Source of the DNA: a virus
Taxonomy: Duplodnaviria > Caudoviricetes
Virus record (IMG/VR): IMGVR_UViG_3300037067_004891
Coordinates: 224,001-288,000 of that record
Strand: one strand, 5' to 3'
Length of the DNA stretch: 64,000 nucleotides
Shown here: positions 1-64,000 of the stretch, one piece after another
Numbering within the stretch: position 1 is the stretch's first letter
Layout of the letters: each line of letters starts with the position of its first letter
Position numbers and translations under genes: made by a program
Notes under the pieces: model-generated
The model's database searches: none
Seen by the model: the letters and a program-made list of their open reading frames with translations, nothing else
What the model was told of the DNA's origin: nothing

Positions 1-1870
1 TGTTTAATGTCATTATAAATCCACTATATAACTCGAAGTTTTTATTATTCATCAATCTTGCAACATCATAATCTGCAAACACCAACTTATGTGTATTACC
101 AGTATTTGTTGGTATAGTATTTATATCATAAACGATCCTATGTTTTAAAATATAAGAATGTCTCACATCAAACACTTTCTGTTCGCCTGAAATAGGAAAT
201 ATATCATATGAATTTGGTAATAAAAAAAATTGTTTGTTTTTATTTATTGTACCAAGTTTGACATATGCTTTGAATCTGTCTGATTTTTCTCTATCTGATA
301 AATAATTACTTAATAAAAAAAATCTTTTTTCATTAACAATATAAATATCATTTTCAAATATATTCGTTTGATCTTTCAGTAAAACTAAATGATTTTGTTT
401 TAAAACAACATCATCAATTTTGAATTGTGGTTGAGTCAAATCAATATTTCCTACTGATGCAACATCAACTTGTATATAATTTTTAATAAATTTGTTCATA
501 ATTTCATACTCATTATACATGTTAAATAAAGAATTTGAGTCATCATTTGTTAAAACACCAAATCTATAAACATCACTAAGATTATCAACATAAGTAAATG
601 ATATACCTGATATACATTTTTGTAATCTAAAATATACATCAGTTAAATCATCAACATTCCACAATTGTTCTCTATCAATTCTTGTTATTTCACCACCTAT
701 TAATGTATCATAATATTCTACTTCATAATTAAATTTCCATAAACCAAACTGATTTCCAATATACAGTAATTCGTATTCATCAAATGTGGTAATTATGCTC
801 AAATTATTTGAAGGCAAATTATTGCCGTATGTTACACCCGAAATATTGTTAAATATTTTACCTTCACCATTAACCAAATTATAAGACCATATACCATTTG
901 TAGTAGATGAAACATATAATTTGTTTTTTATTTCATTTTTATATATTTTTAAAACAGGATCATTTGGGATTTCCACACCATTCGTTGTAAAAGGTATTGC
1001 AGCCGATAAATGATCTCCCACATCATATGTTGTATCATATTGATAAATTCCATTGTCCAACAAACCAGCATACATAATTTCGTTGATATTATCAAAATAT
1101 ACTGTTCTGGTTGTTCCAGTAGGATATTGATCACCAGAACTCGGAGTGAATAAGCTGTCATATAAAAAACCTTCGTTGTTTGATCTTTTCCATCTCCAAA
1201 TACCAAGTGGTGTTGCTACATATAAAATTTCCAATCGTTTGTTTATCACTATTTGATAAATAGTATCACTTGGTAAATTAACACCATATATTACTGAAGT
1301 AGAAGTGTTCACCAATTTACCACTATCTATTGTAGTATTCCATTCCCAAAATCCAAGTGCTTGATAACCAAAATAAAATATAACGTGATTTAAACTATTT
1401 CTATAATAATTAATATTACAAACATTATAAGTAAAACCTGAAGGTGGAGAATTTCCAGTTGTTGGTATATAATTTTCATTGATTATCCACCCTTTATCTA
1501 TAGTCATATTCCATTTCCATATTCCATCAGCAGTAGTGGCATATAAAATATTATTATATTCATCAATAGATATAGCAAAAATATCATTCGAAGTTAGTCC
1601 ACTACCCTCAAGTGGTATGTATGTGGTATCAATAGTAGTTCCACTATTCAAAAGTTTATTAAATATATATATTCCAGCAGATGTGGCAATATAAATTTCA
1701 TCACCCTTAATATATAAATCCAATATATTATCAGAAGGTATATTTATTTGAATATCTGCGCCAATAGTATTATTGAGTATAACACCAGTTTCTTTCAAAT
1801 TTAAAATTTCTTTACTAATATATTTTGGATTCTGAGTCCACTCATATTTAGGATTCCATATATCTCTCAT
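1..1870 (-). CDS. Large virion structural protein, runs off the window edge (beta-propeller-like N-terminus)
   Basis: ATG at 1870 (MRDIWNPKYEWTQNPK...). The frame appears open to the edge, so it is absent from the ORF track. Propeller-like segments (DEIYIATSAGIYIF, NILYATTADGIWKW); TAATATATA motif upstream. Confidence 0.6.
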   Translation of the reverse strand, partial: MRDIWNPKYEWTQNPKYISKEILNLKETGVILNNTIGADIQINIPSDNILDLYIKGDEIYIATSAGIYIFNKLLNSGTTIDTTYIPLEGSGLTSNDIFAISIDEYNNILYATTADGIWKWNMTIDKGWIINENYIPTTGNSPPSGFTYNVCNINYYRNSLNHVIFYFGYQALGFWEWNTTIDSGKLVNTSTSVIYGVNLPSDTIYQIVINKRLEILYVATPLGIWRWKRSNNEGFLYDSLFTPSSGDQYPTGTTRTVYFDNINEIMYAGLLDNGIYQYDTTYDVGDHLSAAIPFTTNGVEIPNDPVLKIYKNEIKNKLYVSSTTNGIWSYNLVNGEGKIFNNISGVTYGNNLPSNNLSIITTFDEYELLYIGNQFGLWKFNYEVEYYDTLIGGEITRIDREQLWNVDDLTDVYFRLQKCISGISFTYVDNLSDVYRFGVLTNDDSNSLFNMYNEYEIMNKFIKNYIQVDVASVGNIDLTQPQFKIDDVVLKQNHLVLLKDQTNIFENDIYIVNEKRFFLLSNYLSDREKSDRFKAYVKLGTINKNKQFFLLPNSYDIFPISGEQKVFDVRHSYILKHRIVYDINTIPTNTGNTHKLVFADYDVARLMNNKNFELYSGFIMTLN

Positions 1871-2005
1871 GAATAATAAAAATATTTTTATAAATAATTT
1901 CCTTCTGTATATATTAAAAAAATATCTACAAAGAATTTGTAATTCAAAATTTAATAAATAAAACAAATTGTAATTAAAAATATATAAGATTAAAAAGTTT
2001 TTATA

Positions 2006-2218
2006 ATGGATGATCAAAGAATAAAATATCAAAACTATAAAATAAAAAAATCTTTTAAGATATTTGATTTTTTAAAAATCTTGAATAAAAATAAGATTAA
2101 AATAATATTGATAGTTCTAATAATAACAATATTATTATTTCCTACTTTCTATGGACAAATAACTGGCAATTTTATAAACAAACTAATTACAGCGTTTACA
2201 AATCAAATATCATTTTAA
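2006..2218 (+). CDS. Small membrane protein
   Basis: One hydrophobic segment, IILIVLIITILLFPTFY. Confidence 0.55.
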   Translation: MDDQRIKYQNYKIKKSFKIFDFLKILNKNKIKIILIVLIITILLFPTFYGQITGNFINKLITAFTNQISF

Positions 2219-2503
2219 ATGAGTATCGAAAAGGTGTATATTGAAAAATATAAATTAGATGAGTGGTTTTTTGACGATTATCAAGATAAACAATTAAAAA
2301 TAAGATTTTCAGATAGAATAGAATATAAATTAAATGGTGTGTATCACAATATTTATGATGCTGCTATAAAATTTCTCAGTAATTCTGGAATAGACCAATT
2401 TTATATTCACGGTAAACATTTTAAAGATAAAGTGGAATGGGAGTCTGAAGCTATTAAATTATCAAGAAAAAGTAAAATAAGAAATTTATTTAAAGAAGAA
2501 TAA
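2219..2503 (+). CDS. Hypothetical protein with C-terminal RxxKIxxL tag
   Basis: NGVYHNIYDAAI...FYIHGK resembles phage 'G.LHR.DGPA..WY..G' proteins; ends RKSKIRNLFKEE. Confidence 0.65.
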   Translation: MSIEKVYIEKYKLDEWFFDDYQDKQLKIRFSDRIEYKLNGVYHNIYDAAIKFLSNSGIDQFYIHGKHFKDKVEWESEAIKLSRKSKIRNLFKEE

Positions 2504-2605
2504 TTTTTTATTAAAAACAATTGGAAATATATTTTATTTGTTTATATTTACCTGTTTTTTATCTAAATAAAAATTAAAATATTTTTAAATACAACCTTAC
2601 AAAAA

Positions 2606-2956
2606 ATGAATGCTGGTATTTTTTCAAAATCACCATTGGCAACTACAAATTACAGCCAATTTCAAAAAGTAGACGAAATCACCTTTAAGAAAAGTGGAAT
2701 TAAGTATTCAGATCAATTAAAAAAAGAACAAAAGGTTCTAAAAGCCTTAATTACCGAAAAATTCCCAAATTTTATCAATGACAATCTTGTAGCTTTAAAA
2801 AAAGTCACAAACCAATTGTGTTCTATTAATGAAGATGACTATAAATTTGTAGACTTGAATTCATTTGAATATCAAAAGTTGATCACAAAGGAAATTTTTA
2901 TTTTGGTTGGTAAAGTAAAGGACATGAAAGAATTTTTTGAAAATGTTAATGTTTAA
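2606..2956 (+). CDS. Hypothetical protein
   Basis: 116-aa ORF whose stop abuts a tnpB right end. Confidence 0.6.
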   Translation: MNAGIFSKSPLATTNYSQFQKVDEITFKKSGIKYSDQLKKEQKVLKALITEKFPNFINDNLVALKKVTNQLCSINEDDYKFVDLNSFEYQKLITKEIFILVGKVKDMKEFFENVNV

Positions 2957-3234
2957 GTGAACTACCCACCCACGCCAAAGGCGATAGGATGGGCTTCGGG
3001 TTTCATAGAGCGTGCTTTGTTGCCAAAGTCTGATTTACTCTCCACCTTTGTAATGGACAGTTCCTGCCCATATATTTTTAATCCTTCTTTTAGAATGTTC
3101 TTTGCAGCATTAAGGTCACGGTCTAATACGTGTCCGTTTTTGCAAGTCCATTCTCTTATTGAAAGATTTAAGTCTTGATTTATCCAACCACATTCACAAC
3201 AGGTTTTACTTGATGGATACCAACGATTGTTCAT
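2957..3234 (-). pseudogene. tnpB: 5'-truncated tnpB (zinc finger + RuvC III) with IS200/IS605-type right end
   Basis: [13 protein letters not shown]...[21 protein letters not shown], then a hairpin ending ...gggtagttcac at 2957. The N-terminal ~280 aa are missing. Confidence 0.85.
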
Positions 3235-3239
3235 TTAAT

Positions 3240-4470
3240 TAATATTTAGATTCCAAATATATAATAAATACATTATATTTGCAACGTGGTTATAATAAAA
3301 ACATATAAACAGAAATTATATAAGTGTGAAAACAAAACTCAACACTTAAATGATCTTTTATACGTTGCCAAAGATGTTTATAATCATTGCATTGCGCTAC
3401 ATAAACGCTATTATAAATTATATAATAAATCACTGAATATATTTCAATTGCAAAAACATATCACAAAGATTAAAAAAACACATAAAAAGCATTGGTATAA
3501 ACTTAATTCTCAGTCTATTCAAGAAATAACGGAACGGATTGATAAGTCTTATAAATTATTCTTTCAGGAACGCAAACGTGGAAATAAAGAAATTAGTTTG
3601 CCAAAATTCAAAAGTTTCAGGAAATATAAGTCAATAACATATAAGACATCAGGTTATCAATACTTTCAGAATTCAATAATTATTCAAAATAGGACATACA
3701 AACTTTTTAAAGACAGACAAATAATTGGTAAAATTAAGACCATCACGGTGAAAAAAGATAGCATTGGTGACTGGTTTATTTGCGTTTCAGTACAGGAAAA
3801 TATTGAGCCAAGCCTTCAAAGAACTGGTAAAACAGTCGGGTTGGATTTTGGCTTGAAAACATTTCTGACTACATCGGACAGTGAAAAAAAAGAAAGCCCA
3901 GAATTCCTGAAATCTGACATGGCCAAATATCGAAAACTTTCAAAAAGTTTATCGAAAAAGGTCAAAGGCAGCAAAAACAGGAGAAAAGCAAGATTGTCAT
4001 TATGCCGTTTTCACGCTAAAATCACAAATAAACGTGATGATTGGCAATGGAAATTAGCCCGTGAATTGGTTGCGAAATATGATATTATAAGTGTTGAAAC
4101 GCTTAATATTAAAGCCATGCAGCGTTTGTGGGGAAGAAAAATAAGTGATCTTGCAATATCAAGTTTTTATTCCAAATTGGAATATCTCTGTAAAATTGAG
4201 GACAAAAAATTCGTCCAAATCGACAGATGGTATCCAAGTTCAAAAACATGTCATTGCTGTGGGCATATTTTAAAAGAATTGTCGCTAAGTCAAAGAACTT
4301 GGATTTGTCCGAAGTGTAATGTTGTCCATGATCGGGATGAAAACGCAGCAAAAAACATTGAAATGGTTGGGACATCGACCATTCGTTTAGCAGATGTAAG
4401 ACTTCATGCAAATGAAGCTGTCTGTGCTTGAGGCGAGAACCTCCCTGCCTTCAGGCGGGAGAGTATGTCA
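3240..4470 (+). mobile_element. IS1341/IS605-like tnpB-only element (left end approximate)
   Basis: Right-end hairpin ctccctgccttcaggcgggag (4441-4461), then terminal tatgtca (4470). It cuts off the adjacent minus-strand gene. Confidence 0.75.
3286..4431 (+). CDS. tnpB: TnpB RNA-guided endonuclease (IS200/IS605, no tnpA)
   Basis: RuvC I GLDFG, RuvC II SVETL, zinc finger CHCC/CPKC, RuvC III DRDENAA; catalytic residues intact. Confidence 0.95.
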   Translation: MVIIKTYKQKLYKCENKTQHLNDLLYVAKDVYNHCIALHKRYYKLYNKSLNIFQLQKHITKIKKTHKKHWYKLNSQSIQEITERIDKSYKLFFQERKRGNKEISLPKFKSFRKYKSITYKTSGYQYFQNSIIIQNRTYKLFKDRQIIGKIKTITVKKDSIGDWFICVSVQENIEPSLQRTGKTVGLDFGLKTFLTTSDSEKKESPEFLKSDMAKYRKLSKSLSKKVKGSKNRRKARLSLCRFHAKITNKRDDWQWKLARELVAKYDIISVETLNIKAMQRLWGRKISDLAISSFYSKLEYLCKIEDKKFVQIDRWYPSSKTCHCCGHILKELSLSQRTWICPKCNVVHDRDENAAKNIEMVGTSTIRLADVRLHANEAVCA

Positions 4471-4727
4471 GTTTTATATGAAAAGGGTCTCATCTTATAT
4501 TTATTTGATAATGCGCCACCATCTAATTCTAATTTAAAAACAGAAGTAGAAGAATCACCCAAGTATTCACCCATCATTTTGTCTCTGGTTGTTGATATAT
4601 TTGAAAAATATTTAGATGAAATTTTATTATGCTTTAAAATATAAAATATTTTTTCAATATCAATTATATGATAAAGACTACCAATATTTTTATACTCATT
4701 TAAGAATGAATAAAAATTTCTAAGCAT
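4471..4727 (-). pseudogene. CTS-tagged ART-like gene truncated by the tnpB element; paralog of 21173..21757
   Basis: MLRNFYSFLNEY...LYH...ISTTRD...LSNKYKMRPF parallels YHYTS...VSFSRN...LKNNYKIKPF. The last 21 aa of the track ORF come from the IS end. Confidence 0.7.
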
Positions 4728-5211
4728 TGCAATAACGTTTTATTTTATTCAAATCGTGTTTTAACAATTCTACCAATCCAAAATGTTTAGGTTTTATTTT
4801 AATTAGCTCGTCAAACGTTATCCATTTATAACTTTCAGTCTCCCAGTTTAATTCGGGTTCGAATTCTTCATCTATTAAACCTATAAAATTGAAATATTTA
4901 AAAGTCTTTGTGGGTGTTTCAAATATATATGCAGGTATTAGTTTGATATCACCACTGTATCCAGCTTCTTCTGTAAATTCTCTTTTAACAACATCCATAA
5001 TATCATCTTCAGTTTGACCGTATTCTTCATCTATCTTACCACCCCAAACTCCAAAACATTGAGACTCTAAGACATAAGCTGACCTAAAGGGAAGTAATAT
5101 TCTATTTGTTGAGGTACATATCGGTAACACTCCACCACCTACATTTCCCCAAAAATTATCACCAGCGTCATTATAACCATATTCTTCAAGAAATTTTTTA
5201 TAACTTTTCAT
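4720..5211 (-). CDS. Nudix hydrolase with CTS-like leader
   Basis: Nudix box GGKIDE...VKREFTEEAG (with an insertion); leader MKSYKKFLEE. Confidence 0.85.
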   Translation of the reverse strand: MKSYKKFLEEYGYNDAGDNFWGNVGGGVLPICTSTNRILLPFRSAYVLESQCFGVWGGKIDEEYGQTEDDIMDVVKREFTEEAGYSGDIKLIPAYIFETPTKTFKYFNFIGLIDEEFEPELNWETESYKWITFDELIKIKPKHFGLVELLKHDLNKIKRYCNA

Positions 5212-5213
5212 AT

Positions 5214-5720
5214 TTAATTCAATAAATTTTTATTGATATTTTCATCATAAAACACTTCTTCTATTAAGCCATCAAATTCATAATGTAAATCATACTCAAC
5301 TGGGTCAAATTCTTCACCATCATCAGTTATAAATTTATAGTCGGATTGCTCTGTTTCTTTATCTCTAACTATATATCCTTTGTATATTTTATATCTAAAA
5401 TGTATTTCACCAACATAAGCTACTGAATCATCTTCATCAGACATATTCTTCAACAAGAAACATATTTCTTTTGTTGAATCATAATATTTTTTGTTAATTA
5501 TATTTTCACCATTAAAAATGGAATTTTCAGAAGGTTCTTCCTCATCATTTTTTAAAATTTTCTGAACTTCGGGAGATTTAACATCTTCTATGTTTTTTAA
5601 TTGATTTTTTTCCTCTGGGGATAACGAGTTCATACCACTTTTAGAAATTTTATCTAATAAATTATCAAGTACTTTTGTTTGATAACTTGAATATTCTTCA
5701 AATAATAATAAAAATTTCAT
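5214..5720 (-). CDS. CTS-tagged hypothetical protein
   Basis: Likely start MKFLLLFEEY at 5720; contains LDNLLDKISKSGMNSLSPEEK (DUF6576-like helix). Confidence 0.65.
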   Translation of the reverse strand: MKFLLLFEEYSSYQTKVLDNLLDKISKSGMNSLSPEEKNQLKNIEDVKSPEVQKILKNDEEEPSENSIFNGENIINKKYYDSTKEICFLLKNMSDEDDSVAYVGEIHFRYKIYKGYIVRDKETEQSDYKFITDDGEEFDPVEYDLHYEFDGLIEEVFYDENINKNLLN

Positions 5721-5814
5721 TTTATATGTTTTATTTTTCATTATATATTAAATTATATTTTTCTAATAATGAACATTCAAATTTAAATATATAGATAAAA
5801 ATAGATAAACAACT

Positions 5815-6441
5815 ATGAATGATAGTGATTCAATAAACCAAGAAAAAAATAGAATCAGAGATAGTATAGAGATATTAGAACAGGAAATAACTGAAATAAA
5901 CATCGATCCAGATAATTTCTTTCCTGATGAAGTTCCAGGGCTTAATCTGAACATCACCCAATTTGATTATAAAGGTGAAATAGATAAAATACGAGAGGAA
6001 TGTCAAGAAACACTAAATTGTTTATCGAGCCTCTATCTCACCGATGAAATAGTAAGTAGGAAAAATGTCAACAATATAATTCAAAACGATGCACTGTCAT
6101 TGTGTGATTTAAAATTTTCAATGGCGATGTCCAAAAGAGCTTTAATTAATTTAATGGAACAAATTGATAGTGGTGTTAACCATCCTGAAATGTATGAAGC
6201 AGTTGGAACTTTTCAAAAAGAAATCCGTGATAGTATTAAAATGTTATATGATATACAAAAACGAATGAAAGAATTCTACAAAGAATTAAAAGATGAATTA
6301 TTAAATATCAATACTGGTGAAGAAACAGCTCCTGATATAGAACAACATGATAAAGTGAAAATCTTTGACCTTAGACTTATAAATAAAGAACTTGATGATT
6401 ATAAAGACTCGGCAAATGATAAGAAAAGAAAAAATAGTTAA
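5815..6441 (+). CDS. Putative terminase small subunit (T4 gp16-like)
   Basis: HPEMYEAVGTFQKEIRDSIKMLYDIQKRMKE resembles the gp16 PRAYEV...L.DLQKKMK helix. Confidence 0.5.
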   Translation: MNDSDSINQEKNRIRDSIEILEQEITEINIDPDNFFPDEVPGLNLNITQFDYKGEIDKIREECQETLNCLSSLYLTDEIVSRKNVNNIIQNDALSLCDLKFSMAMSKRALINLMEQIDSGVNHPEMYEAVGTFQKEIRDSIKMLYDIQKRMKEFYKELKDELLNINTGEETAPDIEQHDKVKIFDLRLINKELDDYKDSANDKKRKNS

Positions 6442-6618
6442 GTTTTTGTAAGAAAATATTTATTTTCAGAAAAAGACATTTTCCAATTAGATGGTAATAA
6501 CGTTTGTAAAGTTTTAATCTTTGTATATTTTTTTCTTTATCTCCAGTGAAACTAAATACAAATACTTTAAAAATATCATCAATTGTAATATTGACTTTCG
6601 AAAGTCAATATTTTCATG

Positions 6619-7227
6619 TTATTTAGATAATAATTTTATTAAATCATTTTTAATAATAGCTTTCAAAATAGGTGTTAAATTGGACACCACGACATATTCA
6701 TTAGTACCATCAACTGATAAATCTTCATTTAAATGCTTTTTAATAGAATCTAATGATTTATAATGTGTGATAACACCTTCTACTAATTCTTTTAAATTGA
6801 ATCCTTCTTTTGGATTATATTTAACAACTTGTAGTGTACTTTCGTTTCTATCCATTAAGAAATACCACAACTTCTTATTATCAATTTTAGCAGTTTCTAA
6901 AAAAAGAAAGGCATCTTGGGCTTTTATAACCTTTTCGAAAACAGCTATTTTATTTACGAATTTAATATTATTGAATAAATTTTCCAAATTGATGTTTGTA
7001 TTTTCTTTTTTTAAAGTCGGTTTAACTATTGTTGGTTTTTTTATTTCTGGTTTATCAATAGTAGCCCTATTAATACCAAAAGCATCATTTCTTTTTACCC
7101 TTGGTTCACTTACCTTTTTAACTTCTGCTTTAGGTTCACTAACTTTAGGTTCTTTTACAACAGGTTCTTTTAAAGAATGACTTTCTGTTGTCTTTTTAAA
7201 ATCGTTGAAACTTTTAATTATAGCCAA
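6619..7227 (-). CDS. Hypothetical protein, paralog of 55340..55717, with CTS-like leader
   Basis: Shared WY...KYN.KEGF.L...DLIKLL core; leader MAIIKSFNDF; KEP-rich linker. Confidence 0.7.
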   Translation of the reverse strand: MAIIKSFNDFKKTTESHSLKEPVVKEPKVSEPKAEVKKVSEPRVKRNDAFGINRATIDKPEIKKPTIVKPTLKKENTNINLENLFNNIKFVNKIAVFEKVIKAQDAFLFLETAKIDNKKLWYFLMDRNESTLQVVKYNPKEGFNLKELVEGVITHYKSLDSIKKHLNEDLSVDGTNEYVVVSNLTPILKAIIKNDLIKLLSK

Positions 7228-7281
7228 AATATCAATTTTATTTTTTAGTATATATTTATATTTAAAAGTCGTTTTTAATAC

Positions 7282-7318
7282 AAAAAATCAACGAAACGTT
7301 CAATTTCGTTGATTTTTT
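7282..7318. terminator. Intrinsic terminator hairpin
   Basis: aaaaaatcaacgaaa-cgttcaa-tttcgttgatttttt. Confidence 0.7.
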
Positions 7319-7399
7319 GTATTTTTAATGGTTTTTTATTAAAATCTACTAATAAAATACCGCTAAACTAAATATTTAGCTGTTTTCTTGTAAGTTTTC

Positions 7400-7882
7400 T
7401 TAAATTTCTTGCGTACCTGTTTCTTGTGCTGGTATTTCTTGAACAGTTTGTTGTGTTTGCGATGTTGGTTGCGATGTTGGTTGCGATGTTGGTTGCGATG
7501 GTGTTTGGGTCTGAGCTTGTGGCTGTGTTTGAGGCTGTGACTGTGTTTGAGTTGGCTGTGTTTGACTACCTTGTATATCATCAGTAACTTCAACATTGCC
7601 AGATTCATCACCAAGAACTATACTACTTGGAAGATTATCTATAATCATATTATTTTCAACGCAATATTTTAATATTCTGTATGCAACATCAGAATCGCTC
7701 ATCATTTCACGAAGATTTCTTTGAGTTTCATCTTTTACTTTTTTGATATAAGCATTTACTAATGATACAGGAATTTCAATATCACTAAGTACATAAGCAT
7801 TACCAATTTTTATAACACCTTCGTTCAATTTTGAACCGTGTTTCTTATCTTTAAAGTCATTAAATCCTGTTAAGTTTTCCAT
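7400..7882 (-). CDS. Hypothetical (possible head/core) protein with a Q/P/T-rich tail
   Basis: Leader MENLTGFNDF...LNE; low-complexity SQPT repeats. Confidence 0.65.
   Translation of the reverse strand: MENLTGFNDFKDKKHGSKLNEGVIKIGNAYVLSDIEIPVSLVNAYIKKVKDETQRNLREMMSDSDVAYRILKYCVENNMIIDNLPSSIVLGDESGNVEVTDDIQGSQTQPTQTQSQPQTQPQAQTQTPSQPTSQPTSQPTSQTQQTVQEIPAQETGTQEI
7459..7500. repeat. 12-bp coding tandem repeat (gcgatgttggtt)x3.5
   Basis: Visible directly; encodes the PTSQ repeats of 7400..7882. Confidence 0.85.
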
Positions 7883-7917
7883 AATTTGTTTTTATATTTT
7901 TTATTTATATATTAATT

Positions 7918-8739
7918 TTAAATAATCATTTTTTTAAACATTTTTATATTATAAGTATTATTTACATCATATTCACACTTTGAAATTCTAAACCATGTGA
8001 AGTTTTTATATTTTTCGATTTTGCCTCTTGCACATAATTTAATATTACTAATACTAAATCCATCTTTCGTAGCATCATTTATAGACGTATATATTTTTTG
8101 TAAATTTTCATCTTTAAACATAAAATAGACAAATAATCTATTACTTTTATATTCTTTCGTAATATAATCATAGCTCCCGTTTCTCATAGATGCCATTACT
8201 ACATTTGGATATTTTTTTCTAAAGTCCATTTTATCTTTACATTTCAAAGCATATTTTTCACATTCATCAGATGTCCATTTAATTTTATTTCCACCTAATC
8301 CACCCGTTTTCGCTTTATTCAACACAACAAAAAATTTGGATAAAAAATTCACATATTCAAATTCTTCAATTGTAGCATCATCAACTGGTATATAATCAGT
8401 TAATTTTAAAAATTTTGGTATTAAACTTGTTTCTATCATATGAGTTTTAACCGCAGAATATTTTATATTATTTAGATGGTCATTAATTCTTTTTTCATAA
8501 TTATATGTCAAACCAACATAAACATGATTATCTGGAAATATTGCACAATATATCATTCTCTTTTTTAAATTTCCAACAGGTTTCATATGAGAACATATTT
8601 CATCTATCCATTCATTAGAACGAGATTTATTATATGCACCACTAAATCTGTTACTAAATTCTAATCTACTATTACATTTTAATGCAGCTTCTCGGCAATT
8701 TCCCTTATTATTCCAATAACCATATGGAAAATATCTCAT
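7918..8739 (-). CDS. GIY-YIG homing endonuclease with helical repeats and a NUMOD1-like tail
   Basis: MIYCAIFPDNHVYVGLT...R...H...E...LN; C-terminal YTSINDATKDG...SNIKLCARG. Confidence 0.8.
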   Translation of the reverse strand: MRYFPYGYWNNKGNCREAALKCNSRLEFSNRFSGAYNKSRSNEWIDEICSHMKPVGNLKKRMIYCAIFPDNHVYVGLTYNYEKRINDHLNNIKYSAVKTHMIETSLIPKFLKLTDYIPVDDATIEEFEYVNFLSKFFVVLNKAKTGGLGGNKIKWTSDECEKYALKCKDKMDFRKKYPNVVMASMRNGSYDYITKEYKSNRLFVYFMFKDENLQKIYTSINDATKDGFSISNIKLCARGKIEKYKNFTWFRISKCEYDVNNTYNIKMFKKMII

Positions 8740-8798
8740 AATTATTTACAATTTAATTTTAGATTATATATTAATTATTGAGTGTTTTCTATTTAAAA

Positions 8799-9434
8799 TT
8801 ATTTTTCTTTCAAAACATCATGTTTAACAATATATTTTAACTTATGAATATATTTTTCATCTTTTGCATATCCAATTCTTCTCAAAAATTTATAATAATC
8901 CTCATCATATTTATAATATCTATCTTGCCAGATTTTATAATCTTCAATACTTTCAATATAATTATTATAAATTGCATGACTTTTATAAATTCCAATACAT
9001 TTTCTACCATTTTTATTATTAGGAAGCTTCATTCCGAATAAATTATGATTATATCGGCTCACTTCTGATGTCAAATAATTTGTTTCTAATAAAATCTGCC
9101 CTTTAACTATTTCTGAATGTTTTATTTGGTAATAATCTGCCCAATAACAAACATTGTCCCAGTTAAATTTATATAAATTTTTATTAAATTCTAATTGATT
9201 ATATAAATATGTTGTTAAAGAATCTTGTAAATGTTTAAGGTAAGTAATTGAATCTGATGATGTTTTTATTTGATTTTGATAATTTTGAAGAACTTGAATA
9301 TTTTGATTAATTATATTTTTATTTTTATTTGTTTCTGTTTTTATATCAAAATACATATAACATATTAATATAGTCAAGGATAACAAGATGATTATTATAA
9401 AATAATAGGGATAAAATTTTTTTTCTACTTTCAT
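8799..9434 (-). CDS. Membrane-anchored glucosaminidase (GH73-like) muralytic enzyme
   Basis: N-terminal TM segment; QILLET...HNLFGMK...ESIEDY...GYAKDEKY. Confidence 0.8.
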   Translation of the reverse strand: MKVEKKFYPYYFIIIILLSLTILICYMYFDIKTETNKNKNIINQNIQVLQNYQNQIKTSSDSITYLKHLQDSLTTYLYNQLEFNKNLYKFNWDNVCYWADYYQIKHSEIVKGQILLETNYLTSEVSRYNHNLFGMKLPNNKNGRKCIGIYKSHAIYNNYIESIEDYKIWQDRYYKYDEDYYKFLRRIGYAKDEKYIHKLKYIVKHDVLKEK

Positions 9435-9472
9435 GCTTTATTTTTAAGCATATATATTAAGTGGAATTTTTT

Positions 9473-11023
9473 TTATTTCATATGAAAACATATTTCATCT
9501 AACCATCCATTTCTAAGAGAAGAACGATATGCACCCGATGAATTATTTTTAAAATTAGTTTTATTTTTGTATTTTAAAGCTTCTTCTACACATTTATCTA
9601 AAATCCAATAATTAATTGGTTTGTGTAGTTCTACCATATGAGAACATACAACATCCAACCATTTATTTCTTAATGCAGAATTATAAGCACCCGATGAATG
9701 TTTTTTAAAATCACCCTTATATTTATATTTTAAAGCTTCTTTTAAACATATAGATTTAGTATTCCATGCACCATTTTGTTTTTTATGTTTTTTCATATGA
9801 CTACATAATTCGTCAGACCATAAATTTCGATAAATACTGTTATATGCAGAGCCAGATTTAGTTCTAAAATCTTTTATATTATCATATTTTAGAGCTTCTC
9901 TATAACAATTATTTTTATTATTCCAAAAATTCTTTCTTTTTTGACATATTTTCATATGAGAACATACAACATCCAACCATTTATTTCTTAATGCAGAATT
10001 ATAAGCACTTGATGAATATTTTCTAAAATTTGTACGACAATTATATTTTTTAGCTTCTTCTTTACATTTTTCAAAATTCCAGTAACTAACTGGTTTATAT
10101 ATTTCTGTCATATGAGTACATATTTCAGTTAACCACCCATTTTTATAAGCACTTGAATAATATTTTTTAGAATGTTTTATAAATTCATATTTAGAATTAT
10201 ATTTTAAAGCCTCAATTAAACATTTTTCTTTTGTATTTATTATATTTCTACCGCCCAAACTTCCAGTTTTAATTTTATTTAAGACACACCAACCTTCTTT
10301 TTTATATTTAGATACAAAATAATTCTCTAAAATTTGAGCTTTTGATTTATCGACATATCCATCGGTTAATATTTTTAAGGTGGGTTTCAAGCCAGTATTA
10401 TTAATATAGAGAGAAACAGAACTTTTTTTATTATTAATATTTAAATGTGATTTGTTTCTTTCACTTAATTTATATGTCAATCCAACATAAACATGATTAT
10501 CTAAAAATTCATAAGAATAAACTATTCTATGAAATCTATCACCTACAATTTCCATATGAGAACATATTTCATCAATCCAATCGTTTCTAAGTGATGCTTT
10601 ATAAGCACTTCTTGAACCTTTTTGAAAATCTGATTTAGTATTATATTTTAAAGACTCTTTATGACATAAATTTTTATCATTCCAATACCCTGTTGGTTTT
10701 TGCAACTCTATCATATGTGAACAAAGTTCTTCTATCCACTTTTTCTCTAATAATTTAAAATAAACTGTTATATTATTTTCTTTTAGTTCTTTTTTAGTGT
10801 TATATTTTAAAGTAACTTCATGACAATTATTTTTATCATTCCAAAAATTTTTTGTTTTTTTAATTTCTTTCATGTGAGAACATATTTCATCCAACCATTT
10901 ATTTCTAATAGCTGATTTATAAGCACTTCTAAAAAATTTTTGAAATTCTATTTTGTTTTTACAAAGAATTGCAACTTTTAAACATATATCTTTATTATTC
11001 CAATATCCATTTGGATGTCTCAT
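9473..11023 (-). CDS. GIY-YIG endonuclease with eight ~52-aa tandem repeats
   Basis: IVYSYEFLDNHVYVGLT core; 3 repeats before and 5 after (W..K..C..EALKY...F......AY....RN.WLD..CSHM). Confidence 0.85.
   Translation of the reverse strand: MRHPNGYWNNKDICLKVAILCKNKIEFQKFFRSAYKSAIRNKWLDEICSHMKEIKKTKNFWNDKNNCHEVTLKYNTKKELKENNITVYFKLLEKKWIEELCSHMIELQKPTGYWNDKNLCHKESLKYNTKSDFQKGSRSAYKASLRNDWIDEICSHMEIVGDRFHRIVYSYEFLDNHVYVGLTYKLSERNKSHLNINNKKSSVSLYINNTGLKPTLKILTDGYVDKSKAQILENYFVSKYKKEGWCVLNKIKTGSLGGRNIINTKEKCLIEALKYNSKYEFIKHSKKYYSSAYKNGWLTEICTHMTEIYKPVSYWNFEKCKEEAKKYNCRTNFRKYSSSAYNSALRNKWLDVVCSHMKICQKRKNFWNNKNNCYREALKYDNIKDFRTKSGSAYNSIYRNLWSDELCSHMKKHKKQNGAWNTKSICLKEALKYKYKGDFKKHSSGAYNSALRNKWLDVVCSHMVELHKPINYWILDKCVEEALKYKNKTNFKNNSSGAYRSSLRNGWLDEICFHMK
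9635..10008. repeat. Identical 56-bp direct repeat (9635-9690 and 9953-10008)
   Basis: catatgagaacatacaacatccaaccatttatttcttaatgcagaattataagcac occurs twice. Confidence 0.85.
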
Positions 11024-11038
11024 TTCATATTTTATTTT

Positions 11039-11869
11039 TTAAAATCCAAATAATGTATATTGTCCACCTATACCAATATAAACAGAAGGTTTTATATTAC
11101 CATTATAATAAACAGCTCCAACACCAAGTTGTGGCCCGAATGTCCACTTATGCTGTGGTATTAATTTCTTTATAATGTCAGATTTTTGTGGGTCAATCAA
11201 CGAACCTTCTATATTTGTAAATTTTAAATCTGGGTAGTTTGATTTTACAAATATCCTTAATAGTCTATCTTCTTCTTTTAATCCAGTGACAATATTAAAA
11301 GTTAAACCAAAATCAGATAATTCTGAACCCTTTGATATAATACTATTAGTAACAGTATCCAGCACAAAAGATGTTTTACCTTTAATTATTCTAAAATTAT
11401 TTGTATCATATGTTTTTGAAAAATCCCAATATAATGAAGAAACATTTTCTCCATTAATTATCATACTTGTCAAAGAGTCTCTCAATGTCTTATTTTCTTT
11501 TTTTAAATTTGTATTATCAGTTTTCAATTGTGCCAACATATTAGAAATATAAATAACAGTTCCTTTTTGCTTTTCTAATTCATCAGCAAGTTGTTTACTA
11601 AAATCTTCTAATGTTTTTTTAGATGTAATCAGAATTATTTTTTCTTGTTGTAGTTCACCATTTTTATTTTTAACGGTTATTACAGTATCTTGTAATGCCA
11701 CTATATTATTTTGACTTATAAAAGCATCTTTACGTAGATTTTTATTTGATCCACATTGTAATAAAAGTAAAACGAAAAGAAATATAATAACTATAAAGTA
11801 TATTATTTTTTCGTTTTTAGGATTTTTCAAAAAAATCCAATTTTTTTTAAAAATTTCTAAAACTTTCAT
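11039..11869 (-). CDS. Putative spanin-like lysis protein
   Basis: N-terminal TM/lipobox-like LLLQC, a coiled coil, and C-terminal amphipathic beta strands ending YTLFGF; lies near the glucosaminidase gene. Confidence 0.5.
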   Translation of the reverse strand: MKVLEIFKKNWIFLKNPKNEKIIYFIVIIFLFVLLLLQCGSNKNLRKDAFISQNNIVALQDTVITVKNKNGELQQEKIILITSKKTLEDFSKQLADELEKQKGTVIYISNMLAQLKTDNTNLKKENKTLRDSLTSMIINGENVSSLYWDFSKTYDTNNFRIIKGKTSFVLDTVTNSIISKGSELSDFGLTFNIVTGLKEEDRLLRIFVKSNYPDLKFTNIEGSLIDPQKSDIIKKLIPQHKWTFGPQLGVGAVYYNGNIKPSVYIGIGGQYTLFGF

Positions 11870-11886
11870 ATTCAGTCATTTGTTTT

Positions 11887-13632
11887 TTATTTTATTCTCA
11901 TTTTCATTGTTAATGATTTATTCAGTCTTCTAATAAAATGTTGTTTTTGGTATGGTTCGAATGCCTTATTTAAAATAGTAGGAGAACCTGTTCCACTGAA
12001 AGAACCCAAATAAAATACACCATTGAGCCAAGTACCACTACTGAATGAACCATTATACCAAACACCATTATGCCAAGTGCCACCATTAAATATACCACTA
12101 TTAAATGATCCAGTCTCCCAAACACTTTCAAAATCACCGCCTGTAAATACACCATTGAGCCAATTACCACCATAAAAATATGAATTAGTCATAATACCAT
12201 TATACCATGTTCCATTATACCAAAAAGATTGGTCTACTTCACCAAAATAAAAAATTCCATTGTTCCACGTACTATTTTTTATTGTTCCATTGTTGAATAC
12301 CCCATTATTCCAAATAGATGAATTTTCAAATGAACCACCATACCAATTTCCATTCATCCAAGTTGAATTATCAAATATACCATTGTACCAATTTCCGTTT
12401 ATCCAATTACTCATAGTGAATTTACCACCATTGAAAACACCATTATACCAAGTAGCACCACTCCCAAATATACCACCATTGAAAACACCTGTTGTCCAAT
12501 TACCATAAAATGTTCCATTATTAAAAACGCCTGTTGTCCAATTCATACCATTTGAAAATACACCATTATTAAACACACCACCACTCCACAAATTGGAACT
12601 AAATATACCTTTATTAAAAACACCAGTCATCCAAACACCCAAAAACAAATTACCATTAAAAATTCCGTCAATCCATAAACAAGAAGATATGAATGTATCA
12701 CCATTAAAAGTACCTGTATGCCAAGTCATATTTGTTGGTGTATTACTTGATTCCCACACTCCATTATACCAATCAATTGGATTAAAACAATATGTAGAAA
12801 TATTTTCTGGATCGAATACACCATAATACCAAAGTGTTGATATACTATTTATTTTTGTTTTTTTATAATAACCATTAAATATTTTAAAATTATTGACAAA
12901 TTCACACATTTCATAATATCCATTATTAATTATTGGATAGTTTGTGGGAGTACTAATTAAAAATCCAGTTAAAATTGTATTGTAAAAATAACCATTATCG
13001 ATATTTGATAATCCTATATTTATAGGTGTTGTTTTACCCAAAAACACACTATATCCATATGTACCATTATTATATGTATAAAAAGATGATATATCACCAT
13101 TATTAACAACAGTATTTAACGATAATGTTTTATTTGTGTATTTATCAGTTATATTTAAATTGGTTATGATTCCACCCAATACAATACCTTGTATCCATTT
13201 AATATTATTTAATGTATTTGTAATATTAGTATTTTTTAATACAACCCCATTTATTTCACCACCCGTAATAATACTTTCCAGCATAATAGTTTTGGAAATG
13301 AAAAAATTTTCATTGGTTATATTAGAAGTATCAAACAATGTGGAATATAATCTATTTATAACTATGGAATTATTATCAGAATCGACTTCTTTAACCAGAT
13401 ATCCTTGTAGATATTGCTCACATACGATATTTCCATTTCCATTACCACTATTTGCTGTATAATATAAATAATTATCCAGATCGAAATTCGCATCATTTTC
13501 ATCATATGAACAGATATAAATTTTATCTCCAACGACAAAATTACTATTAACATTAGTATACAATTTAATGTAACTATCCTTGTTATCGAATTTTGGTAAT
13601 ACTTTAACAGCATTTGATATATTAGAAATCAT
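11887..13632 (-). CDS. Virion-type protein with W-x-x-G-x-F-x-x-G decapeptide repeats (beta-solenoid)
   Basis: Many WYNGVFNGG / WTTGVFNNG repeats in the C-terminal half. Confidence 0.7.
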   Translation of the reverse strand: MISNISNAVKVLPKFDNKDSYIKLYTNVNSNFVVGDKIYICSYDENDANFDLDNYLYYTANSGNGNGNIVCEQYLQGYLVKEVDSDNNSIVINRLYSTLFDTSNITNENFFISKTIMLESIITGGEINGVVLKNTNITNTLNNIKWIQGIVLGGIITNLNITDKYTNKTLSLNTVVNNGDISSFYTYNNGTYGYSVFLGKTTPINIGLSNIDNGYFYNTILTGFLISTPTNYPIINNGYYEMCEFVNNFKIFNGYYKKTKINSISTLWYYGVFDPENISTYCFNPIDWYNGVWESSNTPTNMTWHTGTFNGDTFISSCLWIDGIFNGNLFLGVWMTGVFNKGIFSSNLWSGGVFNNGVFSNGMNWTTGVFNNGTFYGNWTTGVFNGGIFGSGATWYNGVFNGGKFTMSNWINGNWYNGIFDNSTWMNGNWYGGSFENSSIWNNGVFNNGTIKNSTWNNGIFYFGEVDQSFWYNGTWYNGIMTNSYFYGGNWLNGVFTGGDFESVWETGSFNSGIFNGGTWHNGVWYNGSFSSGTWLNGVFYLGSFSGTGSPTILNKAFEPYQKQHFIRRLNKSLTMKMRIK

Positions 13633-13810
13633 ATAAAAACAATTGTATTTATTTTTACTATATATTAAAAATATTTTTTGGACTTTATTTTTTTAATATA
13701 TAATATAAAATTTTTAAAACTTTTTTATTGAAGCATTATATAAATATTAATTAATAAAGCAAACAAATGCATTTAAGGCAACTTAAAACATTAAAAAAAA
13801 AATAGCAAAC

Positions 13811-14788
13811 ATGAGCGAAAAGAAAGCAAATTTGTTCGAAATGTCAGATGATGACAGCACAATGGATTTCTTAGAAGAAAAGAAAAGAAATGCAGATGGT
13901 ATTTATCGACCATCTCTTACAGATGCAGTAGACAAAAAAGAAGGGTATAAAGCAACAATTCGTTTTTTACCTAATTACAAAAAAAATGGAGAGCTTGGTG
14001 CATCAGCAATCACAAAACATTTGCATTATGCAAAACTTTTAAACAATCCAGACTTAAAAGGATATTACGAATGCAAAAAAAACACACAGACTGATTGTCC
14101 TCTTTGTACAACGTACTGGGAATTATACAATTCTAAAAACGCTGCTGATAAAGAAAAATGTGAATTAATCAAACGTAGTACTAAATTTTACAGTTATATC
14201 TTAGTATTAGAAGATGATAACAACAAAGATTTGGTTGGTAAAATTCTTATTTATCCATTTGGATATAAAATCAGAGAAAAAATTAATGCTCAGAAAAAAG
14301 GTGAACTTGATGGAAGAAAATGTAATATTTTTGATCCAGGTGAAGGTAAAGATTTTCGCCTTATCATAAAGGAAAATAAAACAGCACAAGGAACATTTCC
14401 AAATTATGATGCAAGCAGCTTTCTTGAATCAAGTCCTATTAAAATTAACGGTAAACCATTACCAGTAGAAAAGAATGATGATGGTCATTCTGTTATCACT
14501 AACGAAAAGATTAAAAAAGGTTTACAGGATTTTCTATTAAAAAGAACCGTTGATTTAGACGAGTATAATCCGAAACCTTGGACAGATGAGGAAACAGATA
14601 AAGTTGACAAAATAATTTCACTGATAACAGGTTCTGGTATTTCTGAAGCAAAATCTTCTATTGGTAAAGCATCAAAAGAAACATTTGATACTACATCCGA
14701 AGAAAATTCAAGTGATAATTTTTCTTTCGATAAAGTCGAAGATGATAATAATGATGTTGATGATTTCTTTAATGTTGAAGAAAAATAA
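13811..14788 (+). CDS. Single-stranded DNA-binding protein (T4 gp32-like)
   Basis: ATIRFLP, zinc ligands H...C...CPLC, YSYILV..D, GKILIYPFG, GKDFRL, NYDASSF, acidic tail. Confidence 0.9.
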   Translation: MSEKKANLFEMSDDDSTMDFLEEKKRNADGIYRPSLTDAVDKKEGYKATIRFLPNYKKNGELGASAITKHLHYAKLLNNPDLKGYYECKKNTQTDCPLCTTYWELYNSKNAADKEKCELIKRSTKFYSYILVLEDDNNKDLVGKILIYPFGYKIREKINAQKKGELDGRKCNIFDPGEGKDFRLIIKENKTAQGTFPNYDASSFLESSPIKINGKPLPVEKNDDGHSVITNEKIKKGLQDFLLKRTVDLDEYNPKPWTDEETDKVDKIISLITGSGISEAKSSIGKASKETFDTTSEENSSDNFSFDKVEDDNNDVDDFFNVEEK

Positions 14789-14791
14789 ACA

Positions 14792-15118
14792 TTATATGTT
14801 ATGCGTAATAAAAAGTCCACTAAACAGTGGACTTTTTTTATAACATTGTCTTTTGATAATTCTGATTTTTTTCCTAAACTGTTCTCTAATTAATAAAAAT
14901 ATAATAAAGCAAAATATTAACAAAAATAAAAATAAAAATATAGTAATATACCACATACTATGCAGTATATTATATTTTTTAATCACATCAAACTTTTCGA
15001 AATAATTAGATGCTATTGATAATTCAAAAGATACATAACAAAAGAAACCTTCAATTAGAACAAATAAAGTTGATAATAATATCAATGAATATAAAAAAAT
15101 TTTAGAGGTTTTCATCAT
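14792..15118 (-). CDS. Membrane protein with two TM segments
   Basis: Two hydrophobic segments. Confidence 0.5.
   Translation of the reverse strand: MMKTSKIFLYSLILLSTLFVLIEGFFCYVSFELSIASNYFEKFDVIKKYNILHSMWYITIFLFLFLLIFCFIIFLLIREQFRKKIRIIKRQCYKKSPLFSGLFITHNI
14810..14839. terminator. Bidirectional terminator
   Basis: aaaaagtccact-aaac-agtggacttttt between convergent genes. Confidence 0.75.
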
Positions 15119-15334
15119 TAGATTGTTTTAAATTTTTTATGAAAATTATTCATTGCGAACTATTGTTTACAATTGATACCTTGGTTTGTTTTATGTTTAA
15201 TAAAAAAATTCGATGTTATTATTACAGCCTATATAACATTTTAATTTAAGATTAAAAAATTAAATTCTTATACTTTGATAATTTCGCTCCATTAAATTCA
15301 TTAATAAAAAATCCCAACAATTATAAAATGTTTA

Positions 15335-15838
15335 TTATCTATATTCGAACGTCTGTCCATCTCGTTTATAATCGATATAATGATGATTATCTACGAATTT
15401 AATTTCACCTATCATAAAAGTGTCAACTTCAAATTCGTCAGATTTGGGATTAATTAATACAATTCTTGAATATTCATTCAGAACATCAATAAAAACGGTC
15501 TTGCCCATTTTTTCTTCTTGGGTGTATATTTTACCGTTATCTAATGTTTTTACTGTTGAAAATTCATTTTCACAATCAATAATTATCATAGAATGTTCAA
15601 AATGTCCTCTATACGATTCTAATTCATCAGCAGACATTCCAGACCGAATTTGATTTTTTAGGTCTGTTCCGTGATAATACAAGCTAACAATTAAAAATAA
15701 AAATATAAATAATCCAAGAAAACGTTTTCCCAGTGTAAAAACTGTGATTATAATCTGACCCAACAACTCGATTCCACCTTTGATAACACTCAAAAGGATG
15801 AGAACGATAACCGATATTATTATAATTTTTACTATCAT
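15335..15838 (-). CDS. Membrane protein
   Basis: Hydrophobic N-terminal helices followed by a soluble domain. Confidence 0.6.
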   Translation of the reverse strand: MIVKIIIISVIVLILLSVIKGGIELLGQIIITVFTLGKRFLGLFIFLFLIVSLYYHGTDLKNQIRSGMSADELESYRGHFEHSMIIIDCENEFSTVKTLDNGKIYTQEEKMGKTVFIDVLNEYSRIVLINPKSDEFEVDTFMIGEIKFVDNHHYIDYKRDGQTFEYR

Positions 15839-15973
15839 ATCTCTATATTTTTAATATTATTATTAAACAAATATACAATCACATGTTGATAAAAAAAAAT
15901 CGTAGAGTATATATTTGTTATTTGAAATTTTTATATATATTGTCAAATAAAAAAAAAATAAAAGATTTTTTAC

Positions 15974-16900
15974 ATGTTGTCAACATATAAACAATTTACA
16001 ATTAAATTATTAGAAAAAAGTTCACTAACAGCACTTGGTGTACCAAAGGAAGTGATGCAGAATATACAAAAAGATTATGCATTACGACCAGATGCTGATT
16101 GGGTAGAATACACATTAAAAAAGAATATTAAAGATGAATTAATCAAAAATAAAAATGTTTTATTTGTTCAAATTGGTGATGATTCAATAAAAATATATTG
16201 TTCTGTGTATGAAAATAAAAGAAAATTTTATTTAATAGATAGATATATAAAATATATAGGTGAATGGGGTGAACACTGGGAAAAAAATAATAGAGAAGGT
16301 ATAACATTAACTCAATTATTAATTGAAATAAATAGTGAACCAAAATATAAAAAATATAAATTAAAAGATGATATTTTTTCTGTTGTAAAAAGTGATATAA
16401 GAAATATCGAAAAATCTGAAAAAGAATTCGAAAATTTTAACATACAATTTAAAAAATATTTGATAAATTATTTTACAAAAGTTCTTAAAAATTCTCACTC
16501 TAAAGCTTCTAAGCGAATAGAAAAGACAATAATTAATAATTTAGCTAAAGTTAAAATTGATTTAACACCAGAAGATATAAAACAGGTGTTGTATCAAAAT
16601 GTCGATCTGGCAACAAAAACAAAAAAACATCAACAAAAAGCGGAAGATATACCCAAATATAAATTGGATAATGAAGAAGTTCAGTTTAATTCTCTAACAA
16701 TTTTCAATGAGTTTTTACTTCAGTTTGAAGAAGAATATTCAGAAAAGTATAATGAATATTATACTGTGAAAAATTTGGTTGAAAAATACTCCAAAGATAA
16801 AATAATATCAGCCTTCATTTATTACCTTTACACTGGTTCATTAATGGATTTGAATAGTTACAAACCAATTGGTGAATTAGATGATTTGTTTAATTTTTAA
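15974..16900 (+). CDS. CTS-tagged hypothetical protein
   Basis: Leader MLSTYKQF..KLLEK; 308 aa. Confidence 0.65.
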   Translation: MLSTYKQFTIKLLEKSSLTALGVPKEVMQNIQKDYALRPDADWVEYTLKKNIKDELIKNKNVLFVQIGDDSIKIYCSVYENKRKFYLIDRYIKYIGEWGEHWEKNNREGITLTQLLIEINSEPKYKKYKLKDDIFSVVKSDIRNIEKSEKEFENFNIQFKKYLINYFTKVLKNSHSKASKRIEKTIINNLAKVKIDLTPEDIKQVLYQNVDLATKTKKHQQKAEDIPKYKLDNEEVQFNSLTIFNEFLLQFEEEYSEKYNEYYTVKNLVEKYSKDKIISAFIYYLYTGSLMDLNSYKPIGELDDLFNF

Positions 16901-16981
16901 TATTAATCAAACAATCCATATATTTACAGATATAATAAAAATATATTCAATAATACAATTTTGTAAAAATATTAATAACAA

Positions 16982-17368
16982 ATGACACAACCACCTAAAT
17001 TGATATGGAAATATCGATATATAAATGGGGGGAATATAGTAACTCCATATGAATTTATAAACAGAATACCTGATAAACATAATAGGTGGATGATTGTTGG
17101 TTACGCAACAATGAAAACTAAAGCTATGCCATATTATAAGATATTTGGTAAAGCAATCCATATACCAATGGTTACAATTCAACAAAAGGGGTGTATTGTT
17201 ACAATATCATCATCAATAGATAATTTTTGTGGTCACTTTTCAAATATTAAAGATGCTAATATAGGATATAGTGATTCATATTTTTATGGTGAAACCCCGA
17301 ATGAAGTTATGTTGAAAATTCAAGAAGCTTTTGAACAAACATATAAATGTTTTTTAAATTTTATATAA
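16982..17368 (+). CDS. Hypothetical protein
   Basis: First ORF of a tightly packed + strand operon. Confidence 0.55.
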   Translation: MTQPPKLIWKYRYINGGNIVTPYEFINRIPDKHNRWMIVGYATMKTKAMPYYKIFGKAIHIPMVTIQQKGCIVTISSSIDNFCGHFSNIKDANIGYSDSYFYGETPNEVMLKIQEAFEQTYKCFLNFI

Positions 17369-17369
17369 G

Positions 17370-17777
17370 ATGACAGAAAGAAAAATAGATTTTACAGTAG
17401 TAGTAGATTATATATTTAAAAATAAAAACAAATATTTAGAACTTTCGGATGCTGATAAAGAAATAGCATTTTTCATGATCAACAGGAAATTTTCAGCATA
17501 TTATCCAAGTGATGCTAAAAAACTAAATTATAAAATAGTTAATCGTGCATCTGCTATTGATATATGGTTTAAAGCGTTTAAAAAAACAAATGATATTCCT
17601 TTTTGGTATTGGACTAAAGTTGAAAAAAAAGAAAGTAAAAAAATTTCTAAAAGTGATATAGATATATTTTTAAAATATAATAAGGATATAAATCCTCGTT
17701 ATCTCGATTTTATCATAAATTTTTACGAAGAAGACATGAAAACAGAAATTAAAAAATTAAAAAAATATGAAATATAA
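17370..17777 (+). CDS. Putative clamp-loader small subunit (T4 gp62-like)
   Basis: FFMINRKFS..YP..A..LN resembles gp62 FMINRALS..P; size fits. Confidence 0.45.
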   Translation: MTERKIDFTVVVDYIFKNKNKYLELSDADKEIAFFMINRKFSAYYPSDAKKLNYKIVNRASAIDIWFKAFKKTNDIPFWYWTKVEKKESKKISKSDIDIFLKYNKDINPRYLDFIINFYEEDMKTEIKKLKKYEI

Positions 17778-18042
17778 TAAAACATTTTCACAATTACTTA
17801 TAATCTGGAAAAGTGAATTGGAGTCGAACATCGAACATATCAAACATTTAAAAACCCTCCCTGAATATTATGATTTTATACAAATTGATTTATTAGATTC
17901 CAAAACCCGCATAAAATTCATTTTAGAACAGATTGATTTTTTTAATAACCCATTAAACCAAGAAGAAGAATACGACTTTTCAACAATTAATATAATACTT
18001 GACCAAAATATTGATTTCTTAAAAGAAAACAAGTTAATTTAA
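17767..18042 (+). CDS. Hypothetical protein
   Basis: Overlaps the upstream stop codon. Confidence 0.55.
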   Translation: MKYNKTFSQLLIIWKSELESNIEHIKHLKTLPEYYDFIQIDLLDSKTRIKFILEQIDFFNNPLNQEEEYDFSTINIILDQNIDFLKENKLI

Positions 18043-18108
18043 TATATAGAGTATAAAATAATTATACTTTATTTCTTCAAATAAAAATACAAAAAATTTT
18101 CATTTTTA

Positions 18109-18888
18109 ATGAATAAGAATAATAGGATTCTCATTCTTAATCAACAGGATGTTATTGGTTCATCTCTTTATCATAAATTAATTTCTAATAAATTTAATGT
18201 TATAGATTCGAGTGACTTAGATTTTAATAATGATAACGAAATGAAAGAGTTCATATTTGCTACAAAACCAGAATATTGTTTTATAACATTATTGGACAAA
18301 GATTGTGAACAAAAAATTATAAACCATCTAATAAACATTCGTTGTAAAAAGATAATTAATTATTTAAACATCGATGAAATTTCATATTTCACAACATTAC
18401 AACAACAATCATTAATCACAGTATTAATTGATGAAATTTATGGAGATAATGATGAATATAATTTCGAGACATGTAGTTTATTTTCTGGTATATTGAGACA
18501 AATACATGAATCTAACTTATATAATAACCCAATACTTTATATCGATATCGAAAACAATAGGAAAAGAAATTTTATATATAGTGATGATTTAACAAACGCA
18601 TCTATTTATATTATGGATAATTTTGAAACCAACACCATCTTAGATTTAAGAACAGGTTCTAATTTAAATTCTAAATGTTTAGCGGATTTGATAAAAGAAT
18701 GTTTAAATTATAATGGAGAAATAATATTTCATAATCATAATAATTATCCTCGAAATAAAATCAAGTATATTAGACCAATTAAAAAATTAGACTGGATGCC
18801 TAAAATAACAATAAAACAAGGTATTCGTAAAATATATTCGAAATTAATAGATGTAAACAAATATTTTTTTATATCATCAATATTTTAA
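18109..18888 (+). CDS. Degenerate GDP-L-fucose synthase-like (extended SDR) protein
   Basis: IYGDNDEY, RNFIYSDDL, LDWMPKITIKQGI match the Fcl/WcaG layout; GxxGxxG and YxxxK are eroded. Confidence 0.7.
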   Translation: MNKNNRILILNQQDVIGSSLYHKLISNKFNVIDSSDLDFNNDNEMKEFIFATKPEYCFITLLDKDCEQKIINHLINIRCKKIINYLNIDEISYFTTLQQQSLITVLIDEIYGDNDEYNFETCSLFSGILRQIHESNLYNNPILYIDIENNRKRNFIYSDDLTNASIYIMDNFETNTILDLRTGSNLNSKCLADLIKECLNYNGEIIFHNHNNYPRNKIKYIRPIKKLDWMPKITIKQGIRKIYSKLIDVNKYFFISSIF

Positions 18889-19418
18889 TTCGTCCAAGGT
18901 TTCTTACAATTCTTTATTTTTAATTCAACTTCACTTCTAATATTTTCATCAGTTATATATTCCAAATATTTTTTATAAAAAAACTCTACTGGATAATCAG
19001 CATTAATCAAACAATAAATATCACCCAAATAAGAAAATATAATAGGTGGTACACCATTTTCATAAATAGAATTTAAATAATTTGGATTTATACATTCGGC
19101 AGCATACGAAAAATAATATAAAGCTGAATTATATAATCCTCTCTTATAAAAACATAATCCCAAACGATAATTAAAATTATAATTATAAGGGTCACTATCA
19201 AAAAGTTTTGAATACATTTTATATGCTTTTTTATAATGTCCAGCATAATAATGCTGGTTGGCTTCAGCGTAATAATAAACATATAAATCGAGGTCTAAAT
19301 CTGATTTTAAAACTCTTTCTTTATCAATAACTATAATACCTTTCAAAGAATCAGGTATTGTTTGAGATAATATACTAAGACTAAACATCATCAATAATAA
19401 AAAATAAAACAATTTCAT
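18885..19418 (-). CDS. Secreted TPR protein
   Basis: Signal peptide; DPYNYNFNYRLGLCFY and YLGDIY are TPR-like. Confidence 0.7.
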   Translation of the reverse strand: MKLFYFLLLMMFSLSILSQTIPDSLKGIIVIDKERVLKSDLDLDLYVYYYAEANQHYYAGHYKKAYKMYSKLFDSDPYNYNFNYRLGLCFYKRGLYNSALYYFSYAAECINPNYLNSIYENGVPPIIFSYLGDIYCLINADYPVEFFYKKYLEYITDENIRSEVELKIKNCKKPWTN

Positions 19419-19453
19419 AATTCATTAGCTATATTTTTAATACAACTATATAT

Positions 19454-20365
19454 TTATTTTTCATAAGAATATTTTTTGAAGTGTAAATTTAATAATTCTT
19501 TGGTTATACTTTTATCAAATTCTATCTTAACAATTTTATCATTTTTTTTATTTTCAATTAATTGAATCTTGGACGTATTTATAAAACCAACACAGTCATT
19601 AGATAAAAAAACAAAATATTGATATTTCATGGTATTTATACCTCGTTTATAATTGAATACATCTGAAACAACATCTGAAAATATAATTTTAATCACATCT
19701 AAATTTAAAATATTCCATTCACTTTTTTCATCTAATATTAAAGTTTTTAATGCAAACTCGGATTTATTTATTTCGTTAAACATCCATAAATCAATTCCAA
19801 ATTTTTTCTCATTTACTGTTGATTCTTTTGATCTCATACCTTTCACCAACCCATTGTTTAATATATCACTAAATGTAATATTATTTGAAAATGTCGTTAT
19901 TTTTTCCGACCTATCTAATAATTTAATGAAATTAGTCTCCGAGAATATTTTTTCAGTGTGGACATATATATGATTTAAATAGTCTATATTACATTCTTCT
20001 TTATCATATTTAATATTATCTGGGTAATATTTACATATAATCTTAAAAAGATATTTATCTTCCAATATATTATCAAGAATTTTCAATCTTTTATTAGAAC
20101 TGTCATTTACAAGTAATTTAACAACACTTTTAATTCGGTCATTTGAACCTTTATAATCTAAAAGATTTTTTAATAATAAATATCTAATTAAAGTATAATA
20201 ATTTATATAGGTGAATATATCCCTCGCCTTAAAAATTCTATTAAAATTATTTCTCGTTACATGCAAAATCTTATATCCATCTGTGAAAAATTTTATATTT
20301 GGGTCTTTTAGAAAAACATATGAATTTTTTAGATTTTTATCAATGTAACTAATAAAATCACTCAT
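19454..20365 (-). CDS. Hypothetical protein (possible PD-(D/E)xK fold)
   Basis: EKKFGIDLWM...ALK; weak match. Confidence 0.45.
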   Translation of the reverse strand: MSDFISYIDKNLKNSYVFLKDPNIKFFTDGYKILHVTRNNFNRIFKARDIFTYINYYTLIRYLLLKNLLDYKGSNDRIKSVVKLLVNDSSNKRLKILDNILEDKYLFKIICKYYPDNIKYDKEECNIDYLNHIYVHTEKIFSETNFIKLLDRSEKITTFSNNITFSDILNNGLVKGMRSKESTVNEKKFGIDLWMFNEINKSEFALKTLILDEKSEWNILNLDVIKIIFSDVVSDVFNYKRGINTMKYQYFVFLSNDCVGFINTSKIQLIENKKNDKIVKIEFDKSITKELLNLHFKKYSYEK

Positions 20366-20429
20366 TAATATCTTTAATTTTTACTATTATAGTAAATAAA
20401 ATATTAAATGTTTAGTATGTATATGTATA

Positions 20430-21176
20430 TTACTTAAAATATTTATTTGTATTAACAAATTTAAAAATAGTACCAGACTTCTCAACATCATTTTTAATCT
20501 GGATATTATCATCATAATGTTGTAGTGCTTTTATGTTTCTTAGAATATATGATTTTTTAACTCTATCACCATCTGTTGTGAATACCTCATAAATATTAAT
20601 ATTATTATTTCGTATAAATTTCCAAATATTGACCGTATCATAATTCTGCCTCGATGTTACAACAACAATGGTATGTGTTTTTGACAATTCATTTATTTTA
20701 TCAATAATTTCTAAATTCGGTTCAAAATTATCATAATCGTCATAAATTTTAGGACGAATAGTACCTCTTATAATAGATTTATGCAACACGCCATCAAAAT
20801 CAAAACTTATAGTTTTTTTAAATACGGGTTCATATAAATTTGGTAATTTATTATTAATTGTTTTATTTGCTTGTGAATATGAAATAGTTGATGTATTCAT
20901 ATCAAAATCAATATTGAATGCATTTCCTATACGAATCAATTTATCAACTAATTCCTTTTCATTATCTTCGTCCTGTATTATTACATTCAACTTTATAATT
21001 TCTTGAAAATTATCCAAATCTTTTAACATATATGGATGCAACCCTTCTATTTCTTTTATTTTATTATATGCCTGATAATAATAAATTTTATTAGTCGGGT
21101 TTTCTATCTCATATGAATCATATGGTTTGAATGTGAATATTTTATAAGTGGTGTTAAATTCTTCAAATGTTTTCAT
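20430..21176 (-). CDS. CTS-tagged HAD-family phosphatase
   Basis: Leader MKTFEEF; DFDGVL, VVTSR, K, HYDD motifs. Confidence 0.8.
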   Translation of the reverse strand: MKTFEEFNTTYKIFTFKPYDSYEIENPTNKIYYYQAYNKIKEIEGLHPYMLKDLDNFQEIIKLNVIIQDEDNEKELVDKLIRIGNAFNIDFDMNTSTISYSQANKTINNKLPNLYEPVFKKTISFDFDGVLHKSIIRGTIRPKIYDDYDNFEPNLEIIDKINELSKTHTIVVVTSRQNYDTVNIWKFIRNNNINIYEVFTTDGDRVKKSYILRNIKALQHYDDNIQIKNDVEKSGTIFKFVNTNKYFK

Positions 21177-21757
21177 AATACTGGTTTGTATTTATCTACG
21201 AATCGAATCGGTAATTTTAATTTTAAATTATAAATTTTATTTTTATATTCATTATATATTTTATCTATGGTAATTTTATCATTCAAATAAGTGTTTTCAT
21301 CTGGGTGATGTGAATTTAAAACACCCTGTTTTTTACTATCAAGTTCTTCTTCATATGGGGCAAGGTTTAATATTTCAATATCTATTAATGATGGTTTAAT
21401 ATCAATACCAGTTTTTATATTATATTTTGTAGCATATACTCTTTCTTCTCTTTCAGATTTATCAGGATAGTTTGTATCGAAAAATGGTTTGATTTTATAA
21501 TTATTTTTTAGCTTGTTATAATCAACACAAATTCGACAACTTCTTTTATCTACTCTTAATTCTGTTGATCTCATATCAAAATTACGACTAAAAGATACAT
21601 AATTAGAATATGAGTTGTGAAGAAATAAACCGCAATCTGGTTTATATTGTTTGAGTATTTTATATAAAATATAAATACTGGTATAATGATATATTGGTGT
21701 TATAATTAAATTATCATTGAGTTTTTCATTTAGAAAATCAGAATATATCTTAATCAT
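21173..21757 (-). CDS. CTS-tagged ADP-ribosyltransferase-like protein
   Basis: Leader MIKIYSDFLNE; YHYTS / VSFSRN / EREERV motif order. Confidence 0.6.
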   Translation of the reverse strand: MIKIYSDFLNEKLNDNLIITPIYHYTSIYILYKILKQYKPDCGLFLHNSYSNYVSFSRNFDMRSTELRVDKRSCRICVDYNKLKNNYKIKPFFDTNYPDKSEREERVYATKYNIKTGIDIKPSLIDIEILNLAPYEEELDSKKQGVLNSHHPDENTYLNDKITIDKIYNEYKNKIYNLKLKLPIRFVDKYKPVL

Positions 21758-21759
21758 AG

Positions 21760-23622
21760 CTATTTGTTTATAGTTTTTCTATCGCTAATTCCTTTAAATA
21801 TTACATTAACAGGGCCTAATCCATTTTCCATAGGTGTTTCATTATAATATATATCATTTCTATCTGTCCAACCACCTCGAACAATTGGTAATTCATCTTT
21901 TTCAATAATAATATCACCCATAGTAGAATCTAAACCAAGTATAATTTTCTTATCATATTTTTTTAATTGATATATAGTATTATTCTTTGTAATAGTTGCT
22001 TTTTCCAGTTCCTTTGGTGCAATATTGTAAATTTTTTGTCCATCTTTATGATAGTTTTCATTTTTTTCTGATACAAAATAAACATCAATAGAATCAATAC
22101 TATTAGAATACTTTAATTGTTTTATAATATCTGATTTTATAATTCTATCAAATCTTTGGTTGTTAATAAAATAATCAGATAAAGTACTTATTATTTCTTC
22201 CCTGACATTTTCTTCAACAGTATCATTAAATCTTCTAACATAAATATTAATAATATATCTTGTAATAGTTGGCTGAATTATCTCAATATCACTCGTCAAC
22301 ATTATTATCCCCATTTTTTTTAAATATTTCATAACCTTTTCCTTTTCAATATCATCTAAATAAAAAATATTGAGTGGTGCATTAAAATAATTAATATCAC
22401 TTGTAAAAAAACGAGTAATATCTGGAACTAAATATAAAAACATTTTATCGTCATTTGTAATATTAAGATTTTCTAAATATGATATTTTATTTAAAATATC
22501 TTCTCTTATTACGTTATTTATTATATTATCGTTTATACTACTTTTTAAATCAGTTATAATTTTATTTTTATTAAAGTCATCATAATCGTTCAATAAATTA
22601 TAAGCATTAACTTTTGAAAATATATTTAAACGTTTTAAATGATAAATAAATTGAGATGGAGTAGCCAATACAAAATTTCTGGATACATAAGGTAATATGT
22701 TTTTTGTAAACAATGTTGTTTCACCATTAGATGAAAAACTAATTTCTCTATCTATTATTATATCAAAATAATCTTCAATGCTCAACACGTCACCACCTGA
22801 TGATGTGACTTCACCTATAAATTTAAAATTATTTAAAGTTAAATTTGTTATATCACCATCTACGCCGTCAGTTAATAAAAATTTAATTTCTATTCGAGAA
22901 CCTTGACCTGGAACAAATCCAAAATTATTTGTACCAAAATAAACATCAACCCCACCATTCATACCTGTTTTAACATAACACTCATAAGACGATGGTGCTA
23001 AATCATATAAATGATCTTTTAATGTAACTTGAACACCATTATATGTTACATATACTTCAAAATTATCAATTTTTTTTAAATTTGATACACTAACACTAAA
23101 TGATTGTTCTTCTAATCCATTACCAGTAAATCGCTGAACTTCATATTTTCCTTGTATAATATTTAAATAAATTTCTTTAGTACTACCAAAGTTATATGAA
23201 CTAAACTCATCGTTAGATAAAATGGTATAAAACAAACCATTTGTGTTGTTCTTAATAACAGTTTCATTCGGAATAATTATATTACTTGTTCCAATATCAT
23301 CTAATAAATTAACGCCTGATTTCACTCTTAATTTTAAAACACCAGTTGCTGAAATAGCTCGACTTGGATTGTGTCCACTAATTCTTGATATACTTCTAAT
23401 AGCCTTTTCATTGTATGTGTTTTCTATATCTATTTGGTTAATGGAATTCTTTAAATGTAATATAGTGTGTTGAAACAATTCTTCTTGAACATTTATTATT
23501 TGACCATGTGGAGATGCGTTAGTAAAATTCAAATCACTTTTATTATATACACCACGCAACCAATTTTTAATCTGGTCAGAAAGTTTTTGATATTCCAGTT
23601 CTATGTAATTAAAAAACGCCAT
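21760..23622 (-). CDS. Baseplate wedge protein (T4 gp6-like)
   Basis: ISGHNPSRAISATG, IIQG, DVYFGTNNFGFVP...I.I.FL.TDG..G, LSDYF. Confidence 0.85.
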   Translation of the reverse strand: MAFFNYIELEYQKLSDQIKNWLRGVYNKSDLNFTNASPHGQIINVQEELFQHTILHLKNSINQIDIENTYNEKAIRSISRISGHNPSRAISATGVLKLRVKSGVNLLDDIGTSNIIIPNETVIKNNTNGLFYTILSNDEFSSYNFGSTKEIYLNIIQGKYEVQRFTGNGLEEQSFSVSVSNLKKIDNFEVYVTYNGVQVTLKDHLYDLAPSSYECYVKTGMNGGVDVYFGTNNFGFVPGQGSRIEIKFLLTDGVDGDITNLTLNNFKFIGEVTSSGGDVLSIEDYFDIIIDREISFSSNGETTLFTKNILPYVSRNFVLATPSQFIYHLKRLNIFSKVNAYNLLNDYDDFNKNKIITDLKSSINDNIINNVIREDILNKISYLENLNITNDDKMFLYLVPDITRFFTSDINYFNAPLNIFYLDDIEKEKVMKYLKKMGIIMLTSDIEIIQPTITRYIINIYVRRFNDTVEENVREEIISTLSDYFINNQRFDRIIKSDIIKQLKYSNSIDSIDVYFVSEKNENYHKDGQKIYNIAPKELEKATITKNNTIYQLKKYDKKIILGLDSTMGDIIIEKDELPIVRGGWTDRNDIYYNETPMENGLGPVNVIFKGISDRKTINK

Positions 23623-23629
23623 TTGTTCA

Positions 23630-24289
23630 TTAATTATTTTTTATGTTTTCTTTAATATAAATGCCAATTTCATTTATAAAATCATCCAAATTATGAATAG
23701 TTGAATCTTTAATAATATCATTACATTTAAATTTCAAGATATATTCATCATTTTTCTCTTTAACTAATACTATTTCAATATTTTCTTTATTATTTAAATT
23801 TAAAACAAAATTAAAAAACAAATTTTTACAAGGCATAATCTTATTCTGTGGTTCATATTTAAAACTATACACACTATATTCATTCATATCATTATCTTTA
23901 AACCACTTATCAATAAAAGTTGCTGGTTTGGTCATTATATCAGATAATATTTTTATATCACTGCCAAACATCCTCGAATAAAATACCCGTTTTAGTTTTG
24001 TTTTTAAATCTTCAATATCAGTAAAATTTACTCTTCTATAATCACAATTTATATCATATAAATATGTAAAATTGTTTTTTAAAATATTCACTTTTTGATT
24101 ATCTACAAAAAACATTAATTTACCATATATTATATTTGTTTTATTAAAAAACAAATTATGAATGAATACTATCATTTTCAATCCTTGTTCATCTTCAGTT
24201 TTTTCAAAAATGGTTTCAACAGATGACACTTTGGACTCATCAAACATTTCATTAATAATATTTTGTAAAATTTCTAATGATATATTCAT
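23630..24289 (-). CDS. Hypothetical protein in structural operon
   Basis: Lies between structural genes on the same strand. Confidence 0.6.
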   Translation of the reverse strand: MNISLEILQNIINEMFDESKVSSVETIFEKTEDEQGLKMIVFIHNLFFNKTNIIYGKLMFFVDNQKVNILKNNFTYLYDINCDYRRVNFTDIEDLKTKLKRVFYSRMFGSDIKILSDIMTKPATFIDKWFKDNDMNEYSVYSFKYEPQNKIMPCKNLFFNFVLNLNNKENIEIVLVKEKNDEYILKFKCNDIIKDSTIHNLDDFINEIGIYIKENIKNN

Positions 24290-24291
24290 TT

Positions 24292-26907
24292 TTAAATTAA
24301 TTCTTTTTCAATCAAATATCTATCAGTTATTGAAGATGTATCAACACCAGTAATTGAGTCTACATCTGTAATTCTTAATATTTTAATTTTGAAACCTTTA
24401 TATGAACTTAAACTTGGAATACCTGCTAAAACCAATTCATGTGTATTCAAATTTATTATAATATAAGATTGTTGAGATTCCACCACTTGATACAACCCAC
24501 TATAATCTATCATAGTTGATCCACTATAATAAATTAAATTATTAATATATGTATATTCACCTATTTCAAATAAATTACTTGATGATGTGAAGAATATTGT
24601 TTGTTCGTTTGTAACACCTGTTGATGCGACCAATTCTGCATATTGATGTACAGACGATGACATATAATATGCTCTATTATATGTTAATGCTGATGTTGTC
24701 TGATCATATGTTTTCAAATCAATTGGCATATCAATATTACTTATCAAATCTGTTTCATATATTCCATCAACACCGTTATCATAATTCATAGATATATTTA
24801 AAGTTTTACTATATAATGCTTTTTTTGGTTTAATATAAATTTCCAACATTTGTTTAAATTTTAGATCATTATTTAAAATGAGCCTCATTGGAAAATTAAC
24901 ACCATTCAAATCATCATTTAAAATGTATAATAATTTTTTGTTATTATTAGGTACAATTATATTATAAGATGTTGCTGTCGTTGTTGCGCTATTTGTTACA
25001 TTATATAAATAAATAGTAGATGTAGTAACAGTTTCGATATCTGTAAATTCTAAATCGATAACATTAAAACTCAGAGCTGGATAGATTCCAGTATAATCAA
25101 CATCAATTTCGGCTGTATCTGAATTTACAAATTGATTTGTTTGATACATTTGCAGTAATTCATCCATGTTTTCTAACCGATTTTTAATATAATCCAAATC
25201 TGTTTGAGAATATATTAAACTTCGCATTTCATTTAATTCAGTATTTATACTAATAAATCGATTCGAAATATTAATGAAGTTCTCTTGTAACTTTCCAAGT
25301 GTGCTTAATACGTTATTATATAATTCAAATCCGAATAAATTATGAATTGCAGTCGGGTCAAAATTGGGTGATATCATATCATTATCAACTTCGAAATTTA
25401 GATTTAAATCGAATATATAAGATAATCCATCTTGCTCACCATTTGATACATATTTTTTATATGGTGTAATTAAAGTGTTATCTACATCACTATCGTCATC
25501 ATCGTTCTCAGGATTATTTAGAAATGATATACCATATAAATTAGTAGTAATATTACTTTGTCCATCGTCTACTTGATAATACCATAAGATAGCATTAAAT
25601 TCAAAATCTTTAGGTGCTTCATTGTTTAATGGCATAGCATTAAATTCATCAAAATTCTTAGAAATGTAATCTGGTAAATTCATTTTCAAATATTGATTCG
25701 TTATAAAATTCATGGTTAAACCATCTATATTAGTCGAATCAAAATCATCTAATTGTTCAAAATAGTCAGTTGTGTCTAATCCAACATTATTTGTTAATTT
25801 TATACCATAATAATCGCCAGATTGTCTCAGATTATCACCATTACTTGTAACATATGTTTTATCAGTTGTATCAAATTGTCCATAAAACGAACCAGGATAA
25901 TTTCCTGGATTTGTTCTAATGGGTGATGACAAATTTTCTGCCCCCAATATTTCATTCTGTATATCGCTTGTCAATATCGGATATTCCATAGTAGGTCTAT
26001 AATTACTATCAGAATCTGTATTAAATAAAATAGTCGGTGTCTGTCCAGCTTGGTGTGGTATAAATGCTGTTATTTCTGTAAAATTACTTTTTGAATTTTG
26101 AACTTTAGACATCGCATTTATTTCACCAATATATTGTACAACTTTATTATAATTTAAATATATTTTAGAATCTGTTGGAGTATAACTCCCTGTAATGGTT
26201 TGATTAAATGTAATCGTAGCACCAGATGTATTTATAAGTAAATCTATTATTTCATATGTTTCTCCTGTTAAAACCTCAGTACCAGTGTCACCAGAAAAAA
26301 TAACCATATCACCAGTTCTAAATTTACACTGTTCATCAAGAGTGACCGTAAATTGACCACCACCAACATTTTCAATATATGTTACATTATATGGTATTAC
26401 TTCTCTTTCTTTCCATAAATATTTTCTGAAATAATCACTATTTGATACTGTATCTTCGTTTGAATTTTTAAAATCTGTTAAATTTTTATCCCAATCAGCT
26501 TTATGCACAGCAGGTTCTAAATCAATAACACCCAGCTTTCTTAACCACTTCCAAAATATTTTTTCTACGACAGTCATTGGTTCACCAACATTATAAAAAT
26601 CAGTATTTGAATTTATTTTTGTTTGTCTAATTCCAACGTCATGGTTAGCTACATAATTTCGCAATGATTCTATTAGTTGATCAGAAAATTTTGATGGCGT
26701 ATTCGGGTCAACAGTATAAAAAGATTCTCTAAAATCTAAAACATTATTTATTAAATCTTGTTTGGGTAATTTCAATAAAACAAATTTCGTGAAATCTATC
26801 TTATAGTCAGCATTTTGAAATGCTATTGTTATATCTTCGGAACTACTTGGAAAACTATAAAAACTAATGCCTTTGGATTTCATTCCCTTATACAATGGTG
26901 TAGCCAT
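24292..26907 (-). CDS. Large virion structural protein
   Basis: 871 aa, rich in N/T/D/S, co-transcribed with the baseplate wedge gene. Confidence 0.65.
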   Translation of the reverse strand: MATPLYKGMKSKGISFYSFPSSSEDITIAFQNADYKIDFTKFVLLKLPKQDLINNVLDFRESFYTVDPNTPSKFSDQLIESLRNYVANHDVGIRQTKINSNTDFYNVGEPMTVVEKIFWKWLRKLGVIDLEPAVHKADWDKNLTDFKNSNEDTVSNSDYFRKYLWKEREVIPYNVTYIENVGGGQFTVTLDEQCKFRTGDMVIFSGDTGTEVLTGETYEIIDLLINTSGATITFNQTITGSYTPTDSKIYLNYNKVVQYIGEINAMSKVQNSKSNFTEITAFIPHQAGQTPTILFNTDSDSNYRPTMEYPILTSDIQNEILGAENLSSPIRTNPGNYPGSFYGQFDTTDKTYVTSNGDNLRQSGDYYGIKLTNNVGLDTTDYFEQLDDFDSTNIDGLTMNFITNQYLKMNLPDYISKNFDEFNAMPLNNEAPKDFEFNAILWYYQVDDGQSNITTNLYGISFLNNPENDDDDSDVDNTLITPYKKYVSNGEQDGLSYIFDLNLNFEVDNDMISPNFDPTAIHNLFGFELYNNVLSTLGKLQENFINISNRFISINTELNEMRSLIYSQTDLDYIKNRLENMDELLQMYQTNQFVNSDTAEIDVDYTGIYPALSFNVIDLEFTDIETVTTSTIYLYNVTNSATTTATSYNIIVPNNNKKLLYILNDDLNGVNFPMRLILNNDLKFKQMLEIYIKPKKALYSKTLNISMNYDNGVDGIYETDLISNIDMPIDLKTYDQTTSALTYNRAYYMSSSVHQYAELVASTGVTNEQTIFFTSSSNLFEIGEYTYINNLIYYSGSTMIDYSGLYQVVESQQSYIIINLNTHELVLAGIPSLSSYKGFKIKILRITDVDSITGVDTSSITDRYLIEKELI

Positions 26908-26929
26908 ATTAAATTAATTAAATTTTTAA

Positions 26930-27300
26930 CTATATATAAAATTATAAAAGATACATTTAAAATATTTGATGTTGTTTCTTCATTTTCATTAAAATATCAC
27001 ATAATTTATAAACTGAGATATACATATCTTTAATATTTTTACTTTGATTGATCCTAAAAACATTACAACCATATTCAGTTTCTAAAAATAATTGTCTTTT
27101 AATATCTTTTTCTAATTGTTGTTGGTTTTTATGATACCTTTCATCCCATTCAATAATAACATTTAATTTTTCTATAAACCCGTCAACAGAATATTTTTTA
27201 AATCTTTTTTCTCGTTCTGTTTTTAGAGCATGTTGTATATATAATTCTGTTAATCGTTCAATTAGCCCAAAAAAATAAAATAGACAATTTAATATTATTA
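26930..27300 (-). pseudogene. Start-less Vsr/DUF559-like endonuclease fragment (ends approximate)
   Basis: Hand translation: KYSVDGFIEKLNVIIEWDERYHKNQQQLEKDIKRQLFLETEYGCNVFRI; no start codon. Confidence 0.7.
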
Positions 27301-27316
27301 GATTTTAAAAAATAAA

Positions 27317-27349
27317 AAAGGCGTATTAGAATTTACTAATACACCTTTT
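27317..27349. terminator. Hairpin/terminator
   Basis: aaaggcgtattag-aattta-ctaatacacctttt. Confidence 0.6.
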
Positions 27350-27554
27350 ATATATTAAAAATGCTTTTTACTTATTTGAAAAAAATTCCATCTAACTTTC
27401 TTTTTCGAGTTGATATTTTTTAATGTTTTCCAATGTAGCTATTAATAATTCCGTCTCAATATTTATTAATTTAATATTATTTATAATTGTCAATTTTTTT
27501 CGATTATAGTACTTTTTTCATTAATATAGAAATTATAAAAAATTCCATATTGCA

Positions 27555-28067
27555 CTATTTATCACCAAAAATCTTTTCTATTTTCATTTTTCTTTCATTT
27601 ATATTATTACTATTATAACAAATTGTATTTATCATTAAAATCATTTTATCTTCAAACACCTTTTTACAATTTGATTTTTCTAACAATATTTCAATATTCC
27701 CACACATTTCATTCAATGTATTTTTTTTCATTTTTGCGATTAAAACTTCAGCATTATCAAGTTTCTCATTATTATATTCTTTCTGAACAGAATCATATAA
27801 TTTTTTTGTATTAATTAAATCATCAATAAGGGGTTGTGATGTATTCGTCTGATAAGCACATTTTATAAGATACCGAAATAGAAAACCAGCTTTCTGTCTG
27901 TTTTCTAATTTTAAATAATTCGTTTTCTTTTTTTCAGTAAATGGAAAATATGCCAATAATAAACTATAACTGATAATAACTGGGTTTGGTAATTTAACTG
28001 GATGTAATATTCCAAAATTAAGATATATATCCAAATTTTTCACTTTATTATAAACATTGTTTCTCAT
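27555..28067 (-). CDS. Hypothetical protein with C-terminal RxxKIxxI tag
   Basis: Ends ERKMKIEKIFGDK. Confidence 0.65.
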   Translation of the reverse strand: MRNNVYNKVKNLDIYLNFGILHPVKLPNPVIISYSLLLAYFPFTEKKKTNYLKLENRQKAGFLFRYLIKCAYQTNTSQPLIDDLINTKKLYDSVQKEYNNEKLDNAEVLIAKMKKNTLNEMCGNIEILLEKSNCKKVFEDKMILMINTICYNSNNINERKMKIEKIFGDK

Positions 28068-28089
28068 TTTACAATTTTATTAAAAATAA

Positions 28090-28196
28090 GGTTTAAATAT
28101 CCGAGGATGCACCTCATAAATTTATATAATATTAGCAGTTTTAAATGTTACCGCATTATGAATTTAGTCTTTTGTTGCAGATTAGATATTTAAACC
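28090..28196 (-). ncRNA. Candidate structured RNA closed by a 12-bp stem
   Basis: ggtttaaatatc...gatatttaaacc; internal gagg-tgcat-cctc and gcggt...actgc hairpins. Confidence 0.35.
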
Positions 28197-28231
28197 ATAA
28201 TACAAAAATATGATTATTTTTTAATATAATA

Positions 28232-28513
28232 TTATAAATTGCTATTTTTTCTAAAATAAATTGATTCCTTAGAAGCAACAAAACATATAATAGTTTTACC
28301 ATCTTGAAACTCACTGTTTTCATTTATTGCTTGAAATAAAGAATTGTTTTTTATTACAATCGGAATACCATATTCTGTATATTCAGCTATACCATGTTTT
28401 TTAGATTCAGCATCAGATAAATACGATCCTTTTGTTAAACCACATTTACATGATTTGATACTATAATCCAAATTAAATATTTCATTACATTTTGAACACA
28501 TTAATAATTTCAT
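28232..28513 (-). CDS. Small zinc-binding protein
   Basis: CSKC...CKCG. Confidence 0.65.
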   Translation of the reverse strand: MKLLMCSKCNEIFNLDYSIKSCKCGLTKGSYLSDAESKKHGIAEYTEYGIPIVIKNNSLFQAINENSEFQDGKTIICFVASKESIYFRKNSNL

Positions 28514-28536
28514 ATGATTTTTATATTTATATATTA

Positions 28537-28878
28537 TTATTTTAACAATTTAAAAAAATCATCGATATTTAATACTACATATGTTTTACTTCGATTCCTT
28601 CTGAATACTAAGAGTGATTTAGTATTTGGTTGACAGTTTTTTTCAGCTTGTTCAAGCCAAGCCCAAATTTTAGTGGTTTCTTGATTTTTAGCTTCTATTG
28701 AATAAGGAAATAATTTTTTAGCAGCCGTTGATAATTGAACATCAACACCAGATTCACCAGATATTGTTGATTTAACATCATCTGTAGTTAGTTCTGAATA
28801 TTTTTCAAGTATCAATTCAACGATTTCGTTTTGTAACCGTTTACCTTTATTTTTACAACTTCGACTTTTTATTGACAT
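28537..28878 (-). CDS. Holliday junction resolvase-like PD-(D/E)xK nuclease
   Basis: KGKRLQNE...GVDV...SIEAKNQE...LVFRRNR. Confidence 0.75.
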   Translation of the reverse strand: MSIKSRSCKNKGKRLQNEIVELILEKYSELTTDDVKSTISGESGVDVQLSTAAKKLFPYSIEAKNQETTKIWAWLEQAEKNCQPNTKSLLVFRRNRSKTYVVLNIDDFFKLLK

Positions 28879-28879
28879 T

Positions 28880-29383
28880 TTAAATATCTATATGTTTCCA
28901 ATTTTTTCTATTTACTATATAACCAATTAATGATTTACTAACATGATATATTTTTGCAATTTCTTTTTGGGTTTTTAAACCTTTCAATTCTATAATTTCC
29001 CTAACTTCGAAATCGTTTAATTTTGCTCTACCATTAAATACACCATTATGATTTAATACACCGTTATCAATAGCATGATTATTATTTTCAAGGTGTGTTG
29101 ACCATTCTAAATTATTTATATTATTATTTTTTTTATTTAAATCTATATGATTTACTGTCCTTTTGTTAAAAGGATTTGGTATAAAAGCTTCAGCAACTAA
29201 TCTATGTATTTTATAAATTTTTGATAAAGGACTGTTTCTCAAATGTATGACTAAATAACCATAATTATCTTCAATTTCTTTTAATAAAATATTTTTTCTT
29301 AAACTTTTAACCCTTCCCTTATTACTAATTTCATATAAACCTTCCCAACTTTTTATTGGTAACCACATTTCGTTTGATTCCAT
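28880..29383 (-). CDS. NUMOD4-HNH homing endonuclease
   Basis: EGLYEISNKGRVKS; HRLVAEAFIPNP; VNHIDLNKKNN...NLEW...N; C-terminal HTH. Confidence 0.9.
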   Translation of the reverse strand: MESNEMWLPIKSWEGLYEISNKGRVKSLRKNILLKEIEDNYGYLVIHLRNSPLSKIYKIHRLVAEAFIPNPFNKRTVNHIDLNKKNNNINNLEWSTHLENNNHAIDNGVLNHNGVFNGRAKLNDFEVREIIELKGLKTQKEIAKIYHVSKSLIGYIVNRKNWKHIDI

Positions 29384-29396
29384 ATAATATATTTAT

Positions 29397-30038
29397 TTAA
29401 AAATCACCTTGTCCACCATAATGACAAACCAAATATGAGGGTGTTTTAGCTAATTTTTTAAATTGCAAACCCTTCCCAACACACTGAAGTAAAAAAAACC
29501 AATCATGTCCATATCCGTTATTCCATTTAGGTTTATGTACCATATCTTTATATCTTTCTGTATAAAAATTTCTATGTGATATTGAACTCGTACCAATAGA
29601 ACCCCACCTTGGTTCTACCTCTCTGGAAAATAATTGTTTAAAGTCGGACGACAATACTAAATAATCATTATAATAAACCATGTCTACATCATCTGAGAAT
29701 TGATTTACAATGGTTTCTATATGAGTTTTTCCTAATACATCATCGGCATCGAAATAGCTTATTATATCACCCGTTGCAGCTTGTAAACCTTCCTGTCTAA
29801 GTCCACCATATGTTGGATATTTATTAGCTCTTATAAGTTTAACATTTTCATCATTCGAAAAATGTTGGTCATACAAAGCATTTGTAATCTGGCAACCGTC
29901 ACTAACAATTATCAATTCACAATTAGTGTATGTTTGTTTTTTAAAAGAATTGACGGCACGTAAAAATTTTTTATCTGAGTTTTTTGCACATCCTTGGTAA
30001 AATTGTAAATAAGAAGCCATTATAACTGATACTTTCAT
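29397..30038 (-). CDS. Glycosyltransferase family 2
   Basis: KVSVIM, ELIIVSDG, YFDADD. Confidence 0.9.
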   Translation of the reverse strand: MKVSVIMASYLQFYQGCAKNSDKKFLRAVNSFKKQTYTNCELIIVSDGCQITNALYDQHFSNDENVKLIRANKYPTYGGLRQEGLQAATGDIISYFDADDVLGKTHIETIVNQFSDDVDMVYYNDYLVLSSDFKQLFSREVEPRWGSIGTSSISHRNFYTERYKDMVHKPKWNNGYGHDWFFLLQCVGKGLQFKKLAKTPSYLVCHYGGQGDF

Positions 30039-30140
30039 GTTTATTTCTTTGTTTTTTAATCGTATTATTATATACGATTTTTTTATGATAAAATTACACT
30101 TAACATTAAGTTATATATAGTAAAAAATGGGTTTCCTTTA

Positions 30141-30679
30141 ATGAAAAAAATACCCAACATGAAGCAGAAGAAAATGTTTTAAACAAATGCAAAGAAAAAA
30201 ATTACACATTATTAGAAGAATTTACATATAAAAACAATAAAACTAAATTATATTTAAAATGTAATATACATAATGTTGAATTAAAAACAACGTATAATCT
30301 ATTGTTAAGTGAAAATTTAAATTGCTCTGATTGTGTTAAAGATAAAAAAAGAAAAACTAATGAAGAAAAAAAGAATTGGAATATAGAGATATCAACTTTC
30401 AAAAAATATAAAAAACAAGTTAATAAATACACAGATAAAAATAAAAAAGAATTATTTATAAACTGGAATGGTTTAGATTATTATGATGGTGAGTATATAA
30501 AGAATTATTTAACATTACACAATAGTAATACAAGATACCCAACAATCGACCACAAAAAATCCATATTTTATGGTTTTAAAAATAATATATCACCAGAAGA
30601 AATAGGAAAAATTGATAATTTAGTTATAACTAAAAGAAGTATAAATTCAAAAAAAGGAAATAAAATAAATTATATATAA
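30141..30679 (+). CDS. HNH-like endonuclease (5' end frameshifted in an A-run)
   Basis: The frame stays open upstream of the track start (zinc motif KCNIH...CSDC); PTIDHKKS...NLVITKRSINSKK. Confidence 0.6.
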
Positions 30680-30698
30680 TAAAAAATAAGTTCCATCG

Positions 30699-30965
30699 AT
30701 GAAATATTTAAAAACTTTTGAATATCTTATGAATGATAAATTATATAAAATCGAAGTTTTCGATAAATCAAATCCTGATAAAAGTACACCAATAGCACAA
30801 AGCACTGTGACTGGTAGAGAAAATGACACAACAATAGAATCTGATTTCGAAAAATCAGAAGAATTTTCTAATATTAAAAAGAAAAATCCAAACGCTGATT
30901 TAATAATTAAAGTTTCGAGAGTTCATGATTCGATTACAAATTTTTTAGACAAAAAAAAATATTAA
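30699..30965 (+). CDS. CTS-tagged small protein
   Basis: Leader MKYLKTFE. Confidence 0.65.
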   Translation: MKYLKTFEYLMNDKLYKIEVFDKSNPDKSTPIAQSTVTGRENDTTIESDFEKSEEFSNIKKKNPNADLIIKVSRVHDSITNFLDKKKY

Positions 30966-31193
30966 AACATTTAATAATTATAATACAACATCTTTATATA
31001 GAATGAAGAAACAACATGAAGCTCCAAATTACGGTGTTATCGTTTCAATGAAGACCAGAAGTGAGTTAGATGAAAAGGGTTAACCAACTGTTAATAAAAA
31101 TATAATAAAATTTACAAATATTTAATAAAAAAATTAAAAAGAAACCTTTTATTTTTAATATATAGATAGAGAGTAAAAATATACACATTTTAA

Positions 31194-31339
31194 ATGTTAA
31201 AAGCAATAAAAGTAAAATTATATCCAAATAAAAATCAAGAAAAACCTATATTAATAAACTGCTTGGTTGTTACCGATTTATTTTTAATAAGTGCCTTGAA
31301 CTAAAGAAAAATAAATATCTGGAAGATAAACGATATTAA
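31194..31339 (+). pseudogene. tnpB: tnpB N-terminal remnant (frameshifted)
   Basis: MLKAIKVKLYPNKNQEK / YINKLLGCYRFIFNKCLE; compare MLRAYKYRIYPNQEQEILINKHFGCVRWVYN at 51184. Confidence 0.8.
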
Positions 31340-31342
31340 GTT

Positions 31343-31735
31343 ATGAGTGCTGATAGAATTTACAAAATATTATATGTAGAAGATGACCAAACTGTAATAA
31401 CAATGGTGAAAGCTATGTTAGTTGATAAGAAATTTGAAATTGATGTGGCGATGAATGGTTCTGAAGCAGTAACTATGGCATTTAGAGGTAAATATGATAT
31501 AATCTTAACAGACATAATGATGCCAGTTATGAATGGTCTCGAAGCAGCTAAAACCATCAAAAACATGTCTCCAAATGTTCCTATATTAGCTGTAACTTCT
31601 TATGATATTGTTGATTTGTCAAAAGATAAACAAATAGATGATGTATTGAGAAAACCTGTCAGAAAAGAAGAATTAAAATATAAAATCATCGAAATGATTC
31701 ATGATTTTGAAAACAAAAATAAAAAAGAGAGTTAA
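31343..31735 (+). CDS. Stand-alone response-regulator receiver (CheY-like)
   Basis: ILYVEDD, DIILTDIMMPVMNG, AVT, KP. Confidence 0.92.
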   Translation: MSADRIYKILYVEDDQTVITMVKAMLVDKKFEIDVAMNGSEAVTMAFRGKYDIILTDIMMPVMNGLEAAKTIKNMSPNVPILAVTSYDIVDLSKDKQIDDVLRKPVRKEELKYKIIEMIHDFENKNKKES

Positions 31736-31750
31736 TCAACTCTCTTTATA

Positions 31751-31879
31751 TTTATTTACCCTTTTTAAATCAAAAATATCCTCAATCTTAGCTTTTCGTT
31801 CTTTGCGAAGTTTTTCTTTACGCATTAGTTCTTCAGCATGACTATTATCCCACGCCCACGTTGTTCCAGTTAGAGACAT
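31751..31879 (-). CDS. Micro-ORF with RxxKIxxI tag (3' end approximate)
   Basis: MSLTGTTWAWDNSHAEELMRKEKLRKERKAKIEDIFDL... Confidence 0.5.
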
Positions 31880-31880
31880 T

Positions 31881-31970
31881 TTAAATTAATTCATTTTTAT
31901 CAAAAATCGTGTCCAATTTTTGTTTACGTTCATCTTTTATTTTCTTCATTAAATCTAAATACTGTTTCAT
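31881..31970 (-). CDS. 29-aa micro-ORF with ThyA-like start and RxxKLxxI tag
   Basis: MKQYLDLMKKIKDERKQKLDTIFDKNELI; its ATG overlaps the upstream stop. Confidence 0.45.
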   Translation of the reverse strand: MKQYLDLMKKIKDERKQKLDTIFDKNELI

Positions 31971-32443
31971 TATTCTATACTATTATTTTTTAAATATTTT
32001 TCTAAGAATAGCCTAAAATTTACTACGGATTCAGATTGTCGTCCCAGATTAGCAAACTGGGTGGTCAATACAACATTATTTTTAGTATAACCTTTTGAAT
32101 TATCCAATCTATCGATGCTTGGTCTTCTCAATTTATCTTGCATCGTAAAATCTATCGGTATATTAAACCAATAACACATGCCATTTTGTGATTCTTTTAA
32201 TTCAATCATAAATTTAGAATTTATCTCATATGGCATATTTATATCAGAACTTCTCTTTCGACTGGATGAAAGAATACCTTCATACCATTTACGACCATTT
32301 TTTTCTCTATATTCTTTTTTCTCTTTATTATAACATTCTTTACAATGACACCTTAATCCACCTTTAGAATTTATATTTTTTACAAAAAAATCTAATGTAG
32401 CAGGATATTCATTCCCACATTTCGTACAACGTTTTAATTCCAA
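31970..32443 (-). CDS. Zinc-finger/HNH-like endonuclease
   Basis: CTKC...CKEC; PSIDRLDNSKGYTKNNVVL....N. Confidence 0.75.
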   Translation of the reverse strand: MELKRCTKCGNEYPATLDFFVKNINSKGGLRCHCKECYNKEKKEYREKNGRKWYEGILSSSRKRSSDINMPYEINSKFMIELKESQNGMCYWFNIPIDFTMQDKLRRPSIDRLDNSKGYTKNNVVLTTQFANLGRQSESVVNFRLFLEKYLKNNSIE

Positions 32444-32465
32444 ATCATATTTTTCTTTTTTAAAA

Positions 32466-32621
32466 GTTTTATTTTAGGGATATTCTATTCCATATGAACA
32501 CATCACTCTGTCTGTTATTCATTGGATTTCGTTATTTACCGTTGGTAGCCGTTTTAAGCCTTTAAGTAGGATTCACATCCATTCAGCACCCCCATCTCCT
32601 TTTCCGAGATTAAAATAAAAC
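32466..32621 (-). ncRNA. Candidate structured ncRNA upstream of the HNH gene
   Basis: 11-bp closing stem gttttatttta/taaaataaaac; several internal hairpins; GC-rich relative to the flanks. Confidence 0.45.
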
Positions 32622-32625
32622 CATT

Positions 32626-33837
32626 TCACTTAACGATACTTCTATAAAACTCCGCACGTTTTTTATTTACAACTCTTAAATCATATTTTTCTTTTACATA
32701 ATCATATAAATTATCACCGTATTCTTTAACCGCCTCTGGATTCTGTGAAAACCATTTCATTTTCTGATACCATCCTTCTTTATCATTCTCATCAATTAAA
32801 AAACCTTTTGGTTTACCATCTTTTTTTCCTTCAATATCATCCAGTGCATACGAACCATAATTAGATGCTATTATTGGACATTTGTGTGCGCCAGCTTCAA
32901 CTATCTTTAAACCACTTTTCACGAAATTAAATTTCAAACCTGATTTAAGCGGTGCTAAAGCAACATCAGCTTCATTATATTGAGTTGAATATAATAAAAT
33001 TGGTTTAGTCCATCTGCGTTGGTAGAATTCATTTACGAATTTCGGATTAACACCATATGTATCCCTACCACCATCTTCATATTTTCTCAACCACTGAAAA
33101 TATTCAGTGTTTTTAACATATTTTAAATCATTAGAAAATATATCTTCGAAAAAAGTCCATTGATTACTTCTCCAATCAGCTTTAGCCATACCATCCTTGG
33201 TTCTCATCCTTAAATCAAACCCACATAAATATACTTGACATTTTTCAAGAAATTCTTTATCAAACTTTTTAAAAGATGGTTGTAGTAATCTTAAATCTGG
33301 TAGATGTGTAATACCACCACCCCATAAAAATCTAATTTTATCGGATGGTATTTTTTTATCCAACCACTGTAATTCTTTTAAATTTACAGCGTTTGGCATC
33401 ACTATTACATTTGAATTTATCTCTTTAATATCTTCGGCAAAAATAGGTGTAGTAGTGGTAACATAATCAGCACCTTTTAATTCAGATAACACAGACTCTT
33501 TACCATTATTTTGAATCCAACTTTTATAATTCACGTGACTACTGTTTAACTCCCAGTGGTCATCAATATCAAATATCAATTTAATATTATATTTCTTTAA
33601 TATATTCTTAAATGTAATTTTTTTTATATCATCCGAAAATGGGATTTTTTTATTATAAAAAACAATATTATACTGTTTTAAAAAATTTTCATCTAATAAC
33701 GGGAGTGTGTGGTCACTCAGATTTCTTATATCTACATCAATATTTTCTTCATCTAAAATTGAGTGAGGTGCTAACACACGAAAATATCCCACACCGTCAT
33801 TATCGACATTAATCGCAAGAACTTTTAAATTTGACAT
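32626..33837 (-). CDS. GT-B glycosyltransferase (GT4-like)
   Basis: FDIDDHW, ADYVTTTT, DVALAPL...KSGLKIVEAG...PIIAS. Confidence 0.85.
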   Translation of the reverse strand: MSNLKVLAINVDNDGVGYFRVLAPHSILDEENIDVDIRNLSDHTLPLLDENFLKQYNIVFYNKKIPFSDDIKKITFKNILKKYNIKLIFDIDDHWELNSSHVNYKSWIQNNGKESVLSELKGADYVTTTTPIFAEDIKEINSNVIVMPNAVNLKELQWLDKKIPSDKIRFLWGGGITHLPDLRLLQPSFKKFDKEFLEKCQVYLCGFDLRMRTKDGMAKADWRSNQWTFFEDIFSNDLKYVKNTEYFQWLRKYEDGGRDTYGVNPKFVNEFYQRRWTKPILLYSTQYNEADVALAPLKSGLKFNFVKSGLKIVEAGAHKCPIIASNYGSYALDDIEGKKDGKPKGFLIDENDKEGWYQKMKWFSQNPEAVKEYGDNLYDYVKEKYDLRVVNKKRAEFYRSIVK

Positions 33838-33924
33838 TCATAAATAATTATTTTTTAATATAAATCTATCGAACTTATAATTATTAATATATAGGTTTAT
33901 CTATTAAAAAAGTTTTATAAATTT

Positions 33925-34887
33925 ATGATAATTTCAAATTTTGTCTACATCATTATTCACAATAAAGTTAAATCAACATATATAAGTAAAAAATTTAATA
34001 TACAAAACATTCAAATAGGAGAAACAATAAAGATTTCAATTGAAAAATTAGAAATCAATTCACATGAAAATATTTTAGTGAAATGTGATAATTGCAGAAC
34101 TGAAAAATTAGTAAGATACCAAGCGTACAATAAATGTACTAAAAATAATTCAGAACCTTATTTTTGTAATAAAAAAGAATGTATAAATAAAAAGAGAGAA
34201 TCTGTTCTTTTATTAAAATATAATACAACGAATGTATTTAAAATGAAAAGTGTAAAAGATAAAATTAAAAAAACAAATATTAAAAACTTAGGTGTTGAGA
34301 ACCCACAACAAAATAAAGATATAAAAATTAAAACTGAACAGACAAACGAGAAAATATACGGCTATAAAAATGTGTTTCAAAATGAAAAAATAAAACAAAA
34401 GATTAAAAAAACAAATAATGATAAATATGGTGTTGACTACCCAATGCAATCGACTGATATTAAAAATAAAACAAAAAAATCAAATTTAGTCAAATATGGT
34501 GTTGAATATACAATACAGATTAGAGAATTTTTTAATAAAAATAGATTATCTGCATTAAAAATAAAAAAGTATAATGATACAGATTTATATTATCAAGGTT
34601 CATACGAATTAGATTTTCTCAATAATTATTACAATTGTTTTAAAATATTAAACGGTCTTAGTTTTAAATATCATTTAAATAATATATTAAAAACATATCA
34701 TAGTGATTTCTATATACCAGAATTAAATTTAATAGTAGAAATTAAAAATTCTTATTTATATAATAGAGATTATGATATTATATTAGAAAAAGAAAAATCT
34801 GTTAGACAACATGGATATAATTACATTTTAATTTTAGATAAAAATTATACAGAATATAATAATTATTTTCTGACTAACACTAATTAA
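33925..34887 (+). CDS. Endonuclease with KYG repeats and a C-terminal PD-(D/E)xK domain
   Basis: TN..KYGV..P.Q repeats; YHSDFYIPELNLIVEIK. Confidence 0.8.
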   Translation: MIISNFVYIIIHNKVKSTYISKKFNIQNIQIGETIKISIEKLEINSHENILVKCDNCRTEKLVRYQAYNKCTKNNSEPYFCNKKECINKKRESVLLLKYNTTNVFKMKSVKDKIKKTNIKNLGVENPQQNKDIKIKTEQTNEKIYGYKNVFQNEKIKQKIKKTNNDKYGVDYPMQSTDIKNKTKKSNLVKYGVEYTIQIREFFNKNRLSALKIKKYNDTDLYYQGSYELDFLNNYYNCFKILNGLSFKYHLNNILKTYHSDFYIPELNLIVEIKNSYLYNRDYDIILEKEKSVRQHGYNYILILDKNYTEYNNYFLTNTN

Positions 34888-35084
34888 AAAAGTAATATTT
34901 TGCTGTTATTAACAATTAATATGTTTAAAAAGACCCAACATCGAAACAAACTGTTGAAAATTATGACACTATACGAAAAATTTCAACTTATTCTAACAAT
35001 ATACTTCTGGATGAAGTTGTAGTTGTCGGGTATAGAAAAAATATAAAATCCGATTCTATCGAAACAGTTAGAATTAATAAATAA
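34888..35084 (+). pseudogene. Small ORF remnant with SusC-type LDEVVVVGY motif
   Basis: ...SNNILLDEVVVVGYRKNIKSDSIETVRINK*; 5' end broken. Confidence 0.5.
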
Positions 35085-35112
35085 AATGAAAAAGGTCAGA
35101 GAAATCTGACTT

Positions 35113-35946
35113 TTAATTTTTAAAATATTTAAAACGTTTTATATATTTTAAATTTTCTGTTATCACATTAGCGATATGATTTATTTTCAAATCATCTTTT
35201 AACATATATAAAACATTCTGCAATTCTTTAAAATTTTCATCTGTATACCCCCATGTACCTATAAAATCTTTAAAAGTATTTATTTTATCCATATCATTTT
35301 CATCTATCATATCTGGGTCTGGGTCATCCAAAAAATCTTTATAATCATAACTTATATCATAAAAATAGTTTAAGTCACTACAAATAGCAGTAATAACACC
35401 ATATAAAGCAATTTTCTTATTGAAAAGATAATGTCTGACTGTTTGTAGTAACCACTCAGCAAAATTATCCGTTATTGTAATATTTAAATCATCATCAATG
35501 GTTTTTTGAATATCTTCTATTGTTTTTAGTTCTGGGTTCTTTGAAATTTCTTTTATATTTTTATTCAAATATTCTTTAGTTTTCCAAACTTCATCCGTAT
35601 CCAAATATAGGTCACCATCTGACTCTGTTTCACCAGCACCATTAATTAATAAACATCTTGGGTCAACGACCATCGTTAAAACTTCACCATTCCCCTTTTC
35701 ATCTCTTTGTCCAGCTCTTATAGCTGCATAATTCCAAACATTATCAAATTTACTATTAAAATCACCTTCATCAGTATGGAAAAAGAATCCATCCTTAAAG
35801 TGTTTAGTTGATTCTATTTGTTTAGCAGCAAACTTACTCGTACCATGATACACAATAATATTATTCTTACTATCCTTTTGAAATGTAAAACCATGACCTC
35901 TTGCTCTATCCGTTAAACTTTCTAATCCTTCTTGTTTCGATATCAT
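35113..35946 (-). CDS. ART-like domain protein with a CTS-like motif at the C-terminus
   Basis: IIVYHGTS...GFFF...YA; ends ENLKYIKRFKYFKN. Confidence 0.55.
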   Translation of the reverse strand: MISKQEGLESLTDRARGHGFTFQKDSKNNIIVYHGTSKFAAKQIESTKHFKDGFFFHTDEGDFNSKFDNVWNYAAIRAGQRDEKGNGEVLTMVVDPRCLLINGAGETESDGDLYLDTDEVWKTKEYLNKNIKEISKNPELKTIEDIQKTIDDDLNITITDNFAEWLLQTVRHYLFNKKIALYGVITAICSDLNYFYDISYDYKDFLDDPDPDMIDENDMDKINTFKDFIGTWGYTDENFKELQNVLYMLKDDLKINHIANVITENLKYIKRFKYFKN

Positions 35947-37019
35947 TTTTTTCTTGGATATTTTTCATAAACACTAATCATATAAGGTGGGATATCACCT
36001 TTAACTCTGAAACCGTGTCCATATAATGCACTTTCAGCTAAGGAATCCCCAACACTTATACCAGCATGTAATATTTTATTATATAATTGGTCTTTATCAG
36101 CTTGTAATAAATAAACTGGAATTACGACTTCATAAACAACGATATCATCATAAGGATAAGCTATATCCCCAAAAGTTTTAGCCATATCAGGAAAAATAGA
36201 TAAATAAACATATCCTGTCTGAGATTGAAAAGATTTTTTAGTTTTATTTTTAGTTGTTAATAGTCCATCTTTCAATATATTTATATTAGCAGATGTTCCG
36301 TGATACAATTTCACTGGTTTACTATTTGGTTGATATTGATTTTTATGTGGACTTATTATTTTATTAAATTCTTTCAACATTTCGGGTGTTGGGTCTGAAT
36401 AAAATAAATCAGGATATTCCTTTAATAAATCGATAGGATTACTCATATCCACATTATAATTAGAATGAACATAGGCTTCGAATTTTTTAAAAGTGCCTCT
36501 TTTCATATTTATTACCATCCAATCATTAATCTTAGAATAATCATACACATCATTCTCATTGAACCTTTTATCGTTAAATGTTAAAGCTATAATAACAAAT
36601 GATTGAGGGTGTTCCCATAAATATACCGTGTGTTTAATTACATACTCTACGAATTCATCTGGGATAATTGGAATACCATCTTTAGATAAAATATCTTTAT
36701 ACTTTTCTAATATTTCAGATAACATTTTTTCATTATACATCCATATAGAACCTGACGAAACATTAGATTCTGATTCAGATTTAATTTTGAATATAATATC
36801 ATTTTCTTTAGAATATTTCACTAAATTATCTATAACCTCATCTGGGTTGCCATATCTATTATTTATATAATTAATAGGTAAATATCCCAGAGCCTTTGTT
36901 TTACCAACATTCAGTAAATCACCAAGGACGATAAAATCTTCTGGTTTAAAATTATAATCGGTTGTTATTTTTTTCGAAGTTGGATTCTTAAAATCCTCGA
37001 ATAAAATTAAATATTTCAT
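35943..37019 (-). CDS. CTS-tagged two-domain protein with a C-terminal ART-like domain
   Basis: Leader MKYLILFEDF; internal TFKKFEAY; KLYHGTS...GL...YVYLS....A..FG...VYEV...GDIPP. Confidence 0.7.
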   Translation of the reverse strand: MKYLILFEDFKNPTSKKITTDYNFKPEDFIVLGDLLNVGKTKALGYLPINYINNRYGNPDEVIDNLVKYSKENDIIFKIKSESESNVSSGSIWMYNEKMLSEILEKYKDILSKDGIPIIPDEFVEYVIKHTVYLWEHPQSFVIIALTFNDKRFNENDVYDYSKINDWMVINMKRGTFKKFEAYVHSNYNVDMSNPIDLLKEYPDLFYSDPTPEMLKEFNKIISPHKNQYQPNSKPVKLYHGTSANINILKDGLLTTKNKTKKSFQSQTGYVYLSIFPDMAKTFGDIAYPYDDIVVYEVVIPVYLLQADKDQLYNKILHAGISVGDSLAESALYGHGFRVKGDIPPYMISVYEKYPRKK

Positions 37020-37339
37020 CCTGTACTTTCTATAAATTTTATATCCTTTTCAGGTATTTCTTCTGGTGAAGCATAACGTTTACTTGTTGAACGATGTGTA
37101 TAAACAAAAAAACCATCATCGTCCGCACCCAACCCAACACCGTCCATTCTCGAAACTAAACCCTGTGGTTTTTTAAGACCCCTAACTATTCCATTTTTCA
37201 CTTTAGAACCAGTATTCATTAGAGGTTCTATTAATTCTTTCATTTTATCAGATATTTTTCTACTCAGGTGTAATGAATTTTTATTTTCTTGATATCTATT
37301 TCGTTTTTCTAATAAATTAAAAGCTTCAAACGAATACAT
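37016..37339 (-). CDS. CTS-tagged small protein
   Basis: MYSFEAFNLLEK. Confidence 0.65.
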   Translation of the reverse strand: MYSFEAFNLLEKRNRYQENKNSLHLSRKISDKMKELIEPLMNTGSKVKNGIVRGLKKPQGLVSRMDGVGLGADDDGFFVYTHRSTSKRYASPEEIPEKDIKFIESTG

Positions 37340-37348
37340 TTTATATTT

Positions 37349-37639
37349 TTATTTTTTATTTATAATATAATGATAAATATATTCAGCACAAAATTCAACT
37401 CTCTTATTTTCAGATTCAAACTCACCAATAATTTCTTTAGCTTCATCATTTGTTGTTAACAACGTTTTAACATTTTTCATAATGACATCAACTCTGGTAA
37501 AATCTTTCTCAGATACACCATTTTCTCTCATTATTATATCAATCAATGAACTACTAACAGCATCAATATAAGTCCATGTACGATTAAAAATAGATGCCAA
37601 ATTTTCATTTATAAATATTTCAAATTTCTTTACTATCAT
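37349..37639 (-). CDS. CTS-tagged small protein
   Basis: MIVKKFEIFINEN. Confidence 0.65.
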   Translation of the reverse strand: MIVKKFEIFINENLASIFNRTWTYIDAVSSSLIDIIMRENGVSEKDFTRVDVIMKNVKTLLTTNDEAKEIIGEFESENKRVEFCAEYIYHYIINKK

Positions 37640-37655
37640 AATATTATAATTATTT

Positions 37656-37982
37656 TTAATTTAAATCAATAACTATTGTAGTATTAACTGGTATAATATT
37701 CATTAAATATGTGTTAATATATTCAAGAAATTGATTATGTGCATGTTGTATCATATCACCATCTATCTCATATTTATAATAAAATAATGTCGGATCAAAG
37801 CCAATTAAAAAAATTTCATTATTAATTCTATTTGATTTAAAAGATTGTTTGGTTGAGTACACATGTGGTGTTACTAAAATTTCATTACCAGTTTGTATAA
37901 AATTGATATCTAATCTAATATAAAGATGATCCAAAGAAATATCTCCAAATATTGTTATTCCAGATGAAACTAAAAGTGCCAT
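37656..37982 (-). CDS. Hypothetical protein
   Basis: TAATATATA motif upstream; heads an operon of CTS genes. Confidence 0.55.
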   Translation of the reverse strand: MALLVSSGITIFGDISLDHLYIRLDINFIQTGNEILVTPHVYSTKQSFKSNRINNEIFLIGFDPTLFYYKYEIDGDMIQHAHNQFLEYINTYLMNIIPVNTTIVIDLN

Positions 37983-38093
37983 ATTTTTATTTTTATTTTT
38001 AATTATATATTAAATTAAAATGAATTGTTTTATTTTTTAATATATAAGGTAAATGTTTCTATTTTAATATATATTAAAAACTAAAATATAATA

Positions 38094-40337
38094 ATGGCTA
38101 TTACTAAACGTATAAAACTTGATATTAATGTATTACTTGAATGGACATATAATGATAATAATATAAAAAATGAAAATTATTCTATACTATCCAATTTAAA
38201 TCTGGGTAATAGAGATTATGCATCATTTCTTCCACTTAATGATGAAGACAACTCGTTATTTTGTGTTGATAACATCATTAAAAAATATTCACAATTTGAT
38301 ACAGAAAAATTTAATTTTTTAAAAAAACAAAATTATTCAGGAAACCCAATACCACACGATAAAATAAAATTGTATTTTCCAATAAATTTTGTTTTTAACA
38401 CATATAGAGGGTTTTATCTTAATATATTTACATTAGATTATCCAAACGAAAACATGCATTCTGTAAGTAAATTTTATTATGATATAGCACTTGATGATAA
38501 TATTGGTAAAATAGATTTAGAAACACCATTCGTTTACGATGAAAAAATTTGGGGTAAAAGTATAACGTTAGAAATTCCATCTATTTATCATATAGCAAAA
38601 GATAGAATTATAAACGACACTCAAAATTCTGTAATACCCAACACTATAAATTATAATTTAACAAACGGAACAGGTTTAAGTCAATCTGCACCAATTTTTA
38701 TTGATTTTTCTTATATAGTAACAGGAGAAATTGTACTCAACACTCTTTATTATAGATTAGGTGATTTATACGAAACATCTGTACCACAACAAACAGAATA
38801 TCAATCATTGGGTGTTGATATTGTAGAATCAACACAGGGAGATTTTTTTGAAATATACGGTATTTATAAAGGTACGAATGAAAATATGGATAATTTCATT
38901 GAAGATTTAGAATCAAAAGGAAAAAGAATTGAATTGGAATATAGTATAACATTATTTGAAGAAAACATACAAAGTGGATATCCACAAGTGTTTAAAGTAA
39001 CTGAAAATTTTTCGCAAAAACTTTTATATAGACCAATCATAAGATATTCAAATACAACCGCAGCTATTGATGTTCAAATGAATGTTATAGATTTAGTTAA
39101 TAATAGTCAAATAGAACGATATGCTTCAATTGGATTGACAAAAAATATATTTAAATATGGTAAAATATTATCCAGAATAAATTTAGATAATACAGTTTTA
39201 AAACCGAAAATTTATAAAGCCAAACCAGAAAACATTATAATAAACAGTGTTGTTGCTGATAATACTGGAAATATAACAAAAGTACCATACCCAGTTCTAT
39301 ATGATAAATATAAATTATTGGTTAATAGTACAGTATCTATAAACAACGAATATAAATCTAATGGATTATTAAATATTATTATAACTCCGTTTGATAATAT
39401 TGTTAAATTTACATTAGCAAAGGCTGTTGATAATTTAACAGGTGAACATGTTCCATATGATTTATTTTCTATTTCTAATAATGCTAAATTAAAATTAGTT
39501 TTTAAATCAGATACGAAAACTATAGAAATGGATTATTATGCACAATCTACTGATAATGATTTTAAAAATGGTGATATTGTATATAAGATAAAGGAAAGTG
39601 ATATATCAGCTATAAAAAGCATATATGATAAGAAATTTAAAAATTTTTATTTAATACTTTATGCCAATGATACCAAAACACTTTTATATTCTGGAAAATA
39701 TGATTTTTATGAAAACATAAAATTTGTTGATATAAAAAATACACAAAAGACAACAGTAACATCTGATGGTACAGGTATCGGTGTTGATTTATACAAAAAA
39801 CAATTAGATGCTACAAACAAGAAATTCAATCAAACGATTAATTTGTTAAATCAAAAAATAAAAAAATTAGAATTAGATAAAAAAGTAACTCAAGATTCTC
39901 AGTTTAATAAAGTTAATATACCATTAACTTCTTCCAATAACACAATAAAAAATAATAAAAATTATTTCAACTTAATAATATTTATTAAAAAGAAAGCTTC
40001 CAAAATAAATTTCGAAACATTTTTGAAATCACTTGGCATAAAAACATGGATATATAATGATTATGTTTATTTTTTATCTTCTATACATATATTAACAGTA
40101 AGCACAATTGAAAAGAAAACTGAATATATTACTAAAGTAATTCGAATTGATATATATGACGGACAAAATCAAAGTGTAAAAACAAACACAACAATAACAA
40201 CAAACCAAGTGACGACTGCTATAAGTGAAAAGTTTAACAAATTAAACAAAACACAAAGTGTTAAAAATTCAGCAACAACTGTAAAATATTTGGTTGATGG
40301 AAAAACCACAATTTTAAAATTAAAAGATATTCTTTAA
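38094..40337 (+). CDS. Large virion structural protein
   Basis: 747 aa; promoter motif upstream; next to a tail-like gene. Confidence 0.6.
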   Translation: MAITKRIKLDINVLLEWTYNDNNIKNENYSILSNLNLGNRDYASFLPLNDEDNSLFCVDNIIKKYSQFDTEKFNFLKKQNYSGNPIPHDKIKLYFPINFVFNTYRGFYLNIFTLDYPNENMHSVSKFYYDIALDDNIGKIDLETPFVYDEKIWGKSITLEIPSIYHIAKDRIINDTQNSVIPNTINYNLTNGTGLSQSAPIFIDFSYIVTGEIVLNTLYYRLGDLYETSVPQQTEYQSLGVDIVESTQGDFFEIYGIYKGTNENMDNFIEDLESKGKRIELEYSITLFEENIQSGYPQVFKVTENFSQKLLYRPIIRYSNTTAAIDVQMNVIDLVNNSQIERYASIGLTKNIFKYGKILSRINLDNTVLKPKIYKAKPENIIINSVVADNTGNITKVPYPVLYDKYKLLVNSTVSINNEYKSNGLLNIIITPFDNIVKFTLAKAVDNLTGEHVPYDLFSISNNAKLKLVFKSDTKTIEMDYYAQSTDNDFKNGDIVYKIKESDISAIKSIYDKKFKNFYLILYANDTKTLLYSGKYDFYENIKFVDIKNTQKTTVTSDGTGIGVDLYKKQLDATNKKFNQTINLLNQKIKKLELDKKVTQDSQFNKVNIPLTSSNNTIKNNKNYFNLIIFIKKKASKINFETFLKSLGIKTWIYNDYVYFLSSIHILTVSTIEKKTEYITKVIRIDIYDGQNQSVKTNTTITTNQVTTAISEKFNKLNKTQSVKNSATTVKYLVDGKTTILKLKDIL

Positions 40338-40353
40338 AAATAATAAATGATAA

Positions 40354-40965
40354 ATGAGATTATCATCACAAAATAACCAATTTGTTTTTTTATTTCCATC
40401 TGACTTCATTCCGACCGAAACAGAAGAACGAATGTTATTATTCATGGAGAAAAATTTTATACCATATGATAGTGTATTAGACTATATTAATAGTACAATA
40501 AAAGAAATAACATTTCCATCTATACAATTTAATACTGTTCAACAGCGATTAAAAAGAGGTAAAGAAATTCATTTTAAAGATGCCACTTCAATATTTGATA
40601 ATTTTACAAGAGAACTGGATATGACATTCAGAAGTGTAGACTCCCACATAAACTATTTTATGTTATTAGAAATAGTAACTGAATATATTTTAAATAATGA
40701 TAAAGAATATATTCCAATATTAAATTTAGATATAATAGATAAATATGGTGACGTTATATACACTATTGTATTTAGAGAAGTATTATTAAAATCATTATCT
40801 GAAAACAGATTGAGCTATAATGTCATGGATATTTCAGAAAAACCATTCACTATAACCTTCTTATATAACTTTATAGATATTTATTGGAAAGTTGGTGACC
40901 AATCTACTAAAGTAGAAAAGAATATTTTTGATATACCTATTAAAGAAACTAAATATAGAATATAA
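40354..40965 (+). CDS. Tail tube/terminator-fold protein (gp3/gp19-like)
   Basis: ITFPSI...LDMTF...NYF.L...L.IID..G...F....LS...F.ITF.Y pattern. Confidence 0.5.
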   Translation: MRLSSQNNQFVFLFPSDFIPTETEERMLLFMEKNFIPYDSVLDYINSTIKEITFPSIQFNTVQQRLKRGKEIHFKDATSIFDNFTRELDMTFRSVDSHINYFMLLEIVTEYILNNDKEYIPILNLDIIDKYGDVIYTIVFREVLLKSLSENRLSYNVMDISEKPFTITFLYNFIDIYWKVGDQSTKVEKNIFDIPIKETKYRI

Positions 40966-41045
40966 TTTTTTTCTGAAAAAACAAAACTTTCAATATACAT
41001 CACACTACAAGTAGTAAATAAAAACCTTATTTAAAAACATAAAGT

Positions 41046-42251
41046 ATGAAACAGATGTTTATAGAAAATGAAAAAAACAATCAAAAAATTGAAACCATTG
41101 ATGATGTTTTTGATTGGGAAACTTACACAAACGAAAATAATCACATTTTCAATTTTAAATTAAAAGATCAAATTAAATTAACAAAAGATCAAGAGTATAA
41201 ATTATCATTGTATGAAGGATTTAATTCGTTTAATAAAAAAGTCGAAGTAGGAATGGTAGTGTCAGGTCAAATTAAATATATGACCAAAAGAGAAATGCAA
41301 ATCGATTTTAATTATAAGGACTTAATATATATCGAAAATAAATTATCAGATTGGTCAACACTATCTACCTTTAAAGAGGGTGATGTTGTTGAAGTTTTAA
41401 TAAAAGAAGTTCAAAGTAAACCAACTTATATGATTAGGGGTTCTATTATGGATTTACTTAGAATGAATGTTGATAATAAAATCAAAACATATTTCGAAGA
41501 TAATACTCCTATTATAGCAACAGTTAACGAAATTATACCAGCAGGTTATATGTTAACATTAGTAATTGATAAAATTAAAGTGGGTGCATTTATGCCAAAT
41601 ACTTTAGCTGATGTGAATAAAATGCATGATCCAAATATATTACTTGGTAAACAAATTGAAGTGTTATTAGAAACCACACAACAAGAAAAAGGTGTTTATG
41701 TTGTGAGTAGAAAGAAATATCTTCGTACACTAATACCAGAAAAGATGAATAAATTAAGTTTTGAAAAATCTTACGAAGGGGTTGTTACTGGTACTACACC
41801 ATTTGGTGTTTTTGTACAATTTGAAGATTGTTTAACAGGGATGATACATAAAGCAAATGTGAATCCTGAATGGATAGAAAAAATTCAGGAAATTAAACCT
41901 GGTACAATAATGGTTTTTTATATTAAAGAAATTACAAAAAACAAAAAAATCATTTTAACTCAAACTTTAGAAGATTCTCTTTGGGATACCATTAAAATTG
42001 GGATGATACTTGACGGTGAGGTTGTTGCTATGAAACCATTCGGTGCGTTGGTTAAATTAGATTATGAAACAATTGGATTAATTCAAATAAATTATTTAAA
42101 TAAATATAAAAAATATCTAAATCAAGGAGACAAAATATGTGTTAAAATCGTCAATATTTTAAAAGATGATAGAAAAATTTATTTATCACTGTATGATAAA
42201 ACTCGGATAAATAATACGGAATTTAACACAGAAAACAAAACAGAAAATTGA
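41046..42251 (+). CDS. rpsA: Ribosomal protein S1-like protein (four S1 domains)
   Basis: GVVTGTTPFGVFVQF...GMIH, GEVVAMKPFGALV...GLI, VVSRK. Confidence 0.85.
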   Translation: MKQMFIENEKNNQKIETIDDVFDWETYTNENNHIFNFKLKDQIKLTKDQEYKLSLYEGFNSFNKKVEVGMVVSGQIKYMTKREMQIDFNYKDLIYIENKLSDWSTLSTFKEGDVVEVLIKEVQSKPTYMIRGSIMDLLRMNVDNKIKTYFEDNTPIIATVNEIIPAGYMLTLVIDKIKVGAFMPNTLADVNKMHDPNILLGKQIEVLLETTQQEKGVYVVSRKKYLRTLIPEKMNKLSFEKSYEGVVTGTTPFGVFVQFEDCLTGMIHKANVNPEWIEKIQEIKPGTIMVFYIKEITKNKKIILTQTLEDSLWDTIKIGMILDGEVVAMKPFGALVKLDYETIGLIQINYLNKYKKYLNQGDKICVKIVNILKDDRKIYLSLYDKTRINNTEFNTENKTEN

Positions 42252-42279
42252 TAGGTGGGAATTAATAGTTGATAGGTAG

Positions 42280-42310
42280 AAAAAACCACTTTTTATAAAA
42301 GTGGTTTTTC
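42280..42310. terminator. Bidirectional terminator
   Basis: aaaaaccactttt-at-aaaagtggttttt. Confidence 0.7.
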
Positions 42311-42350
42311 TTTTTTAATACATTTTTATAAATTCTATATTTTTTATTGA

Positions 42351-42387
42351 AAGAGAACCACGAAGTCTTTAGCTTAGTGGTAGTTCA
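42351..42387 (+). mobile_element. Orphan tnpB-element right-end hairpin
   Basis: aagtctttagcttagtggtagttca is identical to the right end of the 49894..51270 element. Confidence 0.8.
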
Positions 42388-42969
42388 TTATAAATTCTCT
42401 TTCAGTATCTGATACACCACTTGTTTCAATATCTGTAAAAATTTCATTGTTTTTAAATCTTCGAATAATTTGAAGATTTATAAATATCATAGGATTACCA
42501 TCTATTATTCTAATTCCAAGGTTTTCAATGAACTTTATGTCACTAACTTCCATTTGCAAATATGCATCTCTAAGGAAGAGTCTTATCTAATATTTACCTA
42601 CTATTATATTTTTATTCATATATTTTTATTATTTTAAGAAAAAATAAAATATATTTCTTATCACATGTATATTAATAAAAAATATTTTGTTGATAATCAT
42701 GACTATAAAAATCATTTTAAAAAAACATAGAAAAAACCCTCTTTGCCGTAGTTAATATATAAATATGTAATTTATGAAAAGAGAATTTTTAGTTAAAAGT
42801 TTATTTAATGGAGATAGCACAAGATACCATAAAAATCCAAGTTTTAACGAAACTATTTCTAATAATTCGTTTGAAAACAGGATTAAATATAAAATATGGT
42901 TATCCTGTGCTTTTTCTTTTTAAGTGAATTATTCCAATAAAAACGGAATTAAAAAACAATTATCCTAAT

Positions 42970-43749
42970 ATGTCAAAGAAAAACAGTAAAAACAACTATC
43001 AGTTTTTAAACAGCAATTTGTTAAAATCAAGAATTAGTGGGGACATTGAAACTTTAACAAATGGCGAACAAGTTATTGAATTAACAAACAAACATAAAAC
43101 TGAGGTTTTAATAGGAAAAAGATTAATTGTGAAATGTAAAAATAAAAAACAAAAAGATTTTGTTAATTTAATAGATGAAAAAGAAATTATTATTTGTAAA
43201 GGGCCAGCGGGTGTTGGAAAATCATATCTTTCAATAATTGAAGCTTTAAAACTTTTACAAAGACCAGATAATATGTATGATAAAATTTATATTATTACAC
43301 CAGCCGTTGAATCAGAAGAGAGCTATGGTGCATTACCTGGAGATATTAACGATAAACTTTCTGAATATCTTTTTTCAACATATTATTTAATAGATAAAAT
43401 AATTGGTGAACACAGTCGAAAACAGATGGTTGAGAAAGGTATAATTAAACCATTAGCACTTGGATTTCTAAGAGGTTGTAACTTAGATAATTGCATAATG
43501 ATTTTTGAAGAAGCTCAGAACGCAACAAAAAAATCAATGAAAACTGTTTTAACTCGTATTGGTTATAATACCAAGTTTATAATATCAGGTGATATGGAAC
43601 AAGTTGATAGATTTAGAGATGTTAAAGAAAGTGGTTTATATGATGCATTTGAGCGTTTGAAATCAGTAGACAAAATAGGTTTCTTTGAATTTGATAATGA
43701 AGATATTGTTAGAAATCCAATAATAAAAGATATTTTGGATAAATATTAA
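42970..43749 (+). CDS. phoH: PhoH-family ATPase
   Basis: GPAGVGKS, GALPGD, LGFLRG, IFEEAQN, LTRIG, GDMEQVD, DIVRNP. Confidence 0.95.
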   Translation: MSKKNSKNNYQFLNSNLLKSRISGDIETLTNGEQVIELTNKHKTEVLIGKRLIVKCKNKKQKDFVNLIDEKEIIICKGPAGVGKSYLSIIEALKLLQRPDNMYDKIYIITPAVESEESYGALPGDINDKLSEYLFSTYYLIDKIIGEHSRKQMVEKGIIKPLALGFLRGCNLDNCIMIFEEAQNATKKSMKTVLTRIGYNTKFIISGDMEQVDRFRDVKESGLYDAFERLKSVDKIGFFEFDNEDIVRNPIIKDILDKY

Positions 43750-43757
43750 AAATAATA

Positions 43758-43786
43758 AAAGAACCAGATTTAATTCTGGTTCTTTT
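43758..43786. terminator. Bidirectional terminator
   Basis: aaaagaaccag-atttaatt-ctggttcttttt. Confidence 0.7.
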
Positions 43787-44930
43787 TCATAAATTCTCTA
43801 CATTCTAAAACTAAATTATTTTTTTTAAGATATTTAAAAGCACCAGCATGATTCTTTTTTATTTTATATGTCGTGTTATAACCATTTCTTATTATTAATT
43901 CTTTAATTTTATAAAAATCCCAAACTGTATTATTTCTTTTCAAATTTTCTAATAATTCTTCTAATTTATGTCTCTTAATATAAAGATAACAATTTGGTGA
44001 GTTTTTCAAAAAATCCGAATAATTTTCATATTTTGATATTTCACATTTCGCTTTATTCATATCCCACAAGATACGCTTTCTTATTAAATTTTTAGTATAA
44101 TGTTTCAACGCTCGTTTTCTAAGCAAACTGGCATATAAACTAACTTCATTGACTCTAAACTCTTGAAAATTTTTATATTTACTAATTATTTGTTTTACAT
44201 CATTTTCGTCTAAAATACTATCTTTTATTTTTAAATATAAATAGTTTTCATCAATATCTAATATATTCTCAGTTGTTAATTTTAAACTACAAAAATTATT
44301 GATATAATCTAAATTATCAACCAATTGTTTTTTAATATCATCGACATATTTTCTATTATTTTCCTTTATGATTATTAATTTAATACCTTCTTCGACACAT
44401 TTCATTTTTTTAATGATATCATTTTCATCATTTATATGCCAAGCTTTTCCATTATATTCAAACGCTAAGTTATATTTTGGTATATAAACATCTAATTCGT
44501 ATGGACTAATTATTTTTCGACTATTATAAATAATTTTATCTTTTATTAATATTTTTAATATTTCAAATAACAATAATTGTGGTATACTATAACTTTGACT
44601 TATCATATGTGAACAAATATCATCTAATACACCCATTAATCTTGCTGATGTGTAAGCTGAATTATCTAACTGTTGAAATTCGCCTCTCGCTTTATATTTT
44701 TGTGCTATTTCTTTTAAATTTTCATAACATAAATCTCGACCAGTTATTTTATTTCTCAATCCAATCATTTCACTTTTATGTTCTTTAGATTTTTTTAACT
44801 TTAAAACAGTAGCTTTTTTACTTATACCTTTAACACTTCTATTCATTTCTAAGGCTAACTCATCCGTTCTTTTATTTTCAAAATTTTCAATTAAATAATT
44901 AATTTCATTGTCAGTCCAAAACGTCCTCAT
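43770..44930 (-). CDS. Vsr/DUF559-like endonuclease carrying the same helical repeat as the GIY-YIG proteins
   Basis: PYELDVYIPKYNLAFEYNGKAWH; SAYTSARLMGVLDDICSHM repeat. Confidence 0.8.
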   Translation of the reverse strand: MRTFWTDNEINYLIENFENKRTDELALEMNRSVKGISKKATVLKLKKSKEHKSEMIGLRNKITGRDLCYENLKEIAQKYKARGEFQQLDNSAYTSARLMGVLDDICSHMISQSYSIPQLLLFEILKILIKDKIIYNSRKIISPYELDVYIPKYNLAFEYNGKAWHINDENDIIKKMKCVEEGIKLIIIKENNRKYVDDIKKQLVDNLDYINNFCSLKLTTENILDIDENYLYLKIKDSILDENDVKQIISKYKNFQEFRVNEVSLYASLLRKRALKHYTKNLIRKRILWDMNKAKCEISKYENYSDFLKNSPNCYLYIKRHKLEELLENLKRNNTVWDFYKIKELIIRNGYNTTYKIKKNHAGAFKYLKKNNLVLECREFMKKNQN

Positions 44931-45041
44931 AATATATAGTTATTTTTTATCTATATATTTAAAAATATGAGTCCAAATTATTCTTCAGGATTTTTTTTAC
45001 CCATCATATCTTATTATTTTTGTTTTATAATATAATAAAAT

Positions 45042-45353
45042 ATGACAGATTTAACTTTATATGACATTGATAATAAGGAATTTTTTTTTACGAAAGTGTC
45101 ATATGATATAAACAAGAATAGAAAGCGTTTTTCATATTTAACTGATTCATTTTTATTAATTAATAATAAATCATATTTGTCATTAATAACAACTCAGGGG
45201 AGTAGTTATATTTTTTATCAAGATATTTGGTTTAGATATAATAATCTTTATAATATCTCTTTAAAATCAGATTTACAATTATGGAATACACCAAATATAG
45301 GTAGACGGCTTGCTACTTTAAATAAGTTTTTCGATGAAGGGGAATTAGCATGA
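45042..45353 (+). CDS. Hypothetical protein with a degenerate C-terminal tag
   Basis: Ends RRLATLNKFFDEGELA. Confidence 0.55.
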   Translation: MTDLTLYDIDNKEFFFTKVSYDINKNRKRFSYLTDSFLLINNKSYLSLITTQGSSYIFYQDIWFRYNNLYNISLKSDLQLWNTPNIGRRLATLNKFFDEGELA

Positions 45354-45907
45354 GTAGAAAAGTAAACATAGAAATTACCGATTCACATAGAAGGATATAC
45401 AGTAAACTTCTTACTTTAAATAAAAAAAGTAAAGGTGGTCTGGGTTTTCATTATAAAAATAAATCCAGTTTGAATATATTAAAAGAATTAGAAAAACTTG
45501 GTTATGTTGAATATAAATATAAACAGTCAGAGACCAGAGTGTATAAACATGTAAATGAAATTATTTATTATTTATTTTATGAATCTACTGGTAAAAAAAT
45601 GACTAATAAAAAATTGCCTACTAAACCAATTTCAAGAATATATGATGAAGATGATATAGAATTAATACTCGTTCGAAGAAAAGTTGAACTTGAATATGGT
45701 TGGGATGATACAATACTTATCAATGATAAAGAATCTGATGTTTACAAAACGAAATTTAATAATTATTATATTAAATTCGAAGATAGGATGTATAAAATCA
45801 TCAACGATTTAGATTTTCAATATGTAAAGTATTCAAAATTTTGGACGCTACCAGAATTAAAACGAACAAGAGTAAATAAAATAAAGGAGTTATTCCCCGA
45901 ATTTTAA
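45350..45907 (+). CDS. Hypothetical protein with RxxKIxxL tag
   Basis: Ends RTRVNKIKELFPEF. Confidence 0.6.
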   Translation: MSRKVNIEITDSHRRIYSKLLTLNKKSKGGLGFHYKNKSSLNILKELEKLGYVEYKYKQSETRVYKHVNEIIYYLFYESTGKKMTNKKLPTKPISRIYDEDDIELILVRRKVELEYGWDDTILINDKESDVYKTKFNNYYIKFEDRMYKIINDLDFQYVKYSKFWTLPELKRTRVNKIKELFPEF

Positions 45908-45967
45908 TTAAACAAACATTTTATTTTTATTAAAATAATATATAAAGAAAAAATAAAATGTTTTTAA

Positions 45968-47338
45968 ATGAAACACATTTCAAATTTTAATAATTTTCAC
46001 ATAATAAATGAATCTATGTTTGGAAAATTTAATGGTAATATTCAATATACCGATTGGTCGGATTTCAAAGAGAAATTGAAACACACAATCACAACAGATT
46101 TTAATTCAATTGAAGAAATGATTTCTTTAATGGGTATGAATATTGACCGCTATAACAAAATAAAAGAAAATATGATATGGAATTGGAAAGATTCTGTATC
46201 AAAAAGTTTGTTACACTCAGTCGCTGAACTAAATTATAAAATACCAAAAAAAGGAACAAATATATTTCCTGATTTATTAACACAAACAAGATTTTTAATT
46301 CTATCCGCAAATGGATTTCAATCCAGAAACGTATTTGGAGATTATAATTCCACAAGTGGTCTTGGAATATTAAGTAGTATGAGAGATTTGGAAAAAATAA
46401 AAAACACTGACCCAAAACAAACCGAGCGAGATAGATTTTCAAATAAAGAAATAATGAAACGATATGTATCAATAGGTGGGACAGACGCTTTTACTGTTAG
46501 GTCAGAAGAAGCAATTAAAAAGGTTAATAATATACTTCAATATATTTGGTTATATGTTTTTTACAATCACTATGTCTTGAAAAAAGGTTTAAAAGAAAAA
46601 ACTCATAAATTACCAAAATATCTTTATAGGGGAATCCGAGGAACTATGTGGCAAAAAGCTGAAAAGGTTATCGGTAAGGAATGGTCAGAATTATCTAAAA
46701 CACATTCAGATTTAAAAGTGAAACATAATAAAGCCATGCAAGAAAAATATGATTTACTTTTTGATTATATACTTAAAAATAGTATACATAAATTGACTGA
46801 TGGTAAATATCTTTCTTTCACTGCCAGTATGCCTATCGCAAAATATTTTTCAAATAAAGACGGATTTGTTCTTCGAGTTGACACTTCAAAAGTAAATATA
46901 ATAACATCGGAACTGACCGATGAATTATTCGACCAAGAAGATTATGTAAGTGGTAGAAAAGAAAGAGAGTATATTGTTGTAATACCTGAGAATTATAAAT
47001 TTCAAAAAGATGATATCATAGTAACTGATGAAGATTATCTCATAGCTACTAACAACCCATTAAGTGTTGGTGCATTTACACACGACACTAAAGAAGCTTT
47101 TTATGATATGTTAGATGATAAAGGAGTTAAATGGAATGTTCACGCATATTATGTTTGGTCATCAAATGATAAGGGTGGGGTGATATATGGTGTAAAAAAA
47201 GATGGTGAGGAAGATTATAACTGGGCAGATGGTAGAAACAATATTAAGAAAAAATACAATTTTGACCCATTACCAACAGAAAACAATTTAGATAAAATAA
47301 CAAATTTTAAGGTAAATGATGAGAAAAAAAGATGGTAA
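45968..47338 (+). CDS. CTS-tagged R-S-E ADP-ribosyltransferase (Alt/Mod-type fold)
   Basis: Leader MKHISNFNNFHIINES; LYRGI / YLSFT / EREYIV. Confidence 0.75.
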   Translation: MKHISNFNNFHIINESMFGKFNGNIQYTDWSDFKEKLKHTITTDFNSIEEMISLMGMNIDRYNKIKENMIWNWKDSVSKSLLHSVAELNYKIPKKGTNIFPDLLTQTRFLILSANGFQSRNVFGDYNSTSGLGILSSMRDLEKIKNTDPKQTERDRFSNKEIMKRYVSIGGTDAFTVRSEEAIKKVNNILQYIWLYVFYNHYVLKKGLKEKTHKLPKYLYRGIRGTMWQKAEKVIGKEWSELSKTHSDLKVKHNKAMQEKYDLLFDYILKNSIHKLTDGKYLSFTASMPIAKYFSNKDGFVLRVDTSKVNIITSELTDELFDQEDYVSGRKEREYIVVIPENYKFQKDDIIVTDEDYLIATNNPLSVGAFTHDTKEAFYDMLDDKGVKWNVHAYYVWSSNDKGGVIYGVKKDGEEDYNWADGRNNIKKKYNFDPLPTENNLDKITNFKVNDEKKRW

Positions 47339-47343
47339 TATAA

Positions 47344-49896
47344 ATGATAAGAACCGAAGTATTAAATAAAGAAAAACTATCTAATATCATATATAGTTAT
47401 GGTGAACCGTATGACTTTGATAAGAAAATAAAATATTTTCATTATTTTGATATTCGGTCATCACATTTGGACTATGATCCCAATGAAAAATATAAAGCCA
47501 GAACATATTTTGTCACCTTATTTGATGATGATGATATCATCGGATTAGCTAAATTACAAGAAAATCCATATAATCAACAAGGTTTATTTTGGATACAGTA
47601 CATTTCCATCGATGATAAACACCAAGGAATGAGATATTCAAAATATATTATTGATAGAATGATAAAATTTTGCAAAGAAAATAAATTTAAATTGAAAACA
47701 TCTGGTTATTCAACAAAAGGGTGGGAACGTCTAAGGGAATATCTTCATTTATCTGCGGGTGCAAATGATGTGGAATTAATTGATACCAAAGAAAAACCAG
47801 AATACGAAAACCACACTTCAATAGACACATTAGTTAATACAAAAGTCATAGATTTTAATAAAAAACCGTTGATTGTATATCATGGAACAAATAATAAATT
47901 CGATATTTTCGATATAAATATGATAAACACAAATGAGAAGAGTGGTGATTATATTGGTTCGGGAATATATTTCACACGTTATAAAGACACTGCATTAAAA
48001 TACGCAAAACAGGCGGTGAAAAAAGGTGGGGGTTTAGTAAATATTATATCGGCATATTTAAATATCGAACATCCATTAATTATAAATAACACATCAGATG
48101 CTCAAAAATTGAGAGATTTATTTGGCGGGGAATTTAATTATTTTTCTATTTTGGATGACAATCCAAATCTTATTAAAGATGAATTAATAAAATTGGGTTA
48201 CGATGGTTTAATAGACAATATGTATAATCAATATGCAGTATTTGAACCAAGTCAAATTAAAATAATTGATAATTCTGTATCATTACAAAATGAAAATATT
48301 GTTAGTTTTTCAAATTTCATTGTAAATGAAGAACATGACTACACCAAAGAATCCATTTTAAAATTTATAAAAGATAGAAATCTTTATTTAATGGATGGAA
48401 AATATTTGGAATTATATCATGGAACAGACCCAGCATCATATAGAAAAATAGAAAAATCTGGTAAATTAAAATCTGGTACATGGTTCGGGATAGATTATGA
48501 AACATCAAGAAGATATGGTTTAATGAGATTACACAGAGGTGAACCAGTGGTAATGAAGATTTATGTTGATATTGATTCCTTATATATATCAAGTGAATAT
48601 TTTATTGCTAAACACGATTTAAAGATGAACTTGATGTATGGTTCTGGTTCTAATGTTTATGAAAATAAAAATCCAAATATAAAATGCTATATTTGCGAGA
48701 ATAATAATACAAAAGAAGAAATGTTCATACCTGAAGATATATTAGAGTTTCACGATTTATTTACTCAGGCTGGTAAAAAACTTTTTTTAGTTGGGGGTTG
48801 TATCCGTGATTATATAATGGGTAAAACACCACATGATTATGATTTAGTAACTGATGCATCACCAGATGAGACTAAACAAATTTTAAAAAATTACAGAACA
48901 AATTTACAGGGCGCACATTTTGGTGTAATAAGAGTGTATACCGAAGATGAACCAAAGGGATATGAAGTAGCTTCTTACAGGCGTGATATCTCAAAAGGAC
49001 GCTCAAATAAAGGCGATGATCAAAAAGTTGAAATCGGTTCTCATATCACTATTAAAGATGATGTTTTAAGAAGGGACATAACTCAGAATGCGTTATTTTA
49101 TGATATTGGTAAAAAAGAAATAATAGATTTAGTTGGTGGTATAGAAGATATTAAAAATGGTATTATACGAGCTGTCGGTAATCCAATGGAACGATTCAAT
49201 GAAGACCGTCTTAGAATTTTGAGAGTTTTTCGTTTTTCAGCCCGTTCACGTTTTAAAATTGATGATGAAACAGCGAATGCTATAAAAAAGGACAACCGTC
49301 TGAACGGTTTATCACCTGAAGAAGATGTTTCCCAAGAAAGAATACTGGAAGAAATTTTTAAAATATGGGAATATGCATCCGAAAAAAATGATTTACCTGC
49401 TTGGAAACTATATCTCAAATATCTGACTGAGTTTAAAATGTGGAATCAGATGTTTAAAAACATGCTTATTAATGAGGATGTGATTAACATTGATAGTTTA
49501 GATTTAATTCAGATGTATACATATTTATTTCTGGATAATACTCCAGATACTGAATTTAATAAACGTTTGATTAGAACATTTAAATTTTCATCGGATAATG
49601 CTAATATAATTTGTTTTCTATTAACATTTTATAATAATATCAATGATGTCGATAAGGTGTTTGATATGAAAAAGAAACAAAACCAATTTGATATTGACCC
49701 GAATATTATAAAAGAATTTTCTGATATACATAAACTGGATAAAAAATTTACTGATAAATTCATTGAATATGATTTAACAGTATCAGGACAAGAATTAATG
49801 GATTCTGGACTAAAAGGAAATGAAATTGGTATAGAACAAAGGAAGCAAGAAAAAGAAATTTTTCAAAATATGATTAACGAATCTTTTGATTTTTGA
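47344..49896 (+). CDS. Polyvalent protein: GNAT + two ART-like domains + CCA-adding enzyme/poly(A) polymerase
   Basis: ISIDDKHQGMRYS (GNAT); VYHGT...GSGIYFT...GYDG...FEPSQIK; LYHGT...GTWF; LVGGCIRD...DYDLVT...RRDITQNAL...EDRLRILR. Confidence 0.85.
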   Translation: MIRTEVLNKEKLSNIIYSYGEPYDFDKKIKYFHYFDIRSSHLDYDPNEKYKARTYFVTLFDDDDIIGLAKLQENPYNQQGLFWIQYISIDDKHQGMRYSKYIIDRMIKFCKENKFKLKTSGYSTKGWERLREYLHLSAGANDVELIDTKEKPEYENHTSIDTLVNTKVIDFNKKPLIVYHGTNNKFDIFDINMINTNEKSGDYIGSGIYFTRYKDTALKYAKQAVKKGGGLVNIISAYLNIEHPLIINNTSDAQKLRDLFGGEFNYFSILDDNPNLIKDELIKLGYDGLIDNMYNQYAVFEPSQIKIIDNSVSLQNENIVSFSNFIVNEEHDYTKESILKFIKDRNLYLMDGKYLELYHGTDPASYRKIEKSGKLKSGTWFGIDYETSRRYGLMRLHRGEPVVMKIYVDIDSLYISSEYFIAKHDLKMNLMYGSGSNVYENKNPNIKCYICENNNTKEEMFIPEDILEFHDLFTQAGKKLFLVGGCIRDYIMGKTPHDYDLVTDASPDETKQILKNYRTNLQGAHFGVIRVYTEDEPKGYEVASYRRDISKGRSNKGDDQKVEIGSHITIKDDVLRRDITQNALFYDIGKKEIIDLVGGIEDIKNGIIRAVGNPMERFNEDRLRILRVFRFSARSRFKIDDETANAIKKDNRLNGLSPEEDVSQERILEEIFKIWEYASEKNDLPAWKLYLKYLTEFKMWNQMFKNMLINEDVINIDSLDLIQMYTYLFLDNTPDTEFNKRLIRTFKFSSDNANIICFLLTFYNNINDVDKVFDMKKKQNQFDIDPNIIKEFSDIHKLDKKFTDKFIEYDLTVSGQELMDSGLKGNEIGIEQRKQEKEIFQNMINESFDF

Positions 49897-51270
49897 ACTA
49901 CCACTAAGCTAAAGACTTAGTAGTTTCCTGCGCTGACCTCGTAACCTCAGTCATATCTCGCAAGGCGTGAATTTCGGTCGTCCCAACCGTATTTTTAATT
50001 TTTGCAAAAGCAAATTTCTTTATATTATTTGCTGCATTGATATCTCTATCATGTTTAGTGTTACATTTAATACAAGTCCATTCTCTATCTTTTAGAGTTA
50101 ATTTATTATTGATATGACCACAAGAACACATCTTAGAACTTGGTTCAAATGTTCCAATTCTCAATATATTACATCCGTACCACTCAGCTTTATAAGTTAG
50201 CATTCTAACAAATTCTGACCAACTTACATCAGATATTGATTGAGCTAAATTATGATTCTTTATCATATTAGACACACTAAGAGTTTCTAAACATATAGTC
50301 TCATTATTATTTATTAAATTAGTTGACAATTTATGTAAGAAATCAACCCTTTTGTTTGAAATTTTTTCATGAGTCGATGATATCACTTTAATAGATTTCT
50401 TTATATTGATACTACCTTTTAATTTTTTAGAATGTTTCTTCTGTCTAATCTTCAACCTTCTCAATGACTCTTTTAAATACTTAGGATTGTCAATTACCAA
50501 ACAATCTGAAGTAACTAAAAATGATTTAATACCTAAATCAATACCAATAGCTTGTTTTTCACTTATCGGTGGCTTTACAGGTATTATATCATTATTTTGC
50601 ACTAAAATAGAAATATAATATTTATTATTTATTTTTGATATAGTAGAATTCTTTGTTATTCCTTCAAACCTCCTATCAATGATTATTTTAATCCCAGTTT
50701 TGAATTTTGGTAAATAAACCTTAGATTCTTCAAAATCAACAAATGTATTTGCTGGTATGCCAAAACTGTTTTTAGGATTTTTCTTTGATTTGAAATTAGG
50801 CTTTCCAATTGAATTTAATCTTTCTAAATTAATTTCTAAACCTTTAGACTTTCTACTGAAAATATATTGTTTTTTCTTCTTTTCAAGAACACCATTTTTA
50901 TTATCATGAAAAAACTTATTGAAAGCATTATCAAGATTCTCTAAACTATATTGTAATGATTGACTATTCACTTCTTTTAACCACTTTGTTTCTTCTTGCT
51001 TCTTTAATAAAGGTAAATCTTTTTGAATATCAAATCTGGATAGTGAGATGTTTTCTTCTTGGTATACTCTATTCTTTTTGTCAAGAGCATAATTATACAC
51101 CCACCTTACACAACCAAAATGTTTGTTAATCAAAATTTCTTGTTCTTGATTTGGATATATTCTATATTTATATGCTCTTAACACTTTTATTATAGTTATA
51201 TTTTTGGAAAAAGTTTACTATATTTTTATTTTTAATCAAAAATCATCTCACGAAACTAAAGACTTCGGAA
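49894..51270 (-). mobile_element. tnpB-only IS605-group element
   Basis: Right end ...actactaagtctttagcttagtggtagttca (49894); related left hairpin ctcacgaaactaaagacttcgg (~51247-51268). Confidence 0.8.
49904..51184 (-). CDS. tnpB: TnpB RNA-guided endonuclease
   Basis: HTH N-terminus, GIDLG, CLETL, CSC/CIKC, DRDINAA; intact. Confidence 0.95.
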   Translation of the reverse strand: MLRAYKYRIYPNQEQEILINKHFGCVRWVYNYALDKKNRVYQEENISLSRFDIQKDLPLLKKQEETKWLKEVNSQSLQYSLENLDNAFNKFFHDNKNGVLEKKKKQYIFSRKSKGLEINLERLNSIGKPNFKSKKNPKNSFGIPANTFVDFEESKVYLPKFKTGIKIIIDRRFEGITKNSTISKINNKYYISILVQNNDIIPVKPPISEKQAIGIDLGIKSFLVTSDCLVIDNPKYLKESLRRLKIRQKKHSKKLKGSINIKKSIKVISSTHEKISNKRVDFLHKLSTNLINNNETICLETLSVSNMIKNHNLAQSISDVSWSEFVRMLTYKAEWYGCNILRIGTFEPSSKMCSCGHINNKLTLKDREWTCIKCNTKHDRDINAANNIKKFAFAKIKNTVGTTEIHALRDMTEVTRSAQETTKSLA

Positions 51271-51282
51271 TTTTTGAAAATT

Positions 51283-51828
51283 TTATATATTATCAATTAT
51301 AAAATCTAAATTATTGTCAACACCTTTCAAATCTTTCCATAGATTAGAATTAATATATTCATCATAAAAAATATTCATATTAGAATAAGCTTCAGATTCC
51401 CAAGGTAAATTTTTATATTTTTCGATATCTTTACCTAATTTATAATATTCTTTAACATTCATTGTAAAATTATCTTTCCATATTATAAATTTATAATCAC
51501 CAGATGGTTTTAACTCACCTTTTGATACCTGTTTAATATGTGTTAATTCATGTATAAGGGATTTAATTATTTGAATATAACTTTGATTTGAGTTAAAAAA
51601 TAGTGTAAACTTATTGTTATTTACTGAATTATCATTTATTTGTATGTCACCAAGAAGATTTGTTGATTGTTTCTTTTTAACAATTATCTTAGCATCAAAA
51701 TTCAATTTTATTTTCATAAAAGATATCACAGAATTTATGAGTAATTTTTCATAAGTTTTAATTTTATTATCTTTAACAAGAATATTTTCGTTTATTCTAA
51801 ATTGATGGAAATTATTAATATGTTTCAT
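51283..51828 (-). CDS. CTS-tagged zinc metallopeptidase-like protein
   Basis: LIHELTHIKQ...PWESEA; leader MKHINNFHQFRINE. Confidence 0.75.
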   Translation of the reverse strand: MKHINNFHQFRINENILVKDNKIKTYEKLLINSVISFMKIKLNFDAKIIVKKKQSTNLLGDIQINDNSVNNNKFTLFFNSNQSYIQIIKSLIHELTHIKQVSKGELKPSGDYKFIIWKDNFTMNVKEYYKLGKDIEKYKNLPWESEAYSNMNIFYDEYINSNLWKDLKGVDNNLDFIIDNI

Positions 51829-51837
51829 TAATATATT

Positions 51838-52380
51838 TTACGTTTTACAAAATTCTTTTATCTTATCGATAACATAATCATCGATTGGTAAATTATCTAT
51901 ATTATAATATCTGGTTTCTGATATTGGAATATTATTGGCACTCCATATCACAAAGTCACCAGTTCTTTTATTATATTCAATTGCAATTTTAGAAAAGTCT
52001 AATGATTCTTCATCATCGTGTAAATCAGCCCATTTTTCTTGGGTTATTTCTTCATCTTCTTCATCATCAAAATCTTGATTTTCTATTTTTCTATTTAAAT
52101 AATAGTATTCCTCAGATTTTTCTTTATTCTCTGGAGACATATTATAATTTCGCTGTATGATATAAATTAACTTGTTTTGATTTTCTCCGTTCACATAATT
52201 ATCTGACCACGCACCTGAATGTGGTGCAGATGTACACCAATTCGTATATGCACCATATTTACAACTGGCTTCTTCAGATAGTGGAGCAACAACTATATAT
52301 TTATCATTTCTTAAAATTTCAATTCTTTCTTCACGAACAACTCTTTTTTCAAATAAAAAATCTTTGAATTTAGTTTTCAT
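51838..52380 (-). CDS. CTS-tagged protein with SC.YG...WCT domain (PcfJ-like)
   Basis: PLSEEASCKYGAYTNWCTSA; leader MKTKFKDFLFE. Confidence 0.65.
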   Translation of the reverse strand: MKTKFKDFLFEKRVVREERIEILRNDKYIVVAPLSEEASCKYGAYTNWCTSAPHSGAWSDNYVNGENQNKLIYIIQRNYNMSPENKEKSEEYYYLNRKIENQDFDDEEDEEITQEKWADLHDDEESLDFSKIAIEYNKRTGDFVIWSANNIPISETRYYNIDNLPIDDYVIDKIKEFCKT

Positions 52381-52900
52381 ATAAATTAATAGTTTTTAAT
52401 ATTCGCAATTTGTTAGGGTCAAAAATAAATAAGTTATCCACACCCGTTTCCCTTACATATGCACCATCATAATCATTTTTCTTCAACCATTCATAAAACC
52501 AAACTTGTTCCAGTTCACTATAATCACCCGAACAAATTCCACCATAATACCTATCTACATCTTCAAATTTTTTCTCAATATCAAAATATAATTTTTCACC
52601 AAGTATATAATCTTTATTATCTTCTTTTTTAATACCTTTTTCTAAAAATCTAAATAAATCATAACCATTCGGTAATATTTTATAATCAAATATTTTATTT
52701 GTCAACACTTCTATTTCATATATATGTGGTGTTTTAAATCCAGCGTGTGTCTCTGCAAAATCTTTATCAGATGTTAAAAACACAGGAGCGATATAATTAT
52801 AATCTAAAAGAGTTCCTTTTTTTAATTTAAAATCGGAAAAAGATTCTTTAGACCCATGATACCACTTCTTATTAAACTGTTCAAATAATTTAAGACGCAT
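52370..52900 (-). CDS. CTS-tagged ART-PolyVal-like protein
   Basis: Start MRLKLFEQF at 52900; WYHGS...F...VFLT....A...YDG...FDP. Confidence 0.7.
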   Translation of the reverse strand: MRLKLFEQFNKKWYHGSKESFSDFKLKKGTLLDYNYIAPVFLTSDKDFAETHAGFKTPHIYEIEVLTNKIFDYKILPNGYDLFRFLEKGIKKEDNKDYILGEKLYFDIEKKFEDVDRYYGGICSGDYSELEQVWFYEWLKKNDYDGAYVRETGVDNLFIFDPNKLRILKTINLYEN

Positions 52901-53384
52901 TTTGATTATTTTTGAATTTATCAACAAAAAATCTTCTTCTTAATATTGAAGCTTTATTTGGGTTTGTTTTATAAAAGTCTTTAGCTTCTATTTCTAAATT
53001 TTTAATTTCTTCTTCACCCATATTAGCTGTCCATTGTTTAAATTCTGGAGAGTGTGTCACAGTTTCAATTTCTTCGATTTCTTTCAAATATCTATCGATA
53101 CCGATGTTATCTAATGATATTATATAGTTTATACCATCTATCGCTTTTGCACCCCATATATTATTTGCTAAATAAAGGCTAACATCTTCCAAACTATTTC
53201 TTGAAGCCATACCTCTTGTACTACCATTTGTTGTATCTTTTATATCAAAATATTCACCATGCATATTTTTCTTTTTATACACTTCAATAGCATATTTTCC
53301 ACCCTTGGTAGCAGCACGGAACATCAATTCACCATTTTCAGATTCATTATTATTTTCATTTATAAATTGAGAGAATGTTTTCAT
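52890..53384 (-). CDS. CTS-tagged hypothetical protein
   Basis: Start MKTFSQFINE at 53384. Confidence 0.7.
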   Translation of the reverse strand: MKTFSQFINENNNESENGELMFRAATKGGKYAIEVYKKKNMHGEYFDIKDTTNGSTRGMASRNSLEDVSLYLANNIWGAKAIDGINYIISLDNIGIDRYLKEIEEIETVTHSPEFKQWTANMGEEEIKNLEIEAKDFYKTNPNKASILRRRFFVDKFKNNQNAS

Positions 53385-53400
53385 ATTTACTTTGTTTTTA

Positions 53401-53426
53401 TTTTTAATATATATATATATTAAAAA
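53401..53426. promoter_or_regulatory. Palindromic bidirectional copy of the TAATATATA promoter-like motif
   Basis: tttttaatatatatatatattaaaaa between divergent starts at 53384 (-) and 53440 (+). Confidence 0.55.
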
Positions 53427-53439
53427 AAACAAAATTTTT

Positions 53440-53697
53440 ATGATTGAAGAACAAAACCATATCAAAGAACTATATGAATTGAATCACAGACATGATTTTA
53501 ATTCAGATAAGAGATTTGATTATGAAAACAATTTATATAAGAAATCTTTATCTCATTATATATTCGGTAATGACATCACAAATGATTTTCTAACTAAACT
53601 GGAAAAAATGTCTGTTTGGATGTTTGAATCCACGTTAGTTATAAGAAATTTTTGGAACTATACTGTGCCAAGATATTACAATAACCATAGGAACTAA
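53440..53697 (+). CDS. Small hypothetical (possibly structural) protein
   Basis: ATG at 53440 (MIEEQNHIK...). Confidence 0.6.
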   Translation: MIEEQNHIKELYELNHRHDFNSDKRFDYENNLYKKSLSHYIFGNDITNDFLTKLEKMSVWMFESTLVIRNFWNYTVPRYYNNHRN

Positions 53698-55269
53698 ATG
53701 ATTATAAATGAAATAATTAATATAAAAATCCAATATAATAATATTCAACATTTTATTAATAAAGGTTATATTTGCAAGTTAGGTGATATATTATCAGTAA
53801 ACACAACAGATTTAACAGTAGGTTCACACGAGAAGATTCATGCGTGTTGCGATGATTGTTTAAAAAATAAGGTTGTGTTTAATCATTCATATCATAAAAT
53901 TTTTAAAAAATATAATAAATATTTATGTAAAAATTGTGTACAAAAAGAAAAAGAAAAAACAAATATTAAAAAATATGGAGTGAAAAATGTGATGAGTTCA
54001 AAAGAAATTCAAGATAAAAGAAAAGAATATTTTTTAGAAAAATACGATGTCACACATCCATGTAAAAATGAAAATATTAAAAATAAAATAAAACAAACTA
54101 ATATTAATAAATATGGTGTCGAATATTTAACTCAAAATGAAACAATATTAAACAAAATACAAAAAACTAATATTGATAAATATGGTAATATATGTTCGTT
54201 ACAAAATGAAAAAGTTATGAATAAAACCTTTAATACTATGCTTGATAAATATGGTAATAAATATTCTATGCAAAACGATATTATCAAAAATAAAATTTTA
54301 AGTAGTTCATTATCAACAAATGTAAATAAAACATTAAATAAATATAAAGATATAATAAAAATTGTTTATACAAATGGTGTTTTTGAAGCTAATTGTGATA
54401 CGGGTAAAAACCATACATACATCATTTCAACACATAATTATTATCAGAGAATATTATATAAAACTATAAAATGCACAATTTGTAATCCGATTGATAATTT
54501 AAGTTCTGGTTTAGAATTAGATTTTATAATGTTTATTGAATCATTAAATATAAATTTTATACACAAAGATAGAACTTCTATTAAACCACAAGAACTTGAT
54601 GTTTATATACCGAGTCATAAATTAGCATTTGAATTCAATGGTTTATATTGGCATAGTGATATATATAAAGATAATAATTATCATTTAAATAAAACAGAAA
54701 AATGTCTATCTAAGAATATCAGATTAATTCATATATACGAAGATGATTGGTTATATAAAAAAGATATTATAAAATCAAAAATTTTAAATATTTTCGATAT
54801 GAATGATAAAATAAACATTATTGACTGTACTATTAAAGAAATACATGATATAAAAATAATTAAAGAATTCATTAATAACAATGACTTAAAAAAATATAAA
54901 AAATCTAATATTAATTATTCGTTATTATATAAAAACAATATTATATTGATAATGTCTTTAAATATTGAAGATAATTTATGCACAATAAACAATATTACAA
55001 GCAGTTATTATTTAAATACGGATGACTGTGTTTATTTTCTTTTGAACAATATAATAAATAAATATAATATATCTAATTTTGTTTATATGTGTGATAGAGA
55101 TTGGTGTTATTCTGATTTAATATCTTCAATTGATTTCAAAGTGAATCAAATATGGAAACCCACATTTTCGTATATAAAAGATAGATATGAATATAAAAAT
55201 AACAATAAAGATTATAAAAAACTAAAAATATTCAACTCTGGACATATAGAATACATTTTAAATTTATAA
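53698..55269 (+). CDS. Endonuclease with KYG repeats and a Vsr/DUF559-like domain
   Basis: TNI.KYG repeats; CTIC; ELDVYIPSHKLAFEFNGLYWHS...IHIYEDDW. Confidence 0.8.
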   Translation: MIINEIINIKIQYNNIQHFINKGYICKLGDILSVNTTDLTVGSHEKIHACCDDCLKNKVVFNHSYHKIFKKYNKYLCKNCVQKEKEKTNIKKYGVKNVMSSKEIQDKRKEYFLEKYDVTHPCKNENIKNKIKQTNINKYGVEYLTQNETILNKIQKTNIDKYGNICSLQNEKVMNKTFNTMLDKYGNKYSMQNDIIKNKILSSSLSTNVNKTLNKYKDIIKIVYTNGVFEANCDTGKNHTYIISTHNYYQRILYKTIKCTICNPIDNLSSGLELDFIMFIESLNINFIHKDRTSIKPQELDVYIPSHKLAFEFNGLYWHSDIYKDNNYHLNKTEKCLSKNIRLIHIYEDDWLYKKDIIKSKILNIFDMNDKINIIDCTIKEIHDIKIIKEFINNNDLKKYKKSNINYSLLYKNNIILIMSLNIEDNLCTINNITSSYYLNTDDCVYFLLNNIINKYNISNFVYMCDRDWCYSDLISSIDFKVNQIWKPTFSYIKDRYEYKNNNKDYKKLKIFNSGHIEYILNL

Positions 55270-55339
55270 AATAAATGAAAATCACCAAAACACACCCAGA
55301 TGTTTTAAATATATACTATAAAATATATAATATTTATAT

Positions 55340-55717
55340 ATGTCAAATGATAAGAACGTAAATTTTTTTGGTAAAGTCGCAAAATTTCCAAAAAACACAA
55401 AAGCTTCCCACGCATACAACTTTTTAGAAAATGTTAAAATTTCTAAAAAAAGTATTTGGTATATCATGGTTGAAAATCAAGACAATGAATTGAAAATGAT
55501 TAAGTATAACAATAAAGAGGGTTTTGATTTAACAAAGTTCTTATCTGAATTAAAAAATTATTATGCACACCACACCATATTAAAAGAACACTTAGCAAAT
55601 TTGATAATAGATGGTAATGATAAATTTTCAATAATTAAAAATATACCAGATGTTGAAATAGAAGGTAAGAAATTAATATCTATTTTAATGACAGATTTAA
55701 TTAAACTTTTAAAATAA
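55340..55717 (+). CDS. Hypothetical protein, paralog of 6619..7227
   Basis: WYIMVENQDNELKMIKYNNKEGFDL...DLIKLLK. Confidence 0.7.
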   Translation: MSNDKNVNFFGKVAKFPKNTKASHAYNFLENVKISKKSIWYIMVENQDNELKMIKYNNKEGFDLTKFLSELKNYYAHHTILKEHLANLIIDGNDKFSIIKNIPDVEIEGKKLISILMTDLIKLLK

Positions 55718-55718
55718 T

Positions 55719-56291
55719 TTAAAGTCCAATTGTCCAAATATTCGTAGAACCAATATAGGGAACTCTCGAAGTATATGGTTCAGTAACACTTATTATATTT
55801 ATATTACCAGAAATATAACTCGCATTATCATAAATGTTTATTCTAACATTTAATGAATCAGAATTATATACATTAATCGTATTATTAATTTCAATACTAC
55901 CAGTAGTTGTTAATTCTAAAAATTTAATCCAATCATTATTATCTATACTATACCACAAATTTCCTAATGGTGTTGTACCTAAACAATATAAATAGCCATA
56001 TACTACAATATTCCACAATGCTGCATTTTTTGTATACATATTAATTGATCGGTATGCATCAATTTGAGATGCATTATCAATAATATATGAAACAGAACCA
56101 TAATTTACATATGGTTGTGTAAAATTATAAAAATTACTCATACTAATGGGTAAACTCGTAGTGAACGCATGTGATGATAAACCAGATAATTGTTTTGGTG
56201 CTGTTGAATTTCTATCAACTTCTTGTGATATATTTCTTCCACTCCCTGCTGTTGTTAAAATACTTAGATTACCACTACTTGCTAATGACAT
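55719..56291 (-). CDS. Putative tail-fibre-associated structural protein
   Basis: MSLASSGNLS...PISMSNFY resembles phage fibre-tip/adhesin N-termini. Confidence 0.5.
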   Translation of the reverse strand: MSLASSGNLSILTTAGSGRNISQEVDRNSTAPKQLSGLSSHAFTTSLPISMSNFYNFTQPYVNYGSVSYIIDNASQIDAYRSINMYTKNAALWNIVVYGYLYCLGTTPLGNLWYSIDNNDWIKFLELTTTGSIEINNTINVYNSDSLNVRINIYDNASYISGNINIISVTEPYTSRVPYIGSTNIWTIGL

Positions 56292-56300
56292 TTTATATTA

Positions 56301-57086
56301 TTATTTTATAGTATATATTTTTGTTAGATTTGGTTTATTTTCAAAAAAATTTTCAAATATTTTTTGCCAAGTTTTACTAAATTTTTCTTGATATAATATT
56401 GGTTTGTTTTCCTTGTTTTTTTCGGGTCTATTATATTTATAATATCCACAATGCTTACAAAAAATTTTATATAAATCAATCATATTATCATCATCTAATG
56501 GTAATACTTTTCTACCTTTATCTAAACCAAGAAATCTATCAATATTACCAGCAACTGGACATGGATAATATCCGTATAAATTTAATCCAATACCACAATT
56601 TTGACTTATTACACAACCTGATGTGAAATTATCTTTTTCAAAATATTCAATATCTATTGGTGAAATATAAATATTAACAAATTTATTAATTTCAAATTCA
56701 GTTTTTTTACTTATATTTATTTGTGAATTATTTTTTATAACATCATTTTTTAATATCATTTTAGAAAACTCACTATGATTATTAGATGATACCTCTATTT
56801 TAAGATTTTTATTATATTCTTTTTTATAAGATAATATTATATTAAAAATTTTTAAAAAATTATCATGTAATGTTGGTTCACCACCTAATATTCTAATTCT
56901 TCTCCATTTTTTATTTTTCTCTATACTTTCATCAATAAATTTTTTTATTTGCTCAATCGACATTTCTTCGTTTGATTTAAAAGTATCACAGCTTCTATTA
57001 CAATTTTTACAAGTTAAATTACATTTATATGTAATATCCAATTCTATACAATCTAATGAACGATAATAAATTACATCTGGATTCAT
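56301..57086 (-). CDS. Radical SAM protein
   Basis: CNLTCKNC, ILGGEPTLH, C-terminal Cys residues (YYPC...CKHC). Confidence 0.9.
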   Translation of the reverse strand: MNPDVIYYRSLDCIELDITYKCNLTCKNCNRSCDTFKSNEEMSIEQIKKFIDESIEKNKKWRRIRILGGEPTLHDNFLKIFNIILSYKKEYNKNLKIEVSSNNHSEFSKMILKNDVIKNNSQINISKKTEFEINKFVNIYISPIDIEYFEKDNFTSGCVISQNCGIGLNLYGYYPCPVAGNIDRFLGLDKGRKVLPLDDDNMIDLYKIFCKHCGYYKYNRPEKNKENKPILYQEKFSKTWQKIFENFFENKPNLTKIYTIK

Positions 57087-57093
57087 CTGAATA

Positions 57094-57810
57094 TTATGGA
57101 TTCATTTTTAATAATTCATTATATAAATCCCTATTAAAAAAACCCATATCAACATATTGTTTCGTATTATTACTATAAACATATTTCTGATGAAATAACA
57201 TAGGACACGCCAAGAAAGTTTTTATATTCGATTGTTGTTGATAATAATTAACAGTCCATTTATCAATATCATCCATAATTATATTTTTATATATTTCAAT
57301 ATGTTCAAATTTATTTATAAAATCATCAAAAGTAGTACTCTTATAAGCAACAGCATGTCTTAAAGTAACTCTACCACCATTTAATTTAACTAAATTATTA
57401 CTATATTTTAAATAATGTTTTTTTTGCATATATTCTGTCATTGTTGTAACTTCTTCTTCATTTACAAACCATTCGACTCTATGAGGAATACCGCCAAGAT
57501 AAAATAAATCCCAATCATTTTCTATATCAGATATACAATTTTGAAGTTTAGTGATGACATCACCATCAGTGATAATATCATCTTCGAATATAATTATTTT
57601 ATTATAATTATTAGCTTTAGCATCTTTGAAAATATTAACACTTGATTTATTACAACCAATTATACTATGTTCATTTTCAATACCAACAACAAACTCTACT
57701 AAATCGGTTATACCTAATTCTTCAAACAGTAATATCATATCTTCTTTTCTTTGTGTATCTTTTAAAAGATTAATACAATATATTTTATCAAAATATGTAA
57801 AAGGATTCAT
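57094..57810 (-). CDS. Glycosyltransferase family 25
   Basis: YCINL...R, GC..S, IIFEDD, WDLFYLG, HAVAY. Confidence 0.85.
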   Translation of the reverse strand: MNPFTYFDKIYCINLLKDTQRKEDMILLFEELGITDLVEFVVGIENEHSIIGCNKSSVNIFKDAKANNYNKIIIFEDDIITDGDVITKLQNCISDIENDWDLFYLGGIPHRVEWFVNEEEVTTMTEYMQKKHYLKYSNNLVKLNGGRVTLRHAVAYKSTTFDDFINKFEHIEIYKNIIMDDIDKWTVNYYQQQSNIKTFLACPMLFHQKYVYSNNTKQYVDMGFFNRDLYNELLKMNP

Positions 57811-57827
57811 AATTATACTTATATTTT

Positions 57828-59303
57828 TTAACCACCTGTAATAATATATCTATTTATAATAGAACCACTGTATATATATCCAACTGTGAATGCCATACTT
57901 TTTAAATCATTACTAAAAGAAGGTATTGTATACGTCTTTAATACATTATTCAAATCATCTCTAAAGTTTATTTGTAATGAAACAGATGAAAAAGCAGTTC
58001 TAATATTAAACAACACAATTGATGTTAATGACATATTTGCTATTGCGTATGAATCTAATTCAACATTATAGATTGTACTTACATGAGAGTCATTCACAGT
58101 TATATTAAATATATGAAAATAATACGAATTATCTATAATTTGTGTTATAGTTTCATCTGCACTTGTAATTAAAGTATAATACATTTGGTTTCGAATTGTA
58201 TATCTATTATTAGTAATTGTCATTGGTGCATTAATTGTCATTGGTGCATTAATTGTAACTGGTGCATTAAAAACGGTAGTACCAGTATTAAATGTTTTTG
58301 CACCAGTTATTGTTTGTATGGTATCTGTTGAAACATAATTTGTTGGTGTTTCCAATGTAACCCAACCATTCTTATATCCTTGAAAATTAGCACCATTAAA
58401 TCTTATTGCACCATTTGTTGTTGGTGCAGCAGATAAATTTGTTAATACTAAAGATGGTACATATACTGCATTACTATAAACTGCCGTATAATTATTTACA
58501 CCTAATAATATAATATTTGTTAAACTTGAATTTATAGAAGATGCCGAACCTCCAATTATAGCTGAATATGTACAAGAAGTATTTATATAGTTATTAAAAC
58601 CACCAATTATAGCAACAGATGTGTTTGATATTCCCATTCCATTAGAATCACCACCAATAATAACTGAATTTATTACGTTGTTTTCTATATTATTATTATT
58701 TCCACCAAAAATTCCGTTTTTACTTGTCCCTGTTATATTGTTCAATGTACCACCGATTATAACAGATGATGTGCTACTACCTATTGTATTATCAATACCA
58801 CCAATAATAGCACTATAATAACCGATAATATCTGATGTTTTAGTAACTGTTGAAGATAAATTAACTGTACCAGCACCAGTAGCATTAACATAATAAGCAG
58901 AAGAACCAACACCACCACTAAAACTCGATTGTCCAACAGCAACAGTATATTGACCTTGTGAATGAGCATATAATCCACTTGCTATTGTTTTTATACCCTC
59001 TGAATGTGAATAATTACCACTTGCGAGAGATTGAAATCCTTGTGCATGAGAATAATTACCAGATGGTGTTACATTTTCTCCATTTGCAAAATAAAATGAC
59101 CCATATGTACCACCACTAACAGACCCTACTACTTGTGAGTTGCCTGATATGTCACCACCAACATCAATAGATATTTTTTTTTCTTCTCCAATTGAATTAA
59201 CAAATTTAATATCACCAGTTTCACTGTCTATACCAAATAATATATAACCAGCTTCTGGATTTACTAACTGACTGAATTTGGTTTCTTTTAATAATATAGA
59301 CAT
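57828..59303 (-). CDS. Tail fibre with YadA-head-like repeats
   Basis: ASGNYSHAQG/SEG repeats, S.IIGG..N repeats, QTITGAKTF. Confidence 0.75.
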   Translation of the reverse strand: MSILLKETKFSQLVNPEAGYILFGIDSETGDIKFVNSIGEEKKISIDVGGDISGNSQVVGSVSGGTYGSFYFANGENVTPSGNYSHAQGFQSLASGNYSHSEGIKTIASGLYAHSQGQYTVAVGQSSFSGGVGSSAYYVNATGAGTVNLSSTVTKTSDIIGYYSAIIGGIDNTIGSSTSSVIIGGTLNNITGTSKNGIFGGNNNNIENNVINSVIIGGDSNGMGISNTSVAIIGGFNNYINTSCTYSAIIGGSASSINSSLTNIILLGVNNYTAVYSNAVYVPSLVLTNLSAAPTTNGAIRFNGANFQGYKNGWVTLETPTNYVSTDTIQTITGAKTFNTGTTVFNAPVTINAPMTINAPMTITNNRYTIRNQMYYTLITSADETITQIIDNSYYFHIFNITVNDSHVSTIYNVELDSYAIANMSLTSIVLFNIRTAFSSVSLQINFRDDLNNVLKTYTIPSFSNDLKSMAFTVGYIYSGSIINRYIITGG

Positions 59304-59377
59304 TTTATAATAATTGATTTTGTTGTATATATTAAATAAATTATTTATTTTTGTAAATTAAACAAATTAATATTTTT

Positions 59378-60109
59378 ATGAAAAATATAATGAAAAAATT
59401 TTCACATAAAATTAAAAACGTGTTTAATCAATTAATTATAGCTATTTTTATAGTTATTGGTTTTACTTTTTTGAGTTCTATTACTAATAATGTTCAATAT
59501 ATAGAAGTCAAAGTACCAGTTAAAGTACCAACCCCTTATGAAATAAACTTTTTAAATATAGAACAGTTTATTCACGAATTAAGCTTATTTGAATCAGCTA
59601 CAAACTATGCTGCAAGACGACCAAATGAAGTAATAAATGGTGACACACTATGGTCACAATATTGGGGGAGATACCAATTTGGGGAAGCTTGTAGAATATG
59701 TTTAGAAATAGACCACATATCATGGGATAAATTTAAAAATAATACTGAACTTCAAGACGCTGCAATGATTTATTATATTGCAATTCTTAATAGTCGATTT
59801 GAACATTATATTGAAATAAAAGACTCTACCACTATTGTTAGAAATATATTTGATGAATATTCTAATAAAGTTATAAGAACACATTATATAACCAACAGTG
59901 GCTTGGTAGCAATGGCTCATAATATAGGCATTTCAACAGTGGTCGATTTCTTGGATTCTGGTTGTAAAAATGAACCTAAAGATGGTTTCGAAACACAATC
60001 TTCAAATTACTTGGCATTATCAAATTTTGACTTAAATGTGTCAAAAGATGAAGCTAAATCTAATTTAGATAAAATACTCAAAAAATATAATCTTCAGAGG
60101 GGTATATAA
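59378..60109 (+). CDS. Membrane-anchored lysozyme-like protein
   Basis: TM segment; FES..NY...GRYQF...LQD...AHN.G. Confidence 0.65.
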   Translation: MKNIMKKFSHKIKNVFNQLIIAIFIVIGFTFLSSITNNVQYIEVKVPVKVPTPYEINFLNIEQFIHELSLFESATNYAARRPNEVINGDTLWSQYWGRYQFGEACRICLEIDHISWDKFKNNTELQDAAMIYYIAILNSRFEHYIEIKDSTTIVRNIFDEYSNKVIRTHYITNSGLVAMAHNIGISTVVDFLDSGCKNEPKDGFETQSSNYLALSNFDLNVSKDEAKSNLDKILKKYNLQRGI

Positions 60110-60348
60110 TGGATGAAAATATATACGAATTATATAAACTGGGCTTTACTTGTGAAAGTCCAGTTTCTTTTATTTTAAAGAATGAAGGTGTCCGAGAAAT
60201 GTTAATTGAATCAAATATTCGTTATAGTTCATTATGGGTTAAGATTTCCCAAGGTCAATACAGAATGATTAAAAAAGAAAAAACGTTAGAAGAATTAATA
60301 CCTACAATAAAAAAAGAAGTCCGTGCATTAAAAATCAGAAATCTCTAA
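60109..60348 (+). CDS. Small protein with RxxKIxxL tag
   Basis: Ends EVRALKIRNL. Confidence 0.6.
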   Translation: MDENIYELYKLGFTCESPVSFILKNEGVREMLIESNIRYSSLWVKISQGQYRMIKKEKTLEELIPTIKKEVRALKIRNL

Positions 60349-60675
60349 TATTTTCAATTTTCTCAGAACCTGTTTAATACGTCTATTAATTTCTGGTTTA
60401 TCTTTTGTGGCTTCATCCAGTTCATTCAGTGTTCTAATATTCTTGTTTTACTCGTCTATTACTTTAATTAGTTCCTTTTTAGTCAAAGTTATATTAGGAT
60501 ATAAAACTGATATATTATTTTTATCTGACGGGACAAAAATAATTTCAAATATAGTATCATCTGATTTTTCATTCAATTTAGATTGAATTTTTCTATAATA
60601 ATCTAACTTCTCGTTATATTCATCCAATGATAAATCTCTTGGTATATCAAGTCTTAGTATAATTATGTTATTCAT
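60328..60675 (-). pseudogene. ORF with in-frame TAA at 60448; the continuation ends in the RxxKIxxI tag
   Basis: KVIDE*NKNIRTLNELDEATKDKPEINRRIKQVLRKLKILEISDF*. Confidence 0.5.
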
Positions 60676-60970
60676 ATATTGATAATATTTTATATTTTCT
60701 TTGTTGTTGAAGATATATCTGGTATAATTTATCTATATTAAGATATTCAAATTTCTTTTCATTCACATATGCTAAATGAATAATTTCTTTAGAACCTTCT
60801 ATTAATTCAAATTTACTCATGTCTATTTTAAACACCTTCATTGTATCGGGATTAAAATTTAAAACATCCAATAAATAATATTCACCATCTTTATTAATAA
60901 TTACTGGTTTATAAAGTGATGAATAATTAACATGCTTAATTAATTCTTTATAATGATAACAATCTTCCAT
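60668..60970 (-). CDS. Small protein with RxxKIxxI tag
   Basis: Ends QQRKYKILSIYE. Confidence 0.6.
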   Translation of the reverse strand: MEDCYHYKELIKHVNYSSLYKPVIINKDGEYYLLDVLNFNPDTMKVFKIDMSKFELIEGSKEIIHLAYVNEKKFEYLNIDKLYQIYLQQQRKYKILSIYE

Positions 60971-60972
60971 AT

Positions 60973-61635
60973 TTATAATTTAAAAACTTCTAACATAGGT
61001 TTATATTTTAAATTTAAATAATCAAATTTATCAATATATTCGCCCGTTATTAGATTCCAATATCGAGTGAACCATTTCCTATTATTAGTAGAATAATAAT
61101 ATTGTAATTTTTTTTCTAAATCACCGAACGATATTGGTTTATATTTATATTCCTTCCTATTAGGTCTACCTTCAATAACTTTCACACCAATCCCATCGAG
61201 TATAGGTTTATAATTAAGATTCAATAAATCGTTATTATTAAAAAATTCAGGTAATCTATTAAAATGGTCAAAAACTATTTTTTGAAATAGATGGTCACGT
61301 TTCATTGGATAAACATAATAGTAACTCATAATATGATTATATGAAACAAAGTCCTCGTCTTTATTGAACTCAGCTTTCATATTATTATACAAATCCGTGT
61401 TTTCTATTACAAATTGTAAATTGTTAAATGTTTTACTAATATTTTTAAATGTAGATTTTTTAACAAATTTTGATTCATTATTCACAGGCACGATTTTAGG
61501 TATCGATTTATTTTCATCAGATTTAATCTGTGAGTTATAAAATTCCTTCTTCAATTTCAAAATTTTATTATCGAATTCTTCTTGTAAGTTCCTTATTTTT
61601 TTGAGGAATAATTCTTCAACTTCACTATTTATCAT
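60973..61635 (-). CDS. Hypothetical protein
   Basis: 220-aa ORF within the operon. Confidence 0.6.
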   Translation of the reverse strand: MINSEVEELFLKKIRNLQEEFDNKILKLKKEFYNSQIKSDENKSIPKIVPVNNESKFVKKSTFKNISKTFNNLQFVIENTDLYNNMKAEFNKDEDFVSYNHIMSYYYVYPMKRDHLFQKIVFDHFNRLPEFFNNNDLLNLNYKPILDGIGVKVIEGRPNRKEYKYKPISFGDLEKKLQYYYSTNNRKWFTRYWNLITGEYIDKFDYLNLKYKPMLEVFKL

Positions 61636-62245
61636 ATAGTATCGTATAATTTATTCATATTTAAAACCACCTCATATATGATTCGGTCTAAATTTTCAAT
61701 TGGTGGTTTATTTTCAAATACTAAATCAAACCCTTCATAGTTATCTAACTCAATCTCGGACGCATGGTTCATATCTCGTTGGTCATTTGCTCTCAGGCTG
61801 GTTGGGTCACCATTTAATCTAACCAATAATCCACCCATTTTTTTAATATAATTAGCCTCATTTAAAAACCGAACATCTGATACAACCCAGTTATCATATT
61901 CAGGATGATATTTTGAAAATAATGATAAAACCCATGCATCATGATGTAGATTATTTCTAATAGCTTCTGTACCTATTTTCTGTTGCATTTCTCCAACTGT
62001 CATACCCCACTCTGGAAGATATTTTAATTTTCCTTCTCTGGACATAACATCATCCATTGACAAACCAGTTAGATAGGATACAATAAATTTTAAATCATAA
62101 GCAAATTTTTTATTTTCAAATTTTACACCACGACTCCCATAATACTGAATAATTCGTTCTGCAAAAGCATCTTTTCCATTTAACCCGACCCTATCTTACC
62201 AGAAATACCGATTAGATAGGGTCGTTTTTTTATTGTTTTATTCAT
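61632..62245 (-). pseudogene. dNMP kinase (T4 gp1-like) with a disrupted 5' end
   Basis: LIGISGKIGSG / GKDAFA...FAYDLK...QKIGTE...VSDVRFLNE...HASE; frameshifts near 62230 and 62180. Confidence 0.8.
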
Positions 62246-62326
62246 TTTAATTATTTTTTTTTTTAAATTTATCAATAAAAATATTATCCTCTATACTAAT
62301 TTTTCCACTCACACCTATTAACATTT

Positions 62327-62839
62327 TTATTTTATTATTTTTTCTCCAATAATCTTTTTATTTATTGATAAAAAAATCGGATTATACCTGTAATCATTGG
62401 TTACATCATTTTTAAACCAAGGGTCAGGTACATAACTTTGGGTTGATATCATATCACTATGATATTCAACAACCATAATATTTTCGTTTATATTATCATA
62501 CTTAATTAACGAGATAAGATTATTTTTAGAGTCATTTAAGGCATATTGGGTATAATGTATCACTTTGGGTTTTGAAACCGCATACATCACCTCAAATTCA
62601 CTTTGGGATATGTTTATTCTTATATGATTCCTTTTTATAGTGCCTATATCTTTAATGTTTAATGAAAAATCTGTTTCATTGACACACTCGACATAAGTTT
62701 CAAGACTATCACTTTCCTTATTCAGGAAAGCTATCATATACTTTTCAAACAGAAAAACATTTAAATTTAAGCTGGACGGTAAAACACTAACATAAAACCT
62801 TTTACAGTATTCAATACTTAAACAAGACAAATCTGTCAT
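62327..62839 (-). CDS. Degenerate CYTH-domain protein
   Basis: IE..KRFYV...VVEY...PDPWFKNDVTNDYRY follows the CYTH layout. Confidence 0.6.
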   Translation of the reverse strand: MTDLSCLSIEYCKRFYVSVLPSSLNLNVFLFEKYMIAFLNKESDSLETYVECVNETDFSLNIKDIGTIKRNHIRINISQSEFEVMYAVSKPKVIHYTQYALNDSKNNLISLIKYDNINENIMVVEYHSDMISTQSYVPDPWFKNDVTNDYRYNPIFLSINKKIIGEKIIK

Positions 62840-62909
62840 AATGTTTTTATTTTCTTATATTCCTTGAAATAGTTTTTGTTTAGAAAATATTTAGAAAAAT
62901 TAAAATATT

Positions 62910-63113
62910 TCATTTTAAAATTTTTTCAATTTTAATTTTCCGAATTTCATTTATACTATTTGTGTAACATGTGAGAAATTCAACAACATTTATTTGTATA
63001 ACATTTTCACAACCATCTTCAATTAAATAAACAACATTTCCATCACATTTATCATATTGATATTGTTTGTATGTATATATATTATAAAATGTATTATAAT
63101 TACTCATCATCAT
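62910..63113 (-). CDS. Small protein with RxxKIxxI tag
   Basis: Ends EIRKIKIEKILK. Confidence 0.6.
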   Translation of the reverse strand: MMMSNYNTFYNIYTYKQYQYDKCDGNVVYLIEDGCENVIQINVVEFLTCYTNSINEIRKIKIEKILK

Positions 63114-63333
63114 CCAAAATATTTTTTATCTTCAATCTCCGTATTTCATTTTTATCTGCTGTGAATCTCTCATAAAAATTTGGAATACTAAAATATTTTT
63201 TCTTACTTGTTCCAACTGGTCTTAAAGTTGCCTGATGGTTATTTATAGATAAAACATAATATTTTCTTTCTGTAAGTTTATCATATATAATTTTATTAGA
63301 ATCTATTAAAAAATGATCTGATTGGTTAATCAT
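63100..63333 (-). CDS. Small protein with RxxKIxxI tag
   Basis: Ends EIRRLKIKNILDDDE. Confidence 0.6.
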   Translation of the reverse strand: MINQSDHFLIDSNKIIYDKLTERKYYVLSINNHQATLRPVGTSKKKYFSIPNFYERFTADKNEIRRLKIKNILDDDE

Positions 63334-63399
63334 ATAAATATAATATTTTTGTAAAAAACGAAAAATTTTGTTAATTATTATTAATTTTTATATTAAACA

Positions 63400-63822
63400 T
63401 TATAAAGTTTTATAGTGCCATCTGACATACATTAATAAAACTCCAAGCATATTGTGACCTCTACCATTACAAACACCCCAAAACGTATCACCCCAATCAT
63501 TACCTTCGACTATAAAAACATCTCCAGTGGCGAGTAGTTTTTGTTTTAATTCTTCCTTTTGAAACTTCAGCATTAATAAATTCTTCATCAATGGTACTCG
63601 AACATCAGCCCAGTCATCTCTATATTTTATTGTTTTACCAAAACTTTTTGCACACTTGGTTGTCATTTTAGAAACTATTATTCGAGTGTTTTCATTGGTT
63701 GTTTTACAAGCCTGATATGCGTGTTCAGTTGAAGAATATAATATCCCTTCATATTCTATATCAACTGGATAAAAATTCGATAAAAATTTATACTCACCTC
63801 TAAACTGTAAAATCTGGGTCAT
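63400..63822 (-). CDS. NADAR (YbiA-like) hydrolase
   Basis: FLSNFY, EHAYQACK, KF, LLATG, DTFWG, G.NMLG.LLM.VR. Confidence 0.92.
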   Translation of the reverse strand: MTQILQFRGEYKFLSNFYPVDIEYEGILYSSTEHAYQACKTTNENTRIIVSKMTTKCAKSFGKTIKYRDDWADVRVPLMKNLLMLKFQKEELKQKLLATGDVFIVEGNDWGDTFWGVCNGRGHNMLGVLLMYVRWHYKTL

Positions 63823-63849
63823 CTTCTACATTACATTTTAAATTCATTA

Positions 63850-64000
63850 TGAACTACCACTAAACCAAAAAATTTAGTGATTTCAGAAACTAATAGTTTC
63901 TTCTCTTTAAATGATTCACAGACTGTGCTTTATATAAAGCTAAAAAGCTTAAAGTCTTATTTTATCTCCACATAATCAGTCATCCCAACTGATATTAATT
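63850..64000 (-). mobile_element. Right end/omegaRNA region of another tnpB element extending beyond the window
   Basis: Minus strand ends ...aatcactaaattttttggtttagtggtagttca; upstream sequence resembles tnpB C-terminal codons (ISVGMTDY). Confidence 0.7.

Follow-up and report, generated by a model that had tools for sequence, protein, structure and literature searches.

The internal proteins of phage T4 combine diverse bodies with one common targeting peptide, classical C-degrons end in non-polar residues, and the MuA-type ClpX signal consists of basic residues followed by hydrophobic ones. T4 also provides C-terminal tails that bind the sliding clamp, carried by gp43, gp33, and gp55, in which clients and polymerase have a short, highly similar segment of hydrophobic and acidic residues in common (PMC2988020). 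Here, we describe a C-terminal tag that looks like an address label and marks roughly 7-10% of the genes in the clade of a giant, T4-related phage of Bacteroidota; no published description of such a tag was found. The window analysed is a stretch of 64,000 nucleotides (64 kb) contained in a 421,673-bp record of this phage (G000), which was compared with a complete 640-kb relative (G001), the further relatives G002 and G003, and the further lineages LR745206, LR756501 (735 kb), and LR756500. Genome-wide counts are based on a crude set of open reading frames with ATG starts only, and a C-terminal match is defined as R..K[IL]..[IL] within 15 residues of the protein end.

A six-frame scan of the window yielded 22 matches to R..K[IL]..[IL], 11 of which lie in real reading frames, 0-12 residues ahead of the stop codon; one, REGKLKYL, lies inside a protein, 127 aa ahead of its C-terminus, and the remainder fall in short non-coding frames (Table 1). 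The first-pass annotation had reported this pattern on about 10 small unrelated proteins, and all nine intact and both broken copies that it named were recovered. The proteins are indeed unrelated at the BLASTP level, but the number was too low in view of the share of tagged genes in the clade. Its remark that some are little more than the tag is borne out by the products of 29 and 47 aa. Of the broken copies, the one near 27380, thought to follow a frameshift, is what is left of a paralogue that is intact and tagged in G002, and the one near 60340, described as lying after a stop, is separated from its gene by a single in-frame TAA.

Table 1. Tagged genes and tag remnants in the window, with their counterparts in related genomes.
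Positions	Strand	Feature	Tag and following residues	Counterparts and remarks
2219..2503	+	94-aa tagged gene	RKSKIRNLF at 2465-2491, then KEE, stop	G001 ortholog keeps tag as RRSKIRNIF, body 68% identical; no match of product in Pfam, NCBIfam, or PHROG
27372..27407	-	Remnant of tagged paralogue	RKRKLDGIFFK, then stop; tag 27407-27384	Stop codon just 4 codons upstream of tag Arg; intact 147-aa tagged gene at same place in G002; 73-aa form in G001
27555..28067	-	170-aa tagged gene	RKMKIEKIF at 27593-27567, then GDK, stop	Orthologs in G001, G002, and G003 52-57% identical, tag kept in each
31736..31879	-	47-aa protein, barely more than the tag	RKAKIEDIF at 31798-31772	G001 ortholog (44 aa) keeps RKAKIEEIL, body 78% identical
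31881..31970	-	29-aa protein, essentially helix and tag	RKQKLDTIF at 31928-31902	Compared by position only: 85-aa tagged gene (RKAKIEEIL) adjoining the 44-aa tagged gene in G001
45350..45907	+	185-aa tagged gene	RVNKIKELF at 45869-45895, then PEF, stop ("FPEF" sub-variant)	G001 ortholog keeps tag as RKTKILDIF, body 56% identical
60109..60348	+	79-aa gene	RALKIRNL exactly at end; tag 60322-60345	Weakest window member (tag-profile score 5.9); no ortholog found in G001
60337..60675	-	Tagged gene with one nonsense codon; 75-aa ORF 60448-60675, TAA at 60448-60450	36 in-frame codons past TAA up to RKLKILEISDF; tag 60363-60340	CAA for TAA in G001 (DNA alignment), giving an intact tagged 115-aa protein
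60668..60970	-	100-aa tagged gene	RKYKILSIY at 60700-60674, then E, stop	G001 ortholog keeps RKEKISSLY
62910..63113	-	67-aa tagged gene	RKIKIEKIL at 62942-62916, then K, stop	G001 ortholog keeps RKLKIDDIL
63100..63333	-	77-aa tagged gene	RRLKIKNIL at 63141-63115, then DDDE, stop	G001 ortholog keeps RKLKIKKIL

Beyond the window, the tag is real and far above chance. The source record contains 39 C-terminal versus 15 internal matches, with 4.2 C-terminal matches expected given that 7.8% of positions are C-terminal (p=2.1e-31), and the corresponding figures are 105 versus 32 in G001 (p=1.7e-81) and 110 versus 29 in LR745206 (p=2.8e-91), so that the equal frequency at internal positions against which the first-pass annotation had warned is not observed. 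An IMG/VR-wide DNA pattern scan found in-frame C-terminal copies almost confined to this clade. The sequence is also highly specific: among the G001 C-terminal matches, position 0 is Arg in 84 of 101 and Lys in 2, although Arg makes up 3% and Lys 10% of residues, position 3 is Lys in 84 of 89, and positions 4 and 7 are almost exclusively I or L (84/86 and 84/85, respectively). The consensus reads [ILE]-R-K-x-K-[IL]-[KE]-x-[IL]-[FL]-[DNE]-[DE], or R-K-x-K-I-x-x-I-F in its short form, and its core ends 1-5 residues before the C-terminus in most of the 105 G001 cases (full spread 1-12), followed by polar or acidic residues. This R-K form occurs in G000, G001, and G002, and sister lineages possess their own dialects, namely R-[DEN]-x-K-[IL]-x-x-[IL]-[LI] in LR745206 and the acidic [IV]-x-R-[VI]-[FY]-S-x-x-DPYGEExW in LR756501. 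On one capsid-fragment body shared by lineages, the dialects align through a hydrophobic core, I-x-x-[IV]-F. No large tag family was found in LR756500.

Codon usage for Arg, Lys, Ile, Leu, and Phe at the tag positions, CGN and CTN codons included, equals that of the whole genome, indicating that selection acts at the peptide level and that the tag is a protein-level rather than a DNA-level signal. The tag is also conserved among homologs, a point that the first-pass annotation had singled out for checking: it is retained in every one of the 24 tagged G000-G001 reciprocal-best-hit pairs, with 77% identity in the tag and approximately 50% in the bodies, and two pairs at 33-42% identity show the same conservation. 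Evolution is faster in tagged proteins than in the rest, with median identities of 56% and 75%, respectively.

The bodies to which the tag is attached are non-homologous, which makes it a portable module. The tagged proteins have a median length of 108 aa, range from 29 to 731 aa across lineages, and include one paralogous pair among the 39 bodies of the source record (BLASTP). In the product of the G001 gene at 536538-537245, residues 44-217 form a complete Acb3 anti-CBASS domain (covering profile positions 53-244 of 245), and the 18 residues beyond it contain the tag. Elsewhere the tagged body is a fragment copied from the major capsid protein, from the prohead protease-scaffold, or from a DUF2201 protein, and a tail-sheath fragment in LR756501 carries that lineage's own DPYGEExW tag. 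A TM-like segment is present in 2% of tagged versus 11% of untagged small proteins.

Tagged genes further belong to a distinct promoter class. Where a gene has its own promoter motif, it is host-type (TAnnTTTG) in 20 tagged genes and phage-type in one, compared with 75 and 103, respectively, among untagged small genes (Fisher p=1.9e-6). Since tagged genes stand almost only behind host-type promoters, they are probably early genes. The phage motif is found ahead of the capsid, protease-scaffold, sheath, and portal genes, and the earlier description of the tagged products as non-virion proteins is indirectly supported, because their genes fall outside the promoter class of head and tail genes.

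In an AF2 model of the all-helical 27555..28067 product (shallow alignment, one of five models confident), the tag is predicted to be helical and ends a 50-residue terminal helix with pLDDT of 61-70. On such a helix, R0, K3, [IL]4, [IL]7, and [FL]8 would occupy one face over approximately 2.5 turns, a one-sided arrangement of conserved residues that fits docking on a partner. Of the amphipathic docking helix proposed in the first-pass annotation, the data sustain a protein-level, portable, conserved, and predicted helical signal whose conserved residues would share one face; the partner or compartment and the role in degradation or oligomerisation that it had also suggested are conjectural. 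We consider that there is about an even chance that the tag serves as a portable docking helix gripped by one common partner, with the clamp or replisome as the likeliest candidate. The tag is a portable short linear motif on over 100 accessory proteins that are non-homologous, soluble, and fast-evolving, at least one of them an anti-defence protein, and that are probably made early from host-type promoters. Under the docking proposal, it would act as a handle by whose helix one common partner holds all of them, and tag and partner would drift together, which would explain the differing dialects of sister lineages.

As to the identity of that partner, a T4-type sliding clamp or replisome hub is a weak guess from sequence resemblance and is itself rather unlikely. 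It leads the candidates because the core of the tag, [IL]xx[IL]F and an acidic residue, is similar to the clamp-binding tails known from T4 and to the C-termini of the phage polymerase (..FSSIFDF in G001, ..SIFNF in G000, and ..MDIFGGFK in LR745206; cf. ..SLDFLFG in T4 gp43) and UvsX (..KLFD and ..DIFG), and some tags finish polymerase-like in ..LFNF or ..IFEF. The phage has a T4-type replisome that includes a clamp loader matching T4 gp44 (phmmer, 3e-16), a DnaB-like helicase, a split PolB, gp32, and UvsX. Moreover, the residue after I-F is G, K, or N in the replisome tails and RK-type tags of LR745206 and D or E in G001, a co-variation of tail and tag based on three lineages only. Against this candidate, the polymerase and UvsX tails contain neither R0 nor K3, the two invariant residues in which the tag is most specific, and the shared [IL]F[DNEG] is low in information: among 915 untagged G001 proteins, 16 carry it in their last five residues. 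Searches with PF02916, PF09116, PF00712, PF02768, and PF00705, and with T4 gp45 by phmmer and hhalign, recognised no clamp gene. We know of no viral precedent for some 100 clamp clients of unknown function, some as short as 29-47 aa. In addition, LR756500 has a clamp loader and a polymerase, an RNase H, and a ligase-like protein that end in ..SLF but no large tag family, so that a clamp alone does not evoke the tag.

The best-surviving alternative to docking, which we regard as improbable, is a degron for timed turnover, by which a host or phage unfoldase or protease would clear early proteins and the tag-only mini-proteins would tune the process as competitors. The C-terminal location of the tag on early-class genes and the conservation of tag-only proteins of 29-47 aa suit this idea, as do a ClpC/ClpB-like ATPase and two ClpP proteins in LR745206, a Clp ATPase in LR756501, and the M16 and M42 peptidases and MoxR/VWA-metallopeptidase pair conserved in G001, LR745206, and LR756501. 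However, no Clp ATPase (AAA_2) or ClpP was found in G000, G001, or G002, the clade with this tag; the variable distance to the free end and the polar or acidic last residues also argue against a degron, as does the sharp divergence of the tag among lineages, although host proteases are conserved. Also against it, LR756500 contains MoxR and DUF2201 but lacks the tag family. Two specific readers were rejected: a phage-encoded Clp protein, AAA_2 being restricted to LR756501 and LR745206 and ClpP to LR745206, and peptide capture by MoxR-VWA, as MoxR and the DUF2201 VWA-metallopeptidase occur in all four lineages, LR756500 included. A tag-like internal stretch of DUF2201 is identical across all lineages.

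Less probable again is a hyper-diverged multigene family, likened to the terminal gene families of large DNA viruses, of which only the C-terminal helix survives, packing on its own body or pairing with copies of itself. Such a family could account for the tandem clustering of tagged genes (34 adjacent pairs, where 10.7 are expected and 2000 shuffles gave at most 21), their similar sizes, and a few clear paralogous pairs, and in the single model made the tag appears to prolong a long helix. The bodies are nevertheless of different origin and very different length, as the Acb3 domain and the capsid, scaffold, and DUF2201 fragments illustrate, and BLASTP singletons number 95 of 104 in G001 and 107 of 109 in LR745206; a single paralogous family was rejected, whole-protein descent not being detectable by BLASTP at these counts. 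Because R0 and K3 would share the hydrophobic face, a groove on another protein appears favoured over a bundle of like with like.

We consider it very unlikely that the tag is a second capsid-targeting signal, comparable to the C-terminal helices of scaffolding proteins, that would let proteins dock on the scaffold or the inner face of the T4-type procapsid and so be packed and injected. The internal proteins of T4 show the same pattern, a very large capsid would be expected, and 9 of 23 small capsid or protease-scaffold fragment copies are tagged (five with R..K[IL]..[IL] and four with the LR756501 DPYGEExW) versus 10.7% of all small proteins (p=3.7e-4). Tagged genes, however, lie behind host-type promoters instead of the phage motif of the virion genes, and a putative N-terminal CTS-like tag had already been assigned to another protein set in the first-pass annotation.

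Slightly less credible still is an amphipathic helix for membrane targeting, as in MinD or FtsA: the tag is short, basic-hydrophobic, and C-terminal, and MinD tails resemble it superficially, but its hydrophobic residues number only three, Arg and Lys do not substitute for each other at position 0, positions 4 and 7 accept essentially I or L only, and the LR756501 dialect is acidic. Such strict residue requirements would point to a protein reader. A MinD/FtsA-type helix was rejected on the same basis, these helices conserving physico-chemical character and the tag near-fixed residue identity at R0 and K3. Finally, a nucleic-acid or translational signal at gene ends (a next start, a terminator, or an arrest peptide) or K/I-rich chance is close to refuted: a same-strand gene lies at most 15 nt downstream of 57% of tagged versus 34% of untagged small genes and the tag codons are A-rich, but codon choice is average, the tag stands at no fixed distance from the stop, 25% of tagged genes have a gap of at least 60 nt or a convergent gene downstream, and chance is contradicted by the enrichment (p from 1e-31 to 1e-91) and the near-confinement to the clade.

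Several known systems resemble the tag in part. Like the CTS of T4 (IPI-III and Alt), it is one peptide on diverse, fast-evolving, lineage-specific small proteins, but the CTS is N-terminal, cleaved by the prohead protease, and carried by packaged proteins, whereas the tag is C-terminal and in the early promoter class; a T4-type CTS was rejected on this location and on the 20 to 1 promoter count. Signals for AAA+ proteases (ssrA-type and MuA-type ClpX) are likewise short, C-terminal, and movable between proteins, yet they need a free end at a fixed place, whereas 1-12 residues follow the tag. Compared with the PIP box (Q-x-x-[ILM]-x-x-[FY]-[FY]), the tag spacing h-x-x-h-F matches h4-x-x-a7-a8; a true PIP box was rejected, position 1 being K (D/E/N in LR745206) and position 7 aliphatic. 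With the clamp-binding tails of T4, the tag shares a location at the extreme C-terminus of functionally different proteins and, in outline, a hydrophobic core followed by acidic residues. In T4, however, such tails are confined to three or four proteins that all act on DNA or RNA polymerase, whereas the present phages encode approximately 100 tagged proteins per genome, most of them tiny.

The C-terminal peptide R..K[IL]..[IL] (core R-K-x-K-I-x-x-I-F; hereafter the tag, with its arginine as position 0) was found at every place in the window where the first-pass annotation had named it. A six-frame scan of the window for this pattern gave 22 matches, 11 of them in real frames with 0-12 residues left to the stop and one at an internal position. 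With a genome-wide gene set of the longest non-overlapping ATG open reading frames of at least 30 aa (crude gene calls), the motif is C-terminal in 39 and internal in 15 cases in G000, the full record holding the window (4.2 C-terminal cases expected, p=2e-31), in 105 and 32 in its close relative G001 (12.1 expected, p=2e-81), and in 110 and 29 in LR745206, a distant huge phage (11.4 expected, p=3e-91), a C-terminal excess that bears out the earlier reading of the motif as a terminal one. The 105 G001 cases give the consensus [ILE]-R-K-x-K-[IL]-[KE]-[EKSN]-[IL]-[FL]-x-[DE], with mostly 1-5 residues between it and the protein end. Position 0 is Arg in 84 of the 101 C-terminal matches of this genome, although Lys is three times commoner than Arg in the proteome; position 3 is Lys in 84/89, and positions 4 and 7 are essentially Ile or Leu only. 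Both odd tags, annotated as lying after a stop and after a frameshift, belong to broken genes, one through a single CAA-to-TAA change and the other as the remnant of a paralogue intact in the relative G002; an alternative genetic code for the tag after a stop was ruled out, TAA standing where the relative has CAA. The tag is a real, strongly selected and portable C-terminal signal on ~7-10% of genes in a clade of T4-related huge phages, and a full-text literature search found no published description of it.

G000 is one IMG/VR viral record of 421,673 bp, with 25.7% G+C and a completeness judged to be 59%; the window corresponds to its bases 224001-288000. Its relatives were traced via an 871-aa protein encoded in the window, for which G001 (639,979 bp, complete, with terminal repeats) and G002 (675,678 bp) each show ~80% identity to G000; by the same protein, the 'huge phages' LR756501 (735 kb), LR745206 (635 kb), and LR756500 (462 kb) are more remote relatives. 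Four lineages were compared in the tag analysis. The clade encodes T4-type head and tail genes (Gp23 capsid protein, T4-like portal, tail sheath), with an S80 prohead protease fused to a repeat scaffold, as well as T4-type replication genes, including gp32, UvsX, a DnaB-like helicase, the gp44 clamp loader, FEN/RNase H, and a split family-B polymerase. The two polymerase genes of G001 lie ~120 kb apart, and the C-terminal part is interrupted again in G000 by ~2 kb of inserted sequence. Multi-copy gene families scattered through the genomes are likely homing endonucleases, on the sole basis of their copy number and C-terminal sequences.

At the tag positions, codons (AGA, CGN, AAA/AAG, ATA/ATT, TTA/CTN) are used just as they are genome-wide, and a quarter of the tagged genes have no close downstream gene, so the signal resides in the peptide. 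A DNA-level repeat and the start region of the next gene were ruled out by codon usage, downstream context, and an exact-pattern scan of IMG/VR, in which in-frame C-terminal copies were almost confined to the G000-G003 clade and three further contigs. G000 and G001 share 364 reciprocal best hits, of which 24 pairs carry the tag in both members, none in G000 only, and one in G001 only, namely the gene broken in G000 by the CAA-to-TAA change. Identity within the tagged pairs is 77% in the tag versus 50% in the bodies, that is, the rest of the proteins, and the median identity of 56% for tagged proteins versus 75% for all others indicates faster evolution of the tagged set. The tag is also kept in two ortholog pairs between G001 and LR745206 at 33-42% identity, and is thus conserved among homologues, as expected of the shared signal that the annotation had proposed.

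Each tagged lineage has its own form of the tag, here called a dialect. LR745206 has as many tagged genes, with D, E, or N instead of K at position 1 and L or I at position 8; it also has a sub-form ending ..KLxxLGI and ~11 tiny proteins with an RKxKIxNIF form. In LR756501, the R..K[IL]..[IL] family is missing (3 C-terminal and 11 internal matches), and a tag of its own, [KR]x[IV]xR[VI][FY][ST]xxDPYGEExWxx, ends ~42 proteins of 55-843 aa, several of which are copied fragments of the capsid, protease-scaffold, and tail-sheath proteins. Because ..KIENIF.. of LR745206 aligns with ..EIVRVF.. of LR756501 on a capsid-fragment body shared by the two, the dialects seem to have diverged from a single ancestral tag. 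LR756500 has no large tag family (2 C-terminal and 18 internal matches of R..K[IL]..[IL]). It has about 13 proteins, mostly ~250-280 aa long, with the ending ..NADDFG[FL][FLI]DN, which look like a single family of paralogues.

A role of the tag as a degron, or turnover signal, is unlikely: LR745206 has a two-ring ATPase of the ClpC/ClpB kind together with two ClpP proteins, LR756501 the ATPase only, and G000, G001, and G002 neither, so that this clade is without a phage Clp system, which was rejected as the reader (the putative partner protein gripping the tag). A MoxR-like AAA+ ATPase and a DUF2201 protein (HExxH metallopeptidase plus VWA) occur in 4/4 lineages behind host-type promoters; the pair was rejected as reader since it does not co-vary with the tag, being present also in LR756500, and a tag-like internal stretch of DUF2201 is constant across dialects. 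G001, LR745206, and LR756501 all keep M16 and M42 peptidases. The only BRCT domain above the cut-off lies inside LigA, in both R..K lineages and not in LR756501; it was set aside, the fit of its presence to the R..K dialects covering just three genomes. The 43 G001 genes common to LR745206 and unmatched in LR756501 included no convincing reader.

That the tag is a family signature or a means of self-association is rather improbable, as nearly all bodies are BLASTP singletons, in keeping with the annotation's description of them as unrelated. No matches above the families' curated cut-offs were obtained for 19 tagged G000 proteins against Pfam, NCBIfam, and PHROGs, or for six tagged LR756501 and LR745206 proteins against NCBIfam, and a homology search with a 170-aa tagged window protein returned only the protein itself. 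In proteins with an identifiable body, the tag is an addition to it, as in the Acb3 protein of G001; furthermore, several tiny tagged proteins are copied fragments of the capsid, protease-scaffold, or DUF2201 protein plus the tag. An AlphaFold model of the 170-aa protein, based on a four-sequence alignment with one of five models confident, is all-helical, the tag lying where a terminal helix of 50 residues ends at low confidence. On such a helix, R0, K3, [IL]4, [IL]7, and [FL]8 would fall within ~140 degrees of arc, forming one face.

Upstream regions of G001 are enriched genome-wide for two motifs: TAnnTTTG, which we take to be the Bacteroidota -7 promoter box (host-type), and the phage motif TTTTTTTTTTAATATATAA, found 20-40 nt upstream of where structural and replication genes start. 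The former stands, for instance, before the genes of MoxR and DUF2201, and the latter before the portal operon and the genes for the capsid, protease-scaffold, sheath, polymerase, gp32, and UvsX; the two promoter-like classes support a Bacteroidota host. Of genes with a motif of their own, 20 tagged ones have the host-type and one the phage motif, versus 75 and 103 untagged small genes (Fisher p=1.9e-6); resolved by operon, the shares are 57% and 12% for tagged versus 31% and 36% for untagged small genes (p=5e-9). Because host-type motifs predominate before them, the tagged genes are most likely early and read by host RNA polymerase.

This promoter class speaks against packaging into the head, and targeting of tagged proteins to the capsid is accordingly very improbable, the capsid, protease-scaffold, sheath, and portal genes standing behind the phage motif, even though capsid and scaffold fragments are enriched for tags (9/23 tagged, p=4e-4). 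They are the sole enriched fragment class, a general excess of large-protein fragments among tagged genes not being found (14/284 tagged vs 94/2364). These mini-genes are diverged copies of the phages' own Gp23 capsid (14 small proteins) or of protease-scaffold pieces (9), ~40% of them tagged, and one C-terminal capsid piece is found in two lineages with differing tags; the mini-genes could act as decoys or regulators of assembly. A membrane helix is scarcely credible. TM-like segments occur in 2% of tagged bodies vs 11% of untagged small proteins, the tagged proteins being soluble.

The chance that the tag docks on one common partner is, in our estimate, about even. The best single candidate, albeit one of low probability, is the sliding clamp, because the tag core resembles the tails of replisome proteins and the two change in parallel in LR745206, where the acid after I-F is replaced by G, K, or N in both the replisome tails and the RK-type tags. 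The C-terminal polymerase part ends ..FSSIFDF in G001, ..SIFNF in G000, ..MDIFGGFK in LR745206, ..MLFDADDYVDEDDLLD in LR756501, and ..SSSLF in LR756500, while UvsX ends ..KLFD in G001, G000, and LR756501 and ..DIFG in LR745206, its tail in LR756500 being not clear. The S-L-F ending of the LR756500 polymerase is shared by its RNase H/FEN (..DNSLF) and a ligase-like protein (..QVSLF) and is likely a clamp-binding tail. The tail-like part of the tag occurs also in 16/915 untagged G001 proteins, making this a low-information resemblance. The encoded gp44 clamp loader leads us to expect a clamp; no clamp gene was recognised by five Pfam families, by phmmer/hhalign against T4 gp45, or by gp44 synteny in three genomes. 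Searches with PF13177 and PF07733 gave nothing above the cut-off, and a weak PCNA_N match sits in a 126-aa protein. Three G001 proteins were rejected as the clamp: G001_37, RuvC-like by its invariant residues; G001_88, a widespread conserved protein of unknown function whose conserved residues do not seem clamp-like; and G001_720, with a hydrophobic N-terminus.

An 850-aa polyvalent protein of the window ends ..NESFDF, the same kind of tail as in the G000 and G001 polymerases. A 253-aa G001 protein, whose gene neighbours those of the helicase and UvsX, is a member of a highly conserved, unnamed family (50-60% identity, 231 matches, no Pfam) with the invariant tail L-x-x-L-x-x-I-[ND]-F-[VLM] and may be a late-transcription or replication factor.

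Coordinates of the tagged genes, mini-genes, and other features discussed
Sequence	Position	Feature
Window	60337-60348	12-nt overlap of two convergent tagged genes; ends RALKIRNL (+) and RKLKILEISDF (-) on opposite strands of the same bases
Window	9473-11023	516-aa protein with GIY-YIG nuclease domain
Window	47344-49896	850-aa polyvalent protein (GNAT + ART-PolyVal + CCA-adding/poly(A) polymerase head domain)
G000	44993-45967, 48105-49094	Family-B DNA polymerase, C-terminal part
G001	634646-636127, 514604-516571	Family-B DNA polymerase, N- and C-terminal genes
G001	536538-537245	Complete Acb3 (CBASS inhibitor) domain, then 18 residues holding the tag
G001	314500-315033	Acb1 anti-CBASS homologue, without tag
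G001	65267-66028 (L038:5270-6028)	253-aa protein
G001	346559-347860, 348985-350691	MoxR-like ATPase / DUF2201 protein
G000	107031-108707	MoxR-like ATPase / DUF2201 protein
G001	312594-312878, 632926-633117, 632676-632933	Capsid/protease-scaffold mini-genes
LR745206	207176-207907, 255010-255237, 460435-460686	Capsid/protease-scaffold mini-genes
LR756501	145891-146127, 552409-552918, 11314-11850	Capsid/protease-scaffold mini-genes
LR756501.1	Loci L107-L143, e.g. L114:5582-5884, L134:15795-16034	DPYGEExW-tagged proteins
LR745206	424469-424990, 123568-124089, 75197-75721	Clp genes
LR756501	352811-353323	Clp gene
LR756500.1	248783-249724, 206684-207886, 356125-357315 (loci L242-L265)	S-L-F-ended polymerase C-part, RNase H/FEN, ligase-like protein

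As a whole, the proposal that a lineage-specific C-terminal helix recruits ~100 early accessory proteins to a T4-type sliding clamp on replicating phage DNA is speculative and, on balance, doubtful. The recruits would be anti-defence enzymes, decoy-like capsid and tail fragments, and tag-only competitors, and the tag would serve as a proteome-scale address code of the largest known phages. Most huge-phage genes are without known function, and the tag sorts 7-10% of them into one functional group, so that naming its partner could reveal the place or process in which ~100 proteins act. Additionally, the tag offers a sequence rule by which candidate early accessory and anti-defence proteins can be picked out in uncultured phages, among them the 735-kb record holder with its own dialect, and a naturally occurring example of a peptide code that changes in concert throughout a proteome. 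In T4, gp43 ends ..SLDFLFG. Its hydrophobic-acidic tail binds the clamp and is interchangeable in this with those of gp33 and gp55 (PMC2988020). Similar to these tails, and to those of the phages' own polymerase and UvsX, is the tag core [IL]xx[IL]F[DN][DE], with some tags ending ..LFNF or ..IFEF; R0 and K3 lie outside the resemblance. If the clamp is the reader, the T4 principle would grow from three clients by more than one order of magnitude, and the clamp would be an organising platform of infection, no longer a tool-belt for a handful of enzymes.

Follow-up and report, generated by a model that had tools for sequence, protein, structure and literature searches.

The window analysed here, 64,000 nucleotides of a 422-kb IMG/VR contig (G000; ~59% complete, 538 ORFs, 25.7% GC), raises the question of why many otherwise unrelated genes open with the same short peptide. 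The source is a megaphage of Bacteroidota-type bacteria and belongs to the Mahaphage/Lak group; a close relative, G001, shares 80% identity over 45% of the contig. The initial annotation listed 17 such genes and proposed that the leader is a T4-like capsid-targeting sequence (CTS) on an arsenal of injected effectors. All 17 starts belong to open ORFs of 88 to 456 aa with the quoted N-termini. Eleven leaders show K-x-[FY]-x-x-[FY]-[LI]-x-E in full, five have the aromatic pair only, and one is doubtful (7227). The regular expression [FYL]xx[FY]x(0-4)[LI]xE within 22 residues matches at 4727, 5211, 15974, 21757, 37339, 37639, 45968, 51828, 52380, and 53384, and loosely at 7882, where the spacer is longer; 5720, 21176, 30699, 37019, and 52900 show only K-x-[FYL]-x-x-F-E.

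Across the contig, the motif opens 50 of 538 ORFs, with 1.7% of internal windows matching, and a strict form is found at 28 of 538 N-termini against 16 of 5084 internal windows (OR 17, p = 1e-18). Composition-preserving shuffles of each N-terminal 22-mer yield 9.4 matches (maximum 20) where 50 are observed, and 1.3 (maximum 6) where 27 are observed for the strict motif; ATG-started wrong-frame ORFs from the same DNA match in 1.55% of cases, compared with 9.3% of genes. The enrichment at N-termini holds against the shuffled, internal-window, and wrong-frame controls. De novo motif search by ZOOPS EM recovers K-x-[FYL]-x-x-[FYL]-[IL]-x-E-N, with LL 369 for real N-termini versus 204 for internal windows and 224 for shuffled sequences, and a PWM trained exclusively outside the window reaches at least 9 bits in 6 of 81 window N-termini and in 0 of 449 internal windows. 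The relatives behave similarly: the motif is present at 70 of 997 N-termini in W01 (32% GC; 1.6% of internal windows) and at 67 of 943 in G001 (2.0%). Two observations count against the CTS reading. Taken by itself, the [LI]xE element arises often by chance (it is present in 29% of N-termini and 21% of internal windows), and in its canonical position after the second aromatic it is absent from 6 of the 17 window leaders.

The complete relatives LR756501 (735 kb) and a 640-kb IMG/VR genome (80% nucleotide identity) hold 48 to 54 T4-CTS-like leaders; after background subtraction, the three megaphages carry ~40 to 55 unrelated tagged proteins per genome. The exact leader MKxFxxFINE opens real ORFs in at least 120 IMG/VR contigs. 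That the proteins are unrelated is borne out by BLASTP with the first 25 residues removed, which sorts 95 loosely tagged proteins into 88 families. We found no publication describing such an expanded set of capsid-targeting leaders.

Individual genes in the window illustrate how the leader is used (slashes mark its end). On the minus strand, 4404..4727 (107 aa; MLRNFYSFLNE/Y, full motif, 12.0 bits with the out-of-window PWM) encodes a product with no match in Pfam and PHROG searches, and its leader heads a 446-aa protein in G001. The gene at 4720..5211 (minus; 163 aa; MKSYKKFLEE/Y, full motif, 11.9 bits) encodes a Nudix hydrolase (PF00293, E = 2.6e-7) whose G001 ortholog begins MKNYKQFLEN. A partial leader with an aromatic pair and L-F-E, MKFLLLFEEY, precedes a DUF6576 protein (5214..5720, minus; 168 aa; PF20216, E = 1.9e-8); its PWM score is negative and its N-terminus is kept in G001. 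The doubtful member (6619..7227, minus) has a TTG start, (M)AIIKSFNDF, and the alignment to its G001 ortholog, which lacks the leader, begins only at residue 44. At 7400..7882 (minus; 160 aa), the loose member MENLTGFNDFKDKKHGSKLNE/G combines an aromatic pair with L-N-E at residues 19 to 21; its entire N-terminus is kept in G001, and Pfam and PHROG family searches gave no match.

The plus-strand gene at 15974..16900 (308 aa; MLSTYKQFTIKLLE/K, a spaced full motif that matches the regular expression) has the G001 ortholog MISSYKYFITKILE/K, in which Y, F, and [LI]-L-E are retained and the x positions differ. Directly downstream of a gp6-like baseplate wedge gene (21760-23622; phrog_219, E = 2e-13) lies 21173..21757 (minus; 194 aa; MIKIYSDFLNE/K, full motif, 13.7 bits; MVKLYYEFLYE/K in G001). 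Also downstream of the wedge gene is a HAD-type phosphatase-like gene with a partial leader (20430..21176, minus; 248 aa; MKTFEEF, 6.3 bits; phrog_1238 and phrog_415, E = 1e-6 to 3e-4). Two further partial leaders are MKYLKTFEYL at 30699..30965 (plus; 88 aa; 4.7 bits), whose G001 homolog begins MKYIKLFENY, and MKYLILFEDF at 35943..37019 (minus; 358 aa; 6.9 bits), where the C-terminal half of the product resembles a 188-aa G001 protein with its own leader-like start, KFIKTFEAY. The gene at 37016..37339 (minus; 107 aa; MYSFEAFNLLE/K, full motif, regular-expression match) has the ortholog MLGYNNFLLE/K in G001, where F is replaced by Y, an indel has occurred, and L-L-E is retained; 37349..37639 (minus; 96 aa; MIVKKFEIFINE/N, full motif, 19.4 bits with the out-of-window PWM) has the ortholog MKVKTFEIFINE/N.

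Just upstream of the gene for an 850-aa polyvalent GNAT-ART-CCA protein, 45968..47338 (plus; 456 aa; MKHISNFNNFHIINE/S, full motif, regular-expression match; MKRIHSFNDFNSINE/S in G001) is preceded by a TAATATATA-type box. The last four members are on the minus strand. The product of 51283..51828 (181 aa; MKHINNFHQFRINE/N, full motif, regular-expression match) has HELTH, an HExxH motif at residue 93, and a weak PF00062 match below cut-off. The leader of 51838..52380 (180 aa; MKTKFKDFLFE/K, full motif, 17.8 bits) is identical in G001, and 52370..52900 (176 aa; partial leader MRLKLFEQF, PWM 8.5 bits) encodes an ART-PolyVal-like protein (PF18760, E = 2.3e-5; 25.6 bits, below the 31.2-bit cut-off). 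The best match in the window is MKTFSQFINE/N at 52890..53384 (164 aa; 21.8 bits), with a TAATATATA box upstream. Its M1, K2, F4, Q6, F7, N9, and E10 are invariant in eight homologs, down to 58% identity, and the linker that follows is variable; the AF2 model places a helix at residues 4 to 10, disorder at 8 to 15, and a domain from about residue 18.

The leader peptide is maintained by selection. In 37 ortholog pairs between G000 and G001, identity reaches 84% at motif positions (95% same class) versus 63% at other leader positions (p = 2e-6), so motif positions are under purifying selection, and synonymous codons at these positions track genome-wide usage: selection acts on the peptide and not on the DNA. 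The leader is also modular. It is followed by a disordered linker and then a domain, and the same domain occurs with the leader, without it, or with the leader elsewhere, depending on the genome.

In T4 IPIII, MKTYQEFIAE, residues 4 and 7 serve targeting, residues 8 and 10 serve processing, and gp21 cuts after L/I-X-E (PMC9026906). The de novo PWM (K2, [FY]4, [FY]7, [IL]8, E10) is in register with these mapped residues, and one megaphage member reads MRNYKSFIAE. The M-K-x-[FY]-x-x-F-I-x-E DNA pattern matches only ipII, ipIII, and gp61.1 in T4, and the reversed control gives 0. The same motif is found at the T4 gp23 maturation site, FGSFLTE65, which ends a propeptide of 65 residues (PMC5694885). 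Two observations count against the T4-type reading: the T4 internal proteins (IPs) are basic, whereas the tagged megaphage proteins are not (median pI ~6), and the tagged genes have an even distribution over the genome instead of lying in a few islands.

Profile searches of the window's own contig identified no protease, portal, scaffold, or capsid gene, so the link to a protease rests on relatives. PF07068 (Gp23) is above cut-off in all five of them, and a PF03420 (Peptidase_S77) match always lies beside the capsid gene, scoring 56 bits in Lak-B5, 46 in PTm1, 24 to 25 in LR756501 and LR756504, and 14 in G001; the S77 scores of the three closest relatives fall under the curated cut-off, which counts against the assignment. 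His85, Ser140, and Asp168 (T4 numbering) align in the gp21-type proteases of all relatives, and H85A/S140A is a catalytically dead gp21 (PMC12991175). Run against the T4 proteome, an HMM built from megaphage protease domains alone picks out gp21 and nothing else (E = 4.5e-5), and both large MKxFxxFINE contigs that were checked contain clear gp21 proteases. The Mahaphage/Lak head is built by T4-like machinery, consisting of a gp20-like portal, a gp21-type serine protease-scaffold, and a gp23-type capsid protein.

The protease ORF (804 to 807 aa in G001 and W01) contains 13 copies of [FY]xx[FY][LIV][AGT]E, of which 12 recur at intervals of exactly 14 residues; the W02 ORF has similar repeats, and in W01 it is the only protein with four internal PWM matches. 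By sequence, the relatives' gp21-type protease is fused to a predicted scaffold of 12 phased 14-residue motif repeats. Since this scaffold core consists of 14-residue repeats bearing the leader motif, the leader (median length 13 residues) resembles a single unit of the scaffold. PTm1 counts against the connection: it encodes the protease and lacks the leader expansion. The promoter box of structural genes is also more frequent at tagged than at untagged genes. A T-rich stretch with T[AT]ATATATA precedes the W01 portal and protease genes and the G000 baseplate and fibre operons, with a close variant before the W01 capsid gene, and is found at 40% of tagged genes versus 16 to 17% of untagged genes (p = 2e-4 and 2e-5).

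Could the leader have nothing to do with the head? The genome is AT-rich, as are the codons of all the residues concerned (F, Y, I, L, N, K, E), N-termini in general favour Lys at position 2, and one tagged cluster has a radical-SAM gene 3 kb away, so composition, a translation-start constraint, mis-called starts, a tag for another enzyme, or a secretion or degradation signal might be invoked. The shuffle, internal-window, and wrong-frame controls, with 5- to 35-fold fewer matches, largely refute this explanation. Enrichment is equal in the 32% GC relative, leader-bearing IMG/VR loci span 22 to 48% GC, codon usage at the motif is that of the genome, and the motif varies in how far it lies from Met and in its internal spacing. 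G000 has only two radical-SAM genes for ~50 dispersed tagged genes, the one in the window is without a SPASM domain, and the leader has no Sec- or lipoprotein-type hydrophobic core and ends in an acidic residue. We regard a non-head origin as highly improbable. It is also unlikely that the leader is a protease-removable propeptide without a role in capsid sorting, a safety catch that keeps enzymes such as ARTs, peptidases, and Nudix hydrolases inactive before the prohead protease becomes active, in which case the proteins would act late in the producing cell and not be injected. The cleavage-type [LI]-x-E element is best conserved, the predicted cut site falls in a modelled disordered linker before the folded domain, several cargo proteins are potentially toxic enzymes, and gp21-type proteases can have non-virion substrates (PMC12991175). 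Yet the two aromatics, which in T4 serve targeting and not processing (PMC9026906), are as conserved as [LI]-x-E. T4 gp21 becomes part of the prohead core and is restrained by autoproteolysis (PMC9026906, PMC12991175), so efficient cleavage requires the substrate to be located there too, and the likeness of the leader to a scaffold repeat, in motif and length, points to co-assembly.

What the tagged proteins do is a separate matter. Some cargo families are of ART-PolyVal, Nudix, SprT-like, and HAD-like type. In about 36 of the 42 strict members, no enzyme or other domain can be recognised, so that to speak of an "effector arsenal" is guesswork for the greater part of the cargo. This majority would also suit processed structural or assembly parts of a complex head, as in phiKZ and SPN3US, such as inner body, core, decoration, or size-determining proteins. 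Two reports give about 50 different proteins for SPN3US heads, many of them processed (PMC7411985, PMC10052503); several tagged genes lie inside the head modules of W01 and G001, and a capsid of very large size may call for numerous internal proteins. Against this, the recognisable cargo is enzymatic and of the injected polyvalent type, tagged genes are scattered genome-wide, and turnover is fast, which would be unusual for conserved structural parts, with 75 of 96 tagged proteins lacking a W01 homolog, a proportion nearly equalled by untagged proteins (72%). Phage proteins for which packaging and injection are predicted or established include ART-PolyVal, SprT-like, Nudix, and HAD-like types, T4 Alt being the prototype (PMC5512222). 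A mostly structural role, without delivery for takeover or anti-defence, seems quite unlikely.

We consider it likely that the leader is a greatly expanded T4-type capsid-targeting and propeptide signal. The original idea of a loading tag on a varied protein set gains from the register with T4, the relatives' protease and capsid genes, the scaffold repeats, the selection on the leader, and the promoter box, and we infer packaging, cleavage, and injection. Tagged proteins would be made late, alongside structural proteins. By analogy with T4, the 10- to 15-residue leader, its pair of aromatics spaced by three positions, would bind the scaffold core, whose repeats carry the same motif as [FY]xx[FY][LIV]AE, and the capsid shell would close around core and cargo. 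The protease would then cut after the Glu of [LI]-x-E, as motif identity and conserved catalytic residues suggest, dicing the scaffold and freeing each cargo protein from its leader. Like the T4 IPs and Alt, the mature proteins may remain in the head and be delivered to the host together with the DNA. To our knowledge, 40 to 90 cargo species is far above anything shown for a T4-type head, which counts against this explanation. With a near-T4 tag on dozens of unrelated proteins, the phage probably exceeds T4 about tenfold in the number of kinds of pre-made protein that it carries as cargo.

The initial annotation had proposed that about 17 unrelated proteins of the window carry an N-terminal leader like the capsid targeting sequence (CTS) of phage T4, and that they are packaged in the head and injected as effectors. 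All 17 quoted N-termini are present in the window. The full motif, ending in [LI]-x-E, holds for 11 of them; in five the aromatic pair stands by itself with Glu immediately after it, and the TTG-started 7227 (tagged genes are named by start coordinate) is doubtful because its ortholog in the complete IMG/VR relative G001 lacks that N-terminus. A sub-class comprising MKYLKTFE.., MKYLILFEDF, and MKFLLLFEEY has no downstream [LI]xE and may work differently. The description of the proteins as unrelated is borne out: when the first 25 residues are trimmed off, BLASTP sorts 95 loosely tagged proteins into 88 families. A MAFFT alignment of 42 strict members yields the consensus IKxFxxFINE and none past that, with the Glu at least 90% conserved; the Met-to-Glu length of the leader has a median of 13 residues (IQR 11-14).

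Enrichment was evaluated on 538 ORFs called genome-wide with a simple greedy caller. Patterns of the type first proposed occur 4 to 20 times more often within the first 20 residues than in internal 20-residue windows, and [FY]xx[FY][LIF]xE is found at 28 of 538 N-termini as against 16 of 5084 internal windows (p = 1e-18). Given the first 29 residues only, an EM motif finder returns K-x-[FYL]-x-x-[FYL]-[IL]-x-E-N with a log-likelihood of 369; the best values for internal windows and shuffled N-termini are 204 and 224, respectively. A first fixed-width position weight matrix (PWM), with 86 N-termini at 9 bits or more, had been trained on the same N-termini and is an overestimate; it was replaced by cross-validation and by an untrained, background-subtracted regular expression. 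The PWM trained outside the window reaches at least 9 bits in 6 of 81 window N-termini and in 0 of 449 internal windows. Shuffling the N-terminal 22-mers with composition kept (n = 300) gives a mean of 9.4 and a maximum of 20 matches compared with 50 observed, and for the strict form a mean of 1.3 and a maximum of 6 compared with 27. ATG-started ORFs in the wrong frame or strand of the same DNA match at 1.55% (strict 0.14%), whereas genes match at 9.3% (5.0%). By the shuffles and the wrong-frame ORFs, the motif withstands control for AT bias, and these enrichment controls exclude composition, mRNA, or mis-annotation artefacts as its source.

Synonymous codons at the conserved motif positions follow genome-wide usage in 9 of 10 tests, and both the distance from Met to the motif and the spacing ahead of [LI]xE are variable; the constraint therefore lies on the peptide and not on a DNA or RNA element. 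The leaders of the 735-kb genome LR756501 avoid the ATT codon for the P3 Ile (4/36 vs 43% genome-wide, p = 8e-5), which is not so in this contig. The N-terminal tag linked to radical-SAM/SPASM proteins (MKIRxDFVTNSSS...) was also considered and is a different peptide; the contig has two radical-SAM genes against roughly 50 dispersed tagged genes, with no linkage to the leaders. An operon of a radical-SAM protein (261 aa, no SPASM domain) and a GT25-family glycosyltransferase at 56301-57810 (- strand) is unrelated to the leader family.

The contig itself (421,673 bp, 25.7% GC, 59% complete as estimated by CheckV), of which the window covers bases 224001-288000, encodes a gp6-like baseplate wedge protein (21760-23622, phrog_219) and an SSB in the window, and UvsX, a split DnaB, and a gp5-like hub just upstream. 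By PHROGs, the 196-226-kb cluster contains replication and baseplate-hub genes without head genes. In tblastn searches with the wedge protein the closest match is LR756501 (45% identity), followed by LR756500, LR756502, LR756504, and LR745206 (33-39%; 460-640-kb huge phage genomes) and the Lak phages of Prevotella (27-28%); Flavobacterium phage MaF61, Sphingomonas phage PAU, and Tenacibaculum phage PTm1 are more remote. From this ranking, the contig is therefore part of a Bacteroidota megaphage of the Mahaphage/Lak type (Al-Shayeb et al. 2020, PMC7162821; Devoto et al.), and the nearest relatives by conserved structural proteins are indeed the 540-735-kb Lak and LR7565xx genomes. Lak and PTm1 have been assigned to a T4-related jumbo group (Iyer et al., PMC7824862). 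A giant eukaryotic virus, considered for the AT-richness and size, was rejected, since the contig has T4-like baseplate, UvsX, and DnaB genes and its relatives are megaphages. LR756501 is matched by 143 of the 538 contig proteins. G001, found by pattern search, is complete (639,979 bp, terminal repeats, 25.7% GC) and aligns to 45% of this contig with a nucleotide identity of 80.5%. The DnaB-like helicase occupies two ORFs of 247 and 361 aa (contig positions 202051-205724), and downstream of the 361-aa piece lie an unassigned 253-aa ORF and a 303-aa HNH homing-endonuclease gene; a mobile insertion appears to have split the helicase gene.

The leader is not confined to this contig. It occurs at 70 of 997 N-termini in LR756501 (32% GC) and 67 of 943 in G001, compared with 1.56% and 2.0% of the respective internal windows. 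After background subtraction the counts are about 41 for this contig, 48 for LR756501, and 54 for G001, as against about 2-5 for T4 and about 1 for the cultured relative PTm1, where enrichment was not found. The window leaders MKTKFKDFLFE and MKTFSQFINE recur identically in G001. Among 37 tagged ortholog pairs between the contig and G001 (for example, MRNYKSFIAE and MKSYKAFINE), the motif is kept in 30, and its positions are 84% identical (95% same class) compared with 63% for other leader positions (p = 2e-6). Identity over the whole leader (71%) does not exceed that of the protein bodies (74-77%); the motif positions alone stand out. The exact leader MKxFxxFINE is present on at least 120 IMG/VR contigs, and 75 of the 84 matches examined start ORFs of at least 50 aa, in loci of 22-48% GC; among the IMG/VR matches listed, Ala or Ser most often follows INE. 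Two large contigs of this set contain clear gp21 genes (37 and 119 bits).

Several domains are leader-bearing in one genome and leaderless or differently led in another (this contig, G001, and LR756501). In G001, the domain of 4727 is part of a 446-aa protein with the same leader and begins 150 residues deeper, and what is the C-terminal half of 37019 in the window is a stand-alone protein in G001 with a leader-like N-terminus of its own. Judged from these sequence comparisons, the tag behaves as a modular element. Tagged genes are evenly spread at 3-7 per 50 kb, and their clustering is modest, being significant in G001 and LR756501 but not in this contig.

[quoted passage not shown] In the Black-laboratory review (PMC9026906), IP propeptides comprise 10-19 residues, the first 10 of IPIII are enough for packaging, targeting of IPIII proceeds mainly via residues 4 and 7 and processing via residues 8 and 10, and the prohead protease gp21 cleaves after L/I-X-E. 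The CTS, carried by IPII and IPIII (MKTYQEFIAE), IPI, and Alt, is removed by gp21 (PMC9026906, PMC3012670); the signal itself and the loading of varied proteins with it by T4-like phages are established (PMC9026906). The key residues of MKTYQEFIAE are Y4, F7, I8, and E10, and the megaphage PWM, derived without reference to T4, falls in the same register with K2, [FY]4, [FY]7, [IL]8, and E10. One protein of this genome starts MRNYKSFIAE. As in T4, the leaders are N-terminal, of the same length class (10-19 residues), and borne by otherwise unrelated proteins including an ADP-ribosyltransferase (ART). They differ in number, with about 40-55 per genome above background (5-9% of ORFs) compared with 3-4 in T4, and in the residues around the cut, where P2 is mostly Asn and P1' Asn, Lys, or Ser instead of the Ala/Ala of T4.

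With T4 as positive control, a DNA search for M-K-x-[FY]-x-x-F-I-x-E gives three matches (ipII, ipIII, and gp61.1) and the reversed control none. T4 gp61.1 (NC_000866 18966-19130), a 54-aa hypothetical protein, starts MKTFKEFIKE/D, and its N-terminus has the highest megaphage-PWM score of all T4 ORFs; on this likeness it may be an overlooked CTS-bearing head protein. The propeptide of the T4 capsid protein gp23 has 65 residues (PMC5694885), and its maturation site FGSFLTE65 is also of the form aromatic-x-x-aromatic-L-x-E, which suggests that gp21-type head systems may recognize the entire motif and not L/I-x-E alone.

Pfam searches of this contig return no match to gp21 (PF03420), gp23 (PF07068), the T4 portal (PF07230), the HK97 protease and capsid (PF04586, PF05065), terminase (PF03237), or the NCLDV capsid (PF04451). 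The G001 head proteins likewise have 0 tblastn matches and no HMM match in the contig, so the head module probably lies within the missing ~40% of the genome. A gp23-family capsid gene scores above the Pfam cut-off in 5/5 relatives searched, and Peptidase_S77 (gp21) matches directly adjoin the capsid gene in Lak-B5 (56 bits), PTm1 (46 bits), and LR756501 and LR756504 (24-25 bits; cut-off 27). In G001 the order is portal, an 804-aa protease ORF (S77 14 bits over the same profile span, likewise below the cut-off), and capsid protein; the overall gene order portal, protease, scaffold, capsid is that of T4. Alignment of the megaphage proteases with T4 gp21 reveals three common blocks, NRNxRxYP, GE[LFM]xHP, and [VI]SSR[GA]xG, which contain the equivalents of His85, Ser140, and Asp168, residues kept in all complete relatives tested; H85A/S140A is a catalytically dead gp21 (PMC12991175). 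An HMM of three megaphage protease domains identifies gp21 alone in the T4 proteome (E = 4.5e-5; next 0.2). The clade shares with T4 a homologous protease with its catalytic His, Ser, and Asp and a homologous gp23-type capsid protein.

The cleavage motif extends to this machinery, being present on the scaffold, protease, and capsid protein of the relatives. Just ahead of the catalytic domain the megaphage proteases have [LIV]NE/[SAQ], resembling LIE-9 in T4 gp21 (PMC9026906), and in the capsid alignment QMNE/NVGY of the relatives lies opposite T4 FLTE65/AEIGG. Two side observations concern these genomes. Well away from its head module, LR756501 has a second, weak Peptidase_S77-like match (11386-11787, - strand; 23.6 bits); the 181-aa ORF concerned may, by analogy with gp117 of SPN3US, be a protease paralog. 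Paralogous genes with N-termini like 'KPNGYWTFERCKEEALKY' (GIY-YIG-type homing-endonuclease-like) are numerous among the head genes of G001 at 606-632 kb, where the portal gene region looks interrupted by them; such paralogs are also found in the window (7918-11023), and a 516-aa window protein matches PF01541.

The protease ORF carries more than a protease. In the 804-807-aa ORFs of G001 (624524-626938) and LR756501 (73913-76336), the protease domain precedes 13 copies of [FY]-x-x-[FY]-[LIV]-[AGT]-E, 12 of which recur exactly every 14 residues (as in ...NLDKSIDYSQYIAE/NLEKNIAYAEYIAE/...); after the repeats come an acidic/Gln-rich stretch and a C-terminal domain. LR756504 has the same repeat array, PTm1 a related [FY]TKELSE/G repeat, and a 253-kb T4-like IMG/VR contig YxxY[LI]AE repeats ahead of the protease domain. 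The fusion ORFs hold 28-30 [LI]xE sites, or 3.5-3.7 per 100 residues compared with a proteome mean of 1.28, and that of LR756501 is the only protein of its genome with four internal matches to the PWM of the contig N-termini. These features therefore indicate a protease fused to a gp22-like scaffold in which each repeat unit bears the leader motif. The T4 scaffold protein gp22, by comparison, has many L/I-x-E (16 [LI]xE in 269 residues) and no aromatic-pair repeat, and protease and scaffold are one protein in the megaphages, unlike in T4. No description of a gp21-gp22 fusion with a phased repeat array was found in the literature.

The median leader is approximately as long as one 14-residue repeat unit. 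Conceivably, then, the leader is a free-standing copy of a single scaffold unit, by which cargo would co-assemble with the array and be freed by the cuts that dice the scaffold; we regard this repeat mimicry as a speculative and rather unlikely model. A predicted complex of the G001 scaffold repeats (aa 290-475) with a leader N-terminus (aa 1-40) scored 0.00, was run with no controls, and bears neither way.

In LR756501, a box made up of a T-rich run plus T[AT]ATATATA is found 15-35 nt before the portal and protease genes, with a close variant before the capsid gene, and the same box precedes the baseplate and fibre operons of this contig. Examples in the window are at 53410-53440, 38040-38090, and 26910-26960, and about 17% of all ORFs genome-wide have one. 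In each of the two genomes it precedes 40% of tagged genes, as against 16-17% of the untagged ones (p = 2e-4 and 2e-5). By this association, the box is probably a late/structural promoter of the clade (compare T4 TATAAATA).

The recognizable cargo is enzymatic, comprising Nudix, ART-PolyVal-like, SprT-like, DUF3990, HAD-like, and HExxH proteins, and its domains overlap the repertoire of injected "polyvalent" proteins. ART-PolyVal, SprT-like/MPTase, GNAT, and Nudix domains are common to both, as is predicted entry together with the DNA at the very start of infection (Iyer et al. 2017, PMC5512222). Polyvalent proteins differ in combining many domains per polypeptide with no common short leader, whereas here most domains are on separate small tagged proteins. 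T4 Alt is the prototype packaged ART, and Alt-family genes typically adjoin baseplate genes (PMC5512222); two tagged genes (20430-21757) likewise lie by the baseplate wedge gene. The tagged proteins are not basic, with a median pI of about 6. An 850-aa polyvalent protein of the window (47344-49896, + strand) contains GNAT, ART-PolyVal (aa 174-311), and PolyA_pol head (CCA-adding type, aa 480-609) domains. It has no N-terminal leader, and the near-motif SFSNFIVNE at aa 320-329, directly after the ART domain, may be an internal processing site.

The best window member is 52890-53384 (- strand), with eight homologs in 5.8 billion proteins, all restricted to the clade. The leader is present in 8/8, and M1, K2, F4, Q6, F7, N9, and E10 are invariant down to 58% identity, followed by a variable Asn/Ser/Glu linker with an indel. 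The AF2 model (pLDDT 83.7) has a low-confidence helix at residues 4-10 and a confident domain from about residue 18, and the disorder at 8-15 spans the predicted E10/N11 cut. A fold search of the PDB gives weak matches to PUR-alpha/PC4-type nucleic-acid-binding repeats only (E about 0.03 over ~68 residues), which were not used to assign function.

Taken at the level of the peptide, the shared leader is likely a T4-CTS-type targeting and propeptide signal, given its register, modularity, and recurrence on the head proteins. A propeptide serving only as a cleavable safety catch would not explain why both aromatic positions, on which targeting depends in T4, are conserved. A purely structural role of the tagged proteins may hold for some members; it fits poorly with their fast turnover and with the enzymatic domains among the cargo. 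By analogy with T4, the tagged proteins would be present in particles, cleaved, and injected. The claim of the initial annotation that they form an effector arsenal is less secure, and we would place the chance that most of them are injected effectors slightly below even.

The implied number of cargo species is unprecedented for a T4-type head. A parallel exists in the giant phages phiKZ, 201phi2-1, and SPN3US, which have processed ejection or inner-body proteins and a protease, gp175/gp245, of MEROPS family S80 (PMC5694885, PMC7411985, PMC10052503), with about 50 proteins in SPN3US heads (PMC7411985, PMC10052503). As proposed here for the megaphages, their giant myovirus heads contain tens of distinct internal proteins, a diverged gp21 homolog cleaves after Glu, and propeptides are proposed to target cargo to the prohead. 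Their propeptides, however, are mostly longer than 100 residues, have no common short motif, and are cut at S/A/G-x-E instead of [LI]-x-E, and a scaffold counterpart is not known in them; these phages belong to another lineage (Chimalliviridae and relatives) and have a virion RNA polymerase.

The CTS literature found contains none on megaphages, no mention of a CTS was found in the megaphage or huge-phage papers listed, and a comparative paper on jumbo phages (PMC7824862) mentions neither CTS nor prohead protease. As far as we found, the expanded leader family of these megaphages is unpublished. New here are the enrichment controls, the connection with a gp21-type protease that retains its catalytic residues, the fusion of that protease to a scaffold of phased motif repeats, the ortholog selection test, and the promoter association.

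Megaphages in the 0.5-0.7 Mb range have escaped cultivation, and no function is known for the majority of their genes. The T4 CTS has already been used for packaging foreign proteins, and the leader is nearly identical to it; the proposal is therefore testable in T4, with no need for a megaphage culture. If the leader works as in T4, it provides a sequence-only rule for identifying proteins that travel in the particle and reach the host before phage gene expression, and such proteins would be candidates for takeover and counter-defence. T4 head-loading would then scale to about ten times more cargo species than in T4 itself. The phased motif repeats in the protease-scaffold fusion suggest a concrete mechanism for this loading. 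Were the repeat mimicry true, any protein could become cargo by gaining about 13 codons, megaphages would pre-load 50-90 different proteins (5-15% of genes), and a considerable share of their "dark matter" would consist of injected proteins recognizable directly from sequence.
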